NCBI GenBank assembly: GCA_016874795.1 | Contig: VGTG01000004.1 | Coordinates: forward strand, 11,734-75,733 | From: Deltaproteobacteria bacterium | GTDB taxonomy: Bacteria; Desulfobacterota; Binatia; UBA12015 | Length of the DNA stretch: 64,000 bases | Direction of reading: 5' to 3' | Shown here: positions 1 through 64,000 of the stretch, piece by piece | Position numbering within the stretch: position 1 is the first letter of the stretch | Layout: each line of letters starts with the position of its first letter | Made by a program: the position numbers and the translations under genes | Notes under the pieces: generated by a model | Told to the model about the DNA's origin: nothing | Seen by the model: only the letters and a program-made list of their open reading frames with translations | Databases searched by the model: none

Positions 1-180
1 CACCACTTCGCCTTCGCCCTGTGCTTCCTTGATCCGGAGGGATTCCTCGAGCGCGATCTCGCAGAACGGGTTGATGACGAACTTCACGTTGTCCGTGACG
101 ATGCCCGTTCCGTCGGGCCGCACGGCGATGTTGGTCTGCGGATCGGGGACCCGCTTGATCGGCACGAGGATCTTCACGCC
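1..180 (-). CDS. etfB: Electron transfer flavoprotein beta subunit, N-terminal part (gene continues past the window edge)
   Basis: Reverse-strand translation from the GTG at 178-180 gives MKILVPIKRVPDPQTNIAVRPDGTGIVTDNVKFVINPFCEIALEE, the canonical EtfB N-terminus. AAGGAGGA lies 6 nt upstream. Confidence 0.75.
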
Positions 181-204
181 GAGGCTTCCTCCTTATGGAA
201 TGGC

Positions 205-240
205 CCTCCGGGCTCAAGAAACGCTTACGCCGGAGGGTCG
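205..240 (-). promoter_or_regulatory. Inverted repeat (CCCTCCGGGC, 15-nt loop, GCCGGAGGG) in the putative etfB 5'-UTR, just upstream of the SD
   Basis: Direct reading shows a 9-bp perfect stem. Confidence 0.25.
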
Positions 241-410
241 AGATTCCCTAGCAAAAGGCCTCTTCGTGTCAATCGACGCGTGACGGCGAGCGCGCGCGGA
301 TCGCGATGCCGGCGAGCCGCCCGAGATCATTCGCGTGCGGCGGGCAGCGCCCCCTCGACGCCGCCGAACCAGGGGAGCGTGCGCTTCACGGTCGCGAGCC
401 CGGCGCGCTC

Positions 411-554
411 GCGACGTTCGCGAAGGAGCCGCGGGAGCGCCTGGCGACGTTCGCGAAGGAGCGAGGGCGCGCCTGGCGACGTTCGCGAAGAAGCCGCGGG
501 AGCGCCTGGCGACGTTCGCGAAGGAGCGAGGGCGCGCCTGGCGACGTTCGCGGA
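411..554. repeat. Tandem repeat array, about 4.4 copies of a 32-33-bp unit (alternating A/B variants, i.e. about 2.2 copies of a 65-bp unit), each carrying the palindrome TTCGCGAA
   Basis: Units begin at 411, 444, 476, 509 and 541 (partial). The consensus is gcgacgTTCGCGAAggagc(c/g)(g/a)(c/g)gg(a)gcgcctg. Confidence 0.8.
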
Positions 555-576
555 CCCCGGTGCCCCGCATCGGGCG

Positions 577-1356
577 TCAGGCGTTGTAGCCGAGGCGGCT
601 CGAGAGGTCCTTGCCGGCGCGAAGAGCGATCGGCGCAACCTCGCGCTCGATGCGATCGGGCGTCAGGCGATACTCCGGCGCGATGATCGAGAGGCTGCCG
701 ACGACGGTGCGCGTGTAGTCGCGGATCGGCACCGCGATCGAGCCGAGGTCGGGAAGGTACTCGCCGGAGTCGAGTGCGTAGCCGCGGTCGGCGACCGCGC
801 GCAGGTCGGCGATCAGCTCGACGCGCCGGGTGATCGTGCGATCGGTGTGCTTTGCGAGGCTCTCGGGAAGCGAGGTCTTGATGACCTCCTCCGACTCGAA
901 CGCCAGATGCACCTTGCCGGCCGCCGTGCAGTGCAGCGGCAGCGCCTGTCCCAGCAGAGACACCGTTCGAACGGGCTGATCGGATTCGACCGCCTGCACC
1001 GGCACGACCGCACCGCGACGCAGCTGACTGAGGTAGATCGTTTCGCCGCAGTTCTTCGCGACCCGCTCCATGATCGGCTGGGCCTGGCGGAGGAGTCCCA
1101 TCTGCCCGAGGTAGGTGTGACCGAGCTGCAAGCATCGGATGCCGAGCCGGTAGTTCTCGGTCGCCTTGTTCTGCTCGATGTAGCCGCGCGACTCGAGCGT
1201 CGCGAGAAGCCGGAAGACGTTGTTCTTGTGGAGCTTGAGGCGCTTCGAGAGGTCGGTGACGCCGAGCTCGTCGACCTCGCCGTTGAACTGCTCGAGGACG
1301 TCGAGCGCGTGTGAAACGGACTGGATGACGTAGTTGGTTTTCTCTCGGCGAACCAT
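577..1356 (-). CDS. IclR-family transcriptional regulator
   Basis: 259 aa with an N-terminal HTH (VLEQFNGEVDELGVTDLSKRLKLHKNNVFRLLATLESRGYI) and a C-terminal IclR effector domain. Confidence 0.85.
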   Translation of the reverse strand: MVRREKTNYVIQSVSHALDVLEQFNGEVDELGVTDLSKRLKLHKNNVFRLLATLESRGYIEQNKATENYRLGIRCLQLGHTYLGQMGLLRQAQPIMERVAKNCGETIYLSQLRRGAVVPVQAVESDQPVRTVSLLGQALPLHCTAAGKVHLAFESEEVIKTSLPESLAKHTDRTITRRVELIADLRAVADRGYALDSGEYLPDLGSIAVPIRDYTRTVVGSLSIIAPEYRLTPDRIEREVAPIALRAGKDLSSRLGYNA

Positions 1357-1499
1357 GTTAGGAGCCCCGGAGGAGGGTAGCCCGATCCTCCAAAAAGCTG
1401 TTTTAACCTAGGCTCGACCGCGCGCCATGTCAATCCAGAGCCTGCGGTATCCGAAGCGGGTTGTTTTAAAATCGCGAGAATCGACGCGGAGGTAGGGGC

Positions 1500-2204
1500 A
1501 TGGAGAGCCGCTCGGAAGAGGTCCGGATCGAGGGGAAGGACGGCCCGATGGGGGCGCATCTCGCCCTTCCGGCAGGGCAGGGACCGTTTCCCGCCGTGAT
1601 CGTCGCGATGGAAGCCTTCGGCTTGAACGATCACATCCGCTCGGTCGCGGACCGGATCGCGAACGAGGGATACGTCGCGATCGCGCCCGACTTCTATCAT
1701 CGTTCGAGCGACCGCGTCGCGAGCTACTCGGACCTCCCGAAGGCAATCGGCCTGATGCGCGAGCTCAGCGACGAGCGGATCCTCGCGGACGTCGACGCGG
1801 TCCTCGGGCTCCTGCGCAGGCGCTCCGACGTTCGCGGCGACCGGATCGGCATCACGGGCTTCTGCATGGGCGGCCGCGTGTCGTTCCTCACCGCCTGCGA
1901 GCGCGACGTCGCCGCTTCGGCGCCGTTCTACGGCGGCGGGATCGGCGGGCTGCTCGACCATGCGGAGCGGATTTCCGCACCGATGGTCCTCTTCTTCGGC
2001 GAGAAGGACGGCTTCATTCCCCTCGCCGAAGTCGATCGCGTGCAGGCGCGCCTCGCGGAGCTCGGGAAGGATGCGGAGGTGATCGTGTATCCCGGCGCGG
2101 ACCACGGCTTCTTCTGCGACGAGCGTCCGTCATACCAGGCCGCGGCCGCCGCCGACGCGTGGACAAGGCTTCTCGCTCTCTTCGCGAAGACTCTTCGGAA
2201 GTGA
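1500..2204 (+). CDS. Dienelactone hydrolase family protein
   Basis: 234 aa with the GFCMGG nucleophile elbow and a C-terminal DHGF motif, an alpha/beta hydrolase of the DLH family. Confidence 0.8.
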   Translation: MESRSEEVRIEGKDGPMGAHLALPAGQGPFPAVIVAMEAFGLNDHIRSVADRIANEGYVAIAPDFYHRSSDRVASYSDLPKAIGLMRELSDERILADVDAVLGLLRRRSDVRGDRIGITGFCMGGRVSFLTACERDVAASAPFYGGGIGGLLDHAERISAPMVLFFGEKDGFIPLAEVDRVQARLAELGKDAEVIVYPGADHGFFCDERPSYQAAAAADAWTRLLALFAKTLRK

Positions 2205-2968
2205 GCGCTCGCTCCCGGACGAGCGCGCCTCCTTCGAGCTGGGTGTTGGCGTGCGAGCACGCTTCGTGCTCGCTGCCGCGCGTGTACGGAACGCTCGGGA
2301 TCCCGCGTGCCGATCTCCGCGACCACATCGGTTGGGACGTCGGCGCCGCGGCGGTGATGGGCGAGGCCGCGCGCCGGCTCGGCGCGCCGTGCGTCGCTTC
2401 GCGCTGGTCGCGGCTCCTGATCGACTGCAATCGCGACGCGGCGGACCCGTCGCTCATCGTTGCACGGAGCGACGGCCGGGAGATCCCCGGGAACGCTCGG
2501 CTGACGCGTCGGGAGCGCGAGCGTCGCCTCGCCGAGTACTACGCGCCGTATCACGAGGCCGTGGATCGGGCGATTCGCCGCGCGCTCGCACGCGGCGATG
2601 ACGTGCGACTCCTCTCGGTGCACAGCTTCACGCCGTGCCTGCAGGACGGGCGTCCGCGCCCGTTCGACATCGGTGTGCTCTACGACCGCCACGTGCCGCT
2701 CGCACGCCGTCTCGGCAGCGCGCTTCGCAAGATCGGCTACACGATCCGCTACAACGAGCCGTACTCGGGCCTCGCGGGGCTGATCTACAGCGCGCGCCGC
2801 CACGGCGACGGGAACGGCATCCCGTACGTCGAGCTCGAGATCAACAACGGCCTCCTGCGCGACACCGCCGGAACGAAGCGCCTCGGCCGAGACGTCGCCA
2901 AAGCCCTGCAGTCGATCGCAGCACGACCCTCCGCGCGCAGCGCGGCCGAGCGAACGCGAGCGGGGTGA
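2201..2968 (+). CDS. N-formylglutamate amidohydrolase family protein
   Basis: The GTG start overlaps the upstream stop (GTGA). LACEHAS...IP and SVHSF motifs are typical of FGase. Confidence 0.7.
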   Translation: MSARSRTSAPPSSWVLACEHASCSLPRVYGTLGIPRADLRDHIGWDVGAAAVMGEAARRLGAPCVASRWSRLLIDCNRDAADPSLIVARSDGREIPGNARLTRRERERRLAEYYAPYHEAVDRAIRRALARGDDVRLLSVHSFTPCLQDGRPRPFDIGVLYDRHVPLARRLGSALRKIGYTIRYNEPYSGLAGLIYSARRHGDGNGIPYVELEINNGLLRDTAGTKRLGRDVAKALQSIAARPSARSAAERTRAG

Positions 2969-2993
2969 GGAGGCGCAGCTCAGGCTTTGCCGC

Positions 2994-3016
2994 GTGGAGG
3001 AGAGGGCGGCGCCCCT
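2994..3016. terminator. Candidate bidirectional terminator hairpin between convergent genes
   Basis: GAGAGGG-cggcgc-CCCTCT followed by TATTCAT. Confidence 0.3.
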
Positions 3017-3499
3017 CTATTCATACTGATAGACGGTGACGTCGATCTCCGTCTCGCCCGCGATGCCCTTCTCGTCCTTGCAGTTCAGGACGACGATGAA
3101 GTCGCCTTCCTTCTTGTACTCGTGGCGCGGGTTCAGCTCGGTCGACTTGGGAGAGCCGTCGCCGAAGTCCCACTCGCACGTGTGCTTCCCGGTCTGGTCC
3201 TCGACGATCGAGGTGAACGAGACGAGGAGCGGCGGCGTGCCCTCGTCCGGCTCCGCCTCGGCGTCGACGTAGAGCTCGTCGACGATGAGCGGGATGGCGC
3301 TCGCCTTCGCGGCCGGCGCGACCTTGCCTTCCTGATCCGCGGGCGCCGCGGCGGGAGGCGGCTGTCCGGGCTGCGACGCCGGTGCCGCAGGGGCGGTCTC
3401 CGGCGCGGATGCCGGCTCGTCCGACGGCGTGCACCCCAGGACGAGAAGTGCCGTGCCGGCGGCGGTGAGGGTCCTACACCATCTGCTCTGTGAGCTCAT
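3017..3499 (-). CDS. PKD-domain lipoprotein
   Basis: MSSQSRWCRTLTAAGTALLVLGC is a lipoprotein signal with a lipobox, followed by an Ala/Pro-rich linker and a PKD-like beta-sandwich (WDFGDGS). The RBS is GAGGAGG. The six-frame ORF extends upstream but that part looks like GC-rich junk. Confidence 0.7.
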   Translation of the reverse strand: MSSQSRWCRTLTAAGTALLVLGCTPSDEPASAPETAPAAPASQPGQPPPAAAPADQEGKVAPAAKASAIPLIVDELYVDAEAEPDEGTPPLLVSFTSIVEDQTGKHTCEWDFGDGSPKSTELNPRHEYKKEGDFIVVLNCKDEKGIAGETEIDVTVYQYE

Positions 3500-3617
3500 G
3501 CTTCCTCCTCCGCGGTCTCGAGCGGCGCGGTCCGATCGACCCGCGCTCGCGAGGCGAGATCTACCACCGCCCCCGAGCCTTGGAAACAGAAAGTCCGTTC
3601 GTGTTAGTCGCTCGTGC

Positions 3618-4559
3618 ATGCGTCTGGTGCTCTTCGGTCAAGCCGCCTTCGGTCAACGCGTCCTCGCCGGACTGCGCGATGCCGGACACGAGATCGCGCT
3701 CGTCTACGCGCCGACGGAGGCCGATCCGCTCGGCCAGGAGGCGACGAAGGCCGGCGTCCCGCTCCGCACGCCGAAGAGCTACAAGACGCCCGAGGTCGCC
3801 GCGGAGGTTTCCGGCGCCGCCGCGGATCTCGGCGTCCTCGCGTTCGTCACGAAGATCATTCCGCAGACGGTGATCGATGCGCCGCGGCTCGGGTCGATCT
3901 GCTTCCATCCGTCCCTCCTGCCGAAGTACCGCGGTGGCAATGCGCTCGCGTGGCAGCTGATTCGCGGCGAGACGCGCGGCGGCTTCACCGTGTTCTGGAC
4001 GGATCCCGGCATCGACACGGGACCGATCCTGCTGCAGCGCGAGGTCGCGATCGCGCCGGAGGACACCGCCGGCTCGCTCTACTTCGACAAGATCTTCGAG
4101 GCCGGCATCGCGGGCATGGTCGATTCGGTGAACCTGATCGCCGCCGGGAAGGCGCCGCGTGAAGCGCAGGACGAATCGCAGGCTTCGTACGATCCGCTGT
4201 GCACCGACGAGCACGCGGCGATCCGCTTCGGCGCGCCGGCAAGGGCGGTCTACGACCTGATCCGGGGCTGCGATCCGCAGCCGGGCGCGCATGCTCTCTG
4301 GAACGGAGAGGTTCTGCGCTTCTATGGACCGAAGCGCGTCGAGCGCGGTGCGGCGGACGCGGGCCAGCTGCCGGGAACGGTGCTCTCGATCGGCGCGAAG
4401 GAGATCGTCCTCGCCGCGGGCACGGGTGCGGAGGCGGGCGCGATCGCCGTCGGCCGCGTCCGTATCGGCAAGGACAAGCTCGCCGCGGGCGAGGCGGCCG
4501 AGCGGGCGGGGATCGCTCCGGGCTCCGTCCTCGGGGACGGCGCCGTCTCTCCGCGCTGA
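3618..4559 (+). CDS. Formyltransferase, methionyl-tRNA formyltransferase-like (N and C domains)
   Basis: MRLVLFG...; HPSLLPKYRGGNALAWQLIRGE...GIDTGPILLQ is a formyl_trans_N signature, followed by a C-terminal Fmt-like domain. Confidence 0.75.
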   Translation: MRLVLFGQAAFGQRVLAGLRDAGHEIALVYAPTEADPLGQEATKAGVPLRTPKSYKTPEVAAEVSGAAADLGVLAFVTKIIPQTVIDAPRLGSICFHPSLLPKYRGGNALAWQLIRGETRGGFTVFWTDPGIDTGPILLQREVAIAPEDTAGSLYFDKIFEAGIAGMVDSVNLIAAGKAPREAQDESQASYDPLCTDEHAAIRFGAPARAVYDLIRGCDPQPGAHALWNGEVLRFYGPKRVERGAADAGQLPGTVLSIGAKEIVLAAGTGAEAGAIAVGRVRIGKDKLAAGEAAERAGIAPGSVLGDGAVSPR

Positions 4560-4890
4560 GCCCACGCCCCCCTTTTCTCTTGCCCGCTCCTGCGCGAGGC
4601 ATTATCTTTCAAGCGCTCTCCCGACCGCGTCGGGCCAGGTGATCGAGGTTCCTGCCGAGGGCGACGAAACGCGTCGACCCGAGGTTGGAGGTCGGTGGCT
4701 CCCGGGGTTCGGGGGGACGCAGACATACCGCTGGGATCCAGATGGCCCGCCGACCCGAAGGGCGGCGGAAGGCTGGACCGGGACGGAGAAACGGCGCCGC
4801 TTCATGCGCCTCGACCCTCGAGGCCGTTGCGCGTCCGGGTGAACGCACACCGCTCACCGACTTCCGCCACCGGTCCGGGAGGTCTCGATC

Positions 4891-6681
4891 GTGAGCGCGA
4901 AAGTCACAGCCCCGGACATTCTGGTTGCGAAGCAGACGGGTCGTCGCCTGACGATGGTGACGGCCTACGACCGCACGTTTGCGAGCCTGCTCGATCGCGC
5001 AGGAGTCGACATCCTGCTCGTCGGCGACAGCCTCGCGATGGTCGTGCAGGGCGAGAGCTCGACGCTGCCGGTCACGCTCGACGAGATGGCGTATCACACG
5101 CGGCTCGTCGCCCGCGCGAGGCCGCGCGCTCTCGTTCTCGGCGATCTGCCGTTCGGCTCCTACCTGACCCGCCGTGACGCGCTCGAGAGCGCCGCGAAGC
5201 TGATCAAGGCCGGAGCCGAGGCGGTGAAGCTCGAGGGCGGTCTCAACCAGGCCGAGACGATCCGCGCTCTCGTGCAGGCGGAGATCCCCGTGATCGGCCA
5301 CATTGGCTTGACGCCGCAGGCGGTGCACCGCATGGGCGGCCACCGGGTGCAGGGGCGCGATCACGCGACGCGCCAGCGCGTCCTCGACGACGCGCGCGCG
5401 GTCGCCGAGGCAGGCGCCTTCGCGATGGTGATCGAGGGCGTGCCGCTCGATCTCGCACGGCAGATCACCGAGACGGTCGCGATCCCGACGATCGGCATCG
5501 GCGCAGGTCCGCACTGCGGCGGCCAGGTGCTCGTGATGCACGACCTCCTCGGCATCGAGACGGGCGAGCGCACGCCGCCGCGCTTCGTGCGCCGCTACGC
5601 GAGCCTCGGCTCGCAGGTGACTTCCGCGGTCGCCGCGTTCGCCGACGACGTGCGGAGCGGCCGCTTCCCGAGCGACGACGAGTGCTACCACGTGAAGGGC
5701 AGCGCCGAGCGCGCCGCTCCCCGCATGGTCGAGGTCTCATCGATCGACGAGATGCGCGGCTGGTCGGAACGCCAGCGCGCCGCGGGACTCCGCGTCGGGT
5801 TCGTACCGACGATGGGCTACCTGCACGAGGGCCACCTTTCGCTCGTGCGCGCCGCGCGCGAGCGCTGCGATCGGGTCGTCGTGTCGATCTTCGTCAACCC
5901 GATCCAGTTCGACCGCGAGGACGACCTCGTCTCGTACCCGCGCGACCTCGAGCGCGACCGCCGTCTCCTCGCCGAGGCGGGGGTCGACGTGCTCTTCGTC
6001 CCGGGTCCGCGGGAAATGTACCCGGACGACTTCGTCACGACGGTCGACGTCGAGCGCCTGACGACCGACCTCTGTGGCGCGCATCGTCCCGGCCACTTCC
6101 GCGGCGTCACGACGGTCGTCGCGAAGCTCTTTCACGCGGTGCGACCCGACGTCGCGGTCTTCGGACAGAAGGACTGGCAGCAGGTCGCAGTCGTCCGCCG
6201 CATGGCGCGTGACCTCGACTTCGGGATCGAGGTCGTCGCGGGTCCGACCGTGCGCGAAGGCGACGGGCTCGCGCTCTCGAGCCGGAACGCCCGCCTCTCG
6301 GGACCGGCGCGGGCCGCGGCGATCGCGGTTCCGACGGCGCTCGACGCGGCACGGCTCGCCGTCGCCGACGGAGCGCGCACCGCGGCCGAGATCGACGAGG
6401 CGATCCGCCGCTCGCTCGCGAGCGAGCCGGCGGCGAAGCTCGAGTACGCCCGCGTCGTCGATCCCGACTCGCTCGAAGCGGTCGACTTCGTGCGCGGCCC
6501 GGTCCAGCTCGCGGTCGCGATCTGGGTCGGCGGCGTGCGGCTGATCGACAACGTCCGCATCGATCCGGCGGAGGGTAGCCCGGAGCCGATCGCGCGGGCT
6601 CTTCCGACGCTTTCCGACGCGACGGCTTCGACCGATCCGCAGACTCCGGCTGCGCTTCTCGCGAAGCCCGAGAGCCGTTGA
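4891..6681 (+). CDS. panB/panC: Bifunctional PanB-PanC fusion: 3-methyl-2-oxobutanoate hydroxymethyltransferase (N-terminal, about 265 aa) fused in frame to pantoate-beta-alanine ligase (C-terminal)
   Basis: One uninterrupted 596-codon frame. The N-terminal half aligns with PanB (TMVTAYD...LLVGDSLAMVVQG...KLEGG...IGIGAG). From about codon 270 it aligns with PanC (RVGFVPTMGYLHEGHLSLV...VSIFVNPIQF...FGQKDWQQ). There is no stop between them. Confidence 0.8.
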   Translation: MSAKVTAPDILVAKQTGRRLTMVTAYDRTFASLLDRAGVDILLVGDSLAMVVQGESSTLPVTLDEMAYHTRLVARARPRALVLGDLPFGSYLTRRDALESAAKLIKAGAEAVKLEGGLNQAETIRALVQAEIPVIGHIGLTPQAVHRMGGHRVQGRDHATRQRVLDDARAVAEAGAFAMVIEGVPLDLARQITETVAIPTIGIGAGPHCGGQVLVMHDLLGIETGERTPPRFVRRYASLGSQVTSAVAAFADDVRSGRFPSDDECYHVKGSAERAAPRMVEVSSIDEMRGWSERQRAAGLRVGFVPTMGYLHEGHLSLVRAARERCDRVVVSIFVNPIQFDREDDLVSYPRDLERDRRLLAEAGVDVLFVPGPREMYPDDFVTTVDVERLTTDLCGAHRPGHFRGVTTVVAKLFHAVRPDVAVFGQKDWQQVAVVRRMARDLDFGIEVVAGPTVREGDGLALSSRNARLSGPARAAAIAVPTALDAARLAVADGARTAAEIDEAIRRSLASEPAAKLEYARVVDPDSLEAVDFVRGPVQLAVAIWVGGVRLIDNVRIDPAEGSPEPIARALPTLSDATASTDPQTPAALLAKPESR

Positions 6682-6691
6682 GGAGGTCCCC

Positions 6692-7096
6692 GTGAAAAAG
6701 GGAACGATGCCGATGCGCAAGGTGCTGCAGGGCAAGATCCACCGCGCCACGATCACGGGTGCGGACCTCCACTACGAGGGCTCGATCACCGTCGACAAGC
6801 GGCTGATGGACGCCTCCGGTCTCCTCGAGTGGGAGGCGGTGCACGTGTGGAACGTCACGAACGGCGAGCGCTTCGAGACCTACGTGCTCGAGGGCGAGCG
6901 CGACTCGGGCGTGGTCTGCGTGAACGGAGCCGCAGCGCACAAGGTCTCGGTCGGCGACCTGATCATCATCGGGTCGTTCACCTGGGTCGACGACGACGCG
7001 GCGCGCGTGCACGAGCCGAACATCGTGCTCGTGGACGAGCGGAATCGGATCAAGTATCTTAGCGCGAACGCAGCGGAGAAGGCGACGGCGGCCTGA
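6692..7096 (+). CDS. panD: Aspartate 1-decarboxylase
   Basis: MRKVLQGKIHRATITGADLHYEGSITVD...VNGAAAH is the pyruvoyl-dependent PanD family (self-cleavage site G-S in YEGSIT). GAGGAGG lies upstream of the GTG at 6692. The start may alternatively be the ATG at 6713. Confidence 0.85.
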   Translation: MKKGTMPMRKVLQGKIHRATITGADLHYEGSITVDKRLMDASGLLEWEAVHVWNVTNGERFETYVLEGERDSGVVCVNGAAAHKVSVGDLIIIGSFTWVDDDAARVHEPNIVLVDERNRIKYLSANAAEKATAA

Positions 7097-7112
7097 AGCC
7101 CGCCGGACGCCT

Positions 7113-8249
7113 GTGGAGGCGTCGATGGCGGGTTCCGCTCCACCGGAGCTGACGGCGGCGTTCGATCGCTGGCTCGCGGTCCAGCGCGAAGCGGTCGAGC
7201 TCGTCCAGAAGGCCGATCATCCCGGCACGCCCGAGGATTGGGCGGAGGGCTTTCGCTGGGTCACGCGCATCGCGAGCCTGGCGCTCGACTACGTGGTCGA
7301 GAAGGGCGACCCGCTGAAGCCCGTCCTCTTCCACGCGCAGGACGAGTACCGGAAGCTCCTCGTCGACAACCCGGACGTGAGCTACTGGTTCGCGGTTCTC
7401 GATCCGAAGGAGACGTACCGACTCACCGGCACGCGCGGCGAGGCGCCGTACCTCGGCTTCACGATCGGCACGAACGTCTTCAAGCCGAGCCAGGGCGGCC
7501 GTACCGGCACGCTCGGGCAGAGCTACATCGATCAGTTCGAGGTCGACGAGAATGGCGACTTCGAGATCATCCTCTCCGCGAAGCGGCACGAGGGGAACTG
7601 GATCGAGCTCCCGGAGGGCACGCAGCACCTCGCGGTGCGCGAGACGTTCCACGACAAGCAGAAGCAGAAGCACTCGACGATGAAGCTCGAGCGCGTCGGC
7701 GGAGCGATCGTGAGGCCGCTCGCGCCCGCGGAGCTCGCGCAGCAGCTCGACGACGCGGGCGTCTACCTGATGTTCGTCGTGCGGACGGGAATCCTGATGT
7801 GGGCGGGCGCGGGCCAGCGCCGGAACCAGCTCACCGGCGCTTCCGGCGCGCGTCATGTGAAGGCGCAGGACGACCAGATCCGGAGCCACTCGGACACCGA
7901 CATGGTCTACATGGGCACGCGCTTCGAGCTCGCGGAGGGCGAGGCGCTGGTGATCGACGTCGCGCCGCCGCCGTACCCGTTCGTCTACTGGGGGCTCGTC
8001 GTCGTGAACCCGTGGATGGAGTCGTACGACTACCGCCACCTGTCGGTGAACACGAACGATCGCCAGGCGAAGAAGAACGCGGACGGCTCGTGGACGCTCG
8101 TGCTGTCGCCGGAGGATCCGAGCAAGCCGAACTGGCTCGACACCGCAGGACGGCGCGAGGGGTTCCTCCTGCTCCGCTGGGTGCTCGCGGGCGACGCGCC
8201 GCCGACGCCGAAGTGCACGCTCGTGCCGATCGCGTCGCTGCGCGGCTGA
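7113..8249 (+). CDS. Conserved hypothetical protein (DUF1214-like)
   Basis: Coherent 378-aa ORF with normal composition. The family assignment is from memory only. The start could be the ATG at 7125. Confidence 0.5.
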   Translation: MEASMAGSAPPELTAAFDRWLAVQREAVELVQKADHPGTPEDWAEGFRWVTRIASLALDYVVEKGDPLKPVLFHAQDEYRKLLVDNPDVSYWFAVLDPKETYRLTGTRGEAPYLGFTIGTNVFKPSQGGRTGTLGQSYIDQFEVDENGDFEIILSAKRHEGNWIELPEGTQHLAVRETFHDKQKQKHSTMKLERVGGAIVRPLAPAELAQQLDDAGVYLMFVVRTGILMWAGAGQRRNQLTGASGARHVKAQDDQIRSHSDTDMVYMGTRFELAEGEALVIDVAPPPYPFVYWGLVVVNPWMESYDYRHLSVNTNDRQAKKNADGSWTLVLSPEDPSKPNWLDTAGRREGFLLLRWVLAGDAPPTPKCTLVPIASLRG

Positions 8250-8258
8250 ACCGCTCGC

Positions 8259-9503
8259 TCAGACCTCCGACGGGACGCCGTAGCGCTCCTGGTACTTGAC
8301 GTGGCGCGCGCGCTCGGTCGCGAGATCGAGCCCCGTGTCCGCGAAGCTGTACTCGTGGACGCCGCGCTGGCTTCGCGGCCGCGAAGCGAGCCGCTCGCGG
8401 AGGCGCTCCTCGAAATCGTTCCGGAACGGGATCCCGAAGTGCCCGTAGATCCCGCGGACGCTCTCCAGCGGGTTCGCGACGAGGTCGGCATAGCGCACGT
8501 CGAGGATCTGCTCGTTCGGCACGGCGCCGTCGTCGCGGAGCTTCGCCATGTGGGCGAGCTGGTACTTGAAGCCGAGCCCCATCGACTGGACGATGCCGTC
8601 GTAGTCGACCCGGTCGCTTCGCATCCAGCGGATCGTCGCCATCAGGTTCGAGATCGAGCCGAGCTGGCGCAGCGGATCGCGATGCGTGATCACGACGCGT
8701 GCGTCCGGATACGTCGCGAAGAGAAGCGGCAGGTTGTGCAGGTGGCTCGGTGCCTTCAGCGCCCAGCGCTCCCCGCGATGACGCGACTGCAGGAGCTGCA
8801 GCAGGCGACGGTGATAGTCGTACGCCGGCTTCTGATCCGTCGTGATCGTCCACGTCATGTACGACGGCACGTCGAAGTTGCCGACGAACATGTCCGTCGC
8901 GAGCTGGTGCGCGAGGAGGTAGATGCACTCGCTCGCGAGGCCGCCGCCGACTTCCTGCATCGAGGGGAGGGACGGTATGACCTCGTCCATCAGAGAGACC
9001 TCGCGGTGCGCCGCGAGGATGCGCGGATCGGTGTCGTACGTCGACGGCTCCGGCGGCGGGACCGAGTACATCATCTCCCAGTAGGTCGGCGCGCGCGACG
9101 TCGGATCGCAGGCGAGGAGGTCGTGGAGAAAGGTCGTGCCGGAGCGGCCGAGGCCGGTCACCACGAGCGGCGCTTCGATGCGCTCCCTCTCGACCTCGGG
9201 ATGCCGCTTCCAGTGGTCCTCGATCCGGAGGCGGTTCTCGAGGATGCGCTGCGTCTCGAGGCGCGCGAGGAGCCGGCCGATCAGGTTCAGCCGCGCCTCC
9301 TCCTCGAGCGCAAGGAGGAAGATGCGGAGCGGCTCGCGGAACCAGTCGTCGCCGAAGTCGTCGAGACCCGTCGCTTCCCGAGCGGAGCGGAGGAGCGTCT
9401 CCTCGTCGAGCGGAGCGAGCGCGCGCCCGCCGTCGCCGAGGCTCTCGCCGAGCACGTTCAGACGGTCGACCCACGAGGCTCTCTCCGGTGGCGTCCAGGG
9501 CAT
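8259..9503 (-). CDS. Sulfotransferase family protein
   Basis: 414 aa. VVTGLGRSGTTFLHDLL is a PAPS-binding 5'-PSB loop, typical of bacterial sulfotransferases. Confidence 0.7.
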   Translation of the reverse strand: MPWTPPERASWVDRLNVLGESLGDGGRALAPLDEETLLRSAREATGLDDFGDDWFREPLRIFLLALEEEARLNLIGRLLARLETQRILENRLRIEDHWKRHPEVERERIEAPLVVTGLGRSGTTFLHDLLACDPTSRAPTYWEMMYSVPPPEPSTYDTDPRILAAHREVSLMDEVIPSLPSMQEVGGGLASECIYLLAHQLATDMFVGNFDVPSYMTWTITTDQKPAYDYHRRLLQLLQSRHRGERWALKAPSHLHNLPLLFATYPDARVVITHRDPLRQLGSISNLMATIRWMRSDRVDYDGIVQSMGLGFKYQLAHMAKLRDDGAVPNEQILDVRYADLVANPLESVRGIYGHFGIPFRNDFEERLRERLASRPRSQRGVHEYSFADTGLDLATERARHVKYQERYGVPSEV

Positions 9504-9579
9504 GCGACGGTCTCGCGCGCTTCGTCGCAGGCGTCAAGTGACGCGCGCCGTCGCGCTGTGTGTGCTAGGCCGGTCCGCC

Positions 9580-10053
9580 ATGGCGGAGGACGGCGGCGAG
9601 AAGCTCATCGCGCAGAACCGGAAGGCGCGCCACGAGTACTTCATCGACGAGCGGTTCGAGGCCGGCATCGTGCTGACCGGACCCGAGGTGAAGTCGCTGC
9701 GCGACGGCCAGGTGAACCTCCGCGACTCGTACGCGCGCGTGACGAAGGACGGGGAGATGGTCCTCGTCGGCGTGCACATCTCACCTTACGGCCACGCCGC
9801 GCGAGAAGAGCTCGATCCCGATCGGGCGCGGAAGCTCCTTCTTCACCGTCGTGAAATCGACCGGCTCGCCGGGAAGGTACGCGAGCGCGGCTTCACGCTC
9901 ATTCCGACGCGGCTCTACTGGAAGGGCGGCCGCGCCAAGGTCGAGATCGGTCTCGCGCGCGGCAAGGAGCACCGCGACAAGCGCGAGGACCTGCGGAAAG
10001 CCGAGCAGCGGCGCGAGATCGATCGCGCGATGAAGTCGCGGCGGCGCGGTTAG
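9580..10053 (+). CDS. smpB: SsrA-binding protein
   Basis: KLIAQNRKARHEYFIDERFEAGIVLTGPEVKSLR...RLYWKG is the canonical SmpB sequence. It lies 3.8 kb upstream of ssrA. Confidence 0.9.
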   Translation: MAEDGGEKLIAQNRKARHEYFIDERFEAGIVLTGPEVKSLRDGQVNLRDSYARVTKDGEMVLVGVHISPYGHAAREELDPDRARKLLLHRREIDRLAGKVRERGFTLIPTRLYWKGGRAKVEIGLARGKEHRDKREDLRKAEQRREIDRAMKSRRRG

Positions 10054-10279
10054 CGGGCGCGCGGCCCCCGGTTCGTCGCGCGCTGCACCGGCTCGACGAA
10101 AGAGCGGTCGGCGCGTCCGAGCCTCCCGGGCTCGGGCGCGCCTCCCCGCGCTCCGTCCCCGAAGCGCCCAGCCACCCCTCATCTCAAACCGCGTAGGGTC
10201 TATCGGCACGCCCCGCGGGAGCTTTAGCCGCCGCCGTAGTCGACCGTTCGATTTCCGCGGGGCATAGTCCCGTCGTGAG

Positions 10280-12133
10280 GTGGAATCGCTGATGGATCCG
10301 GCTGCCGCCGATCGCGGTCGCGGGATGCGCATCGCCTGGCGGTTCCTGCTCCCGGCGGTCGCGGCCGTTCTCGGCACGCTGCTCGTCGCCGTCCCCTGGC
10401 TCGTCTGGACGCTCGACCAGGAGCAGATCGCCGCGCTCGTCGCGCGACTCGACGGCGAGGCACGCGAGGCCGGGGCCGTCCTGCCGTGGCAGTCGGGGCC
10501 CGATCTCGACCGGGCCGCCGCGGTCGTGAGCAAGCGTCTCGGAGCGAGGATCACGGTCATCGCGCCCGACGGCAAGGTGCTCGGAGAATCGACGCCGCAC
10601 GAGACTTCGCTCGAGAGCCACGTGAACCGACCCGAGGTGCAGGACGCCTTGACGAGCGGCGGGGGCAACGTCGTGCGGTGGAGCGACACGATCGACCGCC
10701 GGCTTCTCTACGTCGCGCAGCTCGACGAGCGCGACGGGGAGCGGCGCGTGATCCGCATCGCCGTCCCGATCGGCTCCGTCTCGGAGCACCTGCTGCGTCT
10801 GCGCGCTCCGATGACCATGGCGCTCGCGGCTGCGATCGCTCTCGGTCTCGGCGTCGCCTGGCTCGTGTCGAGCGCCATGCGTCGCCGCGTGCAGCGGATG
10901 GTCGACTTCGCCGCGGCGCTCGCTGCCGGCGCACCCGCGCCGCAGATGGCGACCGAACGCACCGACGAGCTCGGCCTCCTCGAGGCGCAGCTCGCGGAGA
11001 TGGCGAGCACGATCCAGGTCGCGCTCGCGACGATGCGTGTCGAGCGCGAGCGGCTCGAGGCGATCCTGAGCGGCATGGTCGAGGGCGTGCTCGTCACCGA
11101 TCTCGACGGCCGCGTCGTGCTGCTGAACGCACGCGCGCGCGAGCTGCTCGCCGTTCCGGCGAGCGTCGAGGCTTCGGGCCGCCCGCTGATCGATTTCGTC
11201 CGCGATCCGGCCTTCGCCGAGATTCCGCGGCTGCTGCGTACCGGGGACGGGGTCGTCTCGCGAGAGGTGTCGCTGAGCATGCCGGGGGAGGGTGGCCGCT
11301 GGCTGCAGGTGAACGGCGCGCGGCTCCGAGGGGCCGCGGGCGTGCCCTTCGGCCTCGTTCTCGTGCTGCACGACGTCTCCGAGCTGCGTCGTCTCGAGAC
11401 GGTTCGGCGCGACTTCATCGCGAACGTCTCGCACGAGCTCCGGACGCCGCTGACCGCGATCAAGGGCTACGCGGAGATGCTGCTCGGTCCGGCGGGCGAG
11501 AAGCGGGACACGGCTCTCCGCTACCTCGAGATCATCGACCGGCATTCCGAGCGCCTCGGCCGGCTGATCGACGATCTGTTCGCGCTCTCCGACCTGGAGT
11601 TCGGTCGCGCTCCGCTGCGACGGCGCGCCGTCGCCGTGAGCCCGGCGATCGTCGACGTCGTGCAGATCCTGGGAGAGCGCGCCTCGCAGGGGGGCCTGAC
11701 GTTGAGCACGGAGATCTCGGAGGGACTTCCGCTCGTGCAGGCGGATCCGGATCGGCTGCGCCAGGTGCTGATCAACCTCGTCGACAACGCCGTCAAGTAC
11801 ACTCCGGAGGGCGGACGCGTCACGATCTCCGCCCGACCAACGAAGCTCGGAAGCGGCGACGCCGTGGAGCTCGCTGTCGCCGATACGGGCATCGGGATCC
11901 CGAGCCAGGACCTGCCGCGGCTGACCGAGCGGTTCTTCCGCGTCGACAAGACGCGCTCGCGCGATCTCGGCGGAACGGGTCTCGGTCTCGCGATCGTGAA
12001 GCACATCGTGCAGGGACACGGCGGGCGCCTCGCGATCGAAAGCACGCTCGGGCGCGGAACGACGGTGATCGTCACGCTCCCCGCGACGGCGCCGCCGACG
12101 CCGTCCACTGCCACTGCTGCGCCCGGCGCGTGA
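10280..12133 (+). CDS. Sensor histidine kinase, PhoR-like (TM, PAS, HisKA, HATPase_c)
   Basis: H-box FIANVSHELRTPLTAIKGY, N-box LINLVDNAVKYT, G-boxes DTGIGI and GGTGLGLAIVK. It sits upstream of phoU-like and pit genes, and no response regulator is adjacent. The start is ambiguous (GTG 10280, ATG 10292 or 10325). Confidence 0.8.
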   Translation: MESLMDPAAADRGRGMRIAWRFLLPAVAAVLGTLLVAVPWLVWTLDQEQIAALVARLDGEAREAGAVLPWQSGPDLDRAAAVVSKRLGARITVIAPDGKVLGESTPHETSLESHVNRPEVQDALTSGGGNVVRWSDTIDRRLLYVAQLDERDGERRVIRIAVPIGSVSEHLLRLRAPMTMALAAAIALGLGVAWLVSSAMRRRVQRMVDFAAALAAGAPAPQMATERTDELGLLEAQLAEMASTIQVALATMRVERERLEAILSGMVEGVLVTDLDGRVVLLNARARELLAVPASVEASGRPLIDFVRDPAFAEIPRLLRTGDGVVSREVSLSMPGEGGRWLQVNGARLRGAAGVPFGLVLVLHDVSELRRLETVRRDFIANVSHELRTPLTAIKGYAEMLLGPAGEKRDTALRYLEIIDRHSERLGRLIDDLFALSDLEFGRAPLRRRAVAVSPAIVDVVQILGERASQGGLTLSTEISEGLPLVQADPDRLRQVLINLVDNAVKYTPEGGRVTISARPTKLGSGDAVELAVADTGIGIPSQDLPRLTERFFRVDKTRSRDLGGTGLGLAIVKHIVQGHGGRLAIESTLGRGTTVIVTLPATAPPTPSTATAAPGA

Positions 12134-12173
12134 GCTTGCCTTTCTGGTGGCGCGTCGATAGAAGCCGCGCGAG

Positions 12174-12800
12174 ATGTTGCGTCGATTCCTTCCGCGGGAA
12201 GAAGATTTCTTCGGCCTCTTCGAGCGCCATGCCGCGCTCACGGTCGAGGGTGCAAGAGAGATGCAGCGCCTGGTCCAGGGCGGTCAGAACGCCAGGGTCC
12301 TCGCCGCTCGGATCAAGGAGCACGAGCACGAGGCCGACGTGCTCACGCACGCCTGCGTGGAGCGCCTTCACAAGACGTTCATCACCCCGTTCGACCGCGA
12401 CGACATCCACCGGCTGATCACGCGCATGGACGACGTGATGGACTACGTCGAGTCGGCCGCGATCTCGGTGATGCTGTACGAGCTCGTCGAGATGACCGAG
12501 CCCGCCCGTCAGCTCGCGGACGTCCTCGTGCGCTCGACGGAGTCGGTGGCGATTGCCGTCGGCGGGCTGAAGTCGATCAAGCAGTCGGAGTCGATCCTGC
12601 AGGCGTGCATCGAGGTGAACCGCCTGGAGAACGAGGGGGACGAGATCCTTCGGGCGGCGCTCGCGGACCTGTTCCGCGGGGCGACGGATCCGCTGCTCGT
12701 GCTGAAGTGGAAAGAGGTCTACGAGGCGCTCGAGACCGCGACGGACCGCTGCGAGGACGTCGCGAACATCATCGAGGGTGTCGTCCTCGAGCACGCCTGA
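12174..12800 (+). CDS. PhoU-like phosphate transport regulator (DUF47 / Pit-accessory family)
   Basis: 208 aa, helical, with the typical pairing immediately upstream of a PiT transporter. Confidence 0.8.
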   Translation: MLRRFLPREEDFFGLFERHAALTVEGAREMQRLVQGGQNARVLAARIKEHEHEADVLTHACVERLHKTFITPFDRDDIHRLITRMDDVMDYVESAAISVMLYELVEMTEPARQLADVLVRSTESVAIAVGGLKSIKQSESILQACIEVNRLENEGDEILRAALADLFRGATDPLLVLKWKEVYEALETATDRCEDVANIIEGVVLEHA

Positions 12801-12803
12801 TCC

Positions 12804-13784
12804 ATGGAGCTCATCGTCGCCGCCGTCGTCGTGGTGGCGCTCGTCTTCGACTTCGTCAACGGCTTCCACGACGCCGCCAACTCGATCGCGACCGTCGTTT
12901 CGACGCGCGTCCTGTCGCCGAAGTACGCGGTGATCTGGGCGGCGTTCTTCAACTTCATCGCGTTCCTGGTCTTCGAGACGCACGTCGCGACGACGATCGG
13001 CAGCGGCGTCGTCGACCAGGGTGTGATCGACACACCGGTCGTGTTCGCGGCGCTCTTCGGGGCGATCGCGTGGGACCTGATCACGTGGTGGTTCGGGATC
13101 CCGTCGAGCTCGTCGCATGCTCTGATCGGCGGGCTCGCCGGCGCGGCGGTCGCGAAGTCGGGCGCGGACGTGCTGCACGCGGACGGGCTCACGAAGATCG
13201 GCTTCTCGATCGTGCTTTCGCCGATGGTCGGGCTGACGCTCGGCTTCATCTTGATGGTGGCGGTCTTCTGGATCTTCCGGCGTTCCACGCCTTCGCGTGT
13301 CGACGGGCTCTTCCGGCACGGACAGCTCCTGTCCGCGGCGCTTTACAGCCTGGGCCACGGCGGCAACGACGCGCAGAAGACGATGGGCATCATCGCGGTG
13401 CTGCTCTACGCGAACGGGTTTCTCGGGGACACGTTCCACGTGCCGCTCTGGGTGGTGCTCGCGTGTCACGCGGCGATGGGGCTCGGGACGCTGTCCGGCG
13501 GATGGCGGATCGTACGGACGATGGGGCTCCGGATCACGAAGCTGAAGCCGGTCGGCGGCTTCTGCGCGGAGACGGGTGGGGCGATCACGCTTTTCCTCGC
13601 GACCCACCTGGGTATCCCCGTGTCGACCACGCACACGATCACCGGGGCGATCGTCGGGGTCGGGTCGGTGACCAGCGCCTCGGCGGTGCGGTGGGGGGTC
13701 GCCGGGAGGATCGTCTGGGCGTGGATCCTGACGATCCCGTGCTCGGCGTTCATCTCGGCCGCGACCTGGGCGATTTTTCACTGA
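12804..13784 (+). CDS. pit: Inorganic phosphate transporter, PiT family
   Basis: FVNGFHDAANSIATVVST and GHGGNDAQKTMGI are duplicated PHO4 signature motifs. The protein is polytopic. Confidence 0.85.
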   Translation: MELIVAAVVVVALVFDFVNGFHDAANSIATVVSTRVLSPKYAVIWAAFFNFIAFLVFETHVATTIGSGVVDQGVIDTPVVFAALFGAIAWDLITWWFGIPSSSSHALIGGLAGAAVAKSGADVLHADGLTKIGFSIVLSPMVGLTLGFILMVAVFWIFRRSTPSRVDGLFRHGQLLSAALYSLGHGGNDAQKTMGIIAVLLYANGFLGDTFHVPLWVVLACHAAMGLGTLSGGWRIVRTMGLRITKLKPVGGFCAETGGAITLFLATHLGIPVSTTHTITGAIVGVGSVTSASAVRWGVAGRIVWAWILTIPCSAFISAATWAIFH

Positions 13785-13829
13785 GTGGACGGGGGAGGGG
13801 AGCCGCTCCTCCACGGCGGTCGAACCGGG

Positions 13830-13877
13830 GCCCTTTCGAGGCCCGAGGATCGTGTTTATACTCGGAGGGTCGCTGAT
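13830..13877 (+). promoter_or_regulatory. Candidate pit terminator hairpin (GGGCC-ctttcga-GGCCC) and ssrA promoter (-10 TATACT about 8 nt before the tmRNA 5' end)
   Basis: Direct reading; the position relative to the tmRNA 5' GGGGG fits. Confidence 0.35.
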
Positions 13878-14233
13878 GGGGGCGACCAGGTTTCGACGGA
13901 GGTTATGAGGTCGAGGGCTGCACGCCGAGGATCCCGGTTGGCCTCGTTAATCATCCGGGGCTGCAAACTAACTGCAGACAATTTCTACCACCTCCAGGCG
14001 GCTTAGTTCCGCCCGGCGCTCGCCCGGTCCTCTCCCGAGGGGCTGAAGCGAGTGTCATTTAATCGGGATCGGAGTCGCGCCCCTGCCAGGGAGCGCGCCT
14101 CTTAAACTTTCCTGGCTGGCTGCAGCGGACCCCGCTCACGGGGGCCAAAGCGGCGAGATCAAATCGTGAGCTAAGCGTGTAGTGGCTTTCGGTCGAGTGC
14201 CTTCGGACGGGGGTTCGATTCCCCCCGCCTCCA
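13878..14233 (+). ncRNA. ssrA: tmRNA (transfer-messenger RNA, one-piece)
   Basis: The 5' acceptor GGGGGCGACCAGGTTTCGACGG and the 3' T-arm/acceptor GGACGGGGGTTCGATTCCCCCCGCCTCCA align with E. coli tmRNA, including the GCCGAGG...GGCCTCG pseudoknot region. The internal tag frame is ...GCA GAC AAT TTC TAC CAC CTC CAG GCG GCT TAG (ends AA-stop). Confidence 0.85.
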
Positions 14234-15332
14234 GTGTTGCGACCAGTTCGAACCTGCTTCCGAGGTCGGCCTGGTCGAGAAGGTCGAGAACCTCGAGAGA
14301 GGTGTCGGCCTGGTAGTACGGCTTCCCGACCTCCGGCCGCAGCGGCCGGAGGCGGATCGGGCCGAGAACGCGGCGCAGGACGAGGGCGGACCGAGAGGTG
14401 TTCCGGTTCAGGACCTCGGCGAACGGTCGCAGGCGATCCGCGATCCATTCGATCGGGGGTGCCTGGAACACGGCTTCGACGGTCGCTTCGAGAGCACCGA
14501 CCTCGATCCGCAACCGATCGACTTCGCGCTCGGCTTCTTCCAGCGCCTGTCCAAGCGCACGCGTGCCCTTGCCGTCGGCGATGAACTCGATGAAGTTGGC
14601 GACGCGCCGCCGCTCGACGTCGAGCTTGCCGCGGGTGAGCTTGAGCGTTTCCGGCACGTCCGCATGCAGTCGCTTCACTTCCACTTCCACGCGGTCCAAA
14701 ACGTAGCGGATCGACGCGGAGTCGGAGATGTGCTCGCGGATGGCGGCGAGGACGCACTTCTCCGCGACGCTTCGCCGGACGAGGAGCTTGTTCTCGCAGG
14801 CCGCCTTCGAGGCTCCGAGGCATCCGTAATGTCCGCCGCTCTTGCCACTCACCTGCGCCATCGACTTTCCGCAGCTCCCGCACCGGAGGAGTCCGGCGAG
14901 CAGGTGAGGCGGATTCGTCTCGACGTAGCTCCGCTGACGCCCCGCCGCTCCCTTCGGCCCCCGACGAACCGGCCACACGCGGCCGACCTCCTGCCAGCGC
15001 TTCGTGACCCGCTGCCAGCAATCCTCGGAGACGAGGCGGAGGTCTTCGTCCTGCCGGACGTCCCATTCGTTTTCGGGCTTGGGCACTCGACGCTTGCGGC
15101 CGGTGAGCGGGTCGCGGCGGGTTTCGGTTCGATTCCAGATCCAGCGCCCGCTGTACTTCTGGTTCTTGAGGACCCGGCTGACCGTGGACGGCGACCACCT
15201 CTTCCACAGACCCTTCCGTCCGGGAACACCACGAGCATTGAGGTCGGCGACGATCGCTTTGATCGAGACGCCCGCGGCGAAGTCGCCGAAGATCTTCCGC
15301 ACGACCTCCGCTTGCGCCGGATAGGGCTTCAT
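14136..15332 (-). pseudogene. Large serine recombinase lacking the N-terminal resolvase catalytic domain (recombinase domain, zinc-ribbon and coiled-coil only). Its 3' end overlaps the ssrA 3' end
   Basis: The ORF begins directly in the recombinase domain (KIFGDFAAGVSIKAIVADLNARGVPGRKG...STVSRVLKNQKYSG), then the zinc ribbon (LLRCGSCGKSM...YGC) and coiled-coil. No resolvase-type Ser catalytic domain was found upstream in the minus frames read. The sequence upstream of 15332 instead encodes a transposase on the other strand. Confidence 0.65.
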
Positions 15333-16148
15333 CCGGTAGCCCTCCGGCCGAGGCCGGCCGCGAAGGACGCGGTCTCACGCCTGGTCGGGCGGATGAGCGA
15401 AGACTTCGAGTCCTGGCGGACGCGGGATCTGGCGAACGAAGGAATCGTCTACTTGTTCATGGACGGGTGGTACCCGAAGGTTCGCATCGGCAAGCGGCGG
15501 GCACGTGTTCCGGTGCTCGTGACCCTTGGCGTTCGCAGCGACGGCGAGAAGGTCGTGCTGGACATGCGGATAGCGGGTGACGAGACCACGGCTGCTTGGG
15601 GGGAGGTGGTGGCCGACCTGGCGAAGCGCAAGCTGGGAGGGCCGATCCTCGCGGTGATTGACGGGAATCCCGGGCTGGCGGAGGCGCTGCGGGGGGAGTG
15701 GCGGAAGATCGAGATCCAGCGATGCACCGTTCACAAGTTGCGCAACCTTGAGGCGAAAGCGCCTGCATCGCTGCGCGAGGAGCTTCGCGAGGACTACCGG
15801 CGGATGATCTACGGCAAGACGGCCACCGATGTCGAGAATGCGCGGGGCCCGTTCGTGAAGAAGTGGAAGCTCCGTTGTCCTGCAGTGGTGAGAAGCTTCG
15901 AGGAGGCGGGGGACGACCTCTTCACCTTCCTGCGCTTCCCGAAGACCCAATGGCGAGCCTTGCGGACGACGAATGCACTTGAGCGGATCAACGAGGATTT
16001 CCGCCCCCGGACGAAGACGCAGGCAAGCCTGCCGAACGAGGACGCGGTGCTGCTCCCGCTCTTCGGCGTGCTGCGGAGTGGCAAGGTCAAGATGCGGAAG
16101 CTCGACGGCTGGGAGGAGATGGCGAGGCGAGAGAGAAAGGCAGCGTAG
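15330..16148 (+). mobile_element. IS256-family (mutator-type) transposase fragment, N-terminal roughly third missing
   Basis: YLFMDGWYPKVRIGKRRARVPVLVTLGVRSDGEKVVLDM...ILAVIDGNPGLAEAL...CTVHKLRNL...ALRTTNALERINEDFRPRTK are hallmark IS256 Tnp blocks covering the DDE region. Homology begins abruptly where the recombinase fragment ends. No intact inverted repeats were verified. Confidence 0.7.
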
Positions 16149-16193
16149 GCGAGAAAGTCGCCGGAGATAGCGTCAACCAACTATTACACCACT

Positions 16194-16354
16194 TGACAGA
16201 CACTACCGGTGAAGGTCTTCCAGTCGACAGTCGCGTTCCACACGTGCTCAAAGCGCGACAGTGCCCAGGACCCGAGGCGCTCGTTGCGGTAGACCGGCGC
16301 TTCCTCACGAAGCCGCCGGTAGGCGGGGTAGGGGTCCTCGTGGATCTCCCACGA
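16194..16354 (-). pseudogene. Cytochrome P450 N-terminal stub (about 53 codons) truncated at the IS fragment
   Basis: Minus-strand frame gives SWEIHEDPYPAYRRLREEAPVYRNERLGSWALSRFEHVWNATVDWKTF then a stop. It closely parallels the N-terminus of the P450 at 50084-51265 (FSREIFDDPYPVYRRLRDEAPVYRCEEVGMWVLSRFEDVWSAL). Confidence 0.55.
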
Positions 16355-16616
16355 CGTCGTACGTGCCCGGACGAATCTCTCGCAGGCTGCTCGGATCGAA
16401 GCCCCACTCGCTCTTGGGCAACGTGACGACGGCGTTCAGGAACGGCGCGAACGCGGCACCCGCCTCCCACTGCCACGGCTGCATCTGGCTCCCAGGATCG
16501 AGGACCAGACGCGGGGCGCGCTCGAGCCAGCGCTTCGGCAGGTGCCTCTCGAAGACGTCAGGTGGCTCGATGATGTGATCGTCCACGCTCACGAGGATCA
16601 TGTCGTCGAGCTTCAT
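16305..16616 (-). pseudogene. Amidohydrolase-2 (PF04909-type) N-terminal stub, about 90 codons, joined out of frame to the P450 stub
   Basis: MKLDDMILVSVDDHIIEPPDVFERHLP...LREIRPGTYDV parallels the N-terminus of the intact amidohydrolase at 30364 (LVLVSVDDHLVEPPDMFERHVP...MREGCYDV). Homology stops at about 16352, where the sequence switches frame into P450 homology. Confidence 0.6.
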
Positions 16617-16653
16617 CGAAGGTCCTCCCTTGCCGTCTTCGGACCAGTCTTCG

Positions 16654-17460
16654 TCACTTCGCTCGGCCGCCCGTCTCCTGCATCATCCGCGCGAGGTGAG
16701 CCTGGAAGTCCTTGTGCGCGGCGACGGTGGTCGTCATGTCCGCCGACATCTGCTGGTGGATGCGGAAGCCCATCAGCTCCCAGGCGCGTTTGAGCAGAAG
16801 CTTGCACGCGGTGAGCGTCGTGACCGGACACATCGCGATCTGCGCGGCCATCTCCTCGACCGTCTCCTCGAGCTTGTCGCGCGGAACGACCTCGTTCACG
16901 ATGCCGAGCTCGAGCGCCTGCTGCGCGGTGAGCTTCCGGCGAAGGTAGAGGTACTCGGCCGCGCGCTTGTAGTTCATGAAGATCCACGGCTCGATCATCG
17001 TCTCCGCGCCCGGCAGGCCCATCAGGTACGTGTGCGGCATCTGGAACCACGCGTCCTCCGAGCAGACCGTGATGTCCGGGAGGAGCGCCCAGTACGATCC
17101 GCCGCCGGCGGCGTAGCCGTGGACCTGTGCGATCGTCGGCTTCGGGAACTCCCACAGCCGGAGCATCGGGTGCAGAAAGAGCTTCGTGTGTCCCTGCCAG
17201 GTCGTTCCTGTACGCTCGAGGTTCTCCTTGAACTCGGGATAGTCGCCGGTCGCGACGTGCCCGGAGGAGAAGCCTCGTGCGGTCGACTTGATGATCAGAA
17301 CCTTGACGTCGTAGTCGTACTCCGCGAGCCCTAGGGCCTTGTCGAAGGCCCACACCATCTCCGAGTCCTGCAGGTTGGCCTTCTCCGGCCAGTTCATGAT
17401 GAGCCGGGAAACGGCGCCGTCCTTCTCGTAGATCACTCGTCCCAGGTCTTGTCGTTCCAT
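16654..17460 (-). CDS. Enoyl-CoA hydratase/isomerase (crotonase) family
   Basis: MERQDLGRVIYEKDGAVSRLIMNWPEKANLQ... has a crotonase fold with oxyanion-hole region HGYAAGGG. The longer six-frame ORF upstream of the ATG is Arg/Ser-rich junk. Confidence 0.8.
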   Translation of the reverse strand: MERQDLGRVIYEKDGAVSRLIMNWPEKANLQDSEMVWAFDKALGLAEYDYDVKVLIIKSTARGFSSGHVATGDYPEFKENLERTGTTWQGHTKLFLHPMLRLWEFPKPTIAQVHGYAAGGGSYWALLPDITVCSEDAWFQMPHTYLMGLPGAETMIEPWIFMNYKRAAEYLYLRRKLTAQQALELGIVNEVVPRDKLEETVEEMAAQIAMCPVTTLTACKLLLKRAWELMGFRIHQQMSADMTTTVAAHKDFQAHLARMMQETGGRAK

Positions 17461-17575
17461 GGCATGCCTCCTAGTGAGACCAGAGGTCTCACAAATATAG
17501 GCGCGGATACAAGTCTTGCAATCCGTTTCAGATGCCAATAGCGTGCGGCGCGAGACCGACGGTCTCACCGCGCCA

Positions 17576-18691
17576 ATGGAATTCGACTCTCTTCCGTTGA
17601 TCTCCGCCGACAGCCACGTCGAGGAGCCGCGCGACCTCTGGGCGAAGAACCTGCCGCCGTCGCTGGTCGAGAATCTCGCGCCCGAGCTTCGCGATGGCCA
17701 CAGCCCTTCCGGCTCCTTCGCGGACAGGATCGGCGTCGAGAACTTGCAACGGATCGACGCGCTGACGCGCTCGGACGACGCCGTCGAGATGCAGTCGATG
17801 GCCGACCTCACGACCGATCCCGAGCGACGCCTCGCCGTCATGCGCCAGGACGGCATCGCGGGCGAGTGCATCTATCCGACGATGGGACTCTACGTCTGGA
17901 ACGCGGAGAGCCGCGAGGCCGGCGAGGCCGCGTGCCGGCTCTACAACGACTGGATCTTCGATCGGCTCGAGCGCCGATCTTCTCGCTTTCGCTGCGCTGC
18001 GATGATTCCTACGTGGGACGTCGGGGCCGCGATCGCCGAGATCCGTCGGACCGCGGCGATGGGGCTCGCTGCGGCGCTGCTGCCGCTCGTCGGGACGCCG
18101 GAGTACAACCACCGCGACTGGGAGTCGCTCTGGAACGAGCTCGACGAGATCGGAATGCCGGTCGTGATGCATCAGGGAACGGGTCACAGCATGCTTTTCT
18201 ATCGCGGCCCCGGGGCGGCCGTGGCGAACCTCCTCGCGACGCAGTCGATGGCTCCGCGGGGAGCGACGCTGCTCGCGACCTCGGGAGTGCTGGCCGCCCA
18301 TCCGGATCTGCACTTCGTATTCGTGGAGACCAACGCGAGCTGGCTCGCCTGGGCGATGAACACGGCCGACCACTACGACCGTGCCTTCCGTCAGTATCCG
18401 GGTTGGGTTCGACCCGAGCTGAGGGAGAAGCCAAGCGTTTACATGGCGCGCCAGATTCACGGCACGTTCCAGTACGACCCGGTCGCGGTTGCGAGCATCG
18501 CCCAGACGGGATCGGACCCGCTCTTGTGGGGTTCGGACTTCCCACATGCCGAGGGGACGTATCCACACTCGCGCGCCTCGGTGGCAGAGCAGTTCGCGGG
18601 CGTCGCCGAGGAGCAGGTGGCACGCATGGTCGGGGGCACCGCTGCGAAGCTCTTCGGGTTCGCGCCCGAGGTCTCGAACACACCCGTCTGA
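17576..18691 (+). CDS. Amidohydrolase-2 family (PF04909-like metal-dependent hydrolase)
   Basis: MEFDSLPLISADSHVEEP is a His-X-His metal motif, with a C-terminal WGSDFPH. It is paralogous to the 30364 gene. Confidence 0.8.
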   Translation: MEFDSLPLISADSHVEEPRDLWAKNLPPSLVENLAPELRDGHSPSGSFADRIGVENLQRIDALTRSDDAVEMQSMADLTTDPERRLAVMRQDGIAGECIYPTMGLYVWNAESREAGEAACRLYNDWIFDRLERRSSRFRCAAMIPTWDVGAAIAEIRRTAAMGLAAALLPLVGTPEYNHRDWESLWNELDEIGMPVVMHQGTGHSMLFYRGPGAAVANLLATQSMAPRGATLLATSGVLAAHPDLHFVFVETNASWLAWAMNTADHYDRAFRQYPGWVRPELREKPSVYMARQIHGTFQYDPVAVASIAQTGSDPLLWGSDFPHAEGTYPHSRASVAEQFAGVAEEQVARMVGGTAAKLFGFAPEVSNTPV

Positions 18692-19860
18692 TGCACGGCG
18701 CTGCTGCGATCGCAGGAATCGGCGAGTCCACCTACTACCGGCGGGGGGAGTCGCCGTACACCGAGTTCCAGCTTGCGTGCATCGCCATCCGGCGCGCCGT
18801 CGAGGATGCAGGTCTCGAGCTCGCCGACGTCGACGGCTTCGTGTCGTATCTGGATCAACGGAACAACCCCGTCCGCCTCGCCCGCGCTCTCGGCCTGAAG
18901 GAGCTTCGCTGGACGGGCATTCCGTGGGCCGGTGGCGGAAACAGCATGGCGGCGGCGGTGCAGGTCGCGGACGCCGCGGTCGCCGCAGGCTACGCGCGGC
19001 ACGTCGTCGTCTTCCGCGCGCTCGCGCAGGGGCAGTTCGGACGCTTCGGTCAGGCCGGAGGAAGCGGGGGCGGCGGGGGCGGCTACATGGGCGGGCCGTT
19101 CGCCTGGAACGGCACCTACGGCATTCTCACGCCCGCGCATCAGTGCGCCCTGCACGCGGCGCGATTCATGCACGATCACTCGATCTCGCAGGAGGCGCTC
19201 TGCGAGATCGCGCTCGCCTGCTACGCCAATGCGCAGCGGAACTCGCGTGCGCTGCGCTTCGGGAAGCCGCTCACGCGCGAGGAGTACCACGCCTCGCGCT
19301 GGATCGTGAAGCCGTTTCACCTCTACGACTGCTGTCCGGAGAACGACGGGGCTGCAGCCGCCGTCGTCACCACGAAGGAGCGCGCACGTGACCTGAGGCA
19401 TCGGCCGGCGGCGATCGTCGCGGCGGCTTCGGGGATCGGCCCGCCCTACGGCGTCTTCGACGGAGCGACGCTCGGGTCGGCTCATTACCGGCAGGTGGCG
19501 AAGCACCTCTGGGAGCACGCTGGCTGCGGGCCCGACGACGTCGACGTCGCCCAGTTCTACGAGAACTTCACCGGGACTGTCCTGATCGCGATGTGCGAGA
19601 TGGGCTTCTCCTCACCGGACGGGATCGAGGAGTTCGTCTCGGGCGGACGTCTCGTCGGCCCCGACGCCGCCCTTCCGTTCAACACGAGCGGAGGGAACAT
19701 CGGCGAGGCGTACATCCACGGTTTCGAGATGATCAACGAATCGGTGCGTCAGGTCCGCGGCGAATCCACGTGCCAGGTGAAGAGCGTGGAGCGCGCCCTC
19801 GTGGTTGCCGGGCCGGGCTACTGTCCCGGGAGCGCGGTGCTCCTCGGAGCGCCGCAATGA
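18691..19860 (+). CDS. Thiolase-like protein, SCP-x / nonspecific lipid-transfer-protein type
   Basis: About 390 aa with a thiolase fold. Start and stop overlap the neighbours (TGATG, ATGA). It is immediately followed by a DUF35 gene. Confidence 0.8.
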   Translation: MHGAAAIAGIGESTYYRRGESPYTEFQLACIAIRRAVEDAGLELADVDGFVSYLDQRNNPVRLARALGLKELRWTGIPWAGGGNSMAAAVQVADAAVAAGYARHVVVFRALAQGQFGRFGQAGGSGGGGGGYMGGPFAWNGTYGILTPAHQCALHAARFMHDHSISQEALCEIALACYANAQRNSRALRFGKPLTREEYHASRWIVKPFHLYDCCPENDGAAAAVVTTKERARDLRHRPAAIVAAASGIGPPYGVFDGATLGSAHYRQVAKHLWEHAGCGPDDVDVAQFYENFTGTVLIAMCEMGFSSPDGIEEFVSGGRLVGPDAALPFNTSGGNIGEAYIHGFEMINESVRQVRGESTCQVKSVERALVVAGPGYCPGSAVLLGAPQ

Positions 19861-20291
19861 AGCGCGTCCTCGGCGAGAGCTGGGCGGTGCCGAGCCTCGA
19901 TTCCCACAACCGCGACTTCTTCACGAAGGGCGTCCTGACGCTGCAACGGTGCACGCAGTGCAAGCACGTCCAGCATCCGCCCGAGGACGTCTGCGAGGCG
20001 TGTCAGGGTTTCGAGCTCGACGGCTTCGCGAGCGCCGGCGTCGGCCGGATCGAGAGCGTCGCCGTGGTGACGCAGTCGGTCCACCCGCTTCTCGCGGATC
20101 GCGTCCCGTACGCGATCGTCCTCGTTTCGGTCGAGGACGCGCCGGGCATCCTCGTTGCGGGCAATGTCGTCGGAAGCGACGCGGACGCGGTACGCATCGG
20201 TGATCGCGTCCGCGTCGTCTTCGAGGACGCGACCGACCCGAGGAGCGGGGAGAAGCTCGCGATCCCGCAGTGGGAAGTGATCGACGCATGA
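19857..20291 (+). CDS. DUF35 / OB-fold plus zinc-ribbon protein (thiolase-associated)
   Basis: CTQCKHVQHPPEDVCEAC is a C4 rubredoxin-like zinc ribbon followed by an OB fold. This is the characteristic partner of SCP-x thiolases. Confidence 0.75.
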   Translation: MKRVLGESWAVPSLDSHNRDFFTKGVLTLQRCTQCKHVQHPPEDVCEACQGFELDGFASAGVGRIESVAVVTQSVHPLLADRVPYAIVLVSVEDAPGILVAGNVVGSDADAVRIGDRVRVVFEDATDPRSGEKLAIPQWEVIDA

Positions 20292-21532
20292 AGGAGAAGA
20301 AGCGCGCCCTCGAAGGCATCCGCATCTGCGACTTCACGGGCCAGCTCGCCGGCGCCGGCGCCACGAAGTGGCTCGCGGCCTTCGGCGCGGACGTGATCCG
20401 CATCGAGGACCCCGTGAACCAGGGGGCCTGGGACATCCTTCGCATGATGCCGCCGTTTGTCGACGAGCGCCGCGGACCCGACTTCGGCGGTGGCTTCAAC
20501 AACCACAACGCCGAGAAGCGCGGCATCACGCTCAACCTGCGCACCGAGCGGGGCAAGGAGCTGCTCGCCGCCCTGGTCGCGCGCTCCGACGTCGTGACGG
20601 AGAACTTCGCCGCCGGCGTCCTCGAGCGCTGGGGCTTCGGATGGGAGTCTCTCCGGCGGATCAAGCCCGACATTGTCTACGTCTCGAACTGCGGCTTCGG
20701 CCACGTCGGACCGTACGCGTCGTTCAAGACGTGGGGGCCGATCGTGCAGGCCGTCTCGGGGCTCACGTTCACGTCGGGCCTGCCGGATCGGGAGCCCGCG
20801 GGATGGGGCTTCAGCTACATGGACCATACGGGCGGCTACTACATGGCGATGGCCGTCCTTCTGGCGTTGCTCCACCGCCAGCGCACGGGCGAGGGGCAAT
20901 GGGTCGACATGGCCTGCTGCGACGTCGGCTTGACGCTGAACGGTCCCGCGATCCTGGACTACACGGTGAACGGCCGGCCGATGCGTCGCGCGGGGCAGCC
21001 GAACGGGAACCGGAGCGATTGGCCGCGCATGGCGCCGCACGGGATCTACCGTGCTGCGGGCGAAGACGAGTGGGTCGCGATCGCTTGTCGAAGCGATGCC
21101 GACTGGACGGCGTGCGCCGGCGTGATCGATCGCGACTGGGCGCGCGAGACGCGCTGGTCGACGCTCGCGGGGCGCTTCGAAGCGCAGGACGAGCTCGACG
21201 AGAAGCTGACCGAGTGGTGTCGCGGGCGCGACAAGTTCGAAGTGCAGCGTCTCTTCCAGGCGGCCGGCATTCCCTCGGCAGCGGTGCAGAAGCCCGGCGA
21301 GCGGATCGATCGCGATCCGGCGACTGCCGAGATGGGACTGTGGCCGATCGTGCGCCACAGCAAGATGGGAGACGTGCGGGTCGACGGATTGCCCGTGCGC
21401 TTCTCCGAGACATCGTGGACGATCGCACGTGGCAGCCCGTGCGTGGGCGAGCATACGCAGGAGGTCCTCGGCGAGCTGCTCGGCCTCGGCGCCGAAGAGA
21501 TCGCCGACCTTCGCGCTCGAGGTGTCGTGTGA
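20288..21532 (+). CDS. Family III CoA-transferase (CaiB/BaiF/Frc family)
   Basis: GIRICDFTGQLAGAGATKWLAAFGADVIRIE is the N-terminal Rossmann signature, and the catalytic-Asp region is GWGFSYMDHTGG. Confidence 0.85.
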   Translation: MKEKKRALEGIRICDFTGQLAGAGATKWLAAFGADVIRIEDPVNQGAWDILRMMPPFVDERRGPDFGGGFNNHNAEKRGITLNLRTERGKELLAALVARSDVVTENFAAGVLERWGFGWESLRRIKPDIVYVSNCGFGHVGPYASFKTWGPIVQAVSGLTFTSGLPDREPAGWGFSYMDHTGGYYMAMAVLLALLHRQRTGEGQWVDMACCDVGLTLNGPAILDYTVNGRPMRRAGQPNGNRSDWPRMAPHGIYRAAGEDEWVAIACRSDADWTACAGVIDRDWARETRWSTLAGRFEAQDELDEKLTEWCRGRDKFEVQRLFQAAGIPSAAVQKPGERIDRDPATAEMGLWPIVRHSKMGDVRVDGLPVRFSETSWTIARGSPCVGEHTQEVLGELLGLGAEEIADLRARGVV

Positions 21533-22821
21533 GCGCGCTCACCGGCATCCGCGTGATCGAGCTCGCGCACGAGCGCATCGCGTTCGCGGGAAAGCTCCTC
21601 GGCGACATGGGCGCGGACGTCGTACTCGTCGAGCCTCCGGGCGGCGCGCCCATGCGCCTTCACGAGCCCTTCGTCGACGACGTCCCGGATTCCGAGCGAA
21701 GCCTGACCTGGTGGCACTACAACACGAGCAAGCGAGGCATCGTCCTCGACTGGCGGCGGGGCGACGGCCGCGAGGCGCTCGCGTCACTCCTCGCCGGCGC
21801 GGACGTCCTTCTCGAGGCGGAGGATCCAGGAGCTCTCGCAGCGGTCGGGCTCGGCGACGCCGTGCTGACCGGCTCGCTTTCGCGACTCATCCACGTTTCG
21901 CTGACGCCGTTCGGGCCGACCGGCGAGCGGCGAAACGAGCGAGCCACCGATCTCACGCTCCTCGCGGGCGGCGGTCCGGCGTGGAACTGCGGCTACGACG
22001 ACCACGATCTGCCGCCGATCCGCGGCGGCGGCGGCCATGGCTACGCGATCGGATGTCACTATGCAGCGATGTCGACTCTGACCGCGCTTCTCCACCGGGA
22101 GCTCGGCGGGCGAGGGCAACGGATCGACGTGTCGATGCACGCCGCCGCGAACGTGACGACGGAGATGGGCTCGTACAACTGGCTCGTCCAGAAGCGGACG
22201 GTCCAGCGCCAAACCGGTCGTCACGCGATGGATACGCCCTCGATGCCGTCGCAGGTCCGCTGCGCCGACGGACGCTACGTCAACACCGGCGTTCCGCCGC
22301 GCACGCCGCAGGAGTTCGGCAGGCTTCTCGCGTGGCTGCGCGCGCTCGGGCTCGAGGCGGAGCTGCCCGAGGCCGTCTTTCTCGCCCTCGGCGCGGAGCG
22401 CGAGCGCATCGACCTCTCCAAGATCGGGTTCGACGACGAGACGACAGCGATCTTTGCCGCGGGCCGCGAGGCGCTCGTTCTGATCGCGAGTCGCGTCTCT
22501 GCGGAGGACTTCTTTCTCGGCGCACAGAGGGCCGGGCTGCCCGCCGGTGTGATCTACTCTCCCGAGGAGGCATTCGAGGATCCGCACTTCCGCGCGCGCG
22601 GCATGCAGATCGAGGTCGAGCAGCCGCAGCTCGGTCGGACGGTGCGCTACCCGGGACCGCCCTATGCCTTCGAGAAGAGCAAGTGGGCGATCTCACGCCC
22701 CGCTCCGACACTCGGTCAGCACACCGAGGAAGTTCTCTCCGACGCCGGGCTCGACGTCGCCTCCCTCTCGCGGAGCGGCGCTCTGGGGCGGCCCGCTGCC
22801 GTGCAAGCGAAGGACGGCTGA
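21529..22821 (+). CDS. Family III CoA-transferase (second, adjacent paralog)
   Basis: GIRVIELAHERIAFAGKLLGDMGADVVLVEPP. The GTG start overlaps the upstream stop. Confidence 0.8.
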   Translation: MSALTGIRVIELAHERIAFAGKLLGDMGADVVLVEPPGGAPMRLHEPFVDDVPDSERSLTWWHYNTSKRGIVLDWRRGDGREALASLLAGADVLLEAEDPGALAAVGLGDAVLTGSLSRLIHVSLTPFGPTGERRNERATDLTLLAGGGPAWNCGYDDHDLPPIRGGGGHGYAIGCHYAAMSTLTALLHRELGGRGQRIDVSMHAAANVTTEMGSYNWLVQKRTVQRQTGRHAMDTPSMPSQVRCADGRYVNTGVPPRTPQEFGRLLAWLRALGLEAELPEAVFLALGAERERIDLSKIGFDDETTAIFAAGREALVLIASRVSAEDFFLGAQRAGLPAGVIYSPEEAFEDPHFRARGMQIEVEQPQLGRTVRYPGPPYAFEKSKWAISRPAPTLGQHTEEVLSDAGLDVASLSRSGALGRPAAVQAKDG

Positions 22822-22823
22822 GG

Positions 22824-23489
22824 ATGGCGGGTGCTTTCACCCGAGCCGGAAGGTCGCAACGGGCCTGGGAGGAGCGCGCGCTGGATCGCGTGCGGCAGCA
22901 AGCGCTCCAACGGGGACACCGGGTCGTCAAGGCCGCACGCGAGATCGTGAGCGAAGGGGGACTCGAGTCGCTTACGCTACGCGCGGTCCTTCGGAAGACC
23001 GGCCTCGCACGGCGCGCCTTCTACGCGCACTTCGAGAGCATGGACGACGTCCTCTTGGCTCTGTTCGAGGATACGATGGCTCACGGCGCCGCGCGGCTCC
23101 GGGAGCAGCTGGCGGGGATCGATGATCCGATCGTCGCGCTGGAGAGGCTCGTTCGTGCGATCGCGTCTGGCGCCCTGTCGTCCTCGGATCGCGTGTACAA
23201 CATCGCGATGACGCAGCAGCACGTCCGTCTCGCCGAGCACCGACCGGACGAGCTCCACGCCGCACACGCTCCGATGAACGAGCTCATCGCCGACGTTCTG
23301 CGCGCCGGGATCCAGGCCGGAGCCGTGCGCGAGGCGGACGCTTCGAGGCTCGCCGAGATCGTCCACGCGCTCATCTCGACCGAGGTGCACCGGAATCTCT
23401 ACCGCGGCGCCGACGACACCGAGTGGATCGACGACCTCTGGGAGTTCTGCCTCGGAGGGATCGGGCGCTCCACGCGGCGCCGTCGCTAG
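22824..23489 (+). CDS. TetR/AcrR-family transcriptional regulator
   Basis: N-terminal HTH LTLRAVLRKTGLARRAFYAHFESMDDV. Confidence 0.8.
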   Translation: MAGAFTRAGRSQRAWEERALDRVRQQALQRGHRVVKAAREIVSEGGLESLTLRAVLRKTGLARRAFYAHFESMDDVLLALFEDTMAHGAARLREQLAGIDDPIVALERLVRAIASGALSSSDRVYNIAMTQQHVRLAEHRPDELHAAHAPMNELIADVLRAGIQAGAVREADASRLAEIVHALISTEVHRNLYRGADDTEWIDDLWEFCLGGIGRSTRRRR

Positions 23490-23526
23490 TCCGCTTCGGC
23501 CGCGGGGGCCGAGTCCATCCGCGGCC

Positions 23527-24462
23527 TCAGAGCTGCGACGCCACGTCGTGCATGAAGCCGGCGGCGAGATCGAGAAAACGTGCGCGCGACTGCACCGCAC
23601 CGCTTCCCGGCAGGGCGAAGCTCACGCCCGCGTAGGTCACGCCGATCTCGCGGAGCCGTCCTGCCTGCTCGACGTAGGCGGACGCTTCGAACCCGGGCGC
23701 TCCGTAGCTGCCGACGCCAATCGGTCCGAACATCACGTCGAGTGGTGCCGTCCGTCCGACCTGCGCGGCGTGACTCCGTGCGTACTCGAGCCGCGCCTGC
23801 AGATCGTCCAGGCTCTCGAGCGGCGCCGAGCGAACGAAGCGCGCGAACGCCTTCGGTGCGGGCATCGGAATCCACCCGTCGCCGTGCTCGACGGCGCGGC
23901 GCAGCGCGCGGCGCGTGTTGCCGCCGATCCAGACGGGAGGGTGCGGCCGGCGCGCCGGCCTCGGCAACGCCACGTGGCCGTGTGCTTCGAAGCCCTCTCC
24001 CGTCACGTCGATCGTCTCGCCGCTCCAGACGCGCTTCATGACGTCGAGCGACTCGTCGAGACGCTCGTTGCGGGTGTCGAAGCTCGTACCGAGCGCACGG
24101 AACTCCGGCTCGAGGTAGCCGGCGCCGGTGCCGAGGATCACGCGGCCGCCCGACAGCGAGTCGAGCGAAGCGATCGCCTTGGCCGCGAGGAACGGATTGC
24201 GGTAGCCGACGATGTAGAGGTTCGTCATCAATCGAAGACGCGTCGTCGCCGTCGCTGCCACCGCGAGCACGACGGTCGGCTCGAGAGCGTGATGACCGCC
24301 CCTCTGGAGGAACTTCTCGGGCGGGATCGGATGGTCCGTGACGAAGACGCCCTCGTAGCCGAGCGACTCTGCGGCTCGCGCCATCTCCGCGACGGCTTCG
24401 GTCGTCCCGAACTCCTCGTGCCGCTCTACCTCGTCGGTCGGAAGTCCCAGGATGAAACGCAT
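23527..24462 (-). CDS. Luciferase-like monooxygenase (LLM) family oxidoreductase, likely F420-dependent subclass
   Basis: TIM-barrel LLM motifs (VFVTDHP..., LGTGAGY). Assignment to the F420 subclass is by family resemblance only. Confidence 0.75.
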   Translation of the reverse strand: MRFILGLPTDEVERHEEFGTTEAVAEMARAAESLGYEGVFVTDHPIPPEKFLQRGGHHALEPTVVLAVAATATTRLRLMTNLYIVGYRNPFLAAKAIASLDSLSGGRVILGTGAGYLEPEFRALGTSFDTRNERLDESLDVMKRVWSGETIDVTGEGFEAHGHVALPRPARRPHPPVWIGGNTRRALRRAVEHGDGWIPMPAPKAFARFVRSAPLESLDDLQARLEYARSHAAQVGRTAPLDVMFGPIGVGSYGAPGFEASAYVEQAGRLREIGVTYAGVSFALPGSGAVQSRARFLDLAAGFMHDVASQL

Positions 24463-24489
24463 TCGATCCTCCCCGCGCGAGATACGCGC

Positions 24490-25140
24490 CTATCCGAGGC
24501 TCGACGCCGCCTTCACCGCTTCGCGGAGGGCCGGCCGCGCGATGCGGAGCGCCTCGGTCGCCAGCGCGCGAAGGCTGCCCCCCGCACGCGACGAGACCCA
24601 CGAGTCGATGGCCGAGCGCATCGCGCCGTTGGCGAGGGTTGCGATGAGCCTCGGACGCAGGTCTCCGGCACGGCAGCGGAGCTTCGCGGCGAGGACTTCG
24701 GTCATCTCGTTCACGAGCCGATCGTTGATGCTGAGAACGGCGGCGCGGAGCCCGGGCTCGCGCGCGTACAGCCGGGCTCGCTCGCGGAAGAAGGCGGGGT
24801 CGGTCTCGAAGGCGTCGACGACGGTCATCATGGCGCTGCACGTCGCGGTCCAGACGGAGTCGGTCTCGAGCCGATCCTCGAGAGTCGAGATCAGCTCCTT
24901 GCGCCGCTCCTCGTGGCCGCCGAAGAGGACTTCCTCCTTCGTCGCGAAATGGTGGAAGAACGTCCGCGGTGAGACGTCGGCTGCATCCGCGATCTCGTCG
25001 ACGGTCGTCGCGTCGTAGCCCTTCGTGCGGAAGAGCTCGAGAGCGGCGGCCGTGAGAGCGCTTCGGGTTCGATCGCGCCGGCGCTGCCAGCGGTTGGGAG
25101 GCGCGGGCCTCGTGGCGGCGGAAGAGAGAGCCGTCGTCAT
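24490..25140 (-). CDS. TetR-family transcriptional regulator
   Basis: LELFRTKGYDATTVDEIADAADVSPRTFFHHFATKEEV is a TetR HTH. The start overlaps the upstream enoyl-CoA hydratase stop (ATGA). Confidence 0.75.
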   Translation of the reverse strand: MTTALSSAATRPAPPNRWQRRRDRTRSALTAAALELFRTKGYDATTVDEIADAADVSPRTFFHHFATKEEVLFGGHEERRKELISTLEDRLETDSVWTATCSAMMTVVDAFETDPAFFRERARLYAREPGLRAAVLSINDRLVNEMTEVLAAKLRCRAGDLRPRLIATLANGAMRSAIDSWVSSRAGGSLRALATEALRIARPALREAVKAASSLG

Positions 25141-25931
25141 CGAACCTCGTCCACCGTCCAGCGAGGAGCGCGCTTCTCGGCGAACGCCCTCATGCCTTCG
25201 AGATAGTCGGGATGGTTTTGCTGGTGATGCAGGATGTGTCGCCATCCGACGTCCTTCGCGTGGTGAAGCCCGACGTTCAGGCCCTCCCAGATGGCTCGAA
25301 TCGAAGCCTGTACGGTGGCGGGTGAGAGCGTCGCGATGTGCGCCGCCATCTCGAGCGCGCGCGGAAGGAGACGCTCGCGCGGTACGACCTCGTTCACGAG
25401 GCCGATCTGAAAAGCTCGCTCTGCAGTGATCGGTGCTTCTTTCGTCAGGAGCGCGAGCTGCATCACCATCGCGAGCGGGATCTTCCGCGAGAGCCCGATC
25501 GCCTCGAGCGCGAAGACGTTGCCGACGGCGCAGTGCGTATCGAGGAATTTCGCGTCCTCGGTGCAGATGACGAGATCGGCCTCGGCGACGTGGTGCAATC
25601 CGCCGCCGACGCACATGCCGTTCACCGCGCAGACGACAGGCTTGAAGACGTCGTGATGGGCACGCGAGCCGGGTACCTTGTTTCGCGTTCGCCCCTCCGC
25701 AGCGGTGGCCTTGACGTCCTGACCGACCGTGAAGGCACGATCCCCGGCGCCCGTGACGATCGCGACGCGGATGCGCGGATCCTCCCGGACGAGCTTCCAC
25801 GCTTCCCCGAGCTCGGTCCGCATCCGGTCGTTCGACGCGTTGAGCCGCTCGGGCCGGTTCAGCGTGAGGACCGCGGTGTGACCATTCTCCACCCGAAAGA
25901 GGATCGTCTCGAAGACAGCCTCGTTCGCCAT
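25137..25931 (-). CDS. Enoyl-CoA hydratase/isomerase family
   Basis: MANEAVFETILFRVENGHTAVLTLNRPERLNA...AVNGMCVGGG is crotonase. Confidence 0.8.
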   Translation of the reverse strand: MANEAVFETILFRVENGHTAVLTLNRPERLNASNDRMRTELGEAWKLVREDPRIRVAIVTGAGDRAFTVGQDVKATAAEGRTRNKVPGSRAHHDVFKPVVCAVNGMCVGGGLHHVAEADLVICTEDAKFLDTHCAVGNVFALEAIGLSRKIPLAMVMQLALLTKEAPITAERAFQIGLVNEVVPRERLLPRALEMAAHIATLSPATVQASIRAIWEGLNVGLHHAKDVGWRHILHHQQNHPDYLEGMRAFAEKRAPRWTVDEVR

Positions 25932-26017
25932 CGTGCTCGCTCCTGCGGGTTGACACCAAAACTGCAGATCATGCATAATTGCAGTAACTGCAGTATTGCG
26001 CAAGGAGTCGCGAGCGA

Positions 26018-27097
26018 ATGAAGTTCGGAATCTTCCTGCTGGGAGACAAGCCGCCGGGCGTCGGGGATCGCGAGGTCTTCGCGAACCTCCTGGAGGAGGC
26101 GCGGTGGGCCGAGGATCTCGGGTTCGACGCCGTCTGGCTCGCCGAGCACCACTTCTCGCCCTACGGCATGATCTCGAGCCTTCCCGTCGCGGCCGCCGCG
26201 ATCGCGGCGGCCACGGAGCGGATCCGCATCGGGACGGCCTGCATGGTCCCGGCTTTCCACAACCCGATCCACCTCGCCGAGCAGATCGCGATGGTCGACG
26301 TCCTGAGCGGCGGCCGATTCGAAGCCGGCTTCGGACGAGGCTACCAGGCGCACGAGTTCCGGGGATTCGGCATCCCGATGGAAGAGAGCACCGCGCGGTT
26401 CCGCGAGGCGATCGCGATCATCGAGGGACTCCTCGCGAACGAGCGCTTCAGCTACGACGGGCAGTTCTGGAAGGTCGACGACGTCGCGCTTCATCCGCGG
26501 CCGGTGCAGAGGCCGATGCCGATCTACTGCACGGTCATGAAGACTCCTTCGAGCTTCGAGTGGATCGCGGAGAAGGGCTACCGCGCTCTCATCGGCAATC
26601 CGTATCAGGTCGATCCCGAGCTCTCGGCCGGGCTCCGTCTCTTCATCGAGTCGCACGAGCGCCGCGGGCTTCCGACGGGGACGGAGAGCGTCTGGGGTCT
26701 ACTGAATTCGTTCGTCCACGAGGACGAGGCGTTCGCTCGTGACTATCCGAAGCGGAGCACCGATCTGTCGATCGACGCCCACAAGAAGTACTCGAGCCCG
26801 TTCGAGCGCGGCGGAGCGGTTCCGGAGGACTACAGGAAGTACTCCGACTGGTTCGACGCGCACGACGACCAGCAGTACGAGACTATCCTGAATCTGGACT
26901 TGACGCTCATCGGGAGCCCCGCCACGGTGATCGCGAAGCTGCGCCGGGTCGTGGAGATGGGCTGGAGCAACCTGATGCTGCGGATGAGCCGAGGCGGCGC
27001 GATGGAGCGGAAGCACGTCTTCCGCTCGATGGAGACGTTCGCACGCGAGGTGATTCCCGCGGTGCAGGAGATGGAGCTGCAGCGCTGCTCCGCCTGA
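26018..27097 (+). CDS. Luciferase-like monooxygenase family flavin/F420-dependent oxidoreductase
   Basis: MKFGIFLL...AVWLAEHHFSPYG is the LLM N-terminus. Confidence 0.8.
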   Translation: MKFGIFLLGDKPPGVGDREVFANLLEEARWAEDLGFDAVWLAEHHFSPYGMISSLPVAAAAIAAATERIRIGTACMVPAFHNPIHLAEQIAMVDVLSGGRFEAGFGRGYQAHEFRGFGIPMEESTARFREAIAIIEGLLANERFSYDGQFWKVDDVALHPRPVQRPMPIYCTVMKTPSSFEWIAEKGYRALIGNPYQVDPELSAGLRLFIESHERRGLPTGTESVWGLLNSFVHEDEAFARDYPKRSTDLSIDAHKKYSSPFERGGAVPEDYRKYSDWFDAHDDQQYETILNLDLTLIGSPATVIAKLRRVVEMGWSNLMLRMSRGGAMERKHVFRSMETFAREVIPAVQEMELQRCSA

Positions 27098-27106
27098 CGT
27101 GACGCC

Positions 27107-28297
27107 GTGAAGCTCCGTCTGACGAGGGCACAGGAAGAGCTGCGAGACTCGCTGCGGGCCTTTCTCGATGCCGAGCTCCCGCCCGAGCACGAGGAGGGGC
27201 CGGAGTCCGCGGAATGGGCGCCCGACGAGGAGTACGAGTGGATCCGTGCGTTCAACCGCCGCATGGGAGCGGCCGGGTGGCTCGTGCCGCACTGGCCGGT
27301 CGAGTACGGCGGCCGCGGCCTCGGGATCCTGGAGCAGGTGATCGTGCGGGAGGAGCTCGCCTACCGGCGTGCTCCGCTCATCAATCCGAACGGGCTCTCG
27401 ATGCTCGGTCCCATCCTGATGAAGGAGGGAACGGAAGAGCAGAAGGCCCTCCACCTTCCAGGCATCGCGAGCGGCGATGTGATCTGGGCGCAAGGCTACT
27501 CCGAGCCCAACGCCGGCTCGGACCTGGCAGCCCTGCAGATGCGCGCCGAGCGCGACGGAGACGAGTACGTCCTGAACGGCCAGAAGACCTGGACGAGCTC
27601 TGGGATGCGGGCGCAGTGGATGTTCCTCCTCGCGCGGACGTCGAAGGAGAAGCGCCGGCAGGAGGGCATCACGTTTCTCCTCGTCGACATGCGCACGCCG
27701 GGAATCGAGGTCCGGCCGATCGCCTCGATGACCGGAACCGTCACGTTCGCGGAGGAGTTCTTCACCGACGTCCGCGTCCCCATCGAGAACCGCGTCGGAG
27801 AGGAGGGCGACGGTTGGAGAGTCGGGAAGTCGCTCCTCTCCTTCGAGCGCTCGAACATCGCGCGCGCGGCGCGCGAGCGCCGCATCCTCGACGATCTGAT
27901 TGCGTACTGCCGCACGCAGGCGGGAACCCTTCGCGATCCGCTCGCCGACCCGATCGCGCGAAGCGAGCTCGGCCGCATGATCGAGCGCGTCGAGGTGGGC
28001 CGGGCGATCTGCTACCGCGTCGCGGCGATGCAGGCGGAAGGTCACGTGCCGCCGCACATGGCCTCGATCTCGAAGCTCTATCATTCGGAGTTCGCGGCAG
28101 AGCTGGTCGACGTGGGATCGCGCCTCCTCGGCGAGTATGGAAACGTCATGCCGGGCGACCCTCATTGCCTGGCTCGCGGCCAGTTCAGCCTCGGAGTGAT
28201 GAAGCAGCTTCTCCACAAGATTGGCGCCGGAACGAGCGAGATCCAGCGCGACATCATCGCACAGACCGGCGCGCAGCTGCCGAAGTCGGCCAGGTGA
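27107..28297 (+). CDS. Acyl-CoA dehydrogenase
   Basis: Three-domain ACAD (QGYSEPNAGSDLA..., QKTWTS, C-terminal catalytic Glu region IGAGTSEIQRDIIA). GTG start. Confidence 0.85.
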   Translation: MKLRLTRAQEELRDSLRAFLDAELPPEHEEGPESAEWAPDEEYEWIRAFNRRMGAAGWLVPHWPVEYGGRGLGILEQVIVREELAYRRAPLINPNGLSMLGPILMKEGTEEQKALHLPGIASGDVIWAQGYSEPNAGSDLAALQMRAERDGDEYVLNGQKTWTSSGMRAQWMFLLARTSKEKRRQEGITFLLVDMRTPGIEVRPIASMTGTVTFAEEFFTDVRVPIENRVGEEGDGWRVGKSLLSFERSNIARAARERRILDDLIAYCRTQAGTLRDPLADPIARSELGRMIERVEVGRAICYRVAAMQAEGHVPPHMASISKLYHSEFAAELVDVGSRLLGEYGNVMPGDPHCLARGQFSLGVMKQLLHKIGAGTSEIQRDIIAQTGAQLPKSAR

Positions 28298-28489
28298 GTA
28301 GAGCACCTCGGGGCGGACGCGTTCCCGAACGAGGGAAGCCTCGCATCGCGATCGCTGCGAAAGATCACCTGCGGCGGAGCCGCTCGACGAAGAAGCTCGG
28401 CGGCTCCTGGACGTGACTGTCCGCCGAGATCAAGGGCAAGCTGTCGATATCCACGACTCCTCCTTCGCTCGCGTCCGGGAAATCCTGGC

Positions 28490-29071
28490 TCACGTGCTCT
28501 TCCGTTTCCCGGAGTTCGACCCGGGGGCGCGCCCCTCGAGCTCCTTCCAGAATCGATCCCAGCTCGGCCACGCTTCGGGAAGGCGTCCCGTCCCGAGGCC
28601 GTCATCGCCGATCCCGGCTCCCGCGCGCGGACGCTCCAGCGCGTCCACCATGAACCATCGGTGGAGCTTGCGGCGGACGAAGTACCAGCGGCCGTCGCGC
28701 CGCTCGTAGCGGTCCCAGTACTGGACGTACCCGTTGCCCCAGTCGCGGTGACGGTCGATCTCCTCGCGACAGTAGACGACGCCGCTGGCGTGATCGGCGT
28801 CCTCGAAGTCGAAGACGTGGTTCGCGACGAGGTGGATGCTCGTACCGACGCGCGCGAGCGCTTCCAGGAACCACGCACGGAGCGCTTCGCGTCCAGAGGC
28901 GTCGCGTCCGACGCGCACGTCCTCCACGAAGAGCTCGACCAGATCGTCGAGGTTCCGCGTGTCGATCGCGAGAGCGTAGCGATGCGGGAGCTGGCGAATC
29001 TCCTCGACGCTCTCGAGGCGATCGATCCGCGCAGCGAGGTCGCGGGGGCGATGAGGGTCGTCTCGGGACAT
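28490..29071 (-). CDS. SnoaL-like / NTF2-fold protein
   Basis: About 190 aa with alpha+beta cone-fold composition, adjacent and divergent to a P450. The start was chosen at the internal ATG (MSRDDPH). Confidence 0.55.
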   Translation of the reverse strand: MSRDDPHRPRDLAARIDRLESVEEIRQLPHRYALAIDTRNLDDLVELFVEDVRVGRDASGREALRAWFLEALARVGTSIHLVANHVFDFEDADHASGVVYCREEIDRHRDWGNGYVQYWDRYERRDGRWYFVRRKLHRWFMVDALERPRAGAGIGDDGLGTGRLPEAWPSWDRFWKELEGRAPGSNSGKRKST

Positions 29072-29126
29072 CGAGCCTCCGATGCAGGCTTTCGCCATAT
29101 TGTGCGATGAAACAAAAGTTGATTAT

Positions 29127-30329
29127 ATGTCCGATGTGTCGGTTTCCGGCAACTTCGACTTCCGCCCGGACGACGCCGGATGGTACCTCGGCGATCCGCA
29201 CGCCGCGTACCGGCGGCTCCGTCGCGAGGCTCCGTTGCACTGGTATGAGCCCGATCGCTTCTGGTTTCTCACCAAGCACGCCGACGTCTTCGCGGTGTCG
29301 AAGGACCCGGCGACCTTCTGCAGCAGCAAGGGGTTCCGGATCCACGACAACCTGCGCACGGGGGGCGGCATCGAGGGGATTCCGCCGTCGATCCTCGGCA
29401 TGGACCCTCCCGATCACACGCGATACCGAGGACTCGTCAGCCGCTTTTTCACGCCGCGCTCCATGAACCACATCGAGGAGCGGATTCGCGAGATCGCCCG
29501 CGAGGCGCTCGATCGGATCGAGACCGGAAAGGTCGTCGACTTCGTCGAGCTCGTCTCGGTCCCGCTACCCGTTCTCGTGATTGCGGAGCTCCTGGGCGTT
29601 CCGCTGGAAGATCAGAAGAAGTTCAAGGAGTGGTCCGACGATCTCATCGCGGCGAACGACGGGAACATGGAGGCGGTCGGACGCGTCGCGGACCTCTTCG
29701 CGTACATGATCGGGCATGCACTCGATCGACGCAGTGCGCCGCGGGACGATCTCCTCACGGTCGTCGCGACGGGCGAGCCGAACGGTCGCCTTCTGGACGA
29801 CATGGAGCTCGGTATCTTCGGCGTCTCGCTCCTCGGTGCGGGGAACGAGACCACGCGCAATGCGATCTCCGGCGGCGCGATCGCGCTCATGGAGAACCCC
29901 GAGCAACGGGCCCTTCTCGTCGAAGACCCGTCGCGGATCGCAAGTGCGGTCGAGGAGATCGTGCGCTGGGTTTCGCCGATCAAGTCCTTCGCGCGTACCG
30001 CCACGTGCAATACCGAGATCCGGGGCCAGCGGATCGCGGCAGGGGATTTCGTGGTGCTGAGCTACACCTCCGCGAACCGCGACGAGGAGGTCTACGGTCC
30101 CACCGCTGAAGAGCTCGACGTTCGTCGTACCGGAGCGGCAGCACATCTGGGCTTCGGCGTGGGACAGCACTTCTGCCTGGGAGCCCATCTCGCGCGGCTC
30201 GAGCTCAAGATCCTCTTCGAGGAGCTGCTCGCGCGCTTTCCGCGATTCGAGCTCGCCGGAGAAGTGCAGAGGCTTCGCTCCACGCTCATCAACGGCGTCG
30301 AGCACCTCCCCGTCGTCTTCTCGTCCTGA
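29127..30329 (+). CDS. Cytochrome P450
   Basis: Heme-thiolate loop FGVGQHFCLGAHLARLE, I-helix GAGNETT, K-helix EEIVRW. Confidence 0.85.
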   Translation: MSDVSVSGNFDFRPDDAGWYLGDPHAAYRRLRREAPLHWYEPDRFWFLTKHADVFAVSKDPATFCSSKGFRIHDNLRTGGGIEGIPPSILGMDPPDHTRYRGLVSRFFTPRSMNHIEERIREIAREALDRIETGKVVDFVELVSVPLPVLVIAELLGVPLEDQKKFKEWSDDLIAANDGNMEAVGRVADLFAYMIGHALDRRSAPRDDLLTVVATGEPNGRLLDDMELGIFGVSLLGAGNETTRNAISGGAIALMENPEQRALLVEDPSRIASAVEEIVRWVSPIKSFARTATCNTEIRGQRIAAGDFVVLSYTSANRDEEVYGPTAEELDVRRTGAAAHLGFGVGQHFCLGAHLARLELKILFEELLARFPRFELAGEVQRLRSTLINGVEHLPVVFSS

Positions 30330-30363
30330 GCGCCGCGCGGAGGAGCGTCACGGAGGAACGTCC

Positions 30364-31683
30364 ATGAGTCTCCCGGTCGAAGATCTCGTCCTGGTGTCCG
30401 TCGACGATCACCTCGTCGAGCCGCCAGACATGTTCGAACGGCACGTCCCGGCGACCTATCGAGACCGCGCGCCGCGCATCGAGGAGCGCAACGGTACGCA
30501 GGCCTGGGTCTTCGAGGGGAGAGTGACCCCGAACATCGGGCTTGCAGCGACCGTCGGACGGCCGCGCGAGGAGCTCGGTCTCGAGCCCAATCGCTTCGAT
30601 CAGATGCGAGAGGGGTGCTACGACGTCGACGCCCGCGTTCAGGACATGAACGCGAACGGAACGTTCGCCTCCCTCTGCTTCCCGACGGTGCCCGGCATCC
30701 ACGGCGCGCTCTTCAGCAGGGTCGAGGACCGCCAAATCGGTCTCGTCATGCTGCAGGCGTACAACGACTGGCACCGGGAAGAATGGGTCGGGGCGCACCC
30801 GACGCGCTTCCTGCCTCTGGCGCAGATTCCGTACTGGGACCCGAAGCTCGCGGCGGACGAGGTCCGGCGCATGGCTCGTCGGGGATGCCGAGCGTTCAAC
30901 TTCTGCCAGAACGTGTCGGCGATGGGGTTTCCGAGCATCCACGACCCGCACTGGGATCCCTTCTTCACGGCAGTCTGCGACGTGGGCGGTGTGCTCACCG
31001 TCCATCTCGGAACCAGCGGCAAGGCGATGTTCAACTCGATGGACGCGCCCTACAGCGGCTACATGGCGATGGTGAACATCGACATGGCGAGCTTCGCCTG
31101 CGACCTCATCTTTTCGCCCGTCTTACAGCGGTTTCCGCACCTGCGGATTGCAATGTCGGAAGGCGGCATCGGCTGGATCCCGTTCTTCCTCGAGCGGTGC
31201 AAATGGATCCACGAGCGCCACAGCATCTGGGCGCACGATGACCTCGGCGGCCGAACGCCGCTCGAGGTCTTTCGCGAGCACTTCCTCACCTGCTTCATCG
31301 ACGACCCATGCGGCATCGAGATGCGCGACAAGATCGGGATCGACCTGATCAGCTGGGAGTGCGACTACCCGCACTCCGACACGACCTGGCCCGAGTCTCC
31401 CGAGTTCATGGCCAAGCAGCTCGAGGGCTTGACCGCCGACGAGATCGACAAGATCACGCATCGAAACGCGCTCCGCTTCTTCGGATCGGACGTGCTCGAG
31501 CAGGTCGGCCGCGAGAACGCGAACGTGAAGGCGCTGCGCGCGAAGGCCGCGGGGCTCGACCTGCGCGCGCCGAGCGCCGAAGGCATGACGGGTCCGCCCA
31601 AGGGCGAGAAGCGTCAGCTCCGCGTGAGCGACCTCATGTACCAGATCATGGGAGGGGGCACCGAGGCCCGGGGCTCGACGTGA
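30364..31683 (+). CDS. Amidohydrolase-2 family metal-dependent hydrolase (PF04909-like)
   Basis: LVLVSVDDHLVEPP...WECDYPHSD. 439 aa. Confidence 0.85.
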   Translation: MSLPVEDLVLVSVDDHLVEPPDMFERHVPATYRDRAPRIEERNGTQAWVFEGRVTPNIGLAATVGRPREELGLEPNRFDQMREGCYDVDARVQDMNANGTFASLCFPTVPGIHGALFSRVEDRQIGLVMLQAYNDWHREEWVGAHPTRFLPLAQIPYWDPKLAADEVRRMARRGCRAFNFCQNVSAMGFPSIHDPHWDPFFTAVCDVGGVLTVHLGTSGKAMFNSMDAPYSGYMAMVNIDMASFACDLIFSPVLQRFPHLRIAMSEGGIGWIPFFLERCKWIHERHSIWAHDDLGGRTPLEVFREHFLTCFIDDPCGIEMRDKIGIDLISWECDYPHSDTTWPESPEFMAKQLEGLTADEIDKITHRNALRFFGSDVLEQVGRENANVKALRAKAAGLDLRAPSAEGMTGPPKGEKRQLRVSDLMYQIMGGGTEARGST

Positions 31684-33287
31684 CGGTGCGCGGCGGGATC
31701 CCGGATCCCGGCTATGACACGTTTCCCGCCATGCTGCGCCACCTCTGCGAGCGGTTCGGCGCTCGCGAGTGCGTCGTGATCGGAGACGACCGGCTCCGCT
31801 TCGCGGAAGCGGACGCCGCGTCGGCGCGACTCGCGCGGCGGCTTCTCGCGAGCGGCGTCGGGAAGGGGACCCGCGTCGGACTTCTTGCTCCGAACGGTCC
31901 GGATTTCGTCATCGGGATGCTCGCCGTCTGCCGGCTCGGCGCGATCCTCGTACCCATCAATACCTTCTTTCAGGCAGACGAGCTCGCATGGACGCTTCGC
32001 CATGCCGACGTGCAGACGCTGCTGACGGTGCCGCGGCTCCTCTCACACGACTACCTGGCCCGACTCGAGGAAGCGGTGCCGGGCCTTCGCTCGGCCGCGG
32101 GACCAGACCTGCTCCTCCCATCGATGCCGTACCTCCGGCAGATTCGCGTGCTCGGAGAGAGCGACCGTCGCTGGTGCCGAACGGAAACGCGCGCCGAGGA
32201 TGCCGGCTCTCCGATGGTCGATGCGGACCTGCTCGACGCGATCGAGGCTCGAGTGTGCACGTCCGACGAAGCGCTCATCATCTACACCTCGGGCAGCACG
32301 GCCGAGCCGAAGGGTATCGTGCACACGCAAGGAGCGCTCGTCCGGCACGCCTGGTGGCTCGGTCGGGAGCACGGCTTCGTCCCGGAAGATCGCGTGTTCA
32401 CGCCGAACGCTTTCTTCTTCATAGGCGGCTTCGTGTTCAGCTTGCTCGCGCCCATGCAGATGGGCGCGTGCCTGATCTGCGAGGAGCGCTTCGAGCCCGG
32501 CGAGACCCTCGCGCGAATCGAGAGGGAGCGGGCGACGATCGTCACCGGGTGGCCGCACTACGGTCCGGCGATGGCGCGACACGAGAGCTTCTTGCGAAGG
32601 GACCTCTCCGCCGTCCGTGCGGGCTATCTCTTCGAGATCTTGCCGCCAGGCGCCGTGCGCTTCCATTACAGCCTCGGGATGACGGAGACGTGCGGCTCGC
32701 ATTGCTTCTGGCCGCCGGAACGGGAGCTACCCGCGGGTTCGCTCGGCGTGGCCGTTCCCGGCGTCGAGCACGATGTGATCGATCCGGAGAGCGGCGCAGC
32801 GCTTCCGCCCGGGGAGCCCGGCGAGCTTCGCGTCCGAGGCTACACGGTGATGCAGGGCATGTATGGTCGCACGCGCGAGGAAGTGCTCGAGCCCGACGGC
32901 TGGTACCGCACCGGCGATCGCGTCACTCTCGACGAGAACGGTCACGTCTACTTCCACGGCCGCCTCGGCGACCTGATCAAGACGGGCGGTGCGAACGTCT
33001 CGCCGCAAGAGGTCGAGCGCGCTCTCGCGGAGCTGCAGGGCGTCCTCGAAGCGCACGTCGTCGGGCTACCGGACGCCGAGCGAGGTCAGCTCGTCGCCGC
33101 CGCGGTCGTGCTCGACGGAAGCGTCCCTCTCGAAGCGGACGAGCTCCGCTCGGAGCTTCGAGCGAAGCTGGCCGCCTACAAGGTCCCGAAGCGGTTCGAC
33201 TTCTTCGCGAAGCAGGACCTGCCGTACAAGGCGACCGGCAAGATCGACAAGCGAGCGCTCGTCGAGCGGATGGGGGGAAGCAGATGA
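31679..33287 (+). CDS. Acyl-CoA synthetase (AMP-forming, ANL superfamily)
   Basis: IIYTSGSTAEPKGIVHT is the P-loop/A3 motif, with YSLGMTE, and GWYRTGDR...GRLGDLIKTGGANVSPQEVE (A8 to A10). The GTG start overlaps the upstream stop. Confidence 0.8.
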
Positions 33288-34522
33288 GAGCCAACGCGAT
33301 GGATCGGGATCTGTCCCCGGACCTCCTCCTCGAACCGTCCATCATCGACGATCCGTACGACTTCTATCGTCGTCTCGTTTCGGAAGCTCCGGTGTGGCAC
33401 GTGCCCGGGACGGACATCGTGATCGTGAGCTCCTGGGAGGCCGTGACGCAGGTCGTGAACCGCGTCGAAGACTTCTCTTCGAACATCCACTCGATCCTTT
33501 GCCGGAGCGCGCTCGGCACCCCGGAGCTGGTCCCCATGGGATTCGGCGGTCTCCAGGCGCTCGCCACCGCCGATCCGCCGATGCACGGAGCGCATCGGAG
33601 CACGGTGTTTCCGGAGCTCGTCGCCCGCCGGATGGCCGGACTCCGAACGAGCATCGAAGCGCTCACGGAAGAGTGCCTCACCCACGCACTGTCGAAGCGT
33701 CGGTTCGAGGTGATGGGCGACCTGGCCAACCTGATCCCGATCCGGGTCGTGAGCCAGCTGATCGCCTTCCGGGGCGCGGACCCCGCGGCGCTGCTCGCCG
33801 CCGCATTCGACTCCACCGCGATGCTCGCCGCGACGCTACCGCTCGAGGGGATTCAAGCGCTCATGGCACGTACGGTCGACATCGCGACCTGGATCGCCGA
33901 CCAGCTGCAGCAATCCGTCATTCAGGGCGGGGAAGGAATCTTCGGAGTGATCGGCGCGGCCGTGGCCGCCGGGGAGATGGAATTCGACGCGGGGCTCGTC
34001 ATCCTGCACACGCTGCTGAGCGCCGGCGGCGAATCGACGACGAGCCTTCTCGGCAACGCGATCCACATGCTCGCTCTCGATCCGCGATTGCAGACTCGGC
34101 TTCGCACCGAGCCACACCTCGTCGTGCCCTTCATCGAAGAAGCTCTCCGGCTCGAGTCGCCATTCCGCTACCATCTTCGCCGCGCGAGTCGCGCGAGCGA
34201 GGTGCAGGGTGTCGGCATTCCAGCGGGATCGACGCTGCTGCTCTTCTGGGGTGCTGCCAACCGCGATCCGGCCGAGTTCGAGCGTGCCGACGACGTGATG
34301 CTCGATCGAGCCACTCCGAAGCACCACGTCGCGTTCGGACGGGGAATCCACTTCTGCGTCGGCGCGCCGCTCGCTCGCCTCGAGGCGGAGATCGTCCTCA
34401 CGCGGCTTCTTGCGCAAACCGAGCACTTCGAGCTCGATCCAGATGCCGTGCCCGAACGGGTCGACAGCCTGATGGTTCGTCGCTTCGACACCTTGCCGTT
34501 GGTGGCGGAGTTGAGCTCTTGA
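33284..34522 (+). CDS. Cytochrome P450 (second)
   Basis: FGRGIHFCVGAPLARLE, ESPFRY (EXXR/PERF region). Confidence 0.85.
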   Translation: MRANAMDRDLSPDLLLEPSIIDDPYDFYRRLVSEAPVWHVPGTDIVIVSSWEAVTQVVNRVEDFSSNIHSILCRSALGTPELVPMGFGGLQALATADPPMHGAHRSTVFPELVARRMAGLRTSIEALTEECLTHALSKRRFEVMGDLANLIPIRVVSQLIAFRGADPAALLAAAFDSTAMLAATLPLEGIQALMARTVDIATWIADQLQQSVIQGGEGIFGVIGAAVAAGEMEFDAGLVILHTLLSAGGESTTSLLGNAIHMLALDPRLQTRLRTEPHLVVPFIEEALRLESPFRYHLRRASRASEVQGVGIPAGSTLLLFWGAANRDPAEFERADDVMLDRATPKHHVAFGRGIHFCVGAPLARLEAEIVLTRLLAQTEHFELDPDAVPERVDSLMVRRFDTLPLVAELSS

Positions 34523-34534
34523 TGATCGGCCGTC

Positions 34535-36061
34535 TCAGGACGGATCGCCGACGAATATTGCGCGTACCTCGGGCTGGCTGACCTTGAGCGACGGCGTGCG
34601 CGGCAAGGCGGGCACGATCCGGATCTCGGCAGGGACCGCGTACGTCGCGAGGTGCTCCCGCGCGAACCGAAGGAGCGTTTCGCCGTCGACCACGGCGTCA
34701 TCATGCAGCTCGACGGCGGCGACGGGAATCTGACCGAGACGCGGGTCGGGGAGGCCAACCACGCAGGCGTCACGCACGGCAGGATGCGCGATGAGCGCTT
34801 GCACCACGTCGCTGGGCAGGATCTTGAAGCCGCCGCGCAGGATCGCATCGTCGTCGCGTCCGACGATCCAGAGGAAGCCGTCGGCGTCGATGCGGCCGAG
34901 ATCGGTCGTCCGCTGCCACGCACCTTCGCGAGCGGAGCGGACCTCGATCCGTCCGGTCTCGCCTTCGGAAAGGGGATCGCCCGACACCCCGTCGACGATG
35001 CGCACATCGCGTCCGGGCTGCGGGCGACCGACGCTTCCTCGCTTCGTCTCTCCCCACTCGCGGTGCAACGCGAGCGTCCAGCCGGCGACGCCGCCCGCAA
35101 ACTCGGTTGCGCCGTAGGAAGGAAGGACCGGGATCCCATAGCGGAGTTCGAACGCGAGCTGCACCTGCGGGTCGAGCTTCGCGGTCCCGGACGTGACGAC
35201 CTGGATGCTCGACAGGTCGGCCGGATCGACGTCCGCTTCCAGCACCATGCGCACCGCCGTCGGGACGAGGCTCACGGCGCGCGGGCGGTGACGGCGTACG
35301 AGATCGACCCACGACTCCACTGCGAAGCGTGGCAAGAGCGCGATCTTGCGACCCTCGCAGACGTTCAGGAGCGTGCGGAAGAGCCCCGACATGTGAACGA
35401 AGGGAGAGCTCACGATGGCGACACCCTTCGCGAGCCGCGGAGCGTCGTCGGCGTCGCCCTTGGTGGCGTAGTGGCTCTTCGCCGCCGTGATCGTGCGCTC
35501 GAAGGCCGCGCGCTCGAGCGGAATCCTCTTCGGCGGACCAGTCGTGCCGCTCGTCAGCATCTCGACCGCGACGCCGCGCGACGCCGCGCGGTGCGGCCCG
35601 CTGCCGGCGCGCTCGAGGCCGGGAGCGAGCCTCACGGGATCGAGAGGATCCCCGGTCAGGACGATGCCGACCGCCTTCGTTTCCAGCGCCGCTGCTCGGA
35701 TCGAAGCGCGCTCCCAGTCCTCGGCCGCCGCGAGAACGACCCGGGTGCGCACGTCCACGATGTCGCGTGCGACCTTCGCATCTCCCTGATGCGGGTTCAG
35801 CGTCACGATGCACCGCTCGGCCACGACGGCGCTGAGCATCGCGGCGACCATCGGCGGCGTGTTGCGCAGGAGCATCCCGATCGGTCCGTGCGGATCGGGG
35901 TCGGCCTTCGTCAGGATCTCGGCCAGCCCGTCGATCACACGGGAAAGGTCGCGCCAGGAATGCCACCTTCCCTCGAGCTCGATCGCCGGAGCGTCGGGGT
36001 CGATGGCAAGGATCGCGTGAACGCGCTCGGCGAGGGTGGCCGACGCCTCGCGCGCCGTCAT
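34535..36061 (-). CDS. Acyl-CoA synthetase / AMP-dependent ligase (second, divergent type)
   Basis: LTSGTTGPPKRIPL (A3), SYGATEFAG (A5), DLGRIDADGFLWIVGRDDDAILRGGFKILPSDV (A8-A10). The true start was chosen at MTAREAS. The stop overlaps the next ACAD start (ATGA). Confidence 0.8.
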   Translation of the reverse strand: MTAREASATLAERVHAILAIDPDAPAIELEGRWHSWRDLSRVIDGLAEILTKADPDPHGPIGMLLRNTPPMVAAMLSAVVAERCIVTLNPHQGDAKVARDIVDVRTRVVLAAAEDWERASIRAAALETKAVGIVLTGDPLDPVRLAPGLERAGSGPHRAASRGVAVEMLTSGTTGPPKRIPLERAAFERTITAAKSHYATKGDADDAPRLAKGVAIVSSPFVHMSGLFRTLLNVCEGRKIALLPRFAVESWVDLVRRHRPRAVSLVPTAVRMVLEADVDPADLSSIQVVTSGTAKLDPQVQLAFELRYGIPVLPSYGATEFAGGVAGWTLALHREWGETKRGSVGRPQPGRDVRIVDGVSGDPLSEGETGRIEVRSAREGAWQRTTDLGRIDADGFLWIVGRDDDAILRGGFKILPSDVVQALIAHPAVRDACVVGLPDPRLGQIPVAAVELHDDAVVDGETLLRFAREHLATYAVPAEIRIVPALPRTPSLKVSQPEVRAIFVGDPS

Positions 36062-37155
36062 GCGAGCGTCTCCTCGAGATGGCGGACGACGTCTTCGCGA
36101 AAGCCGCTCCGCTCTCCGAGAAGCGCCGTCAGCGTCGCGGCTCTTCGCAGGAAGAGATGGATGTCGTGCTCCCAGGTGGTCCCGATCCCGCCGAAGACCT
36201 GCAAGGCACCCTCCGGCACCTTGCGAAGATCGTCCAGAGCGGCGAACGCGGCCATCGAGGCGAGAGCACTCCGCTCCTCCCCGCTGGCGCGGGCCGCGCC
36301 CTGACAAAGAGCCCGAGCGACCTCCACGTGAGCGCGCAGGTTCACCAGGCGATGCTGGATCGCCTGAAAGCTTCCGATGGGGCGATCGAACGCGACCCGG
36401 GTCTTGGCGTACTCGACCGCGAGCTCGAGAGCCCGGTCGGCGACGCCGACGAGCTCGGCGCAACGCGCGATCGTCTCGAGGGAGAGTGCATCGCGCAGAA
36501 CCCTTCGCGCTTCGTCGTCCCGGGCGATCGGCTTCGCGTCGACGTCGCGCAGCCGGATCTCCGCGCACGGCGAGCCGTCGAGCAAGCGGAGCGCGCGTCG
36601 ATCCACGCCCGTCGTCTCGGCCTCGACCTCGTACAGGCCGAACGCGCCGTCTCGGGTCGTGGCACCGACGATCAGCCGCTCGGCTTCCCGTCCGTACGGA
36701 ACGAAGCGCTTCTCCCCGGTCAGGCGGAATCCGCCGTCGGCCTCGACCGCGACGGCGCTCGTCCGTAGGCGATCGCTCGTCCTCTCGCCCTCACCGTGCG
36801 CGAGAATCGCCAGCTCCGAAAACCTGGCCATCTGCGTCCCGCGCAGGATCGCTCGTCCGACTACGCAGGGAACGAGCGGCGTCGGCGCCAGCGCGCGTCC
36901 CGTTTCCTCCGCGATGGCGCAGAGCTGGGTCGCGCCGAGTGAACCTTCGGATTCGGCCGCGAACGGATCGATCTCGTGCCAGCCGAGACGCCTCATTCCC
37001 TCCCAGAGCGCGGGCGCATCGGCGAGCCCGTCCCCTTCGATGCACGCGCGCAGCGACGAGAGCGACCACTCGCGCCGAAGGAAGTCGGCGGCCGCTTCTC
37101 GGACCGCGATCCGTCGCTCTTCGGCTCCGGCGAGCTCTTCGAGGTTGCGAGTCAT
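36058..37155 (-). CDS. Acyl-CoA dehydrogenase family protein (shorter, about 365 aa), likely the partner subunit of the adjacent ACAD
   Basis: ACAD C-terminal helical domain (FDRPIGSFQAIQHRL...). Both ends overlap neighbouring genes by 4 nt. Confidence 0.8.
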   Translation of the reverse strand: MTRNLEELAGAEERRIAVREAAADFLRREWSLSSLRACIEGDGLADAPALWEGMRRLGWHEIDPFAAESEGSLGATQLCAIAEETGRALAPTPLVPCVVGRAILRGTQMARFSELAILAHGEGERTSDRLRTSAVAVEADGGFRLTGEKRFVPYGREAERLIVGATTRDGAFGLYEVEAETTGVDRRALRLLDGSPCAEIRLRDVDAKPIARDDEARRVLRDALSLETIARCAELVGVADRALELAVEYAKTRVAFDRPIGSFQAIQHRLVNLRAHVEVARALCQGAARASGEERSALASMAAFAALDDLRKVPEGALQVFGGIGTTWEHDIHLFLRRAATLTALLGERSGFREDVVRHLEETLA

Positions 37156-38372
37156 TTCCCCGTCCCGCTGCTGCGCGGCAGACCGAGGACACGCTCGGCG
37201 ATGACGTTGCGCTGGATCTCTGACGTGCCGCCGCCGATCGTCGCAGCGCGCATGATGAGGTAGCTGAGGGGGACGTTCCCGCCCTTCAGTGCGTGCGGGG
37301 ACCCGCGGACGAGCGCGGCGTACGGTCCGGCGAGATCCATCGCATAGTCGGCCATGGCCTGATCCAGCTCCGACGTGAGGAGCTTCGCGATCGAGACCTC
37401 GGGCCCCGGGGAAGCACCGCGGAGGCTCGCGGCGTTCGCGCGCGCGGCGAGGTTGCGCAGCGCCTCCACCCGGACGGCGAAGCGTGCGAGATGCTCGCGC
37501 ACGATCGGATCCTCCCACCGTGGCTTCTCGTCGACGGTGATCTCTCGAGCGAGGGCGACGAGGATCTCGAGTCGTCGCTCGATCCGACTCGTGCGGGAGA
37601 GTCCGGCGCGCTCGTAGCGCAGCGTGGAGTTCGCGATCCGCCAGCCGGCGTTCTGCTCGCCGACGAGGCACCGTCGCGGCACGCGGACCTCGTCGAAGAA
37701 CACCTCGTTGAACTCGGACCTGCCGCTGATCTGCCGCAGCGGGCGGACCGTGATTCCCGGGGTGCGCATGTCGACGAGGAAGCAGCTGAGCCCCTCGTGC
37801 TTCGGCGCGCTCGGATCGGTCCGCGCGAGGACGTAGCACCAGTCCGCGAGATGGGCCTTCGACGTCCAGACCTTCTGGCCCGTCAGGACGAATTCGTCTC
37901 CGTCGAGAACGGCGCGCGTGCGAATGGCCGCGAGATCGCTCCCGGCGCCCGGCTCGCTGAATCCCTGACACCAGACGTCGTCGCCGGAGAGGATCCTCGG
38001 CAGGAAGTGCCCCTTCTGCCAGTCACTTCCCCACTGGATGATCGTCGGCCCGATGTAGGCGATGGCGCTTCGGTTGATCGGGTCGGGCGCGCGCCGACGC
38101 GCCATCTCCGAATCGTAGATCATCTGCTGGACGAAGCCGGCATCGCGGCCGCCGTACTCCTTCGGCCAGGCGATGGCGACGAGCCCCGCTTCGAACAGCC
38201 GGCGTTGCCACTCGCGCTGGAACTCGACACGCGAAGCCTCGTCGCGTGGCCCCTCGTACTCGAGCGTTCCCCAGCCCGCGGGCAGGCACTCGTCGAGAAA
38301 TGCGCGTACCTCGGCGCGGAACGCCTCGTCCTCGTGTGTGAGGTGGAGCTCGAGATCCGCGCGCCGCTTCAC
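37152..38372 (-). CDS. Acyl-CoA dehydrogenase
   Basis: QGFSEPGAGSDLAAIRT, QKVWTS, IGGGTSEIQRNVIA. GTG start; both ends overlap neighbours by 4 nt. Confidence 0.8.
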   Translation of the reverse strand: MKRRADLELHLTHEDEAFRAEVRAFLDECLPAGWGTLEYEGPRDEASRVEFQREWQRRLFEAGLVAIAWPKEYGGRDAGFVQQMIYDSEMARRRAPDPINRSAIAYIGPTIIQWGSDWQKGHFLPRILSGDDVWCQGFSEPGAGSDLAAIRTRAVLDGDEFVLTGQKVWTSKAHLADWCYVLARTDPSAPKHEGLSCFLVDMRTPGITVRPLRQISGRSEFNEVFFDEVRVPRRCLVGEQNAGWRIANSTLRYERAGLSRTSRIERRLEILVALAREITVDEKPRWEDPIVREHLARFAVRVEALRNLAARANAASLRGASPGPEVSIAKLLTSELDQAMADYAMDLAGPYAALVRGSPHALKGGNVPLSYLIMRAATIGGGTSEIQRNVIAERVLGLPRSSGTGK

Positions 38373-40486
38373 GGTGGAAGATCCTCGAGCGTGCACTCGC
38401 CGAGCCGCGGCGGAGGCTGCAAGGGGATCGCCGGTCCTCCGACGAATCGCCATGCGAGCCCGACGAGCTTCGCTTCGGCGAGGTCGGGATCGGGATGGTC
38501 GACTCTCGGAAAGAAGCCGCGCGCCCGGAGGTGAGGATCCTCGACCAAGTCGGCGCCGCTCCAGGCCGGGCAGGCGCGCACGCCGGCGCGCTGGAGCGAG
38601 TGGAAGAGGTCATTGGCGGCGACTTTACGCGTGAGCTCATCGAGCGCGAATTCGATCGTACGGCGAGTCTCCCAGCGTCGGGACTCGTCGCTCCAGCTCG
38701 GCTCGCGGAGAATTTCCGGGTTGCCGAGCGCTTCGACGAGCGCTCTCCACTCGCTGTCGGACTGCACGGAGATCGCGATCCAGCGACCGTCGGCGGTCGG
38801 ATGGAAGCCGTGCGGAGCGTGCGGAGGACGATCGCTCCCGGCGGGTATCGTGCGCTTCTCGGCGAGCGACGCCTCGGCGATGAACTCTCCCACCTTGTCG
38901 GCGACGACCTCGGCCATGGAGAGATCGACGACGCCTCCGTGCCGGCGCCGGCCGAGAGCCCAGGCGGCGATCACGGTTGCCGCCGTGAGGGCAGAGAGCG
39001 GGTCGGCGATCACGGTTCCGACGTGAAGCGGAGCGCCGTCCGCGGCGCGCGTCAAGTGACTCAGCCCGCCGTAGGCGTGGACGTTGTTCGCGTAGGCGCG
39101 GTACCCGGCGAGCGGCCCGGACTGTCCGAAGCCCGAGATGCTGACGAAAAGGAGATCGCGACGCGCGGAGGCTTCCGCCGCGACGCCGAGGCGCGCCATC
39201 CGCTTCGATCCGAAGTTCTCGAGCACGACGTCGCTCCAGCACGCGAGCCGGGGCGCTGCCTCGGGCTCCGCCTCGACGTCGACGGCGATGCTCCGCTTCG
39301 AGTGGTTCGATACGGCGAAGTACGCACCTCGTTCCTTCCCGGGAACACCGTGCGCGAACGGGCCGGTCCGACGATAGAGATCGAGCCGCGCGAGGTCTTC
39401 GAAGCGAACGACTTGCGCACCCATCGCGCCGAGCAGGGCACCGGCGATCGGTGCGGCGAGAACGTGAGTGAACTCCGCGACGCGGAGCCGACGCAGACCT
39501 GCGCCGTTGGCATCCGTGTCGCCGACCTGGCTCGCGCTCGGTGTCCACGTGTACGGACGGCCGGGAAGGCGGGCAGCGACGTCGCCGAGCTTCGCGCTCT
39601 CGAGGAAGCCGCGCGATGCGAGCTGTGGAGAGGCGAGGAGATCGTCCGGAGTGTTGACGGGCGTCGCCGGAACCCCGTGCGCTTGGAGTCTCTCGGCGCA
39701 GTCGTGGATGCCGAACGCCGCGGTCCAGCTCTCGATCTCGCGATTGATCGCCTCCGCGTTCGTTGCGCGGGCCTCGCGGCCTTCGAAACCGCGCGTCCAG
39801 CCGGGAGTTCCGAGAGCGCGAACGAGCCCTGCCCATTGATGGTCGTCGGGTGCGGTGATCCGAACGAATCCGTTGCGGCAGCGAAAGAGGCCGGAGGGTG
39901 CGACGTAACGGCCGCTACCTGCGCGTCCGGGGCACGCGTAGATCGCATGCGCGCACTCCGGCAAGGCGCCGAGCATCGCCACGGCTTCCTGCGCGGACAC
40001 GTCGACGTGCACGGGGCGGCCGGTCTCGCGTCTCCGGTCGAGCCCGTGGAGCGCCGCGAGCGCCGCGACCTGCCCGGTCGCGAGCAGCCCCTGGAAGCCC
40101 GGCAGGAGGGAAGGGCGTCCGCCGTCGCGGGGTGCGATCGTCGCAGCGAGACCGCCGGCGGCCGAGGAGACGAGCTCGGAGCCGAGGTACTTCGAGTACG
40201 GGCCCGTCAGGCCGAACGCCGTCGTCGTCACCCAGACGCCCTCGTCGTGGCGCTCGACGAGACGGACGTACTTCGCGAGGTCGCGAGGCAGACCGGCGTC
40301 GTCGACGACGCGATCGCAGACGATGATGTCGGCGCCGGCGAGAAGTCCCGAACCGAGCGAAGCTTCCCGTGTCGTCTTGTCGCGATCGAGGAGGGCGCTC
40401 AGGATCGAGATCCGACCGCCCGAAGAGGTCGCGAGGTTCGGCGCGTAGGCCGGCGGGACACTCGCCGCGGGCACGAGCTTCGTCAC
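38369..40486 (-). CDS. Tandem-fused family III CoA-transferase (two CaiB/BaiF-like modules in one 705-aa polypeptide)
   Basis: The first module has GADIIVCD... and the second starts at about residue 330 with LRVAEFTHVLAAPIAGALLGAMGAQVVRFE (the Rossmann N-motif repeated). The exact start is uncertain. Confidence 0.75.
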   Translation of the reverse strand: MTKLVPAASVPPAYAPNLATSSGGRISILSALLDRDKTTREASLGSGLLAGADIIVCDRVVDDAGLPRDLAKYVRLVERHDEGVWVTTTAFGLTGPYSKYLGSELVSSAAGGLAATIAPRDGGRPSLLPGFQGLLATGQVAALAALHGLDRRRETGRPVHVDVSAQEAVAMLGALPECAHAIYACPGRAGSGRYVAPSGLFRCRNGFVRITAPDDHQWAGLVRALGTPGWTRGFEGREARATNAEAINREIESWTAAFGIHDCAERLQAHGVPATPVNTPDDLLASPQLASRGFLESAKLGDVAARLPGRPYTWTPSASQVGDTDANGAGLRRLRVAEFTHVLAAPIAGALLGAMGAQVVRFEDLARLDLYRRTGPFAHGVPGKERGAYFAVSNHSKRSIAVDVEAEPEAAPRLACWSDVVLENFGSKRMARLGVAAEASARRDLLFVSISGFGQSGPLAGYRAYANNVHAYGGLSHLTRAADGAPLHVGTVIADPLSALTAATVIAAWALGRRRHGGVVDLSMAEVVADKVGEFIAEASLAEKRTIPAGSDRPPHAPHGFHPTADGRWIAISVQSDSEWRALVEALGNPEILREPSWSDESRRWETRRTIEFALDELTRKVAANDLFHSLQRAGVRACPAWSGADLVEDPHLRARGFFPRVDHPDPDLAEAKLVGLAWRFVGGPAIPLQPPPRLGECTLEDLPP

Positions 40487-40606
40487 GGACGCGCCGAGGC
40501 TTCGAAGGATCGCCGTGCAGCTCGCGCCGGCGATGCCGGATCCGAGCTCGACGACCCGGATTCCGCTCAGCGCCGCGAAGGAAGGAGTGTCCGTGGAACC
40601 CTCGGT

Positions 40607-41257
40607 CTAGGTGAGTCCGCGGATCACGTGCTCCCGGAAGAAGCGTCGCCAGGTCTCCGGATCGGATCCGTTGAAGGTCACCGCGGGCATCGACGAGATC
40701 GTGAACAGCATCCGCCCGATCCACTCGGAGGCCCGTCGCGCGTTGACGTTGCTCCGCAGCTCTCCTCGCTTGATCGCCGCTTCGACGAACGGCACGAGGA
40801 ATTCGACCGTGTCGCGGAGGAGGGGCTCGGAGTGGCTCGTGAGCAGCATCGCGAGTCGCTCCCGACTCACGTCGATCCGACTGCGAGCGCCGCTCGCGAC
40901 GTCGTGCTCGAACGAGGAGAGGATCCCTGCGCATTCCACGACCTGCTCTTCGAGCGTGGCGAGGCTCTCGAGCTGCTTCCGCATGCTGTCGTGGAACAGA
41001 TGGCTCTCGTACGCGAAGACGGCCTCGATCAGCTCGGCGCGCTCCGTGAAATAGCGATAGACGGTCCCACGCGAGAGATTCGCAGCCTTTGCGACGTCGG
41101 AGATGGACGTCTTCTCGGTTCCGAAGCGGAGAAAGCATGCACGCGCGGCGCGAAGGATTTGCTCGCGGACGCGCTCCTGCGCCGATTCGGGAACGGTCGC
41201 GACGGGAGCCGTCGTCGCGGACGGCGTGCGAACCTTTCGAGCTTGGCTGGCGCCCAT
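40607..41257 (-). CDS. TetR-family transcriptional regulator
   Basis: ISDVAKAANLSRGTVYRYFTERAEL is a TetR HTH. Confidence 0.8.
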   Translation of the reverse strand: MGASQARKVRTPSATTAPVATVPESAQERVREQILRAARACFLRFGTEKTSISDVAKAANLSRGTVYRYFTERAELIEAVFAYESHLFHDSMRKQLESLATLEEQVVECAGILSSFEHDVASGARSRIDVSRERLAMLLTSHSEPLLRDTVEFLVPFVEAAIKRGELRSNVNARRASEWIGRMLFTISSMPAVTFNGSDPETWRRFFREHVIRGLT

Positions 41258-41312
41258 GAGGCGATGCTACAGGATTTGACTCATTGTCTCAACGACGACT
41301 ACGCTGCCCGGC

Positions 41313-42218
41313 ATGGGTGAGCTCGATCGTCGCGTCGTCGTGGTGACGGGAGCCGGCCGTGGCATCGGTGCGGCCGTCGCCGAGGGTCTCGCTGCCGAAG
41401 GCGCGAGGGTCGTGGTCAATGACCTCGGCGTCGCTCTCGACGGGTCGACTCCCGAGGACGGGCCTGCGCACGAAGTCGCGGCCCACATCCGGGGGGCCGG
41501 AGGCGAGGCGATCGCCGATGCGAGCGACGTCACGGACTTTGCGGCGGCCGAGCGACTCATCGCGAAGGCGGTGCAGGAGTTCGGCCGACTCGACGTCCTG
41601 ATCAACGTCGCCGGCATCCTGCGCGACGGGATGATCTTCAAGATGGCGGAGGAGCAGTGGGACGCCGTGATCGACGTCCATCTGAAGGGCACCTTCAACA
41701 CCACCCGGCACGCTTCGGCGTACTGGAGGGAGAACCGCGGCGGAGAGTTCCGGCTGATCAATTTCACCTCAGCTTCGGGCCTCTATGGTGCGCCGTCCCA
41801 GCCCAACTACGCCGCCGCGAAGATGGGCATCATCGGGCTGACGTTCTCGTGCGCGAACGCGCTTCGGCAGTACGGAGTGACGTCGAACGCGGTCTCGCCC
41901 ATCGCGACCACGCGGATGACCATGACCGTCGACAAGGGCCGGGCCATCGGACGCTACACGCCAGAGAACGGGCGCCTCGACGCGAGGAATGTGGTCCCGG
42001 CCGTCGCCTATCTCGCGAGCGAGCGGTCGGGATGGCTGAACCGTCGCGTGATCACCGCGGGCAACGGTCGGATCGGTTTGATGAACGAGCCCGATCTGCA
42101 GCGGGAGATCACCGCCTCGAGCGGCGTCTGGGACGTCCCGACGGCGTTCGCGGAGATCGAGGACTCGTTCCGCGCGGCGGTCCAGCATCCGAACATCTTC
42201 GATCGTCCGCGCGGCTGA
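41313..42218 (+). CDS. Short-chain dehydrogenase/reductase (SDR)
   Basis: VVVTGAGRGIGAA Rossmann motif, NVAG, YAAAK catalytic motif. Confidence 0.85.
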   Translation: MGELDRRVVVVTGAGRGIGAAVAEGLAAEGARVVVNDLGVALDGSTPEDGPAHEVAAHIRGAGGEAIADASDVTDFAAAERLIAKAVQEFGRLDVLINVAGILRDGMIFKMAEEQWDAVIDVHLKGTFNTTRHASAYWRENRGGEFRLINFTSASGLYGAPSQPNYAAAKMGIIGLTFSCANALRQYGVTSNAVSPIATTRMTMTVDKGRAIGRYTPENGRLDARNVVPAVAYLASERSGWLNRRVITAGNGRIGLMNEPDLQREITASSGVWDVPTAFAEIEDSFRAAVQHPNIFDRPRG

Positions 42219-42235
42219 GGACGAGCTCCGCCTGC

Positions 42236-43282
42236 TCACGGAGTCTCCTTCGCCTCACCGAGCCACGCTTCGGCGAGCCGGGAGTACTGGAAGTGCTCGT
42301 CGCCGAGGACGACGCGGCCGAGCAACGCACGGCGCAGATGGACGTGCGGCATGGCTTCCCACGTCATGCCGATCCCGCCGTGCATCTGGATCGCCGTCTC
42401 GCAGACCTCGCGCGCGTGCTCGGACGCGTAGGCCTTCGCGGTCCGCGCCGCCTCGAGCGCGGCGCGTGGAGGCAGGGCATCGACCGCCCACGCCGCATGG
42501 AGCGCGCACCCCCGCGCCGCCTCGACCGAGACGAGCGCTTCCGCGGCCATGTGCTGCAGAGCCTGGAAGGTCGCGACCTTGACGCCGAACTGCTCGCGAT
42601 CGGAGGTGTAGGCGACCGCGCGATCGAGCGCCGCTTGCATGATGCCCGAGAGATCCGCGGCGAGAGCCGAAAGGGCGAGCGCGAGAGCGCGGTCTCGTGC
42701 CTCTGCCTCGAGCGGCTGTCCGAGGTGGCCGATCGCGAGAGGTCGTGAATCGCGCGGGACTCGCCGCAGCACGCGCGTCAGGTCCTGGCTCTCGAGCGGC
42801 GCGCCGAGCTCGACGACACCGATGTGGCCGCTCACGGGGTCGACAACGAGGCCTCCCACCGCACCGCCGGCCTCGAACGCGATCCCGTCCTCGCCCGCTC
42901 TTGCCCATCGCTGGAGCCGCACGTCGAGCACCGGTGCGAGACGAAGCTCGCCGGCTCCGAGCGAGCGCAGGACGTCCTCGGAGGCGCCCGCTTCGCGGAG
43001 GACCTGGCTCACGCACACCGCGGAGCCGATGAACGGAAGCGGCACGGAGAAACGGCCGAGCTGCTCTGCGACGAGCGCGATCTCGACGCCCGACGAGGGC
43101 GCTCCACCGACGAACTCCGGGAGTCGCATTCCGAGGAAGCCGACCTCGGCGAGCTTTTTCCACGAAGCCGAACCATCCGCGGGAGGTTCGAGGCTCGCCG
43201 GGGAGTCGGGTGCGAGCGCGCGTGCCAGCTGCTCCGCGGTTTCCTGGATCTGCCGTTGCTCGTCCGTCAGCCGGGCGTCCAC
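42236..43282 (-). CDS. Acyl-CoA dehydrogenase-like protein (short form, 348 aa)
   Basis: ACAD middle and C-terminal domains (REQFGVKVATFQALQHM...IQMHGGIG). Confidence 0.7.
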   Translation of the reverse strand: MDARLTDEQRQIQETAEQLARALAPDSPASLEPPADGSASWKKLAEVGFLGMRLPEFVGGAPSSGVEIALVAEQLGRFSVPLPFIGSAVCVSQVLREAGASEDVLRSLGAGELRLAPVLDVRLQRWARAGEDGIAFEAGGAVGGLVVDPVSGHIGVVELGAPLESQDLTRVLRRVPRDSRPLAIGHLGQPLEAEARDRALALALSALAADLSGIMQAALDRAVAYTSDREQFGVKVATFQALQHMAAEALVSVEAARGCALHAAWAVDALPPRAALEAARTAKAYASEHAREVCETAIQMHGGIGMTWEAMPHVHLRRALLGRVVLGDEHFQYSRLAEAWLGEAKETP

Positions 43283-43377
43283 GCGCTCCTCCTCCGGGCG
43301 AGGCGAAGCGTACCGGACGGCTTGCGTTCGTGCGAATCAAAAGTACAATTTCAGTCTGATTGTCCGATCCCGGCTCG

Positions 43378-44748
43378 ATGGAGGGACGACGCGTGTCCGA
43401 CAGCAACGGAGTACCCGAGCAGTGGCGGCTGGGCGACGCGTTCGTGCCCAAGGGCCGCTACGTCGATCGGGAGTTCTTGCAGCTCGAGTACGACCGGCTC
43501 TTCCCCAAGGTCTGGCAGATGGCGTGCCGCGAGGAGGAGATCCCGGACGTCGGCTCCTATCTCGAGTACAAGATCGGTGATCAATCGATCATCGTCGTTC
43601 GCTCTGGAGCGGATCGAATCCAGGCGTTTCACAACAGCTGCATCCATCGCGGCAGCAGGCTGATCCAGCATGCCGGCTGTGCCACCGAGTTCCGGTGTCC
43701 GTTTCACGGCTGGCGCTATTCCCTGGATGGGAAGTGCACGTTCATCCACTTCGAAGAAGAGTTCGACCACCGCCCCGACGAGTTCAAGCGGCTCCGCGAC
43801 GCGCGATGCGAGCGGTGGGGCGGCTGGGTCTTCGTCAACATGGATCGCGACGCCGAGCCGCTCCTCGACTGGCTCGATCCCTTGCCGAAAGTCCTCGGGC
43901 CCTTCGAGCCCGAGCGAATGCGGTATGCGTGGCACAAGCGCACGATCCTCCCTGCGAACTGGAAGACGGCGATCGATGCGTTCATCGAGGGCTATCACAC
44001 TCCCGCGACGCATCCGCAGTACATTCGACTCTCCGTGAACGGAACACGTGACGCGAGCCCGTGCTCGGTCGACGAGTACGCGTTCGCGCCCTACAACCCG
44101 ACGTTCACCTTTCGTAATTGCTCGCGGTTCGTCTTCGGCGTGCGCGAGGACGCACCCGTCGCCGGCGCGGCGGCGCGCGGCAACCCGGCGCAGATCCGAG
44201 CGCTCATCGCCTACCAGCTCGACCAGCTCCGCGCGCTCAACAACGAGCACGATCTGCGAGCCGCGGAGGAGCTCCTTCGGATCGACGCGGGCGATACTCC
44301 CATCTACCAGGTGTTCGGAGAGCTCCGTCGCAAGTTCGCCGAGGAGGCCGGCGTCGCCCCTCCGGATCTCACTCTCCAGCAGATTGCCGCCGGGCAAGGC
44401 GACTGGCACTTCCATCCGACGATGGTCAACCTCGTCGAGCCCGGCAGCATCCTCGGCTACCGCTCGCTACCGAACGGGGACGATCCGGACTCCTGCATCT
44501 TCGACGTCTGGTCCTTGTACTTCTGGCCCGAGGGCGGCGCGCCGAAGGTCGAGCTCGAGTTCGTCGAGCGCTGGAAGGACGGCGACTGGGGCGAAGTCCT
44601 GACGCAGGATTTCCGCAACATGGGGGCCGTCCAGCAAGGGATGCACTCGCTCGGGTTCGAGGGCCACTGGCTCAACCGCAAGCAGGAGATGTCGATCCAC
44701 AACGCGCACCGCATCGCGGATCGGTTTCTCTTCGGTGTGGATGCTTGA
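43378..44748 (+). CDS. Rieske non-heme iron oxygenase, alpha (catalytic) subunit
   Basis: Rieske ligands CIHRG...(17 aa)...CPFHGW, then a mononuclear-iron catalytic domain. A relatively AT-richer spacer lies upstream (aatcaaaagtacaatttcag). The ATG start at 43378 was preferred over the TTG at 43360. Confidence 0.8.
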   Translation: MEGRRVSDSNGVPEQWRLGDAFVPKGRYVDREFLQLEYDRLFPKVWQMACREEEIPDVGSYLEYKIGDQSIIVVRSGADRIQAFHNSCIHRGSRLIQHAGCATEFRCPFHGWRYSLDGKCTFIHFEEEFDHRPDEFKRLRDARCERWGGWVFVNMDRDAEPLLDWLDPLPKVLGPFEPERMRYAWHKRTILPANWKTAIDAFIEGYHTPATHPQYIRLSVNGTRDASPCSVDEYAFAPYNPTFTFRNCSRFVFGVREDAPVAGAAARGNPAQIRALIAYQLDQLRALNNEHDLRAAEELLRIDAGDTPIYQVFGELRRKFAEEAGVAPPDLTLQQIAAGQGDWHFHPTMVNLVEPGSILGYRSLPNGDDPDSCIFDVWSLYFWPEGGAPKVELEFVERWKDGDWGEVLTQDFRNMGAVQQGMHSLGFEGHWLNRKQEMSIHNAHRIADRFLFGVDA

Positions 44749-45479
44749 GCCGCGTGGCCCTCGTCACCGGCGGCTCTCGCGGGATCGGTCTCGCGATCGC
44801 TCGCCGGCTCGTGGAAGACGGACTCACGGTCTGCGTCGTGGACGTCAACGAGAAGGCGCTCGCTCGCCTGGAAGGCGCGGGACTCGATGCGGAACGTTTT
44901 CAATCGCGGCACGTGTCCGTCCTCGATCGTGACGCGATGGGGCGCGTGATGGAGGAGCTCGTCGCGCACCACGGCAGCCTCGACGTGCTCGTCAACAACG
45001 CGGGAATGACGCGCGCCGGGACGCTCCTCACGCAGACGGACGAGGATTGGGACCTCGTGATCGACACGAACCTGAAGGGACCGTTCGTCTGCAGCCAGCT
45101 CGCCGCACGACACATGAAAGCCGGTGGCGGCGGGGCGATCGTCAACATCGGCTCCGTCTCGGCGCACGGGATCCGGAGCGGTCCGCCGGCATACGCGGCG
45201 GCCAAGGCGGGCCTCGAGGGTCTGACCCGCAACGCGGCGATCGAGCTCGGCCGCGACGGAATCCGCGTCAACCTCATCGTCCTCGGCACGATCGAGTCGG
45301 AGTGGCTTCTGCAGCGAAAGACGGCCGACGAGCTCGAGGAAATGCGATCGAGCACGCTGACGGGGCGACTCGGGAGGCCGGAGGATGTCGCCTCGGTCGT
45401 CTCGTTTCTCGTGTCCGAGAATGCAGGCCACGTCACGGGCCAGCTCTTCTCCGTTTCCGGAGGGCAATGGCTGCCTTGA
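44744..45479 (+). CDS. Short-chain dehydrogenase/reductase (SDR)
   Basis: ALVTGGSRGIGLAIA, NNAG, S-x12-YAAAK. The start is TTG 44744 or GTG 44756. Confidence 0.8.
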
Positions 45480-45500
45480 GCGGCCGGGCGAGTGAAACCG

Positions 45501-46412
45501 ATGAGCGACTCGAAGAAGTATGGAGCCGACCTCGAAGTCGACGAGGACCCCGAGTCCTGGGTCCTCTACGAGACGCTCGAAGGCGGGATCGCACGCGTCA
45601 CGCTGAATCGCCCGCATCGGAAGAACGCGATCCTTTCTCCGGACATGCACGTGATTCTCGCGGAGCGTCTCGCACGAGCGAACGACGACGACGAGGTCAA
45701 GGTGATCGTGCTCGCGGGCGCGGGGAGCGACTTCTGCTCCGGCGACGACGTGCGCCGCATGCCCGTCGAGCGGGCAGGTCTCAAGAAGGGAAAGAAGCTG
45801 CCGCAGACGGCGCGCATCCGGAACGCAGTGCGGCTGGACGAGAACCTGCGAAATCTTCTCTTCACCTCGAAGACCGTCATCGCGGCTTGCCAGGGCGCCG
45901 TCATCGGCGCGGGCTTGAACCTGGCGCTCGCCGCCGATCTCGTCGTCGCGGCGGACACGGCGTACTTCGCGCGTCCGCAGGCACGCATCGGATTCGCCGG
46001 GTTCAGCACGGCCCTGCCCCTCGTGCTCCTCAAGATGGGTGTCAACCGCGGCTACGAGGCGATGATCACCGGCCGGAAGGTGAAGGCAGCGGAGCTGAAG
46101 GACTGGGGCGTCGTGAACTCCGTGGTCCCCGAGGCGGATCTCGCCGGTGAGGCTCTTCGCTACGCGAAGGCGATCGCGAGCCACTCGGCGGACGGCCTCA
46201 TGATCGGCAAGCACGGCCTGCACATGTTCTGGGAGCTGATGGGCATGTCGACGTACGGCGCCTTCGTGAAGATGGCTCACCCGCTCTTCACGAACCTCGT
46301 CTGGCGCGATGACGAGTTCAACTTCCTCCGCGAGCGAAACGGGCGCGGCGCCAAGGAGGCGCTCGCCGAGCTGAACAAGCGGTGGAAGGACCTGGGCTTC
46401 GACGAAGAGTGA
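45501..46412 (+). CDS. Enoyl-CoA hydratase/isomerase family
   Basis: ARVTLNRPHRKNA...CQGAVIGAGLNLALAADL is crotonase. Confidence 0.8.
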   Translation: MSDSKKYGADLEVDEDPESWVLYETLEGGIARVTLNRPHRKNAILSPDMHVILAERLARANDDDEVKVIVLAGAGSDFCSGDDVRRMPVERAGLKKGKKLPQTARIRNAVRLDENLRNLLFTSKTVIAACQGAVIGAGLNLALAADLVVAADTAYFARPQARIGFAGFSTALPLVLLKMGVNRGYEAMITGRKVKAAELKDWGVVNSVVPEADLAGEALRYAKAIASHSADGLMIGKHGLHMFWELMGMSTYGAFVKMAHPLFTNLVWRDDEFNFLRERNGRGAKEALAELNKRWKDLGFDEE

Positions 46413-46416
46413 TCTC

Positions 46417-47364
46417 GTGAACGCCGAATATGCCCGGCTCGAGCCGCGCACGGTGACCACCGGGCTCGAGTTCCCCGAGGGCCCGGTCGCATTGCGCGAC
46501 GGCAGCGTGCTGCTGAGCGAGGTCCGCGCCGGCCGGATCACGCGAGTCGACCCGGATGGAGCGAAGCGAACCTGCGCCGAAGCGGGCGGCGGGCCGAACG
46601 GTGCCGCCCTCGGACCTGACGGCGATCTCTACGTTTGCAACAACGGGGGCTCGCAGTGGGCGAAGCGCGCTTGGCCGTATGCGGATCCCGGAGCGATCGA
46701 GCTCCTCCTGCCCCTCGGTGCCGAGCCGGGCGCGTGCATTCAGCGTGTGGACGTCGACTCGGGGCGGGTCGAGAGCGTCTACGCCGCCTGTGAGGGAGAG
46801 CCTCTTCGCCGGCCCAACGACATCGTGTTCGACGCCGAGGGCGGCTTCTGGTTCACCGACAGCGGCGGCGGGACCTCGCGCGTCCGACACGCGACCGGTG
46901 TTCTCTACGCGACGCCGGACGGCTCTCGCATCGAGGAGGTGATCCACCCGCTCGAGATGCCGAACGGCATCGGACTGAGCCCCGACGGCGAGACGCTCCA
47001 CGTCGTGGAGACGCGCACGCGAAGGTTGTGGGCGTGCTCTCTCGCAGGTCCGGGCCGAGTGAAATCCAGGCGCTTGCTCGCCACGATCCCGTCGGGCGGT
47101 CCCCTGAACGTCGGCGGCTGCGATTCTCTCTGCGTCGATGCACGCGGGAACGTTCTCGTCGCGACTCTCGGCAGCGGCGGCGTGACCGTCGTCTCGCCAG
47201 CGGGAGAGGTCGTGGCGCACGTGCCTCTCGAGGATCCGATGACCACGAACGCGTGCTTCGGGGGGCCGGACCTCCGGACGTTGTTCGTCACGGCGGGCGC
47301 GACGGGCGCACTCGTCGCGTTCGACGGCTGGCCGGTCCCCGGTCTGCCGCTCGCCTTCGGGTGA
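46417..47364 (+). CDS. SMP-30/gluconolactonase/LRE-like beta-propeller hydrolase
   Basis: LEFPEGPV..., NDIVFDAEGGFWFTD, PNGIGLSPDGETL are six-bladed propeller signatures. GTG start. Confidence 0.75.
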   Translation: MNAEYARLEPRTVTTGLEFPEGPVALRDGSVLLSEVRAGRITRVDPDGAKRTCAEAGGGPNGAALGPDGDLYVCNNGGSQWAKRAWPYADPGAIELLLPLGAEPGACIQRVDVDSGRVESVYAACEGEPLRRPNDIVFDAEGGFWFTDSGGGTSRVRHATGVLYATPDGSRIEEVIHPLEMPNGIGLSPDGETLHVVETRTRRLWACSLAGPGRVKSRRLLATIPSGGPLNVGGCDSLCVDARGNVLVATLGSGGVTVVSPAGEVVAHVPLEDPMTTNACFGGPDLRTLFVTAGATGALVAFDGWPVPGLPLAFG

Positions 47365-47368
47365 ATCG

Positions 47369-48499
47369 ATGGATTTCGGATTCGACGAGCAGCAGAAGGC
47401 ACTCGCCGCAAGTGTTCGTGACGTGATCGATTCGAGATTCGGGATGGCCTACGTCCGCGGGATGCTCGACGATCCGCGGGGATTCTCGCTCGAGTTCTGG
47501 GCGGAGGCGGCGAAGCTCGGCTGGCTCGGACTTCTCGTCGAGGAGAGATACGGCGGGCTCGGGCTCGGTCCCCTCGAGATGGCCGCGGTGCAGCAGGAGC
47601 TCGGGCGAGGCGTGGTCCCCGGGCCGTACCTCGCGTCGGCGGTGCTCGCGAGCGTCGCTCTTCAGCGGTACGGCTCGGAGCGACAGAAGAAGCGCTGGCT
47701 CCCGTCGCTGGCGGCAGGCGACGAGATCGCCACTGTGGTTTTCCCGGAGGCTCATCGCGCGTCGGAGGAGGGCTTCGTCGGCTTCACCGCGGAGCGTCCC
47801 TCGCGAACCGCGTTTCGCGTGACGGGCGAGCAGCGCTTCGTCCTCGACGCGCACGTGGCGGATCTCGCCGTCGTGCCCGCGATCGCGGAGGAGGGAGTCA
47901 CACTCTTTCTGGTCGAGACATGCTCTCCGGGCGTAACCACGCAGCCGATCCGCACGATCGACGACACGCGGCGTCTGGCGACGATGCGTTTCGATGGGAT
48001 CGAGGTCGAAGCGAATCAGATTCTGGGAGAAGCGGGCGCGGGTCTCGTGCTCTTGGAGGCGGTCGCGGACGTCGGTCGCGTGGCGTTGTCCGCCGAGATG
48101 GTGGGCGGCGCCGAGCGAGCGCTCGAGATGTGCATCGATTACGCGCGCGTCCGCGAGCAATTCGGGAGGCCGATAGGCAGCTTCCAGGCGATCCAGCACA
48201 AATGCGCCGACATGCTCGTCCGCGTCGAAGGGGCTCGCGCGATGACTCTTGCGGCAGCAACTTCACTCGCACACGGAGACGCGGACGCGACTTCCGACGC
48301 GGGCATCGCAAAGTCGTGGTGCGGGGAGGCGTACCGGATGGTGACGACGGAGGGTGTGCAAATCCACGGCGGTCTCGGCTTCACATGGGATCTCGACATG
48401 CACCTGTTCTACAAGCGCGCCAAGTCGAGCGAGACGTCCCTTGGAGATGCGCGCTTCCATCGTGCACGCCTGGCCGAGCGGGCACTCGGGGAGAGCTGA
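47369..48499 (+). CDS. Acyl-CoA dehydrogenase
   Basis: MDFGFDEQQ..., FGRPIGSFQAIQHKCADM, IHGGLGFTWD. Confidence 0.85.
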   Translation: MDFGFDEQQKALAASVRDVIDSRFGMAYVRGMLDDPRGFSLEFWAEAAKLGWLGLLVEERYGGLGLGPLEMAAVQQELGRGVVPGPYLASAVLASVALQRYGSERQKKRWLPSLAAGDEIATVVFPEAHRASEEGFVGFTAERPSRTAFRVTGEQRFVLDAHVADLAVVPAIAEEGVTLFLVETCSPGVTTQPIRTIDDTRRLATMRFDGIEVEANQILGEAGAGLVLLEAVADVGRVALSAEMVGGAERALEMCIDYARVREQFGRPIGSFQAIQHKCADMLVRVEGARAMTLAAATSLAHGDADATSDAGIAKSWCGEAYRMVTTEGVQIHGGLGFTWDLDMHLFYKRAKSSETSLGDARFHRARLAERALGES

Positions 48500-48919
48500 A
48501 TGGCGAAGCGTGCGATCGAGCCGGGGCTCCTACGTCTCCCGGACGGCGAGGGTCGTGAGCTTCGGCTCTGCGCGAATCGTTGTGACGGCTGCGGCGTCGT
48601 GTTCCATCCGCCGCGCCCCGTCTGTCTCGCTTGTCATGGACGAGCCATGAGCGATGCACCTCTCGAGGGGGCGGGTACCCTGTACGCGTTCACGCGTGTG
48701 GCGATGGCGATGCGTCCCGGAATGCGCACGGAGCGCGGCTACTGGGTCGCGCACGTGGACCTCGACGGCGGACCGCGCGTGCAGGGTCTTCTCGCTCCCG
48801 ACGTTGCCGAGCCGCGCATCGGCATGCGGCTGCGACTCGGGATCGAGACCGTCCGCGTCGAGGAGAGCGGGGAGGAGATCGTGGTGCACCACTTTGCCGC
48901 GGACGAGGCTCGAGCGTGA
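48500..48919 (+). CDS. DUF35 / OB-fold plus zinc-ribbon protein (thiolase-associated)
   Basis: CANRCDGCGVVFHPPRPVCLAC zinc ribbon followed by an OB fold. The ATG directly abuts the upstream stop. Confidence 0.75.
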   Translation: MAKRAIEPGLLRLPDGEGRELRLCANRCDGCGVVFHPPRPVCLACHGRAMSDAPLEGAGTLYAFTRVAMAMRPGMRTERGYWVAHVDLDGGPRVQGLLAPDVAEPRIGMRLRLGIETVRVEESGEEIVVHHFAADEARA

Positions 48920-50073
48920 AGACCGAGAACATCGCTCTCCTCGGCACGGCGATGACGCGTTTCGCCGATCATCGCGACCGCACGCTCTTCGAGCTCGCCA
49001 CCGAGGCGGGGCTTGGCACTCTGACGGATGCCGGAATCGACCTGCGCGACGTGGGTGAAGCGTACGTCGGCTCGATGATGGCGCCGCCGATGCTCGGGGT
49101 GCGGATCTTGAAGCAGCTCGGGCTGACGGGGCTGCCCGTCGTGACGATCGAGGCGGCTTCCGCATCGGGACTCGTGGCTCTGCGCGAAGCGTCGTTCGCG
49201 GTCTCGAGCGGCCGTTGCGAGGTCGCGCTCGCCTTGACCTACGAGCACGCGATGCAGCGCCTGCCCGGGAGCGGAGGCATGACGCCGGGCTACGAGACGT
49301 TGATGGCGTCCCCCGCCTCGTTCGCGCTCTGGGCGAGCCGCCGGATGCACGAGCGCGGAACCAAGCCCGAGCACCTGGCGAAGCTCGCCGCCAAGAACTG
49401 GAACGCGGCGCGCGAGAACCCGCTCGCATATCACCGCGCCGATCACGTCGTCACGCCGCAGGAAGTCCTGGCCTCGCCGAGCGTCGCTTCGCCGTTGACG
49501 CAGATGATGGGAGCGCCGATGGGCGGAGGGGCTGCGGCAGTTCTTCTCGCGAGCCCGGACCGCGTACGGCGCCGGCGTCCCGGCGAGCCGCTCGTGCGCG
49601 TGCTCTCGTCGTCCCTGGTGACCGAGTCCTGGGATCCCGAATGGATCGCACTCGGACCCGCGGTCGGACCGCCCGGAATGACCGCCGACGCCGCCCGCCG
49701 GGCGTTCGAAGCCGCCGGTGTCGGTCCGGAGGACGTGGACGTCGCCTACGTGCACGACTCGTGGATCAACGAGGAGCTCGAGTACTACGAGCAGCTCGGC
49801 CTCTGCGCGCCGGGCGAGGCCGAGAAGCTCGCGGAGGAAGGCACCACCGCGCTCGGCGGAAGAATCCCCGTGAACGTCGACGGTGGACTCGTCGCGCGCG
49901 GACACCCGATCGGCCCGACGGGCCTCGCCCAGGTGCACGAGATCGGGCTACAGCTCCGCGGGCGAGCCGGCAGGCGTCAAGTCGAAGGAGCGACGACCGC
50001 GCTGGCGCAGCTCGTCGGCGGAGGCAGCTCGGCGATCGTCTGTTTGTTTCAGCGCGACGGTCGCGTCGCGTGA
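48916..50073 (+). CDS. Thiolase-like protein, SCP-x / lipid-transfer type
   Basis: About 385 aa with a thiolase fold (IEAASASGLVAL, HPIGPTGL). The GTG start overlaps the DUF35 stop. Confidence 0.8.
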   Translation: MKTENIALLGTAMTRFADHRDRTLFELATEAGLGTLTDAGIDLRDVGEAYVGSMMAPPMLGVRILKQLGLTGLPVVTIEAASASGLVALREASFAVSSGRCEVALALTYEHAMQRLPGSGGMTPGYETLMASPASFALWASRRMHERGTKPEHLAKLAAKNWNAARENPLAYHRADHVVTPQEVLASPSVASPLTQMMGAPMGGGAAAVLLASPDRVRRRRPGEPLVRVLSSSLVTESWDPEWIALGPAVGPPGMTADAARRAFEAAGVGPEDVDVAYVHDSWINEELEYYEQLGLCAPGEAEKLAEEGTTALGGRIPVNVDGGLVARGHPIGPTGLAQVHEIGLQLRGRAGRRQVEGATTALAQLVGGGSSAIVCLFQRDGRVA

Positions 50074-50083
50074 CGGCAGGCCG

Positions 50084-51265
50084 TCAGAGCTCGAGCTCGA
50101 GGTGCGCGTGCCCGCGCACCGTCGCCGTCAGCACCCGCTTCTGGCTTCCCTCGACCACCCGGTAGCGCGGAAAGCGTTCGGCAAACTCCTCGAGCAGCAC
50201 GCGCGCCTCCAGGCGAGCGAGAAACTGCCCCAGGCAGATGTGGAGCCCCGATCCGAAAAACAGGTTCCGCGGGGGGCGCCGATCCGCGATGAACCGATCC
50301 GGCTCGGGGAACTCGCGCTCGTCCCGGTTGGCTGCGCCGAGGAGAAAGTAGACCCAGCTCCCCTTTGCAATCGTGACTCCGTGGATCTCGACGTCGCGCG
50401 TCGCCACGCGCGCGACGTAGTGCGACGGCGTGTCGTAGCGGAGCGCCTCGTCGACGGCCGGCGCGATCAGGCTTCGGTCGGAGAAGATCCGCTCGCGCTC
50501 CGAAGGGTGCTCGGCGAGTGCTGCGAGCGCATTGCCGATCAGCTTGGCGGTAGTCTCGGAGCCGGCCGCGGCCATCAGGTTGCAGAACATCAGCACGTCG
50601 TGGTCCGAGAGATCGAGATCGTCGCCGTCCCGTGTCAGGTGATCGCTCTGGCAAATGAGGCTGATCATGTCGTCGCCCGGCGCGCGTCGACGCTCTTCGA
50701 TCAAGCCCCGAATGTAGTCGGAGATCTTGCGCGACGCCTCGACGGCGGCCCGCGGGACGGCGACTTGTCCCTCCTCGCGAGCGAGAAACGTGTCCCACCA
50801 CTCGCGCAGCACGGGACGGTCCTCTCGGGGCACGCCGAGGAGCAGGCCGATCACGTCCGACGGAATCGGGCTCGCGATCTCGACCGCGGCGTCGACCACG
50901 GTGCCGGGACGCAGAGGATCGAGCACCTCGCGCACGATCTCGCGGACCTGCGGCTCGAGCGCGGCGATGCGGTTCGGCGTGAAGGCGCGGCTCAGGATCC
51001 CTCGCACGTGGTCGTGCCGCGGGGGATCCATCGAGATGATCGAATACTTCCGGCCATCCTCGTCCGGGTTCTCGATGGCCGGACCGTGCCGCGAGGAGAA
51101 CCCGTCGTGATCGCGGAGCGCGCTCCACACATCCTCGAAGCGCGAGAGCACCCACATCCCGACTTCTTCGCAGCGGTAGACCGGCGCCTCGTCGCGGAGT
51201 CGTCGGTACACCGGATACGGATCGTCGAAGATCTCCCGCGAGAAGGGGTGGTAGTAGACCTTCAC
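50084..51265 (-). CDS. Cytochrome P450 (third)
   Basis: FGSGLHICLGQFLARLE heme loop, I-helix AAAGSETT. Confidence 0.85.
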   Translation of the reverse strand: MKVYYHPFSREIFDDPYPVYRRLRDEAPVYRCEEVGMWVLSRFEDVWSALRDHDGFSSRHGPAIENPDEDGRKYSIISMDPPRHDHVRGILSRAFTPNRIAALEPQVREIVREVLDPLRPGTVVDAAVEIASPIPSDVIGLLLGVPREDRPVLREWWDTFLAREEGQVAVPRAAVEASRKISDYIRGLIEERRRAPGDDMISLICQSDHLTRDGDDLDLSDHDVLMFCNLMAAAGSETTAKLIGNALAALAEHPSERERIFSDRSLIAPAVDEALRYDTPSHYVARVATRDVEIHGVTIAKGSWVYFLLGAANRDEREFPEPDRFIADRRPPRNLFFGSGLHICLGQFLARLEARVLLEEFAERFPRYRVVEGSQKRVLTATVRGHAHLELEL

Positions 51266-51268
51266 CCG

Positions 51269-52072
51269 TCACGTCTCATCGGCGAAGACGCCCGGCGTCT
51301 CGCCGTAGTCGACGGGGGAGAGCTCGTTCAGACCGCCGTCCGCGTGCACCACGGTCCCCGTCAGGAAGCGAGCGGCGTCGCTCGCTAGGAAGACGACCAC
51401 CGGCGCGATCTCCTCGCGCGGGCTCGCGCCGCGCCCCATCGGGCTGCACGCTGCCGTCCGGGTGTAGTTGTCCCAGACCGTTCCGATCATGCGCTCCTGC
51501 ACCGGCGTCAGCGCGAACGGGCAGAGGACGTTCACGCGGATGCCGTGGACCGCCCATTCGTTGGCGGCGACCTTGGAGAGCGCCGTGATGGCACCCTTCG
51601 CTGCGGAGTACGCGGCCGTGTACTTCATCCCGGTCAGCGCAGAGCCCGAAGTGAAGTTCACGATCGAGCCGCCGCGCTCCTTCAGGTGCGGCAGGCACGC
51701 CTGCATGAAGCGAAGCGTCGCGAGCGGACCGGTCGCGTGAGAGAGGTCCCAGTCTTTCATCGAGGTGCGCTCGATCGTCCGGGGAGGGGCGAAATACTGG
51801 GCGGCGTTCACGAGGACGTCGATCCGGCCGAATGCCTCCGTCGCTTCCGCCACGCTGCGCTCGACGTCTTCTGGCTTTGCGACGTTGCAGCGCGTGAAGT
51901 GCGCCCGCCCGCCGGCATCCACGATCGCGCCTGCGGCGGCGGCACCCGCTTCGGCGTTGATGTCCGCGATCGAGATCGAGGCTCCTTCCGCTGCCAGGGC
52001 CTCGCACACCGCTCGCGCGATTCCCTGTCCTCCACCCGTGACGAGCGCCGCGCGACCGACGAGAGCTCCCAT
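51269..52072 (-). CDS. Short-chain dehydrogenase/reductase (SDR)
   Basis: ALVTGGGQGIARAV, NAAQ, YSAAK. The true start was chosen at MGALVGR. The long upstream ORF is junk. Confidence 0.8.
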   Translation of the reverse strand: MGALVGRAALVTGGGQGIARAVCEALAAEGASISIADINAEAGAAAAGAIVDAGGRAHFTRCNVAKPEDVERSVAEATEAFGRIDVLVNAAQYFAPPRTIERTSMKDWDLSHATGPLATLRFMQACLPHLKERGGSIVNFTSGSALTGMKYTAAYSAAKGAITALSKVAANEWAVHGIRVNVLCPFALTPVQERMIGTVWDNYTRTAACSPMGRGASPREEIAPVVVFLASDAARFLTGTVVHADGGLNELSPVDYGETPGVFADET

Positions 52073-52098
52073 GTCCCGATTCCTCTCCGCCGCGGCGC

Positions 52099-53238
52099 TC
52101 ACTTCCGAGGCATTCCGAGCAGGCGCTGCGCGACGATGTTGCGCTGGATCTGCGACGTACCACCGAAGATGGATTGCGCGAGCGACCAGAAGTAGTCGTC
52201 CAGGCGCGGCGTGCGGTGAGAGAGTGCTTCCGCGCCGAGGAGGTCCATCATGACGCCGTGGACGGCGCGATCGGCTCGAGTGAGCAGGAGCTTGTCGACC
52301 GAGCCGGCCGCACCGGGAGCATCTCCTCCCATTCGTTTCGAGAGCGTCCGCTGCGCCTGGATCTCGAGGACGCGGAGGGCGACCTCCGCGCGAGCGAGAG
52401 CGATCCGACCGGCCGCGTCGACCTCGAGCTCGCCCTTGCGCAGGCGCTCTTCGAGGCCCTGGATCGTGCGCCGCATCCGCGCGATCCAGCCGTTGTCTGC
52501 GGGTCCGCGCTCGAAACCGAGAAGGAAGTTGGCGATCTCCCAGCCCTGTCCCGGTGCGCCGAGAAGAGCCCCTGCCTCGACCTCGACCCCGTCGAAGAAC
52601 ACCTGCGCGAACTCGTTCGACCCGTAGGCCGTGACGATCGTTCGCACCTCGATTCCGCGGAGATCCATCGGAACGAGGAAGACGGAGATTCCCTCGTGCT
52701 TCCTGCGGTCGGGCTCGGAGCGCGCCAGGAGGAAGCACATCTGCGAGTAGCGGGCGTCGGACGTCCAGATCTTCTGGCCGTCGATCCGGTAGCGAACGGC
52801 GCCATCTACGCCGCGAAAGCGCTCGGCGCGCGTCGCGAGGCTCGCGAGATCCGAGCCTGCTCCGGGCTCGCTGAACCCTTGGCACCAACGCTTCGTGTGC
52901 TCGAGGAGGCTTCGAAGATGGACCGTCTTCTGCTCGGGTGTCCCGAACTTCGCGATCGCTCGGGCGAGATGCCCCTGGCCGAGAGGAAGGGGCGCGCCGG
53001 CGCGCCCGAGCTCTTCGTTGAAGATGGCCTCGAAGGATTCCGGAAGACCCTGCCCGCCGAACTCCTTCGGGAGAGACAGCCAGTCATACCCGGCGTCCGC
53101 GAGGCGGCGATGCCAGGCGCGCTCCGCGGCTTCGCGTGCGTCGGACTCGTGCGGAACCTCCGGCGGCACGTTCTCGGAGAGCCATGCGCGGAACCGGCGG
53201 CGAAAGACCGCCTGTTCAGGGTTGTCGCTGAAGTCCAT
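52099..53238 (-). CDS. Acyl-CoA dehydrogenase
   Basis: MDFSDNPEQ..., QGFSEPGAGSDLASL, FGGTSQIQRNIVA. Confidence 0.85.
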   Translation of the reverse strand: MDFSDNPEQAVFRRRFRAWLSENVPPEVPHESDAREAAERAWHRRLADAGYDWLSLPKEFGGQGLPESFEAIFNEELGRAGAPLPLGQGHLARAIAKFGTPEQKTVHLRSLLEHTKRWCQGFSEPGAGSDLASLATRAERFRGVDGAVRYRIDGQKIWTSDARYSQMCFLLARSEPDRRKHEGISVFLVPMDLRGIEVRTIVTAYGSNEFAQVFFDGVEVEAGALLGAPGQGWEIANFLLGFERGPADNGWIARMRRTIQGLEERLRKGELEVDAAGRIALARAEVALRVLEIQAQRTLSKRMGGDAPGAAGSVDKLLLTRADRAVHGVMMDLLGAEALSHRTPRLDDYFWSLAQSIFGGTSQIQRNIVAQRLLGMPRK

Positions 53239-53317
53239 GGCTTCCGTCAGATTGCACAAAAGAACAGTCTTTGTATAGTCATCCCGTCTGGCGGCGGAAA
53301 ACGGCTCGGAGGGACCC

Positions 53318-55342
53318 GTGAACGAAGAGATGCGAACGGAGCCGGAGGCATCCTCGGCGCTGTTGCGGCGCTTCTACGAGACCGCACGCACGATCCGCGA
53401 GTTCGACGATCGGATGCGTCGCGGTCTCGCCTCGGGCGAGTTCATGATGAGCTACTGGCCCGTCGAAGGGCAGGAGGCGATCTCGACCGGAGTATGCGCC
53501 GCGCTCGAGCCGGACGATCGGATGGTGATCACCTATCGGTGCGCCGCCGACGCGATCGCGAAGGGCGTCGACCTCGGCGAGCTCGCGGGCGAGCTCCTCG
53601 GGAAGTCGACGGGAACGTCGGGCGGTCGCGGCGGCGCGATGGGCATCAGTGCGCCCGACATCGGACTTCTCGCCACGACCGGCATCGTCGGTGCGGGCGC
53701 ACCGATCGCGACGGGCGTCGCTCTCGCGGCCCGACAGCTCGGCTCCGGACGCGTCACCGTCGTCTCGTTCGGGGACGGCGCGACGAGCATCGGCGCGGTC
53801 CACGAGGCGATGAACCTCGCGTCTCTCTGGCAGCTTCCGCTCGTGTTTCTCTGCCACAACAATCTCTTCGGCGAGGGAACGCCGGTCGCGGAGTACACGC
53901 GCACCGAGCGTTTCTCGGATCGGGCGGCCGGCTACGGAATGCCGGGTGTCACGGTCGACGGCACCGACCCGGTCGCGGTCCACAAAGCGGCGAAGGAGGC
54001 GGTCGCACGTGCGCGTAGAGGCGGTGGTCCGACGTTCCTCGAAGCGATCGCGTTCCGGTTGAACGGGCACTACTTCGGCGATCCCTGCACCTACGTCGAC
54101 GCCGCGAAGCTCGAAGCGGCCAGGGGGAACGAGCCGATCGCGAAGCTGCGGAATCGACTCGTCTCCGGCGGCGTCACGGCGGCCGACCTCGATGCCCTCG
54201 ATCAGCGCATCGCGGACGACGTCGATCGAGCGGTGAGCTCCGCGGTCGCGGCGGACATGCCCGCTCCCGAGACTCTCTACGCGCACGTCTACGGCGGGAC
54301 CGACCGGTTCGGCGCCGTCTCCGAAGGGAAGCGCATCGCCACGTCGGTGAGCGCGGGAGCGGAGAGCGAGCTGTCGCTCGCCCAGGCCGTGAACCAGGCT
54401 CTGGAGCAAGCGATGGCGCGCGACGACAGAGTCGTGCTTCTCGGCGAGGACATCGCCGATCCGATGGGCGGTCTCTTCACCTGCACGAAGGGTCTGTCGA
54501 CCCGGTTCGGCCGCGATCGCGTGCGCGCGACGCCGATCGCCGAGGAGGCGATCGTGGGCTGCGCCATCGGGGCCGCGCTCGACGGTCTTCGCCCGGTCGC
54601 GGAGCTCATGTTCGTCGACTTCCTCGGCGTCTGTCTCGATCAGCTCGCAAACCACGCTGCAAAGCTGCGCTTCATGACGGGTGGCCGCGTGCACGTCCCG
54701 ATCACGCTGCGCTCCGTCGAGGGGGCGCACTCGGGACCGCAGCATTCGCAGGCGCTGGAGGCGTGGTTGACGCACGTCCCCGGCCTGAAGGTCGCGGTCG
54801 CGAGCACACCGCGCGACGCGAAGGGCCTCCTCACGACGTGCATCGAGGACGACGACCCCTGCGTCTTCATCGAGCCGATGCAGCTCCTTCTCGCGCGCAC
54901 GATGCGCGGTCTCGTACCGGACGGGGAGATCCGGATTCCGCTCGGCCTCGCAGACGTGAAGCGCGACGGAAAGGACGTGACCGTCGTCTCGTGGGGCGCG
55001 GTCGTGCACGCGGCCCTGCAGGCGGCGGCGGAGGTCGCCTCCGAGGGGATCGAGGTCGAGGTCGTCGATCTGCGGAGCCTCGTCCCGCTCGACCTGGAGA
55101 CGGTTCTCGCCTCGGTCGGGAAGACGCGCTGTCTCGTGATCGCGCACAGCGCCACGACGTTCTCGGGGTTCGGTGCGGAGATCGCGGCGCTGGTCTCGGA
55201 GCGCTGCTTCGGCGAGCTGAAGGCGCCCGTCTCTCGCGTCGGAGCGGCCTTCACGCCCGTGCCGCGGGCACACTCGCTCGTCGCGGCGCACAGCCCCGGA
55301 GCGCCGCAGATTGCGGCCGCAGTGCGGCAGGTCTGCCGATGA
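53318..55342 (+). CDS. 2-oxoacid (pyruvate/acetoin/branched-chain type) dehydrogenase E1 component with alpha and beta subunits fused in one 674-aa polypeptide
   Basis: The N-terminal half is a TPP-binding E1-alpha (GDGATSIGAVHEAMNLASLWQLPLVFLCHNN). From about residue 335 it is a transketolase-like E1-beta (LSLAQAVNQALEQAM...VVLLGEDIADPMGG...). It is one continuous frame. Confidence 0.8.
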   Translation: MNEEMRTEPEASSALLRRFYETARTIREFDDRMRRGLASGEFMMSYWPVEGQEAISTGVCAALEPDDRMVITYRCAADAIAKGVDLGELAGELLGKSTGTSGGRGGAMGISAPDIGLLATTGIVGAGAPIATGVALAARQLGSGRVTVVSFGDGATSIGAVHEAMNLASLWQLPLVFLCHNNLFGEGTPVAEYTRTERFSDRAAGYGMPGVTVDGTDPVAVHKAAKEAVARARRGGGPTFLEAIAFRLNGHYFGDPCTYVDAAKLEAARGNEPIAKLRNRLVSGGVTAADLDALDQRIADDVDRAVSSAVAADMPAPETLYAHVYGGTDRFGAVSEGKRIATSVSAGAESELSLAQAVNQALEQAMARDDRVVLLGEDIADPMGGLFTCTKGLSTRFGRDRVRATPIAEEAIVGCAIGAALDGLRPVAELMFVDFLGVCLDQLANHAAKLRFMTGGRVHVPITLRSVEGAHSGPQHSQALEAWLTHVPGLKVAVASTPRDAKGLLTTCIEDDDPCVFIEPMQLLLARTMRGLVPDGEIRIPLGLADVKRDGKDVTVVSWGAVVHAALQAAAEVASEGIEVEVVDLRSLVPLDLETVLASVGKTRCLVIAHSATTFSGFGAEIAALVSERCFGELKAPVSRVGAAFTPVPRAHSLVAAHSPGAPQIAAAVRQVCR

Positions 55343-56333
55343 CGGAGGTGCGGATCCCGAAGACCGGCGACGCCGTCGAGGAAGGAACGCTCGTCGAGTG
55401 GCTCGTCGAGGACGGTGCGCGCGTCGAGCGCGGCGATCCGCTGTACCTTCTCGAGACCGACAAGGTCGCGATGCAGATCGAGGCGCCGAGCGCGGGCGTG
55501 GTCGCGCGCATCGGAGTGCCGGGCGAGATCTACCCCGTCGGCGAGCTGGTCGCGACGATCACCGAGCGACCGGGATGAGTCTTGGGGGGAGCGAGGCTTC
55601 GGCCACGGATCCCCGCGGCGAAGTTTGCGTCGAGCGGCTCTCCCACATCCGCCGCTGAATCGGCAAGCACATGGCGACGTCTCGTTCGACGTCGCCTCAC
55701 ACGGTCATGGCGATGGAGGTCGACTACACCCGCGTGCGCGCGGAGCTCGACCGCGCGAAGAGGGAAGGACGTTCGCTCTCGTACCTGCCGTTCGTCGCGG
55801 CCGCGGTCGCGGAAGCGATCGTCGACTTCCCGCACGTGAACGCATCCATCCTCGGCGACGACCTGCACGTCTTCCCCAAGCTGAACCTCGGCATCGCCGT
55901 CGATCTCGACTTCCAGGGCTTGATCGTCACCGTCGTTCGCGGCGTTGCGGAGAAGCCGTTGGCCGACGTCGCAAGCGAGATCGAGGAGCTCGCGACACGC
56001 GCTCGAAATCGGGCTCTTTCGCCCGACGACGTCGCGCACGGGACCTTCACGATCACCAACGCGGGCGGGTACGGGACGCTCTTCACCGCCGCGATCATCA
56101 ACCAGCCGCAGGTCGCGATCCTTTCCACCGACGGGATCACGCCCAAGCCGGTCGCGGTTGCGCGGGAGAGCGGTGGCTGGGATGTCGAGGTCCGTCCGAT
56201 CGGTGTGCTGACGCTGACCTGGGGCCACCGCGCCTTCGACGGAGCCTACGCCGCGGCCTTTCTCAAGCGGTCGAAGACGGAGCTCGAGCAGCGCGACTGG
56301 CGCGCCGCCGTCGAAGGGAGAACTGAAGAATGA
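55339..56333 (+). pseudogene. Dihydrolipoamide acyltransferase (E2) disrupted: intact lipoyl domain (55339-55578), then a stop and frameshift, then the catalytic domain lacking its first roughly 40 residues (55671-56333)
   Basis: The lipoyl domain is IPKTGDAVEEGTLVEWL...LETDKVAMQIEAP (lipoyl-Lys in ETDKV) then TGA. The second ORF in another frame has the catalytic motif LTWGHRAFDGAYAAAF (DHRxxDG) but starts mid-domain. No PSBD/linker is present. Confidence 0.65.
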
Positions 56334-56680
56334 CGACGACCGACTTCGGCCCGTACGTGCACTACGAGAAGGAAGACGCGGTCGCTCGCATCGTCCTCGA
56401 CGACCCGAAGCGAGCCAACGCGCAGTCGTTCCGCGAAGCGAGCTGCAGAAGACGGCCGAGGATCTCGCGGCGAAGATCGCGCGCGCGCCCGGATCGACGC
56501 TCGTGGCGACGAAGACGACGATCCGGCGCGCGTGGGAGCTGATGGGCATGCGGATCCATCAGCAGATGTCGACCGACATGGTCGCGATCGTGGCCGGGCA
56601 CACGGACTTTCAGACGAAGCTGAGAGAGCTCGCGGCTTCCGGGAAGAAGCCGCGCGAGGTGACGAAGGAGGAGAAGTAGC
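56330..56680 (+). pseudogene. Enoyl-CoA hydratase remnant with an internal deletion of about 150 codons plus a frameshift
   Basis: N-terminal 38 aa (MTTTDFGPYVHYEKEDAVARIVLDDPKRANAQSFREAS) in one frame, joined directly to the C-terminal region in another frame (LQKTAEDLAAKIARAPGSTLVATKTTIRRAWELMGMRIHQQMSTDMVAIVAGHTDFQ). The C-terminus closely parallels the intact paralog at 16654-17460 (KRAWELMGFRIHQQMSADMTTTVAAHKDFQ). Confidence 0.7.
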
Positions 56681-57130
56681 TCAGGCGCCCGCGCGCGAGC
56701 CTCGCTCGATCAGCTCGATGCGGGTGCCGTCGGGATCGAGAGCGAAGAGGCCGCGGTTGCCGCTGCGAAACGCGGATCGCGTGCTCTGCAGCACGCGGCC
56801 GCCGTGTTTCTCGATCGATTCGGCGACGGCATCGAGTGTTTCGACGGCGAAGCTGAGGTGTGTCAGCCCGAGCTCGTTCATCGCTCGCCGCTCGCCCGTT
56901 CCTCGATGGCCGGGCGCGTCGTAGTGCAGGAGCTCGATGCGCCAACCGTCGCGCTCCAGGTACACCAACCGAAGGCGCGTGCCTTCGACCTCGAGGATCC
57001 GGGCGGTCGCGTCGTCGCCGACGTCGAGTCGACCAACCTCGCGAAAGCCGAGAGCTTCGCGATAGAACGCGAGGGATCGATCGAGATCGCTGACACAGAT
57101 GCCGAGATGCGTGAGCCGGAGTTCTGTCAC
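56681..57130 (-). CDS. VOC-family (glyoxalase/bleomycin-resistance/dioxygenase fold) protein
   Basis: RLTHLGICVSDLDRSLAFYREALGF...LGLTHLSFAVETLD has duplicated beta-alpha-beta-beta-beta modules. GTG start. Confidence 0.75.
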   Translation of the reverse strand: MTELRLTHLGICVSDLDRSLAFYREALGFREVGRLDVGDDATARILEVEGTRLRLVYLERDGWRIELLHYDAPGHRGTGERRAMNELGLTHLSFAVETLDAVAESIEKHGGRVLQSTRSAFRSGNRGLFALDPDGTRIELIERGSRAGA

Positions 57131-57190
57131 GGTCGTCGCCCGCTCCTTCAGAATTGACAATGTGACGAAAGTTGTTCCATCATCCCTACC

Positions 57191-58273
57191 ATGCGCGCAG
57201 CCATCTTTCTCGAGCAAAACCGTCCCTTGTCGGTCGAGGATGTGCAGGCAATCGATCCGGGGCCGCGCGACGTCGTCGTGCGCGTCACGGCGAGTGGGGT
57301 GTGTCACTCCGACGTTCACGTGGTGAGCGGGGCGCTTCCCGTTCCACCGCCCGCGATCCTCGGCCACGAGGGCTGCGGGATCGTCGAGGCGGTCGGCCGA
57401 GAGGTCACGCGCGTGAGCGTCGGCGATCGCGTGATCGGGTCTTTCATCCCGGCATGCGGGAGCTGCTGGTTCTGCCTCCGTGATCAGTCGCATCTGTGCG
57501 CGAACACCTACGGCGTGATGGGAGCGCCTCGGGCATCGCGCAAGGACCGCACCCCGCTCGTGGCCATGGCGGGTCTCGGCACGTTCGCCGACAGGATGAC
57601 CTGCGACGAGATGTCGCTGGTGAAGATCGAGACCGACGTGCCCGACGAGCAGCTCGCTCTCATCGGCTGTGGTGTGACGACCGGCGTCGGCGCTGCTCTG
57701 AACACCGCAAACGTGAGGGCCGGTGACACGGTCGCCGTCATCGGTTGCGGGGGTGTGGGTCAGTCGGTCATCCAGGGCGCTCGGATCGCGGGAGCGGCGC
57801 GCATCATCGCCATCGATCCGGTCGAGATGAAGCGCACCGCCGCGATCTCCCTCGGCGCGACGGACGTGATCGACCCGGGCCAGGGCAATGCGGTCGAGCA
57901 GGTGCAGGCACTCACCGCGGGAATCGGCGTCGACTACGCGTTCGAGGTGATCGGAACTCCTGCCACTGTCGAGCAGGCGTTCGCGATGGCACGGAACGGC
58001 GGCGCGGCCGTGGCGGTCGGCGTTTCGCGCTTCGACCAGAGCATCACCATCCCCAGCTTCCCGCTCGTGCTCTCCGAGAAGCGTCTTCTCGGCTGCATGT
58101 ACGGCTCGGCCCAGGTCCGGCGCGATTTCCCGCGCCTCGTGAGCCTGGTCGAGCAGAAGAAGCTCGACCTCGAGCACATGGTCACGCGCACGATGCCGCT
58201 CGACGACATCAACGAGGCTTTCCGGGCGATGAAGGCCGGAGAGGTGATTCGCTCGGTTCTCGTCCAGCAGTGA
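57191..58273 (+). CDS. Zinc-dependent alcohol dehydrogenase (MDR family)
   Basis: GVCHSDVH, GHEGCGIVEAVG, structural-zinc Cys cluster CGSCWFCLRDQSHLC, cofactor loop GCGGVG. Confidence 0.85.
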   Translation: MRAAIFLEQNRPLSVEDVQAIDPGPRDVVVRVTASGVCHSDVHVVSGALPVPPPAILGHEGCGIVEAVGREVTRVSVGDRVIGSFIPACGSCWFCLRDQSHLCANTYGVMGAPRASRKDRTPLVAMAGLGTFADRMTCDEMSLVKIETDVPDEQLALIGCGVTTGVGAALNTANVRAGDTVAVIGCGGVGQSVIQGARIAGAARIIAIDPVEMKRTAAISLGATDVIDPGQGNAVEQVQALTAGIGVDYAFEVIGTPATVEQAFAMARNGGAAVAVGVSRFDQSITIPSFPLVLSEKRLLGCMYGSAQVRRDFPRLVSLVEQKKLDLEHMVTRTMPLDDINEAFRAMKAGEVIRSVLVQQ

Positions 58274-59336
58274 CCACTACTTCAGTTGTCTCGGTTTGCG
58301 CCGCCGGCCGATCGCGATTCTGCAAAGAGGCCTCGTGGTCCCGAGTTGGCTGCCCACCTTGAGATCGACGGCACTTCGGTAGAGGAGGTGGCGGTCCAGA
58401 TCGTCGGTGCGTCAATGCGCCGACGAGAGCCCTCGCTCGGCGGACGTCCGCAGCGAGCAGCTCGAGCGCAAGCTCGACGCCGCGGCTGCCGCCCGCGCCG
58501 TGACCGTACAGCTAGGCCTGGCCCGCCATGGAAGCGCGAGCTCCCAGCGAGAAGCTTTCACGACGTCGCTTCCGCGGCGGACTCCGCCCTAGCTTAGCTA
58601 TAGCTAGCGGAGGTCTCGATGCGGTCACTGACTGCGTCGGCAACGGGTGCGACCAGGTCGATCGTGGCGGGCGTGCCGTCGAGTTGCCGGCCGCCTTGAG
58701 GGCTCCGAAGAGCGCAAAATTTCATCAGCAATCGTCTGGCGCCTCGAAACGGAATCCTCCCGAGGCCAGAGGGCGTGTCAAGAGATTCGTTTCGGTCGGC
58801 GAGGCTAGTCTGGAATGGCGCCCAATCCTCGGCCGGTGGAATGGAGGATGAGGTGGTTGGGATAGGCCTGTACGAATGGGCTATCGCGCTCTCATGGGGG
58901 TGGGAACCCGGCGCGTCACAGCGGGCCGCAACATGGGGAACGCAGCAGCGAGATCAATCGGAAGTATGTGAAAAAAGTACTGGGCAGCCTGCGCCCGCTG
59001 GCAAGCTTGGAACCGCGGGCGAGGCGGCCGGACTGTGAGCGGCCGGTGTCGAGCCGGTAGGAAGAGGTGGAGACAGGAACGAGCGAGAAGCGAGTTGAGG
59101 CGAACCTCGAGCATTGGAAAGCAGACGGCCAGCCGGGCTGCGGTTCGAATTGGTTGCGAGCGCGTCCACTTTTCAACCATCGGTTTCGACTAAGTTCGTT
59201 TTCTTTCGGGCTGTGACAGTCCGCTGTGACGGTTTTCCTGTCACAGCGATGCTCTCCGCGACGCCCTCGCCGTCCTTTCGGCGACGGAGCCGATGCTGGA
59301 ACATCAACGAGGCCAGCGCTGGCCTTGTTCTCGCGG
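58274..59336. other. About 1-kb non-coding, locally lower-GC region with short palindromes (GCTAGC/TAGC repeats at about 58588-58612; CTGTGAC-n9-GTCACAG at about 59228-59250; GGCCAGCGCTGGCC at about 59305-59318). No credible ORF
   Basis: All six-frame ORFs here are Arg-rich or low-complexity with no family resemblance. Confidence 0.5.
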
Positions 59337-59630
59337 TCATCCAGCCAACGCCAGATTCTCGCGGAGCACTCGCGGATGCCGCGCGGCGATGCGGAGCAAC
59401 GCCACGGCAGGTCCCTCCGGCATGCGACGGCCCTGCTCCCAGTTGCGAAGCGTGTGGACGCTGATCCCGAGTGCCACCGCGAACATCTCCTGAGAGAGAC
59501 CGGTGAAGCGCCGCAGTGCCGAGATGTCCTCGCCGCTCTCGATCTTGCCGCGTGCCAGCCGATCACGGAGCCTGCGAGGGATGGCGCGCTCGAAGTCCTT
59601 TTCCGTCAGCTCTGGGATGTCGTCCTTCAT
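59337..59630 (-). CDS. HTH (XRE-like) antitoxin partner of a BrnT-family toxin
   Basis: 97 aa. LSQEMFAVALGISVHTLRNWEQGRRMPEGPAVALL is an HTH motif. It is located immediately downstream of, and overlaps by 4 nt with, the DUF497 toxin gene. Confidence 0.7.
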   Translation of the reverse strand: MKDDIPELTEKDFERAIPRRLRDRLARGKIESGEDISALRRFTGLSQEMFAVALGISVHTLRNWEQGRRMPEGPAVALLRIAARHPRVLRENLALAG

Positions 59631-59935
59631 CGCTTTCCTCCGATGCGATCATAGAAGAGCGTGCGCTCACGCATGGTCGCCTTGCGAGCGCTGATGATCC
59701 TCACGAGGTCGTCCTCTTCTTCCGTGTACGCGACCACGATCACGCCGCTGCGGATCGGACCGATCGCCAGAAAGCGATCTTCGTCATCGCTGTGCTCGAC
59801 GTCAAAGAGGACGAGGTAGTTCTCGGCACCCTCGAAGAGAGCGCGCGCTTCATCGAAGCTGACCCCATGTTTCTCGCGATTCGAGTGGTCCTTCGCCGGA
59901 TCCCAGGTGACCCGCACTTCGAGATTATAAGCCAA
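59627..59935 (-). CDS. BrnT-family (DUF497) type II toxin
   Basis: VTWDPAKDHSNREKHGVSFDEARALF...LRIISARKAT is the hallmark DUF497 N-terminal motif. Confidence 0.8.
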   Translation of the reverse strand: MAYNLEVRVTWDPAKDHSNREKHGVSFDEARALFEGAENYLVLFDVEHSDDEDRFLAIGPIRSGVIVVAYTEEEDDLVRIISARKATMRERTLFYDRIGGKR

Positions 59936-60360
59936 TGGCTGAGTCAGTCAACGGACGATGACAACATCCGCCGGATCTTCGAGAACGTGGATCGGAGTCG
60001 TGAGAGCACGCCGCGCAACTCGGCGAGACCAGCGAGGGCGAAGAGGGTGGCGTCGCCTCTGCGAGAATCGCGCCAGCACAACGCAGATTCTACGGTTGCT
60101 CGCGGGCACCTGGGCTGAGTTGACCTCGGCCGCAGACGAGAGCAAATCGAGCGGCGTGATCCGACTTCGTCGAACAGCCACCCCTCTGTTTTCGACCGAC
60201 AACGGGCCTGAGGTCTTTCATCAGCAGTTGCGTCCACTTACACGTCGTGCCCACCTGCGGGAGAGGTCGATGGAAGCGAAGTCGTCTTCTCCGTCGAGGC
60301 TGTTGCCGGTAGTCCGCCGACGGTTGGTTCCAGCTCCCAGTCGCGGAGGCACTGGGCGAA

Positions 60361-60647
60361 TGGAACCCGGCGCTGACGATGCAATATACGAAGCGATCCT
60401 CGAAGTCGTCGAGCGGATGGCCGGTGTTATGGAACGGAGCCCGAGAGCATTCAGTGAGATGGACGAGGAGGCCCTCCGAACCCACTTCCTCGTACAGCTC
60501 AATGGGCAGTTCGAGTGGGACGCTACCGGCGAGACCTTCAACTTCACGGGCAAGACCGACATCCTCGTGAACTACGAGGGGCGTCGATTCCCCCCGTCTC
60601 CACTTTTCATCGCCCGATCTTGCTCGGGATTCTCTCGAGCGACCTGA
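60361..60647 (+). CDS. Small hypothetical protein (95 aa), possibly a truncated remnant
   Basis: Normal-composition core (AIYEAILEVVERMAGVMERSPRAFSEMDEEALRTHFLVQLNGQFEWDATGETFNFTGKTDILVNYEG) with a junk-like C-terminus. It is divergent from the TA operon, and no family was recognised. Confidence 0.3.
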
Positions 60648-60727
60648 TGCGCGGACGCGAACTCCTCGGAGGAGGCCCGCGACGCGCAGGCCGTGGCCGC
60701 GATCGGCCCTCTCCGCACGCTGGCAGA

Positions 60728-63340
60728 CTACTTGAGCTTCACGAGCGACAGCTGAAGGCTGAAGGTCTTCGTGCCGCGGGCGTGCGGTGGAACGGAGACG
60801 GTCAGGAAATAGCGTCGCCCGCCGAGCGGCCGGAAGCGCAGCTCGCGCGTGTCGCCGCCGACGGCATCCTCGACGTTGTTGAGCTGGTCGTCCGAGACCC
60901 ATGCGCGCACGTCGTCGCGCAGGCCTTTGACCACTAGGGAGAGAGCGTTCTTGCTGCCGAGACCGTTCGGGCAGCCGTCCGGACAGACGTCGAGCGGGAT
61001 GCGGACCTCCCCGCGCGCCGCGCCTGCGATCTGGATGCCCAAGGTCTTGCGACCGGGCTTGACCCCGGCGGGCGGTAGTCCGGTTCCCTCGACGGACACG
61101 GGAAAGTCGTCGCACTCGTCGCCGATTCCGTCGTCGTCGCTGTCGAGCTGCAGCGGATTCCCGGCCGGCGTGAATGCCGGCTTCGGATGTGCGACGAACG
61201 GACAGAGGTCGCACGCATCGCCGTAGGTGTCGCCGTCGGCGTCGGCCTGGTCCGCGTTCACGACGTTCGGGCAGTTGTCCGCGATCCCTTGGCCGTCGCC
61301 GTCGCCATCGACGTCGCAGGCGTCGCCAAAGCCGTTGCCGTCGCTATCGGGCTGGAGGAAGCCGCCGTAGCGGCCCTCGCCCACGAAGACCTTCGGGTTG
61401 TAGTCGCCGGGGCAGTTGTCGTCCTCGTTCGCAACGCCGTCGCCGTCGACGTCGTCGCACCGGCCGTTGACGCCGCCGGGGTTGTAGCCGAGCGGACACT
61501 CGTCCTCGTCGTCATCGATGCCGTCGCCGTCGTCGTCCCAGTCGCAGGCGTCGCCGAACGGATCGGGGTCGTGGTTCTCCTGACTGGGGTTGGGCGTTTC
61601 GGGACGGTTGTCGACGTTGTCGGGGATGAAGTCCTCGTCGCCGTCGGCGGAGTAGAAGCCCGGACAGCCGGGCGATCCGGGATCGCCGAGCCCGACCATC
61701 GCCCAAGCGCTGCGTACGATACTGGCGTCGGTCGGAAGGAAGCCGTGGACGAAGCTCGCCGACCACTCCTCGGCCTTGGCGACCTCGTAGTCGCGCGCGT
61801 CGGCGAGCGTGCTGCTCTCGGGGAGGTTCGTGATCGCGCTGAACTTGAGCTGTTGCGTCTTCCAGCGACCCATTCCGGAGAACGACCCCTCCGACCCGAC
61901 CGTCATCAGGTAGGCGGCCTTGTTGGGCACGCCGCTGATCGAGTGCACGCCGCCGTAGTCGTAGTCCGAGCTCGTCGCGGCGAGGAACTCGGGGTCCTCG
62001 ATGTGCTGCGGGTCGCCGTAGTCGAGAGGCGCCATCAAACTCCGCGTGGGGCCCGCGCCGCTGGTGCGATCCTCGCCGATGAGCCAGTCCGCGGCCTCGC
62101 CGTGCGCCGCGTGCCATTCCTGGTCGGCGAACTCGCCGAGCACGTCGGCATAGCTCTCGTTCAGACCGCCGGCTTCGCCAGCGTAGTAGTGTCCGGAGCC
62201 GGGCCCGGCGTTCCAATGGTTCACGCCGTGCGTCATCTCGTGGGCGATCACATCGCGTCCGACCCAGCCGGTCGCCAGCGCGATGTTATTGCACCTCGGG
62301 TGCCAATGGGCGTTGGACACCCCGGCGTGGACGAAGACCTCGAGCCGCGCGCTCTCTCCGGTCGCGAAGAGCTTGTCGTTCCACGAGTGCCAGTCGAAGT
62401 TGCCGTGAAAGAAGCCGTAGGCGGTCCTGGCATGCTGCTGCGCCTGTACCGCGTCGGGGTCGCCGGAGTAGGCCCCTTCGAACCACCACTCGTCCGCCAC
62501 GGGTTCGCTGAAGGCCCGCAGGAGGCACTGGTCGTCGTCGTCCGCGCCGCCGTCGGCGTCGCCCAGCTCGAGGTTGAAGCCACTGAAGGCCCCGTTCTCG
62601 CCCGTATGCTGGTAGACAAGGGGGCTCTCGTAAAGCAGGGCACCGTCGTGCGCGTCGATCAGGGCGTGGATCGGAATGCCGCCGCCCAGGATCACCTGCC
62701 ACGCGAGATGGGGCGCGGACGGCACGTCCGCGACCAGGGTTCGATCGAAGATCATCAACTTGGGCTCGACCAACGCCGGCGCGCCCGGGCGAGAGAGCTC
62801 CGCGCGCGCCCGCTCCTCGGCCTGATTCTCGGAAAGATAGGGTTTCGTGGTCAGGCGAACGTCGCCGGCGAGAAGACCGCCGATCGTGGCGCGCACCTGT
62901 CTGCCGCGCATCACGACCAGGAGCTCGCCGCCGAAGACCTCGATTCCCCTGAACGTCTGATAGAAGAGCACGTTCTGGTCGGCGCCCGTCTTGGCCCGGC
63001 GGACGAGGAGGGCGAGATCGGAGCTCGATTGACGATAGAGGTCGGCGTACTTCTCGAGGAAGTTTCGCGCCCGATCGACCGGCGTCGCGCCCGACGCGGT
63101 CGTCCGCGTGTGCACGCCGCGCGGAAAGCCGTGCGCGAAGCGGACCTCGATCGGCGTCTGGGACGCCGCTTGGAGATCGTGCAGCGCCGTCACCTGCGGG
63201 CTGGCCGGGGTGCCCGGGGCGGGCTGAGCGGCGAGCGCCGCTCCGTCGCTCCAGGGCATCGCGAGCATCGCCAGGAGCCCGATGACGCCGCGCCTGCGAC
63301 TCTGGGAGCGATGGGAACGAGGGATTCTCCACGAGGTCAT
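60728..63340 (-). CDS. Secreted M4 (thermolysin-like) zinc metalloprotease with an FTP/PepSY propeptide and C-terminal thrombospondin type-3 (TSP3) calcium-binding repeats
   Basis: Signal peptide (RRRGVIGLLAMLAMPWSDGAALAA), HEXXH (VIAHEMTHGV), M4 third-ligand motif (GGLNESYADVLGEF), then about 7 Asp-rich repeats of the DxDxDGxxDxxDNCP type. The start was chosen at MTSWRIP, which gives a signal peptide. Confidence 0.85.
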   Translation of the reverse strand: MTSWRIPRSHRSQSRRRGVIGLLAMLAMPWSDGAALAAQPAPGTPASPQVTALHDLQAASQTPIEVRFAHGFPRGVHTRTTASGATPVDRARNFLEKYADLYRQSSSDLALLVRRAKTGADQNVLFYQTFRGIEVFGGELLVVMRGRQVRATIGGLLAGDVRLTTKPYLSENQAEERARAELSRPGAPALVEPKLMIFDRTLVADVPSAPHLAWQVILGGGIPIHALIDAHDGALLYESPLVYQHTGENGAFSGFNLELGDADGGADDDDQCLLRAFSEPVADEWWFEGAYSGDPDAVQAQQHARTAYGFFHGNFDWHSWNDKLFATGESARLEVFVHAGVSNAHWHPRCNNIALATGWVGRDVIAHEMTHGVNHWNAGPGSGHYYAGEAGGLNESYADVLGEFADQEWHAAHGEAADWLIGEDRTSGAGPTRSLMAPLDYGDPQHIEDPEFLAATSSDYDYGGVHSISGVPNKAAYLMTVGSEGSFSGMGRWKTQQLKFSAITNLPESSTLADARDYEVAKAEEWSASFVHGFLPTDASIVRSAWAMVGLGDPGSPGCPGFYSADGDEDFIPDNVDNRPETPNPSQENHDPDPFGDACDWDDDGDGIDDDEDECPLGYNPGGVNGRCDDVDGDGVANEDDNCPGDYNPKVFVGEGRYGGFLQPDSDGNGFGDACDVDGDGDGQGIADNCPNVVNADQADADGDTYGDACDLCPFVAHPKPAFTPAGNPLQLDSDDDGIGDECDDFPVSVEGTGLPPAGVKPGRKTLGIQIAGAARGEVRIPLDVCPDGCPNGLGSKNALSLVVKGLRDDVRAWVSDDQLNNVEDAVGGDTRELRFRPLGGRRYFLTVSVPPHARGTKTFSLQLSLVKLK

Positions 63341-63713
63341 GGTTTGGGTCTCCTTTGACCTCGCGGCGTGCGATCGCGGCGCACAATGTTCGCTGAACGA
63401 TGCCCAACCGCGGATTCGGGCCGCGCCACCTCCTTCCCCCGGCCTCCACTTTCCTTTGCCTGACCCCGCTGACCGCATCTCCCAGTGCGGTCAACGGGTT
63501 GTCTCCGACGTAGAGGGACCCCGAGTCGAAACCGCTATCATCCTCCTTTCGGTTGGCTCGACGGTTCGGCCTTCACGGGCAAGCCGGCTCCCATCCCGAT
63601 CGAAGACGCGGCGGGGCCTCGGTCCTCGAACCACGCGTGCTCGGAGCCGCCCGGAGTCATCGCCTCGCGAATCGTTGCGTGGAGTTGGCGATCGGGGCGA
63701 TATTCCCGGGCAT

Positions 63714-64000
63714 GCGCATCTCGATGAAAAGTGAGAGTCAGGCCTCGGGGCCGTTGGCCGGTGTACGGGTCTTGGACATCTCGACGGTCGTCTCGGGACC
63801 GCTGTGCGGGCAAGCCCTGGGTGACCTCGGGGCCGATGTCGTCAAGATCGAGGCCTTTGGCGGTGACACGACGCGACGAATGGGCCTCCCCGACGCGTGC
63901 GGCTTCACCGGTTGGTACCTCCAGTTCAATCGAAACAAGCGAGGACTCGCCGTCAACTTGAAGACCGAGAGCGGGGTAAACGTCCTGAAGCGGCTCGCGC
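63714..64000 (+). CDS. Family III CoA-transferase, N-terminal part (runs off the window)
   Basis: LAGVRVLDISTVVSGPLCGQALGDLGADVVKIEAFGGD is a CaiB/BaiF N-terminal signature. Confidence 0.75.

Follow-up and report, generated by a model that had tools for sequence, protein, structure and literature searches.

A single open reading frame that appears to carry both ketopantoate hydroxymethyltransferase (PanB) and pantoate-beta-alanine ligase (PanC) raises two questions: does the locus encode a genuine bifunctional enzyme, and how would such a gene have arisen? The frame lies in a 64,000-nucleotide stretch of contig VGTG01000004.1 (hereafter the window) from a bacterium of the Binatia lineage. The first-pass annotation had described a 596-codon frame running from PanB through a complete PanC without a stop, and the ORF list, the raw sequence and the Pfam and NCBIfam domain assignments all agree with this description (Table 1). 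Both complete domains are found on one uninterrupted chain, in the order PanB then PanC, and the linker originally quoted, FPSDDECYHVKGSAERAAPRMVEV, corresponds to residues 259-282 of the 596-residue protein. The raw sequence places the TGA stop codon of panBC at 6679-6681. Third-position GC follows one frame throughout the junction, at values of 0.8-1.0, with 0.7 reached only in the final interval, which covers the C-terminal tail. A promoter and terminator scan of positions 4450-8400 gave no promoter-like site and a single terminator-like one, which does not exceed chance and says little in a non-model organism of 68% GC.

Table 1 Features of the panBC-panD locus, in window coordinates.
Feature	Position	Strand	Details
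Shine-Dalgarno-like GGGAGG	4877..4882	+	8 nt upstream of the panBC GTG; read from the sequence
panBC fused gene	4891..6681	+	596 codons, GTG start; ORF list and sequence
PanB domain (ketopantoate hydroxymethyltransferase, TIM barrel)	4900..5673	+	residues 4-261; PF02548, TIGR00222
Inter-domain junction SDDECYHVKGSAERAAPRMVEV	5674..5736	+	residues 262-282; core linker 268-278
PanC domain (pantoate-beta-alanine ligase, Rossmann fold and C-terminal domain)	5737..6555	+	residues 283-555; PF02569, TIGR00018
Pro/Ala/Ser-rich disordered C-terminal tail	6571..6678	+	residues 561-596
GGAGG, panD ribosome-binding site	6682..6686	+	directly after the panBC stop codon; read from the sequence
panD (aspartate 1-decarboxylase, pyruvoyl-dependent)	6692..7096	+	134 codons from GTG; PF02261, TIGR00223

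The PanB half matches PF02548 at 354.5 bits (cut-off 28.7), covering positions 1-258 of the 259-position profile, and scores 317 bits with the NCBIfam equivalog TIGR00222, whose cut-off is 207.6 (positions 4-264 of 264). It contains the motifs GDS (45-47), GDLPF (84-88), VKLEGG (112-117), GHIGLTPQ (136-143) and VIEGVP (180-185). Residues S47, D85, K113, E115, H137 and E182 are invariant among 90 fused homologues, with D46 kept in at least 90% of them. Together these seven positions are the counterparts of D45, S46, D84, K112, E114, H136 and E181 of E. coli PanB, its metal-binding and catalytic residues. The AlphaFold pLDDT is mostly above 90 across residues 1-260, and a Foldseek comparison of the predicted structure with the chains of PDB 3vav gives TM scores of 0.86-0.87 at 50% identity, with the TIM-barrel fold as in solved PanB.

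Similarly, the PanC half scores 340.6 bits with PF02569, well over the cut-off of 20.7 (positions 4-267 of 268), and 294 bits with the equivalog TIGR00018, whose cut-off is 212.8 (positions 4-282 of 283). The motifs PTMGYLHEGH (306-315), NPIQF (336-340), GQKDWQQ (425-431) and SSRN (463-466) all occur in conserved form, with G314, H315, Q339, K427, D428, Q431 and S463-N466 invariant among the 90 fusions. Their counterparts in M. tuberculosis PanC are the HxGH nucleotidyltransferase motif and the motifs that bind pantoate and ATP, with residues M40, H44, H47, Q72, K160, D161, Q164 and S196-S197-R198. The two-domain Rossmann fold of the predicted structure superimposes on PDB 2ejc, 3inn_A and 3mxt with TM scores of 0.96-0.97 and RMSD values of 1.1-1.3 Å (Foldseek).

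Approximately 20 residues link the two domains. Across the window's clade the linker varies from 17 to 28 residues, yet the frame is always open, and the chain ends throughout in a C-terminal tail of some 25-55 residues. Identity to the window protein within the clade is 0.75 for the PanB domain and 0.73 for the PanC domain, falling to 0.38-0.44 for the linker and 27% for the tail. AlphaFold modelling of the entire 596-residue chain as a monomer yielded a pLDDT of 91.2 and a pTM of 0.80; block-mean pLDDT is approximately 85-88 at the junction, and residues 572-596 of the tail fall below 50.

The panD gene begins exactly 10 nt after the panBC stop codon (gap 6682-6691), as the first-pass annotation had it. 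The position of the panD ribosome-binding site within this gap is consistent with a compact operon, and translation of panBC and panD is possibly coupled. The panD product scores 164 bits against PF02261 and 163.5 bits against TIGR00223, for which the cut-off is 106. Its self-cleavage motif LHYEG-S occupies residues 26-31 of the 134-residue ORF, with G30-S31 encoded by nt 6779-6784; the Gly-Ser site of PanD is known to be self-processed to yield the pyruvoyl group (PMC3496974). As the profile match begins only at residue 8-9, PanD may really start from an ATG further in, at 6707 or 6713, instead of from the GTG at 6692. The panD gene also adjoins the 3' side of the fusion in five relatives (L081-L085), and a relative at 71% identity retains the gene order IclR, DLH, FGase, PKD, formyltransferase, PanBC, PanD, SmpB. 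An NCBI MAG protein matches the window SmpB at 100% identity, and of seven further named relatives (74-76% identity) five belong to Candidatus Binatia. The fusion had been described as combining pathway steps 1 and 3 while leaving out the reductase PanE, and indeed no PanE homologue was detected in the window. A tblastn search of the window with the PanE portions of three triple fusions as queries gave 0 matches, and Pfam scans covering most of its called genes found neither PanE nor IlvC.

What would the fused protein do? The 596-residue polypeptide would combine ketopantoate hydroxymethyltransferase, catalysing step 1 of pantoate synthesis, with pantothenate synthetase, responsible for the final ligation. 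Since both active sites look intact in motifs and fold, it should catalyse both reactions. A separate reductase would reduce ketopantoate between the two fused steps, assuming a complete pathway, and panD in the same compact operon would supply beta-alanine. The fused reactions are thus not consecutive, and we therefore propose that the likely benefit would lie in fixed 1:1 co-expression and co-assembly, as opposed to direct passage of substrate between the fused sites.

The quaternary structure is less easily pictured. PanB assembles into a decamer of two stacked pentamers and PanC forms homodimers (PMC7770189); the joining of a decamer-forming to a dimer-forming enzyme presents a structural puzzle. 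One arrangement, which we consider unlikely, is a super-assembly in which a PanB decamer forms the core and its C-termini, close to the two-fold axes, would bear five PanC dimers. Ketopantoate reductase and PanD might dock onto this particle, perhaps via the C-terminal tail, whose presence is conserved although its sequence varies, producing a 'metabolon' that would pass on intermediates even though the fused steps are non-consecutive. A linker modelled as ordered, together with a pTM of 0.80, is compatible with a fixed arrangement of the domains.

Alternatively, free PanC could still be made, either through internal initiation at M279 (ATG 5725) or because proteolysis cuts the linker, leaving the two enzymes to act separately. 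M279 aligns with a Met that 14 of 42 distant fusions retain, as well as with the PanC start of unfused relatives, and conservation between the two domains is lowest in the linker. However, no Shine-Dalgarno-like sequence precedes ATG 5725, where the sequence reads GCCGCTCCCCGC. Within the clade the M279 column is mixed (L 24, M 11, T 8, V 4, N 1), and the start codon is therefore not conserved. The linker is furthermore modelled as ordered, unlike a floppy cleavable loop, and we regard separate action of the enzymes as quite improbable.

It is very improbable that one half is a decayed pseudo-enzyme retained as a structural or regulatory appendage, with the activity coming from a second copy of the gene located elsewhere. 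Both halves reach equivalog scores as high as those of stand-alone enzymes, all catalytic and ligand-binding motifs checked are invariant or nearly so among the 90 fusions, conservation within the clade is equal for the two halves (0.75 and 0.73), and both match the folds of solved enzymes (TM 0.87 and 0.96).

A sequencing frameshift, which the first-pass annotation had flagged for checking, is effectively excluded. The same 596-residue protein occurs in three other independent assemblies at 99.96-100% nucleotide identity (ENA ERZ27247963, Logan SRR7985589 and Logan SRR16108669, produced by different pipelines), and a JGI variant is present on 5 contigs. Most of the species representatives fetched have panB and panC separate and adjacent, many in the same frame with a single intervening stop codon, so one base error could imitate a fusion; nevertheless, a joining of two genes on paper alone, through an indel or a miscalled stop codon in the spacer, is almost certainly not what we see here, given the identical product from three other samples and the JGI variant, the approximately 48 distinct clusters (63-78% identity) that are all single-frame with differing linker lengths, and the continuous third-position GC signal over the junction. 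We conclude that panBC is very probably a genuine, vertically inherited fusion in Candidatus Binatia that comprises a complete PanB and a complete PanC, most likely originated by loss of the panB stop codon and forms an operon with panD.

How widespread are such fusions? A database search, as the first-pass annotation had suggested, revealed that 106 of the 120 top clusters are fused in the order PanB then PanC. About 48 of these 106, at 63-78% identity, make up the window's clade and share its architecture. Among the top representative clusters, fusions account for approximately 35 of 150, against 5,905 relatives. The rarity implied at the outset does not hold, as the fusion is found in many public bacterial sequences in addition to the published whitefly and haptophyte genes; PanB-PanC fusions are rare but recurrent. 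Bacterial examples occur in Binatia, in Acidobacteriota (for example Granulicella sibirica WP_338323417) and in Bryobacteraceae MAGs. Fusions in the reverse domain order were also recovered, along with PanB-PanE-PanC triple fusions (P0100, P0117 and P0118).

In neighbour-joining trees, which carry no support values and draw on a biased set of unfused genes, the window's clade comes out as monophyletic, with unfused genes as its neighbours. The same trees contain several separate fused groups among bacteria, with the window's clade nested within unfused bacterial genes; the nearest relatives of the window's gene are unfused genes of Actinomycetota and Myxococcota. A scan of species-representative genomes, which provides an outgroup sample and not a census, showed no close relative among the matches listed, the best of which is about 60% identical; nearly all loci in this listing are unfused. 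At three loci (L019, L001 and L002), the PanC N-terminus lies in the same frame no more than a few codons past the panB stop codon. Because the nearest tree relatives are unfused and have a panB stop followed by an in-frame PanC start, the fusion most likely arose through loss of the panB stop codon. In a tightly packed in-frame panB-panC pair, such a loss would turn the short spacer into the linker.

Bacterial PanB-PanC fusions are thus present in several phyla, contrary to the confinement to marine eukaryotes reported in PMC13518057, and their repeated origin in bacteria would have followed a simple route, the loss of one stop codon. No published description of a bacterial PanB-PanC fusion, and no paper dealing with Binatota together with pantothenate, was found in a literature search that was incomplete and leaves absence unproven. 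Understanding of the pathway itself is unchanged by the panBC fusion. There may be consequences for annotation: NCBI names for family members, including P0048 and P0123 from the window's clade and proteins from Granulicella and Bryobacteraceae, read only '3-methyl-2-oxobutanoate hydroxymethyltransferase', and a profile search of NCBIfam found no model for a PanB-PanC fusion. With PanB-only names and no fusion model, name-based reconstructions of Binatia and Acidobacteriota could wrongly miss panC and predict vitamin B5 auxotrophy.

On its sequence and predicted structure, panBC is a real fused gene, probably bifunctional, and a new bacterial case of an already known fusion type. Both of its halves share the folds of the stand-alone enzymes (PanB, PDB 1M3U, 1OY0 and 3VAV; PanC, 1IHO, 1MOP and 2EJC), being full-length and motif-complete and sharing 40-50% identity with solved structures. 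In those structures each enzyme is a chain of its own, 264-328 residues long, whereas the window encodes one fused chain, and sequence and Foldseek comparisons found no PDB chain that contains both PanB and PanC. Other fusions in the pantothenate/CoA pathway also join enzymes into one chain, as seen for PanC-Cmk, CoaBC, the KPHMT-KPR fusion in Toxoplasma and the three-gene ORFs in alveolates (the latter two in PMC8764084). The partners differ, and the window protein is without a PanE domain. Assignment as a bifunctional PanC/(d)CMP kinase (NF010004) was rejected at 292 bits against a cut-off of 524, with only positions 5-281 of the 514-position profile (the PanC half) matched.

The published parallels are eukaryotic. 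In the Calcidiscus leptoporus genome paper, panB-panC fusions of haptophytes and other marine eukaryotes are rare and sporadic, found in 65 of 1,678 species with both genes (PMC13518057). Like the window's gene, these encode a single non-truncated protein with both domains, and their sporadic pattern matches the rare but recurrent one in bacteria. However, the validated fusions of that survey were confined to marine eukaryotes, while the window's gene belongs, like its relatives, to bacteria. In the case of the whitefly Bemisia tabaci, a fused panB-panC gene has been acquired horizontally, and silencing of this panBC leads to less pantothenate (PMC9972918, PMC10530615). The whitefly gene also combines PanB and PanC functions without a reductase, which is provided by ilvC of the symbiont. 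This eukaryotic nuclear gene contains introns and is reported to derive from Pseudomonas-like panB and panC, in contrast to the native bacterial operon gene of Binatia described here. Given several separate fused groups among bacteria and the nesting of the window's clade among unfused bacterial genes, an origin separate from the haptophyte fusions seems probable, and the window fusion most likely arose independently of that in the whitefly.

The panBC gene encodes full-length domains of PanB (ketopantoate hydroxymethyltransferase) and PanC (pantoate-beta-alanine ligase) in one frame, and both pass the curated cut-offs of the corresponding NCBIfam equivalog models (TIGR00222 for panB, TIGR00018 for panC). 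The first-pass annotation had described a 596-codon frame without internal stop, quoted the linker, which is found in the panBC sequence, and placed panD 10 nt downstream; it proved right in every detail, and its interpretation as an in-frame fusion is supported. The interval between the panBC stop codon and the panD start is exactly 10 nt and begins with GGAGG, although the true panD start may alternatively be an ATG at 6707 or 6713. The PanD protein (aspartate 1-decarboxylase) contains the HYEG-S self-processing motif. A gene for a DUF1214 protein starts 17-28 nt 3' of panD and may share its transcript; in a relative with 71% identity (locus L084, protein cluster P0015) this gene is not linked to panD, and a PhoX gene takes its place. 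Next to the DUF1214 gene, the opposite strand carries a sulfotransferase gene.

Features of the panBC region and of the putative island downstream of the tmRNA gene
Feature	Position	Strand	Details
GGGAGG	8 nt upstream of panBC start	+	
panBC ORF	4891..6681	+	GTG start, 596 codons, TGA stop; single frame
PanB domain	residues 4-261 of panBC		PF02548, 354 bits (Pfam), full-length
PanB motifs	residues 45-47, 84-88, 112-117, 136-143, 180-185		GDS, GDLPF, VKLEGG, GHIGLTPQ, VIEGVP; all present
PanC domain	residues 283-555 of panBC		PF02569, 341 bits (Pfam), full-length
PanC motifs	residues 306-315, 336-340, 425-431, 463-466		PTMGYLHEGH, NPIQF, GQKDWQQ, SSRN; all present
panD	6692..7096	+	PF02261, TIGR00223; next ORF after panBC
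DUF1214 protein gene	7113..8249	+	
Sulfotransferase gene	8259..9503	-	
smpB	9580..10053	+	about 4 kb upstream of tmRNA gene
tmRNA gene	13878..14236	+	Rfam RF00023, 182 bits; predicted tag peptide ADNFYHLQAA
Insertion, ~44.9 kb	14234..~59167		boundaries tmRNA 3' end (...CCGCCTCCA), exactly after it, and ~59161
Recombinase/transposase pair	14136..16148		left end of island
Large serine recombinase fragment	domains at ~14736-15320	-	Recombinase and zinc-ribbon domains, without Resolvase catalytic domain
IS256/Mutator-family transposase fragment	adjoins recombinase fragment at ~15330-15342	+	PF00872, profile 127-370 of 379
E1 alpha and E1 beta fusion	53318..55342	+	674-aa ORF, 2-oxoacid dehydrogenase; E1_dh, Transket_pyr, Transketolase_C
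ORF after E1 fusion	55671..56333	+	E2 catalytic domain only

An assembly or sequencing artefact is ruled out by independent assemblies, a single frame across the clade, continuous third-position GC and a conserved neighbourhood. Three further contigs, each from a separate sample and assembly (ENA ERZ27247963, Logan SRR7985589 and Logan SRR16108669), encode an identical 596-aa protein; all carry panD downstream and match the window at 99.96-100% identity across panBC. Third-position GC is 0.8-1.0 in one frame over the PanB/PanC junction (window GC 67.8%). In a protein search at the 90% identity level, 106 of the best 120 clusters were PanB-PanC fusions, with about 48 of these forming the window's own clade (63-78% identity, 581-631 aa). 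Within this clade the PanB and PanC parts share 75% and 73% identity with the window, while the linker, 17 to 28 residues long, shows 38-44% and the C-terminal tail 27% identity; the linker therefore behaves as expected of a genuine, weakly constrained inter-domain linker. The L084 relative retains the window's neighbourhood (IclR, DLH, FGase, PKD, formyltransferase, PanBC, PanD and later SmpB), and the fusion is thus older than considerable divergence.

Key residues of both enzymes show little or no variation among 90 aligned fused homologues; we take their catalytic roles to be those known from the structures of E. coli PanB and M. tuberculosis PanC. The AlphaFold model computed from this alignment (mean pLDDT 91.2, pTM 0.80) has an ordered linker, with disorder limited to residues 572-596. 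The PanC half matches solved PanC structures with TM 0.96-0.97 and rmsd 1.1-1.3 Å, and the PanB half matches Burkholderia PanB with TM 0.87. The PDB holds no chain with both domains.

Almost all of 80 listed loci from species-representative genomes carry separate but adjacent panB and panC, in many cases sharing a frame that a single stop codon interrupts. Rough neighbour-joining trees, built for each domain separately, recover the window's clade as monophyletic, with unfused genes of Actinomycetota and Myxococcota MAGs as nearest neighbours. In neighbours L019, L001 and L002, panB ends in FPDEAHSYR and a stop, and within a few codons the same frame reads into the PanC N-terminus. Loss of the stop codon between such in-frame genes would yield exactly the window's arrangement and is the probable origin of the fusion. 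M279 is the probable former PanC start. A conserved internal restart there appears unlikely from the sequence, since the clade has L, M, T, V or N in this column and M279 lacks a ribosome-binding site ahead of it. Only one of the 80 loci has panB fused to panC (L008 5986-7611; CP059262.1, 'MAG: Exiguobacterium profundum'). Its domains cluster with unfused genes of the Alphaproteobacteria Gemmobacter and Pseudorhodobacter rather than with those of Firmicutes, which may reflect a mislabelled or chimeric record, a very recent fusion or a misassembly.

The database check suggested by the first-pass annotation revealed PanB-PanC fusion to be a small but recurrent minority in several bacterial groups. 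When 1.84 billion representatives at the 50% identity level were searched, fused proteins made up about 35 of the best 150 matches, versus 5,905 relatives of PanB or PanC with E <= 1e-30; the window's entire clade counts as one representative. The neighbour-joining trees need 12-20 changes between unfused and fused states. Separate PanB-PanC groups occur in Acidobacteriota, where the Granulicella sibirica fusion (WP_338323417; UniRef name 'Multifunctional fusion protein') adjoins coaBC. Reverse PanC-PanB order accounts for 11 of the best 120 matches, and one such fusion (L087 5342-7644, P0099) lies directly downstream of a DUF2520 gene (PF10728) with a 4-nt overlap. DUF2520 proteins presumably include PanG-type ketopantoate reductase; were this gene a reductase, the two-gene operon would hold all three pantoate and pantothenate steps. 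Triple fusions of about 970-1,003 aa (P0100, P0117, P0118) have their domains in pathway order, PanB-PanE(ApbA)-PanC. The P0117 contig (JGI sample 3300072015) also encodes a protein matching DUF1899 and WD40 domains, which we take to be eukaryote-like. These triples may be eukaryotic, in which case they would match the 'one ORF spanning all 3 genes' described in alveolates (PMC8764084).

An NCBI MAG protein labelled 'Deltaproteobacteria bacterium' has the same sequence as the window SmpB. Of the seven other named relatives, five are 'Candidatus Binatia bacterium' (74-76% identity), the remaining two being 'Deltaproteobacteria' (73%) and 'Thermodesulfobacteriota' (70%). The clade carrying the fusion is probably a Binatia clade.

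Further downstream, the insertion resembles a genomic island at ssrA that varies between strains. In L081, a contig from the window's own population (99.96% identity as far as 14233), the tmRNA end runs straight into sequence matching window 59161-59293, an empty site. The insertion ends resemble imperfect inverted repeats (GTGTTGCGACCAGTTCGAACC left, GGTTCGAATTGGTTGCGAGCG right). Its cargo is catabolic, with acyl-CoA dehydrogenases, family III CoA-transferases, enoyl-CoA hydratases, luciferase-like monooxygenases, two P450s, a Rieske oxygenase and a TetR regulator. Both genes at the left end look truncated, so the island integrase is probably dead. Where window ~466-487 aligns with L081 5577-5662, L081 also carries 64 extra bases; the two alignment blocks overlap there, suggesting a repeat copy number difference between strains.

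The best-supported reading of panBC is a bifunctional enzyme, its activity predicted, translated together with PanD from a single compact operon. PanB would make ketopantoate, a separate reductase would convert this to pantoate, and PanC would join pantoate to beta-alanine supplied by PanD. PanE was correctly described as outside the fusion, and a search of the window with the PanE parts of three triple fusions found no ketopantoate reductase. The structure prediction proposed earlier gave a confident model with both folds. Direct channelling between the fused sites, raised alongside it, is not expected because another reaction separates the two fused steps. More likely benefits are a fixed stoichiometry and co-assembly, or the fusion may be close to neutral. 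PanB assembles as a decamer and PanC as a homodimer (PMC7770189); speculatively, PanC dimers could surround a PanB core in an assembly of the fused chain.

The literature searched, coverage of which is incomplete, yielded no paper describing a PanB-PanC fusion from bacteria. The whitefly Bemisia tabaci has a horizontally acquired fused panBC gene, silencing of which lowers pantothenate (PMC10530615, PMC9972918), and both KPHMT-KPR fusions and ORFs spanning three genes are known from alveolates (PMC8764084). The coccolithophore Calcidiscus leptoporus is also reported to have fused panB and panC, in a paper whose survey validated 65 fusions among 1,678 species and termed them confined to marine eukaryotes (PMC13518057). 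The window fusion is bacterial, whereas those of the survey are marine-eukaryotic; panBC is a new bacterial example of an already known kind of fusion, and is modestly useful in practice, for annotation and for amending the published taxonomic range.

Follow-up and report, generated by a model that had tools for sequence, protein, structure and literature searches.

A tmRNA-integrated catabolic island in an uncultured bacterium, possibly devoted to the degradation of a diterpenoid-like alicyclic acid

The 64,000-nucleotide stretch analysed here (the window) belongs to an uncultured high-GC bacterium and carries a tmRNA gene (ssrA) at 13878-14236 on the plus strand (ARAGORN; Rfam RF00023, 182 bits, E = 1.6e-72). 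The 3′ end of this gene is the proximal junction of a horizontally acquired mosaic island of about 46.4 kb, located between 14.2 and 60.6 kb. An imperfect direct repeat of the tmRNA 3′ end (22/25, 60578-60602, plus) forms the distal junction, 46.4 kb from the tmRNA; the window contains no further match, and 100 shuffles gave an expectation of 0. The bases 3′ of this repeat resemble the native tmRNA flank of a relative (L090), and in a syntenic relative the same tmRNA site is occupied by another integrase element. GC3 is lower in 37 island genes (0.854) than in 14 genes of the flanks (0.896; p = 2.5e-5). At the proximal end, a serine-recombinase remnant (14136-15332, minus) matches only Pfam PF07508 (Recombinase) and PF13408 (Zn-ribbon); it lacks the N-terminal catalytic resolvase domain and its ORF is broken at 15332 by a Mutator-family (IS256-like) transposase fragment (15312-16148, plus), which covers only profile positions 132-370 of 379 in PF00872. 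Close to the distal end lies a type II toxin-antitoxin pair (59337-59935, minus), with a BrnT toxin (59627-59935, PF04365, 6.5e-24) and an HTH antitoxin (59337-59630, PF13560 and PF01381).

The cargo of this island is a continuous catabolic block at 16194-58273, delimited by GC3-based gene calling and a Pfam scan of every ORF in 15.3-58.3 kb. All its called genes encode catabolic-type enzymes, a lipoyl carrier or regulators, and one functional class this dense over 42 kb cannot be due to chance. The initial annotation had described the block but overlooked that it is carried by a tmRNA-integrated island; its observation is partly confirmed and its interpretation partly supported. The Pfam scan recovered the six acyl-CoA dehydrogenases (ACADs), including one overlapping pair (36058-38372), the two thiolase-like/DUF35 pairs, three P450s, two PF04909 proteins, two AMP-forming ligases, one Rieske oxygenase, two luciferase-like (LLM) oxidoreductases, three SDRs, one Zn-ADH and one fused E1 alpha-beta. 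Three other counts had to be lowered: we found three rather than four family-III CoA-transferase genes, with four domains (20288-21532, 21529-22821 and a fusion at 38369-40486), three rather than four enoyl-CoA hydratases besides one remnant (56425-56622), and three rather than four TetR regulators. No extra copies of these genes were detected by tblastn with the island's own proteins, and gene calling left no gap in the block long enough to hold them. A further family-III CoA-transferase gene starts at 63724, beyond the block.

Several genes were absent from the earlier list, namely those for a SnoaL_4 protein, a SMP-30/gluconolactonase-type lactonase, a free-standing lipoyl protein, an E2 catalytic domain with an in-frame stop and a small VOC/glyoxalase protein, as were the scars left by three genes, one for a P450 and two of the PF04909 family. 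Four gene scars were identified on the island by tblastn with island proteins: an N-terminal P450 fragment (16208-16354, minus; g46 residues 9-57, 63%) overlain by the DNA repeat D3, an N-terminal fragment of a DitZ-like oxygenase (16353-16619, minus; g30 residues 2-88, 43% identity, E = 8e-18), the N-terminal 26 codons of a PtmU3-like oxygenase gene (28377-28454, minus; g17 residues 12-37, 58% identity, E = 9e-5) and the C-terminal 66 codons of the enoyl-CoA hydratase remnant (plus strand; g16 residues 183-248, 59% identity, E = 1e-21). A 2-oxoacid-dehydrogenase-type module, assigned by Pfam, consists of the fused E1 alpha-beta (53318-55342), the free lipoyl protein (55339-55578) and the E2 catalytic-domain gene (55575-56333), all on the plus strand. 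The same split is found intact in a Gemmatimonadota MAG (L003), whereas here the E2 gene contains an in-frame TGA at 55656 (frames and stop read directly). Given this nonsense codon and the scars, part of the island may have lost its function.

Five plus-strand genes, g17 to g21, follow each other with overlaps of 1-4 nt. Judging from its sequence, g18 (18691-19860) is a Ltp2-type retro-aldolase of the thiolase superfamily, of a YENF variant: its best solved structure is Ltp2 (6OK1_A, 1.4e-71; next best 6.8e-39), equivalents of both catalytic tyrosines, Tyr294 and Tyr344, are kept, and the Cys nucleophile is missing (for the roles of the Ltp2 catalytic residues, see PMC12329534). The YENF motif is kept in 80/80 sequences (g18 and 79 metagenome homologues) and the second tyrosine in 79/79. 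The stand-alone DUF35 partner, g19 (19857-20291, PF12172 and PF01796), combines a Cys4 zinc ribbon (CxxC-x10-CxxC) with an OB fold. One of the two thiolase-like/DUF35 pairs is indeed Ltp2-like, in line with the initial annotation. The translationally coupled g20 (20288-21532) and g21 (21529-22821), both with PF02515 and with all NCBIfam matches below cut-off, probably form a heterodimeric family-III CoA-transferase. They are followed by a TetR regulator, g22 (22890-23489, plus, PF00440), also found beside the pair in two metagenome loci (L009 and L022). The aldolase-DUF35-CoA-transferase unit recurs among 80 metagenome loci; in 62/62 related loci a DUF35 gene comes after that of the aldolase, and the CoA-transferase pair comes next in 15 of the 27 with enough sequence.

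The two PF04909 proteins, initially annotated as amidohydrolases, are instead predicted to be amidohydrolase-related dinuclear oxygenases (AROs), from structure matches and from the motifs D-x-H and D-x-P-H-x-D/E that define this group (PMC13154177, PMC10811679). The best solved structure for g17 (17543-18691, plus) is PtmU3 (6OMP, 7.6e-55), and the motifs D-S-H and D-F-P-H-A-E are present. In the case of g30 (30364-31683, plus), a DitZ-like, diiron-type hydroxylase is suggested by the match to DitZ (8UYR, 7.7e-100 over residues 5-406) and by the motifs D-D-H and E-C-D-Y-P-H-S-D, with the second-sphere Asp and Glu known from DitZ (PMC13154177). The recurrent unit is often accompanied by a DitZ-like ARO and a P450 of the CYP125/CYP108 clade. 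An ARO is present in 17 of the 32 related loci of at least 6 kb; its gene lies directly upstream of the aldolase in only 9/43 and close g17 homologues also occur without an aldolase, suggesting that the coupling of hydroxylase and aldolase is frequent but not obligatory. In two loci (L009 and L021), the aldolase operon adjoins homologues of g29 and g30 (81-88% identity).

The P450 g29 (29127-30329, plus), whose homologues stand beside the DitZ-like gene in these two loci (81-83% identity), falls within the CYP125/CYP108/CYP124 clade (reconstructed CYP125 ancestor, 2.5e-100; P450terp, 6.5e-78; extant CYP125, about 1e-68), in line with the P450 of the proposed steroid-type signature. Downstream of g30, the coupled AMP-forming acyl-CoA ligase g31 (31680-33287, plus; PF00501 and PF13193, family matches all below cut-off) is itself coupled with a CYP144-like P450, g32 (33284-34522, plus; PF00067; CYP144 5HDI, 1.8e-76). 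The third P450, g46 (50084-51265, minus), was recognised by Pfam and has generic PDB matches.

The operon g36-g35-g34-g33 (34535-40486, minus) encodes the fused two-domain CoA-transferase g36 (38369-40486; Pfam), the overlapping large and small ACAD subunits g35 (37152-38372) and g34 (36058-37155; Pfam) and an acyl-CoA ligase, g33 (34535-36061; Pfam). The two halves of g36 match benzylsuccinate CoA-transferase (C-half against 9FN0_B, 1e-37; N-half against 9FN0_A, 5e-21). The g34/g35 pair, with PimC and PimD/IpdE2 as best families and Tcur3483 and ChsE4 matches at 1e-60 for g35, is a member of the same heteromeric family as ChsE4-ChsE5, in agreement with its initial description as FadE-like. 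The same gene order is found in L003 (62-77% identity), where the neighbouring TetR regulator g37 (40607-41257, minus, PF00440) is 81% identical. Three of the island ACADs are PimC/ChsE4-like and three are PimD/IpdE2-like, with g27 (27107-28297, plus; PimC-large, 229 bits, below cut-off) and g48 (52099-53259, minus; PimC-large) as further large-subunit types and g39 (42236-43282, minus; PimD-small and IpdE2) and g44 as small-subunit types.

A second operon (45492-50073, plus), identified by Pfam, runs from an enoyl-CoA hydratase, g42 (45492-46412), through the lactonase g43 (46417-47364) and g44 (47369-48499) to a DUF35 gene (48500-48919) and the thiolase-like g45 (48916-50073). Although g45 matches an SCP2-thiolase (6HSJ, 2.6e-54), both catalytic cysteines of this supposed thiolase are replaced by serine, at the nucleophile, as in its nearest cluster representatives, and in the HDCF motif (HDSW in g45). 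Since g18 has no Cys nucleophile either, the island is devoid of a canonical cysteine thiolase, and thiolysis, if any, would need host enzymes.

The remaining enzymes comprise two further PF00378 hydratases, g16 (16654-17436, minus; crotonase fold, below all NCBIfam cut-offs) and g25 (25137-25931, minus), the F420-dependent LLM g23 (23527-24462, minus; PF00296; TIGR03619, 242 bits, cut-off 167), the LLM oxidoreductase or monooxygenase g26 (26018-27097, plus; PF00296, no NCBIfam cut-off reached), the SDRs g38 (41313-42218, plus; PF00106, the profile beginning at residue 1 with the start set at 41313) and g47 (51269-52009, minus; Pfam, start uncertain), the VOC/glyoxalase-fold protein (56681-57130, minus; PF00903, NCBIfam matches below cut-off) and the Zn-dependent alcohol dehydrogenase g52 (57191-58273, plus; PF08240 and PF00107). 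A TetR regulator with a MftR-type C-domain, g24 (24490-25140, minus; PF00440 and PF17754), and the SnoaL_4 (NTF2-fold) protein g28 (28490-29098, minus; PF13577) complete the set; SnoaL_4 genes also occur near AROs in L006, L007, L008 and L027. Genes for a ferredoxin, a reductase or a transporter are absent from the island. The F420-type LLM is the only island enzyme that reaches an NCBIfam equivalog cut-off, and we thus infer every specific activity.

These data support a CoA-dependent, beta-oxidation-type cluster for a bulky lipid, whose substrate had been left open between sterol, hopanoid, terpenoid and alkyl-aromatic compounds. The terpenoid option is now favoured, as the most diagnostic enzymes point to a resin-acid-like diterpenoid: DitZ, a dehydroabietic-acid hydroxylase, and PtmU3 both act on diterpenoids. 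A steroid side chain would also fit the Ltp2-type aldolase, the ChsE-like ACAD and the CYP125-clade P450, but is less likely. The Rieske alpha subunit g40 (43360-44748, plus; PF00355 and PF00848; motifs CxH...CxxH and HxxxxH), which has no beta subunit and is coupled to the SDR g41 (44745-45479, plus; Pfam), is not KshA-like as first suggested: classical ring-hydroxylating alpha subunits match it at 1e-28 to 1e-22, KshA at only E = 2e-5 and within the Rieske domain, and the best PDB matches of g40 include phthalate 3,4-dioxygenase alpha, along with carnitine monooxygenase and biphenyl dioxygenase. Moreover, the Pfam scans of all ORFs in 15.3-58.3 kb revealed no steroid-ring genes, with no equivalents of KstD, HsaA-D, IpdAB or FadA5/6, and no MaoC hydratase.

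The diterpenoid reading finds parallels in known systems. In the dit cluster of Pseudomonas abietaniphila, an amidohydrolase (ORF4) adjoins the P450 DitQ, and CoA ligases, an ACAD, a sterol-carrier-like protein and a TetR regulator are also present; 5-hydroxy-dehydroabietic acid is a reported metabolite. However, the hallmarks of the characterised abietane pathway (DitA1A2A3, the extradiol dioxygenase DitC and the FAH-family DitD/H/M) are absent from the island. A Rhodococcus rhodochrous plasmid carries the same family set (DitZ-like ARO, P450, DUF35, CaiB pair and lipid-transfer protein), whereas on a Massilia plasmid a DitZ-like ARO adjoins thiolase-like and lipid-transfer genes without P450, DUF35 or CaiB pair.

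We consider it somewhat better than an even bet (about 0.55) that the island encodes an aerobic CoA-thioester pathway whose substrate is a bulky, methyl-branched alicyclic carboxylic acid, most likely a resin-acid-type diterpenoid or related polycyclic terpenoid and not a steroid. For this pathway we infer the substrate and all catalytic activities as well as their order; activation, hydroxylation with retro-aldol cleavage, and the handling of remaining rings are partly backed by sequence evidence. The P450s, one of them of the CYP125/CYP108/CYP124 clade, would first oxidise C-H bonds of the hydrocarbon skeleton. Activation of the carboxyl group would then fall to the two ATP-dependent ligases or to heteromeric family-III CoA-transferases, i.e. 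the two-gene pair g20/g21 and the fused BbsEF-like g36. The DitZ-like and PtmU3-like oxygenases may hydroxylate an unactivated carbon, presumably beta to the carboxyl or thioester, yielding a beta-hydroxyacyl-CoA that could not be oxidised to a ketone; the Ltp2-type aldolase bound to its DUF35 protein would cleave it by a retro-aldol reaction, resulting in ring opening or loss of a short acyl-CoA. Beta-oxidation-like cycles could follow, carried out by three acyl-CoA dehydrogenases of predicted alpha2beta2 structure (from the three large and three small subunits) with three crotonase-type hydratases and three SDRs, while the remaining rings and fragments might be handled by the luciferase-like oxidoreductases (one F420-type), the lactonase, the alpha-only Rieske oxygenase and the 2-oxoacid-dehydrogenase-type module. 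If this proposal is correct, C-C bonds of a diterpenoid-like alicyclic acid would be broken by hydroxylation and retro-aldol cleavage.

Our analysis shows that the catabolic block running without interruption from about 16.2 to 58.3 kb, where the gene calls leave no gap big enough for one more gene, is the cargo of an island of approximately 46.4 kb at the 3' end of a tmRNA gene. The best-supported reading of its content is a mosaic island that would serve the aerobic, CoA-dependent breakdown of an alicyclic, methyl-branched acid, and its most diagnostic enzymes point to a diterpenoid substrate of the resin-acid type.

The island is established by several lines of evidence taken together, namely the tmRNA junction, recombinase and transposase remnants, a repeat, a BrnT module, gene scars, third-position GC (GC3), a variable site in a relative and the bases that flank the site. 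The tmRNA gene (13878-14236, its 3' end at about 14233-14236) lies 3' of smpB, a histidine kinase gene and phosphate-transport genes. The adjoining serine-recombinase gene lacks its catalytic domain and is truncated by a fragment of a Mutator-family transposase, and the island has probably lost its mobility. At 60578-60602 there is a second copy of the final 25 nt of the tmRNA, identical at 22 of 25 positions (three mismatches). The window has no other match, and none was expected from 100 shuffles. Just inside this distal repeat are genes for a BrnT-family RNase toxin and an HTH (MqsA-like) antitoxin (59337-59935). The stretches at 58.3-59.3 kb and 59.9-60.6 kb contain no recognisable genes and have the lowest GC in the window. 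Searching with the island proteins by tblastn, we found four gene scars in the island (16208-16619, 28377-28454 and 56425-56622), corresponding to the N-termini of a P450, a DitZ-like oxygenase and a PtmU3-like oxygenase and to an enoyl-CoA hydratase C-terminus, and these scars are signs of earlier rearrangements within the island. The 37 island genes have a GC3 of 0.854 versus 0.896 for 14 flank genes (p = 2.5e-5). In the relative locus L090, the left flank is syntenic, with a PanBC protein 75% identical to that of the window, and a different element (19456-21651), carrying a putative integrase with an Arm-DNA-binding domain and an HTH_17 excisionase-like gene, lies directly 3' of its own tmRNA. 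The tmRNA is an integration hot spot in the lineage of the window and L090. The distal repeat is followed by CTTTT, similar to the native tmRNA flank of L090 (CTTTC), whereas the tmRNA of the window is followed by GTGTT, unlike that flank.

The flanks themselves deserve a few observations. In the left flank, PanB and PanC are fused into a single protein of 596 aa (4891-6681), followed by PanD. The nearest named relatives of PanBC are found in a 'Deltaproteobacteria bacterium' MAG (63%) and then in Acidobacteria (about 49%), and the best genome match of the island is a Gemmatimonadota MAG. On the other side, outside the island, a peptidase of the M4 (thermolysin) type, 870 aa long and bearing thrombospondin type-3 repeats, is encoded at 60728-63340, and another family-III CoA-transferase gene begins before being cut off by the edge of the window (63724-64000).

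Genes were called by third-position GC bias, since the window, which belongs to a 97-kb metagenome contig, has 68% G+C and gives many spurious ORF frames, and every call between 15.3 and 58.3 kb was scanned against Pfam, as were the flanks. The initial annotation had described a large beta-oxidation-type supercluster here, and the gene calls and Pfam matches confirm that the block is real. Six acyl-CoA dehydrogenases (ACADs) with one overlapping pair (36058-38372), two thiolase-like/DUF35 pairs, three P450s, two PF04909 proteins, two AMP-forming ligases, one Rieske oxygenase, two luciferase-like (LLM) enzymes, three SDRs, one Zn-ADH and one fused E1 alpha-beta were all recovered in the numbers it had given. 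Other counts had to be lowered: there are three family-III CoA-transferase genes with four domains, not four genes; three enoyl-CoA hydratases and a remnant (56425-56622), not four and a remnant; and three TetR regulators, not four. Neither the gene calls nor tblastn with the island proteins revealed a fourth TetR, hydratase or CoA-transferase gene inside the block. A SnoaL_4 protein, an SMP-30-type lactonase, a free lipoyl protein, an E2 catalytic-domain gene and a small VOC protein had gone unlisted. The last is a single-domain protein of 149 aa and the sole VOC-fold protein, with no match to a dioxygenase family; its identification as a methylmalonyl-CoA epimerase or an extradiol dioxygenase was considered, and NCBIfam backs neither. 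The genes form at least seven transcription units on both strands. When 30 island proteins were searched against NCBIfam, a cut-off was passed by a single one, the F420-type LLM enzyme g23. This protein (23527-24462) belongs to the F420-dependent LLM family TIGR03619, and the TetR regulator beside it (24490-25140) has an MftR-type C-terminal domain, both being cofactor associations better known from Actinobacteria.

The two PF04909 proteins, g17 (17543-18691) and g30 (30364-31683), had been taken for amidohydrolases, and both do match the PF04909 TIM barrel (1.1e-23 and 1.5e-24, respectively). However, g30 aligns over its whole length with the structure of DitZ (8UYR, 7.7e-100), and g17 gives a strong full-length alignment with the structure of PtmU3 (7.6e-55). 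Amidohydrolase-related dinuclear oxygenases (AROs), among them PtmU3, DitZ, AibH2 and SfbO, are characterized by an N-terminal D-x-H and a C-terminal D-x-P-H-x-D/E motif that are absent from PF04909 hydrolases and decarboxylases (PMC13154177; see also PMC10811679). Both motifs are present in g17 (DSH at residue 23, DFPHAE at 332) and in g30 (DDH at 14, DYPHSD at 334). The Asp in D-D-H of g30 and a Glu two residues before its C-terminal motif are as described for DitZ, and g17 has the D-S-H and terminal Glu of PtmU3. On the strength of these motifs and the PDB matches, we rejected hydrolases, lactonases or decarboxylases and predict that g17 and g30 are oxygenases of the ARO type. Dong et al. 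(JACS 2019) reportedly identified PtmU3, of platensimycin/platencin biosynthesis, as a diiron TIM-barrel monooxygenase whose target is C-5 of diterpenoid CoA esters, the hydroxylation preceding cleavage of the A ring. DitZ is a diiron-dependent diterpenoid hydroxylase for which dehydroabietic acid was used as substrate, and PtmU3 is likewise classed as a diiron-dependent hydroxylase (PMC13154177). No redox partner is encoded near g17 or g30, which agrees with what is known of high-potential AROs (PMC13154177).

More than 600 homologues of g17 were found at E <= 1e-30. They are often paired with a DitZ-like gene and lie among genes for ligases, hydratases, SnoaL_4 proteins and alpha-only Rieske proteins. 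Tandem ARO pairs recur, as two loci, L006 (8722-11125) and L007 (7387-11125), both have a close g17 homologue (64-70%) directly 3' of a DitZ-like gene (42-45% to g30). In L007, a third PF04909 gene adjoins the pair.

Directly after g17 comes g18 (18691-19860), whose best match is the Ltp2 aldolase 6OK1 (1.4e-71, the next match being at 6.8e-39). In this alignment, the Tyr of FYENF and the Tyr of GEAYIHG correspond to Tyr294 and Tyr344 of TcLtp2, and no Cys occupies the nucleophile position. The roles of the catalytic residues of Ltp2, including these two tyrosines, have been described (PMC12329534). The motif of g18 is YENF, not the YDHF of Ltp2, in which His296 belongs to the oxyanion hole. 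Among g18 and its 79 metagenome homologues, YENF is present in all 80 sequences and the second Tyr in 79 of 79. By their sequences, the YENF aldolases form a subfamily distinct from the YDHF Ltp2 enzymes, and the Asn of YENF might substitute for the His of YDHF. The partner protein g19 combines PF12172 and PF01796 and carries a CxxC-x10-CxxC pattern, that is, a Cys4 zinc ribbon. Both DUF35 proteins of the block stand alone, with lengths of 139 and 144 aa. In the second thiolase-like protein, g45 (48916-50073), the two catalytic Cys positions are occupied by Ser, namely S82 and S282 (the latter in HDSW), and the approximately ten 50%-identity cluster representatives nearest to g45 share Ser at the nucleophile (ENASA[ST]G). 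This protein and its relatives define a cysteine-free, DUF35-partnered clade. There is no canonical thiolase on the island, because neither g18 nor g45 has the catalytic cysteines.

When metagenomes were scanned with g18, we obtained 80 loci, at 59-89% identity. A DUF35 gene lies 3' of the aldolase gene in 62/62 loci, and a CoA-transferase pair, as encoded by g20 and g21 in the window, comes next in 15/27. An ARO gene is found in 17/32 of the loci of at least 6 kb, and it is located directly upstream of the aldolase gene in only 9/43. An obligatory ARO-aldolase synteny, which was also considered, is refuted by this last figure and by three g17-homologue contexts without an adjacent aldolase. 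The coupling is frequent, not universal. The closest metagenome loci share a core of g18 to g22 plus the P450 gene g29 and g30, at 75-88% identity. In two of them, L009 and L021, nothing separates the aldolase operon from the P450 and DitZ-like genes (81-88% identity), so the segment g23 to g28 looks like an insertion in the window.

A scan of the genome collection with g36, the fused CoA-transferase, gave one close relative (70% identity), the Gemmatimonadota MAG L003. There, the order is TetR, fused transferase, ACAD large subunit, ACAD small subunit, ligases and E1/lipoyl genes, at 62-81% identity. The E2 component of the 2-oxoacid-dehydrogenase module is split (55339-56333) into a free lipoyl protein of 79 aa and a catalytic-domain gene, with no subunit-binding domain. 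The latter gene starts in an ATGA overlap at 55575 and contains an in-frame TGA at 55656, inside a conserved 'LSxIRRxIA' stretch. Since the same E2 split is present in L003 with the motif intact, this TGA is probably a nonsense mutation.

Similar gene combinations also occur on plasmids. In Rhodococcus rhodochrous GD02, a plasmid carries a DitZ-like ARO gene with genes for a P450, a DUF35 protein, a CaiB pair and a lipid-transfer protein. In Massilia putida, the plasmid-borne DitZ-like ARO gene is directly followed by a thiolase-like gene, with a lipid-transfer gene also adjacent, and the likeness to the island is limited to these three. The two plasmid clusters and those of soil metagenomes differ from the island in having MaoC hydratases and, in Rhodococcus, FAD oxidoreductases, and in being without the g33-g36 operon and the E1/E2 module.

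The six ACADs split into three PimC/ChsE4-like large subunits (g27, g35, g48) and three PimD/IpdE2-like small subunits (g34, g39, g44), a division on which family matches and an all-against-all BLAST are concordant. This suggests three ACAD heterotetramers, of which one only, putatively g34/g35, would be encoded by adjacent genes. In two relative loci, L089 (1012-5080) and L090 (737-4821), genes for ETF alpha, ETF beta and a Fer4/CCG-domain protein (a probable ETF-oxidising iron-sulfur protein) are located just upstream of a homologue of the IclR gene that opens the window. The likely electron acceptors of the ACADs may therefore lie just outside the window.

From the gene content, motifs, similarity ranks, operon overlaps and co-occurrence described here, we infer catalytic activities, an order of steps and a substrate. 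CoA-transferases or ligases would provide the thioester, and an ARO would then hydroxylate a hindered carbon in the beta position relative to the carboxyl or thioester group. The complex of Ltp2-like aldolase and DUF35 protein could next make a retro-aldol cleavage, and alpha2beta2 ACADs, crotonases and SDRs would perform beta-oxidation. The g17 protein shares with PtmU3 the fold and the D-S-H and D-x-P-H-x-E metal motifs, and the logic proposed for the island, hydroxylation beta to the thioester followed by ring cleavage, is the same. However, the PtmU3 step is biosynthetic, whereas the context of g17 is catabolic and coupled to an Ltp2-type aldolase/DUF35 unit and a CoA-transferase pair.

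It is tempting to suggest that the conserved operon of ARO, YENF aldolase, DUF35 protein and heteromeric CoA-transferase could be an undescribed thiolase-independent device for C-C cleavage, in which an O2-dependent dinuclear-metal enzyme would place the beta-hydroxyl group on a hindered and unactivated carbon, followed by retro-aldol ring opening. It may supply the step that is missing for opening the A ring in the catabolism of resin acids and other diterpenoids, and it may be widespread among soil bacteria outside Proteobacteria. We regard this proposal as tentative, with a probability of about 0.3. [quoted passage not shown] The component families are all known and similar clusters are already present on plasmids. 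What is new is the combination of two diterpenoid-type AROs, a YENF aldolase subfamily, cysteine-free thiolase-like proteins, three large and three small ACAD subunits, and the tmRNA island, from an uncultured lineage, that carries them.

One could object that there is no single pathway at all, and that independent catabolic modules and paralogues for different substrates, some of them non-functional, have gathered on a decaying island. The separate occurrence of g37-g36-g35-g34-g33/g31 and the E1-lipoyl genes in L003, and the direct junction of g18-g22 with g29-g30 in L009 and L021 without g23-g28, are in line with this view. So are the four scars, the transposase remnant and the nonsense codon in E2, as well as the three separate TetR regulators and the number of transcription units. 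Nevertheless, the genes are enzymatically complementary, covering activation, hydroxylation, cleavage and beta-oxidation, and the same combination of families recurs together on unrelated replicons. The three large and three small ACAD subunits, moreover, pair only if distant genes cooperate. We consider a set of unconnected modules unlikely, and it is partly compatible with a mosaic island for the breakdown of an alicyclic acid, with which it overlaps rather than excluding it.

The initial annotation had seen steroid hallmarks in the block. A cluster for the side chain and rings of cholesterol, phytosterols or bile acids would proceed by CYP125-like oxidation, CoA ligation, ChsE dehydrogenation, hydration, Ltp2 cleavage and KshA ring opening. 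Part of this signature is indeed present. The nearest relative of g18 is the steroid aldolase Ltp2, with which the island shares both catalytic tyrosines and a Cys4 DUF35 partner. The nearest relatives of g35 are the steroid ACAD subunits Tcur3483 and ChsE4 (1e-60); g34, whose gene overlaps that of g35, matches IpdE2 and PimD. An equally good score was obtained with the PimC model, and all these scores are below the NCBIfam cut-offs. The small subunits g39 and g44 also match IpdE2 below cut-off, and the ligases have sub-threshold matches to the FadD3 and steroid-24-oyl-CoA synthetase models. The P450 g29 belongs to the same broad clade as its steroid counterparts, its best match being a reconstructed CYP125 ancestor (2.5e-100). 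However, P450terp (6.5e-78) ranks above every extant CYP125 (about 1e-68 to 1e-61). The Rieske protein g40 (43360-44748), previously described as KshA-like, does not deserve that label. It has the catalytic domain PF00848 and, at 1e-28 to 1e-22, resembles both classical ring-hydroxylating alpha subunits and monooxygenases of the alpha-only type, whereas a PDB sequence search gave KshA structures only 2e-5 to 4e-4, over the Rieske domain alone; its identification as KshA is ruled out by that search. A Pfam search of every ORF between 15.3 and 58.3 kb detected no KstD, HsaA-D, IpdAB (family-I CoA-transferase), FadA5/6 or MaoC (ChsH/Shy) protein. The DUF35 proteins are not fused to a MaoC-type hydratase as in ChsH1-ChsH2 or Shy, the island hydratases are of the crotonase type, and g18 has YENF where Ltp2 has YDHF. 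The beta-hydroxyl group comes from hydration in the steroid side-chain system of Actinobacteria and Proteobacteria, with its Ltp2 or Sal aldolase, and is proposed to come from an oxygenase in the island. In addition, both PF04909 proteins match diterpenoid hydroxylases, and the NCBIfam steroid equivalogs all score far below cut-off. Of the steroid signature, the Ltp2-like aldolase, the ChsE4-like ACAD and the CYP125-clade P450 do agree with side-chain enzymology, none of them reaching a curated cut-off, while the KshA-like Rieske protein, the ring genes and MaoC fall away. Steroid degradation appears quite improbable to us.

A further reading is a canonical abietane cluster of the dit type, degrading dehydroabietic acid via aromatic-ring dioxygenation and meta-cleavage. 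In the gene table of the Pseudomonas abietaniphila dit cluster, the amidohydrolase ORF4 lies beside the P450 DitQ, together with CoA ligases, an ACAD, a sterol-carrier-like protein and a TetR regulator, and the cluster is thought to be mobile (PMC13063091). The adjacent g29 and g30 reproduce the pairing of a P450 with a DitZ-type PF04909 oxygenase, with a CoA ligase also adjoining, and the likeness extends at family level to CoA ligases, ACAD, a sterol-carrier-like (SCPx-type) protein, TetR and SDRs, as well as to a Rieske alpha subunit followed by an SDR. In contrast to the dit cluster, the island is without DitA1A2A3, DitB/C meta-cleavage and FAH-family proteins. Pfam found, between 15.3 and 58.3 kb, a Rieske alpha subunit only, with no beta subunit (PF00866) or ferredoxin, and neither a two-domain extradiol dioxygenase (DitC) nor a FAH-domain equivalent of DitD/H/M. 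No beta subunit or ferredoxin is encoded near g40, which is most similar to the families of alpha-only monooxygenases that include GbcA and CntA. Conversely, the island goes beyond dit with a PtmU3-like ARO, heteromeric CoA-transferases, the three-plus-three ACAD set, LLM enzymes, a lactonase and the E1/E2 module, and it resides in an uncultured, non-proteobacterial-looking lineage. We therefore find a canonical dit pathway highly doubtful.

Finally, a Bbs-like beta-oxidation of arylalkyl- or alkyl-succinates, as in anaerobic hydrocarbon degradation, seems barely credible to us: the halves of g36 are nearest to the two different benzylsuccinate CoA-transferase subunits (BbsEF), BbsB is among the g45 matches, and the heteromeric family-III CoA-transferases, DUF35-bound thiolase-superfamily enzymes (as in BbsAB), ACADs, hydratases and SDRs mirror BbsA-H, but one island transferase is fused, both cleavage enzymes lack the catalytic cysteines, six predicted O2-dependent oxygenases (three P450s, two AROs and one Rieske protein) would make the island pathway oxygen-dependent, no glycyl-radical enzyme was found on the island and the NCBIfam Bbs scores are all far below cut-off.

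All these observations call for caution in annotation, as an Ltp2/DUF35 unit with paired ACADs, a P450 and a Rieske protein does not alone justify the label 'steroid-degrading'. If the logic of hydroxylase plus aldolase holds, neither a thiolase nor a ring-cleaving dioxygenase would be needed to open an alicyclic ring that is fully substituted. Many proteins now annotated as 'amidohydrolase' and 'lipid-transfer protein' would gain a role, and the Ltp2-type aldolases would be extended beyond steroids. Such pathways would then travel on tmRNA-targeted islands of uncultured soil lineages.

Follow-up and report, generated by a model that had tools for sequence, protein, structure and literature searches.

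The steroid side-chain retro-aldolase Ltp2-ChsH2(DUF35) is known from Thermomonospora curvata (PDB 6OK1), and Ltp2 also from M. tuberculosis; the catalytic base of Ltp2 is Tyr294 and its acid is Tyr344 (PMC12329534). Another pair, CtSal-CtShy(DUF35) from Comamonas testosteroni (PDB 9MYR), is a bile-acid aldolase, and BbsAB from Geobacter metallireducens (PDB 7PXP) is a benzoylsuccinyl-CoA thiolase. DUF35-associated thiolases are defined by the motifs CxS, HDxF and GHx, and the HDxF His is essential (PMC12960953). In the ibuprofen pathway of Sphingomonas Ibu-2 and Rhizorhabdus wittichii MPO218, the thiolase-like protein and small partner IpfD/IpfE remove propionyl-CoA from a substrate that has been CoA-activated and Rieske-oxygenated (PMC9195938).

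Two thiolase/DUF35 pairs in a catabolic gene island

We analysed a stretch of 64,000 nucleotides (the window) from an uncultured lake bacterium, and found a catabolic gene island with two unrelated thiolase-fold/zinc-ribbon (DUF35) enzyme pairs. The island comprises ~45 kb of acyl-CoA catabolism genes, encoding P450s, acyl-CoA dehydrogenases (ACADs), hydratases, short-chain dehydrogenases (SDRs), CoA ligases and CoA-transferases. An earlier note had placed two thiolase plus DUF35 modules of opposite gene order at 18691-20291 and 48500-50073, and the open reading frames lie exactly there:

18691-19860, + strand: THL1, Ltp2-like thiolase-fold protein (389 aa; Pfam Thiolase_C_1 1.3e-20)
19857-20291, + strand: DUF35-1, stand-alone zinc-ribbon and OB-fold partner (144 aa; zf-ChsH2 1.5e-08, OB_ChsH2_C 7.5e-12)
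48500-48919, + strand: DUF35-2, zinc-ribbon and OB-fold partner of THL2 (139 aa; zf-ChsH2 3.3e-08, OB_ChsH2_C 1.7e-11)
48916-50073, + strand: THL2, ACAT/SCP2/BbsB-type thiolase-fold protein (385 aa; Thiolase_C_1 7.7e-35, Thiolase_N 1.3e-10)

THL1 precedes DUF35-1 in module 1, and DUF35-2 precedes THL2 in module 2. Read from the DNA, the THL1/DUF35-1 and DUF35-2/THL2 junctions are 4-nt stop/start overlaps (ATGA and GTGA, respectively), the stop of an amidohydrolase gene overlaps the THL1 start (TGATG), and the stop TGA of an ACAD gene directly abuts the ATG of DUF35-2. The gene overlaps suggest translational coupling within both pairs. Since THL1 and THL2 share 25% identity, and DUF35-1 and DUF35-2 share 26%, the pairs are independent and not duplicates. 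The window holds no further thiolase-like or DUF35 ORF beyond them, and no MaoC hydratase, HMG-CoA synthase, bss/bbs equivalog or steroid-ring gene. Taken together, the sequences make it fairly probable that these are two independent heteromeric C-C lyase modules, module 1 being an Ltp2-type retro-aldolase and module 2 a BbsAB/archaeal-ACAT-like complex.

Module 1 and its Ltp2-like thiolase

The closest solved relative of THL1 was TcLtp2 (PDB 6OK1_A, E 1.4e-71). The top PDB match of DUF35-1, whose sequence contains CxxC...CxxC, was ChsH2(DUF35) (6OK1_B, E 7.9e-13). Following the two checks proposed in the earlier note, we looked for the catalytic Cys and built a neighbour-joining (NJ) tree of thiolase-fold proteins. 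In this tree, made without bootstrap, Ltp2 is the sister of THL1, and THL2 is placed within the Cys thiolases, well away from the aldolases.

The nucleophile site of THL1 is occupied by Gly, and both catalytic Cys residues (nucleophilic and acid/base) are absent. THL1 has tyrosines at the Ltp2 catalytic positions, Tyr290 in Y-E-N-F and Tyr341 in GEAYIHG. The Gly and both tyrosines were invariant in 121/121 sequences (THL1 and 120 homologs). Against the NCBIfam Ltp2 subfamily model, THL1 scored 354.6, below the cut-off of 469. Because THL1 has Y-E-N-F where Ltp2 has Y-D-H-F, the oxyanion-hole residue His296 of Ltp2 is Asn (Asn292) in THL1.

We infer that THL1 and DUF35-1 form a complex like Ltp2-ChsH2(DUF35). 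This complex would cleave a hindered 3-hydroxyacyl-CoA without a covalent intermediate, yielding a ketone or aldehyde and a short acyl-CoA, with Tyr290 as the likely base and Tyr341 as the likely acid. The neighbouring genes are as follows:

16654..17436, - strand: enoyl-CoA hydratase (crotonase), divergent from module 1 (Pfam ECH_1 1.5e-27)
17543..18691, + strand: Amidohydrolase_2 family protein (Pfam Amidohydro_2 1.1e-23)
20288..21532, + strand: family III CoA-transferase, first of a tandem pair (Pfam CoA_transf_3 1.8e-96)
21529..22821, + strand: family III CoA-transferase, second of the tandem pair (Pfam CoA_transf_3 1.8e-63; conserved synteny)

The crotonase may be the hydratase that provides the 3-hydroxyacyl-CoA, and the two co-transcribed CoA-transferases, the first of which overlaps DUF35-1 by 4 nt, probably activate the acid substrate of module 1 with CoA. 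The four-gene unit THL1-DUF35-CoA-transferase-CoA-transferase, with its 4-nt overlaps, is kept in three other contigs (L091, L092/L093). Among the module 1 orthologous loci, the THL1-DUF35 overlap of 4 nt recurs in these and in L007 and L008, and the two genes are 12 nt apart in L094. On a Delftia plasmid, a 48%-identical YENF homolog of THL1 adjoins a CaiB-type CoA-transferase and a Rieske oxygenase. Elsewhere, Amidohydro_2 genes recur beside both module types.

Module 2 and the serine at the nucleophile site

THL2 matched PDB entries 6HSJ, 7YVY, 7PXP_C and 6ESQ. The top PDB match of DUF35-2 was the archaeal DUF35 (6ESQ_E, 8.3e-09), and its match to NCBIfam BbsA was weak (6.5e-10). THL2 retains HD(S)W, the HDxF-like His280-Asp-Ser-Trp, and GHP (Gly-His330-Pro), and has Ser82 (SAS) in place of CxS. 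In SCP2 thiolase, archaeal ACAT and BbsB, the residue aligned with it is the nucleophilic Cys. THL2 has no catalytic cysteines, nucleophilic or acid/base; no general acid matches the Cys of HDCF, although BbsB, with HDAF, has no Cys there either. The codon concerned is:

49159..49161, + strand: Ser82 codon TCC, at the thiolase nucleophilic Cys position

Ser was invariant at this site in 120/120 close homologs and in 80/80 genome loci from many phyla, and so were both His and the Asp of THL2. The codons homologous to Ser82 were TCG (57), TCC (16), TCT (4) and TCA (3). The use of all four TCN codons, and never TGY, indicates selection for Ser and not sequencing error or decay. By sequence comparison, THL2 is a member of a widespread, unstudied group whose thiolases always have Ser for the essential Cys. 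The earlier note did not anticipate this state, and our literature search found no characterised precedent for a Ser nucleophile among DUF35-paired thiolases.

In the mechanism we prefer, THL2 would carry out the final step, a retro-Claisen cleavage, of a beta-oxidation-like cycle whose ACAD, hydratase and SDR are probably encoded just upstream. His330 may activate Ser82 to form an acyl-O-enzyme, which would then be resolved by CoA. For either module, the genes present point to a bulky acyl-CoA, alicyclic or branched, as the possible substrate. The genes around module 2 are:

43393..44748, + strand: Rieske oxygenase alpha subunit (Pfam Rieske, Ring_hydroxyl_A)
44754..45479, + strand: short-chain dehydrogenase, candidate 3-hydroxyacyl-CoA dehydrogenase (Pfam adh_short_C2 1.3e-57)
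45492..46412, + strand: enoyl-CoA hydratase (crotonase) (Pfam ECH_1 9.3e-40)
46417..47364, + strand: SMP-30/gluconolactonase-like (SGL) protein (Pfam SGL 2.6e-52)
47369..48499, + strand: acyl-CoA dehydrogenase, PimD-small/IpdE2 subunit-like (Pfam; NCBIfam pimD_small 1.1e-60 and IpdE2 7.5e-53, both under their cut-offs)
50084..53238, - strand: P450 - SDR - ACAD block, convergent to module 2 (Pfam)

Module 2 closes a run of same-strand genes that opens with the Rieske oxygenase gene; the latter is missing from the close orthologous cluster L001 and so lies outside the conserved core. The core SGL-ACAD-DUF35-THL2 is kept in L001-L003, together with the adjacent P450 - SDR - ACAD block. The DUF35-thiolase junction is a 4-nt overlap in these loci and a 9-nt gap in L004-L006. 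A DUF35 gene lies directly upstream of the THL2 homolog in at least 70 of the 80 genome loci, and DUF35-thiolase fusion proteins exist whose N-to-C order is that of the module 2 genes. Orthologous loci keep both the gene order and the close spacing, so the pairing of thiolase and DUF35 is not due to chance. The commonest neighbour across the 80 module 2 loci was an Amidohydro_2 gene (34/80), and hydratases were rare (4/80); therefore, a classical beta-oxidation context is not general for the THL2 clade. At three loci (L060, L077 and L079), aldolase-type and Ser-type modules adjoin each other.

It is unlikely that THL2/DUF35-2, too, is a retro-aldolase, in which His280, together with Ser82 or some other residue, would serve as acid/base for the non-covalent cleavage of a 3-hydroxyacyl-CoA. 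The loss of the nucleophilic Cys is common to Ltp2 and Sal, hydratase and SDR genes are not consistently near in the clade, and the adjoining modules at the three loci above fit such a role. However, in known aldolases the nucleophile site holds Gly rather than Ser, and Tyr takes the place of the HDxF His (YDHF, YDCY, YDSF), whereas THL2 retains His280. Furthermore, His330 stands at the equivalent of Ltp2 Tyr344, Sal's Cys304 is absent, the gene run of module 2 in the window includes an SDR gene, and the NJ tree separates THL2 from the aldolases.

Condensation or acyl transfer, in the manner of archaeal ACAT/HMGS/DUF35 or the PhlABC Friedel-Crafts acylase and with Ser82 passing its acyl group to a non-CoA acceptor, seems improbable. 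Neither the window nor the sampled loci contain an HMGS or PhlA-like partner, the surrounding genes are catabolic, and the HDxF motif lost in PhlC-type enzymes is retained in THL2. Against this, archaeal DUF35 is the closest to DUF35-2, PhlC/MucB-type enzymes show that the scaffold can be repurposed for acyl transfer, and the clade has Amidohydro_2 neighbours, a family that includes phenolic-acid decarboxylases.

THL2 could in principle be a catalytically dead scaffold or substrate-binding subunit of thiolase fold, with a neighbouring enzyme doing the chemistry, but this is very improbable. While a lost catalytic Cys typically marks a pseudo-enzyme, a dead site is expected to drift, and Ser82 is invariant with synonymous change only. 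His280, Asp281, His330 and the glycine-rich active-site loops are likewise invariant over 200 sequences of ~45-100% identity. In favour of this reading, an inactive thiolase-superfamily subunit is documented in DUF35 complexes, namely the HMGS unit of Pseudomonas fluorescens ACAT/HMGS-DUF35, which is without the catalytic tetrad and makes no HMG-CoA.

That both are ordinary degradative thiolases with incidental DUF35 neighbours, as the database names 'acetyl-CoA acetyltransferase' or 'thiolase family protein' imply, is hardly credible and is refuted by the residue analysis, since this reading requires a Cys-His-Cys triad, the nucleophilic and acid/base Cys are absent from both THL1 and THL2, and DUF35 adjacency is conserved across phyla.

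We retain an Ltp2-type module 1 and a BbsAB/archaeal-ACAT-like module 2 as the preferred reading. The earlier note had named an intact Cys-His-Cys triad without DUF35 co-occurrence as grounds against its proposal; instead, neither thiolase is of the ordinary Cys-His-Cys type, and DUF35 co-occurs in orthologous clusters. The two distinct C-C steps it envisaged fit modules that are divergent and independently conserved. Its view of the pairs as C-C cleaving complexes of a non-canonical kind is thus broadly sound, and a retro-aldolase role is supported for module 1, which carries the Ltp2 catalytic signature. As an Ltp2/Sal-type aldolase, module 2 was rejected: the HDxF and GHP His are retained, both aldolase tyrosines are absent, and Ser replaces Cys. 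The steroid C17 side chain, benzylsuccinate and archaeal HMG-CoA synthase it had invoked are analogies only, the matching genes not being in the window.

Comparison with described systems

As in the setting of IpfD/IpfE, a Rieske oxygenase and CoA-activating enzymes are found near both modules and near the Delftia homolog. This likeness is one of pathway logic only, and the match on pIBU218 is a different locus from IpfD, with a YDHF protein. CtSal resembles both modules in being a thiolase fold without the nucleophilic Cys, paired with DUF35, and shares a broad aldolase group with THL1 in the NJ tree. Sal uses Tyr302 and Cys304 (YDCY), whereas THL1 has YENF and a second Tyr, and THL2 has HDSW.

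THL2 falls in the same thiolase subclass as archaeal ACAT/HMGS/DUF35 (CxS / HDxF / GHx architecture), but module 2 has no HMG-CoA synthase partner, has Ser for Cys, and stands in a catabolic context. With BbsAB it shares the order DUF35 then thiolase, and THL2 shares with BbsB an HDAF-type motif without the acid/base Cys, plus GHP. The bbs operon contains ACAD, hydratase, SDR and family III CoA-transferase genes. Similarly, ACAD, hydratase and SDR genes lie alongside module 2, and other parts of the island carry family III CoA-transferases. However, the nucleophile of BbsB is Cys where THL2 has Ser, the two fall in separate tree clades, THL2 scored 158.7 against the BbsB equivalog model (cut-off 750), and bss/bbs genes are not in the window.

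Module 1 differs from the Ltp2 system in that DUF35-1 is free-standing, whereas the DUF35 of the Ltp2 system is the C-terminal domain of a MaoC hydratase. Its operon partners are the two family III CoA-transferases, and steroid catabolic genes are not in the window. THL1 resembles Ltp2 in its Gly at the nucleophile site, in its two catalytic tyrosines and in the DCC motif, and DUF35-1 is most similar to ChsH2-DUF35, the Ltp2 partner.

Anatomy and setting of the two modules

We placed the genes with a codon-bias gene call and ORF lists, assigned domains with Pfam, and read the junctions off the DNA. All four genes of the two modules lie where an earlier note on this DNA had put them:

18691-19860: THL1, thiolase-like protein of module 1, 389 aa
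19857-20291: DUF35-1, DUF35 protein of module 1, 144 aa
48500-48919: DUF35-2, DUF35 protein of module 2, 139 aa
48916-50073: THL2, thiolase of module 2, 385 aa

We found Thiolase_C_1 in both THL1 and THL2, and a zf-ChsH2 zinc ribbon plus an OB_ChsH2_C OB fold in both DUF35 proteins. The junctions read TGATG between the upstream amidohydrolase and THL1, ATGA between THL1 and DUF35-1, TGA followed directly by ATG between an acyl-CoA dehydrogenase (ACAD) and DUF35-2, and GTGA, a 4-nt overlap, between DUF35-2 and THL2. These junctions show that the opposite gene order claimed for the modules is real. The stop/start overlaps are real as well, and from them we infer the translational coupling that had been asserted for both modules. 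A scan of all ORFs found no third thiolase-like or DUF35 gene in the window.

Identity between the pairs is 25% for the thiolases and 26% for the DUF35 proteins, which, together with their different clades, rules out a recent duplication of one module. The two pairs are independent modules. Two JGI contigs (L009/L010) match the window exactly around 48500-48919. Their source annotation gives DUF35-2 a late start and adds an ORF of 25 aa; the resulting 90-aa protein has only the OB fold and loses the zinc ribbon. Our 139-aa call, with its ATG right after the ACAD stop, agrees with the close orthologs in loci L001-L003.

The window has a G+C content of about 68%. Housekeeping genes, including PanBC, PanD, SmpB and a phosphate transporter, occupy positions 1-13.8 kb, and a dense catabolic island holding both modules extends from about 16.6 kb to 58 kb.

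Gene content of the catabolic island
P450: 4
Acyl-CoA dehydrogenase: 7
Crotonase: 4
Short-chain dehydrogenase (SDR): 4
Luciferase-like monooxygenase: 2
AMP-ligase: 2
CoA-transferase III: 3, plus one fused double
Amidohydro_2: 2
Rieske oxygenase: 1
SGL lactonase-like protein: 1
Also present: TetR regulators and an E1/lipoyl/E2 set

We found no MaoC hydratase, HMG-CoA synthase, bbs equivalog or steroid-ring gene in the window. A steroid pathway was rejected as unsupported, with no MaoC and no KstD/Ksh/Hsa-type genes seen. The best NCBIfam match of the Rieske protein was GbcA-like, far below the cut-off.

Several other features of the window were recorded:

4891-6681: fused PanB-PanC (ketopantoate hydroxymethyltransferase and pantoate-beta-alanine ligase), 596 aa
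36058-37155, minus strand: acyl-CoA dehydrogenase
37152-38372, minus strand: acyl-CoA dehydrogenase
38369-40486, minus strand: 705-aa protein with two CoA_transf_3 domains
53318-56333: fused alpha-beta E1 (674 aa), then a free 79-aa lipoyl protein, then a separate E2 catalytic domain
59337-59935, minus strand: BrnT toxin and HTH antitoxin pair, near the right edge of the island

The two dehydrogenase genes follow the 705-aa protein with overlapping stops and starts, and the layout of 36058-40486 resembles heteromeric ACADs acting on bulky acyl-CoAs. The split E1/lipoyl/E2 layout is kept in L001 (15664-18673). The E2 of the window is shorter (208 vs 251 aa) and comes after a 128-nt gap; a different start or a lesion may account for this.

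Left of the island, the following features were identified:

9538-10053: SmpB
13878-14233: tmRNA gene, tag ADNFYHLQAA
14136-15332, minus strand: truncated serine-recombinase ORF without resolvase domain, overlapping the tmRNA 3' end
15393-16148: Mutator transposase fragment (profile positions 145-370 of 379)

The stretch 13878-16148, just left of the island, resembles the degraded border of an element that integrated at ssrA. No att repeat of the tmRNA 3' end, sought to delimit a genomic island, was found. One arm of a 123-nt direct repeat (73% identity) lies in the spacer next to the transposase fragment (16232-16354), the other in the 5' part of the P450 gene 50084-51265 (51119-51241); it is probably what a rearrangement left of a second P450 copy.

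Module 1 as a putative Ltp2-type aldolase

The best solved relative of THL1 was Thermomonospora curvata Ltp2 bound to ChsH2-DUF35 (6OK1_A, E 1.4e-71), followed by 4U4E and then by the bile-acid aldolase Sal (9MYR). Aldolases of the Ltp2 group lack the thiolase nucleophile. In Ltp2, Tyr294 of the Y-D-H-F motif is the base, Tyr344 is the acid and His296 lies in the oxyanion hole, and replacement of His296 lowers the catalytic efficiency only 14-fold (Rolfe et al. 2025, PMC12329534).

We found Gly at the nucleophile position of THL1, as in Ltp2, Sal and 4U4E, with no Cys in the segment GGGNSMAAA. Tyr290 (Y-E-N-F) and Tyr341 (GEAYIHG) align to Tyr294 and Tyr344 of Ltp2. All three residues are invariant in THL1 and its 120 closest homologs (121/121), which are 66-89% identical to THL1. 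Asn292 is also invariant in the THL1 clade, where the oxyanion His296 of Ltp2 is not kept. In a neighbour-joining tree without bootstrap, this YENF clade and Ltp2 were sisters; Sal and 4U4E belonged with them to one Gly/Tyr aldolase group. Against the NCBIfam model PRK07855 (lipid-transfer protein), THL1 scored 354.6 bits, below the cut-off of 469.

DUF35-1 was nearest to ChsH2-DUF35 (7.9e-13), and its CxxC...CxxC ribbon is intact. It is free-standing, unlike the DUF35 of Ltp2, which the MaoC hydratase ChsH2 supplies within an igr-like operon (ChsE1-E2, ChsH1-H2); no called gene of the window carries a MaoC domain. Most probably, module 1 acts as Ltp2 does and splits a hindered 3-hydroxyacyl-CoA by a retro-aldol reaction that relies on two tyrosines and has no covalent intermediate.

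A THL1-type gene also precedes DUF35, overlapping it by 4 nt, in a Binatia MAG, a 5.8-Mb genome (L008) and other contigs; in L094, a Proteobacteria contig, the order is unchanged and the genes are 12 nt apart. The complete unit of THL1, DUF35 and two CoA-transferases, with 4-nt overlaps throughout, recurs in L091 and L092/L093, where P450, SnoaL and Amidohydro_2 genes lie nearby. A Delftia acidovorans plasmid carries a YENF protein 48% identical to THL1, flanked by a CaiB-type CoA-transferase and an OB-fold protein and adjoining a Rieske oxygenase, its reductase and IS1071.

DUF1214, Sulfotransfer_3, PhoU_div and PHO4 genes flank the pair in L008, and genes of these families also lie left of the island in the window (7113-9503, 12174-13784). 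This shared flank suggests that the neighbourhood of module 1 is old and chromosomal rather than pure island cargo.

A conserved serine at the nucleophile site of module 2

The best solved relatives of THL2 are true thiolases, namely SCP2-thiolase type 1 (6HSJ, E 2.6e-54), archaeal ACAT (7YVY, E 1.8e-45), BbsB (7PXP_C, E 5e-45) and a further archaeal ACAT (6ESQ, E 7.7e-38). In every alignment, Ser82 of THL2 (EAASASG) stands opposite the nucleophilic Cys (NNCSTG, EAACASG, QSACSAG). The DUF35-associated thiolase subclass is defined by CxS, HDxF and GHx; the His of HDxF is essential, and its change to Tyr nearly abolishes thiolysis (2026 study, PMC12960953). THL2 keeps two of these three motifs: H280-D-S-W aligns to HDCF/HDAF, and GHP is kept as G329-H330-P331. 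The Cys of CxS is replaced (S82-A-S). THL2 scored below the cut-offs for BbsB (NF053628, 158.7 vs 750) and archaeal ACAT (NF053570, 204.2 vs 600).

Ser was found in 120/120 of the closest database homologs and in 80/80 loci of species-representative genomes among the matches listed. Of the representatives of 50%-identity clusters, the nearest 18 have Ser, and 110 more distant ones have Cys. The codon at this site is always TCN, in all four synonymous forms, and never TGY. With Ser in 200/200 relatives and four TCN codons in use, Ser82 cannot be put down to a sequencing error or a pseudogene. The His of HDxF is conserved in 120/121 sequences of the close-homolog alignment and in 80/80 loci among the matches listed. 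The GHP His is invariant in both sets, the latter again among the matches listed, and the Asp of HDxF is invariant in close homologs. The motif reads HDAF in most of the Ser clade.

In the neighbour-joining tree (no bootstrap), the nearly monophyletic Ser sequences branched within the Cys thiolases and separately from the BbsB, SCP2 and archaeal clades. Among the matches listed, at least 70 of the 80 loci have a same-strand DUF35 gene directly before the thiolase gene, and three of the others are at contig edges. Cys-type relatives include fusion proteins with the order DUF35 then thiolase. The genome scan was a sample, not a census, with the closest (Gemmatimonadota-labelled) relatives left out; among the matches listed, the 80 loci are labelled Deltaproteobacteria/Myxococcota, Acidimicrobiia, Binatia, Thermodesulfobacteriota, Alpha-/Gammaproteobacteria, Anaerolineae, Spirochaetales and others. 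The plasmid collection held no close THL2 relative (best at most 41% identity). The searchable literature, whose incomplete coverage makes this weak evidence, contained nothing relevant on Ser-nucleophile thiolases, DUF35-paired or SCP2-type.

THL2 closes a same-strand run of Rieske oxygenase, SDR, crotonase, SGL, ACAD and DUF35-2. Only the core SGL-ACAD-DUF35-THL2 and a convergent P450-SDR-ACAD block are kept in close orthologs. The genes upstream would provide a beta-oxidation-like cycle with its dehydrogenase, hydratase and 3-hydroxyacyl-CoA dehydrogenase, as the bbs operon supplies such enzymes beside its thiolase. We prefer the reading in which THL2 would perform retro-Claisen cleavage with Ser82, activated by His330, as the putative acyl acceptor. 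Precedents for such a Ser are the Cys89Ser variant of Zoogloea thiolase and the Ser-His-Asp ketosynthase DpsC. Among the matches listed, the commonest neighbours in the 80 loci were Amidohydro_2 (34), ACAD (29), AMP-ligase (25) and SDR (21), and crotonases were rare (4); these counts weigh against a generic beta-oxidation role.

Other roles were considered for module 2. An aldolase, which would share the missing Cys with THL1, is unlikely, with neither aldolase tyrosine present in THL2. An acyl-transferase is improbable; THL2 keeps the HDxF-like motif that PhlC-type enzymes have lost, and no HMGS or KAS-III-like gene was found in the window. An inert scaffold, for all that the nucleophilic Cys is gone, is highly improbable for a clade with both histidines so conserved.

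More broadly, the DUF35-then-Ser-thiolase pair could tentatively be regarded as a phylum-spanning catalytic variant, with Ser for Cys and the histidines kept, performing C-C cleavage through an acyl-O-serine or another, perhaps Amidohydro_2-linked, reaction. Its clade would be Gemmatimonadota-like, Myxococcota/'Deltaproteobacteria', Acidimicrobiia, Binatia, Anaerolineae, Alpha-/Gammaproteobacteria and others.

Relation between the modules and to known systems

The two modules are unlike in clade, catalytic residues, DUF35 type and operon partners, and both are conserved independently, which supports the proposal of two distinct C-C steps. The checks named in the earlier note gave the following results. 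The nucleophilic Cys is absent from both proteins (Gly in THL1, Ser in THL2), the neighbour-joining phylogeny places THL1 beside Ltp2 and THL2 among Cys thiolases apart from the BbsB and archaeal clades, and DUF35 co-occurs with both types in orthologous loci.

Aldolase-type and Ser-type modules were found side by side in 3 of the 80 loci among the matches listed (L060, L077, L079). In these loci, from different phyla, an aldolase-type pair (YDHF in L079) lies within a few kb of a DUF35/Ser-thiolase pair, which hints that the two types can serve one pathway. Amidohydro_2 (PF04909) genes lie beside both module kinds (window 17543-18691 and 30364-31683; L007, L012-L048, L091-L094). They occur in most THL1-type loci and in the 34/80 Ser-clade loci counted among the matches listed, in contrast to the few crotonases. 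In the module pathways this amidohydrolase might act as the hydratase that is missing, as a lactonase or as a decarboxylase.

An identical THL2 protein was found on JGI metagenome contigs (samples 3300020193 and 3300020214). The nearest named relatives of THL2 are Gemmatimonadota MAGs (80-82% identity). Those of THL1 are 'Deltaproteobacteria' and Binatia MAGs (86-87%; one from the same sample), with Gemmatimonadota MAGs more distant (78-79%). Horizontal transfer of one module, or bins with wrong labels, may explain why these signals disagree.

Thiolase-fold/DUF35 complexes perform difficult C-C cleavage on hindered acyl-CoAs (steroid side chains, benzylsuccinate, ibuprofen) and attract interest as biocatalysts. 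At this locus we see an Ltp2-like clade (YENF) outside any steroid context and hard-wired to a CoA-transferase pair. That clade is widespread among uncultured freshwater/soil phyla, and catabolic plasmids of cultured Betaproteobacteria carry it too. The locus also shows a large conserved clade of DUF35-paired thiolases with Ser at the nucleophile site. If active, these enzymes would challenge the indispensability of Cys in the DUF35-thiolase branch, and would be mis-annotated across databases as 'acetyl-CoA acetyltransferase'. The residue signatures G / YENF / Y and S / HDxF / GHP separate the two types by sequence.

Neither module carries the signature of Sal-type aldolases, Y-D-C-Y with Tyr302 and Cys304; THL1 has YENF and THL2 has HDSW. 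The Friedel-Crafts acylases PhlABC/MucABC have an HMGS-like partner, PhlA, and HDxF is lost in PhlC, whereas THL2 retains an HDxF-like motif. Because module 2 lacks the defining Cys of CxS, it should not be classed with BbsAB or ACAT; its residues mark it as a putative variant of the DUF35-associated thiolases that fails one defining feature. Module 1 differs from Ltp2 in its Asn in place of His296, its free-standing DUF35, its CoA-transferase partners and the absence of a steroid context, and is a predicted new member or variant of the Ltp2-type aldolases, in a distinct sister clade to Ltp2.
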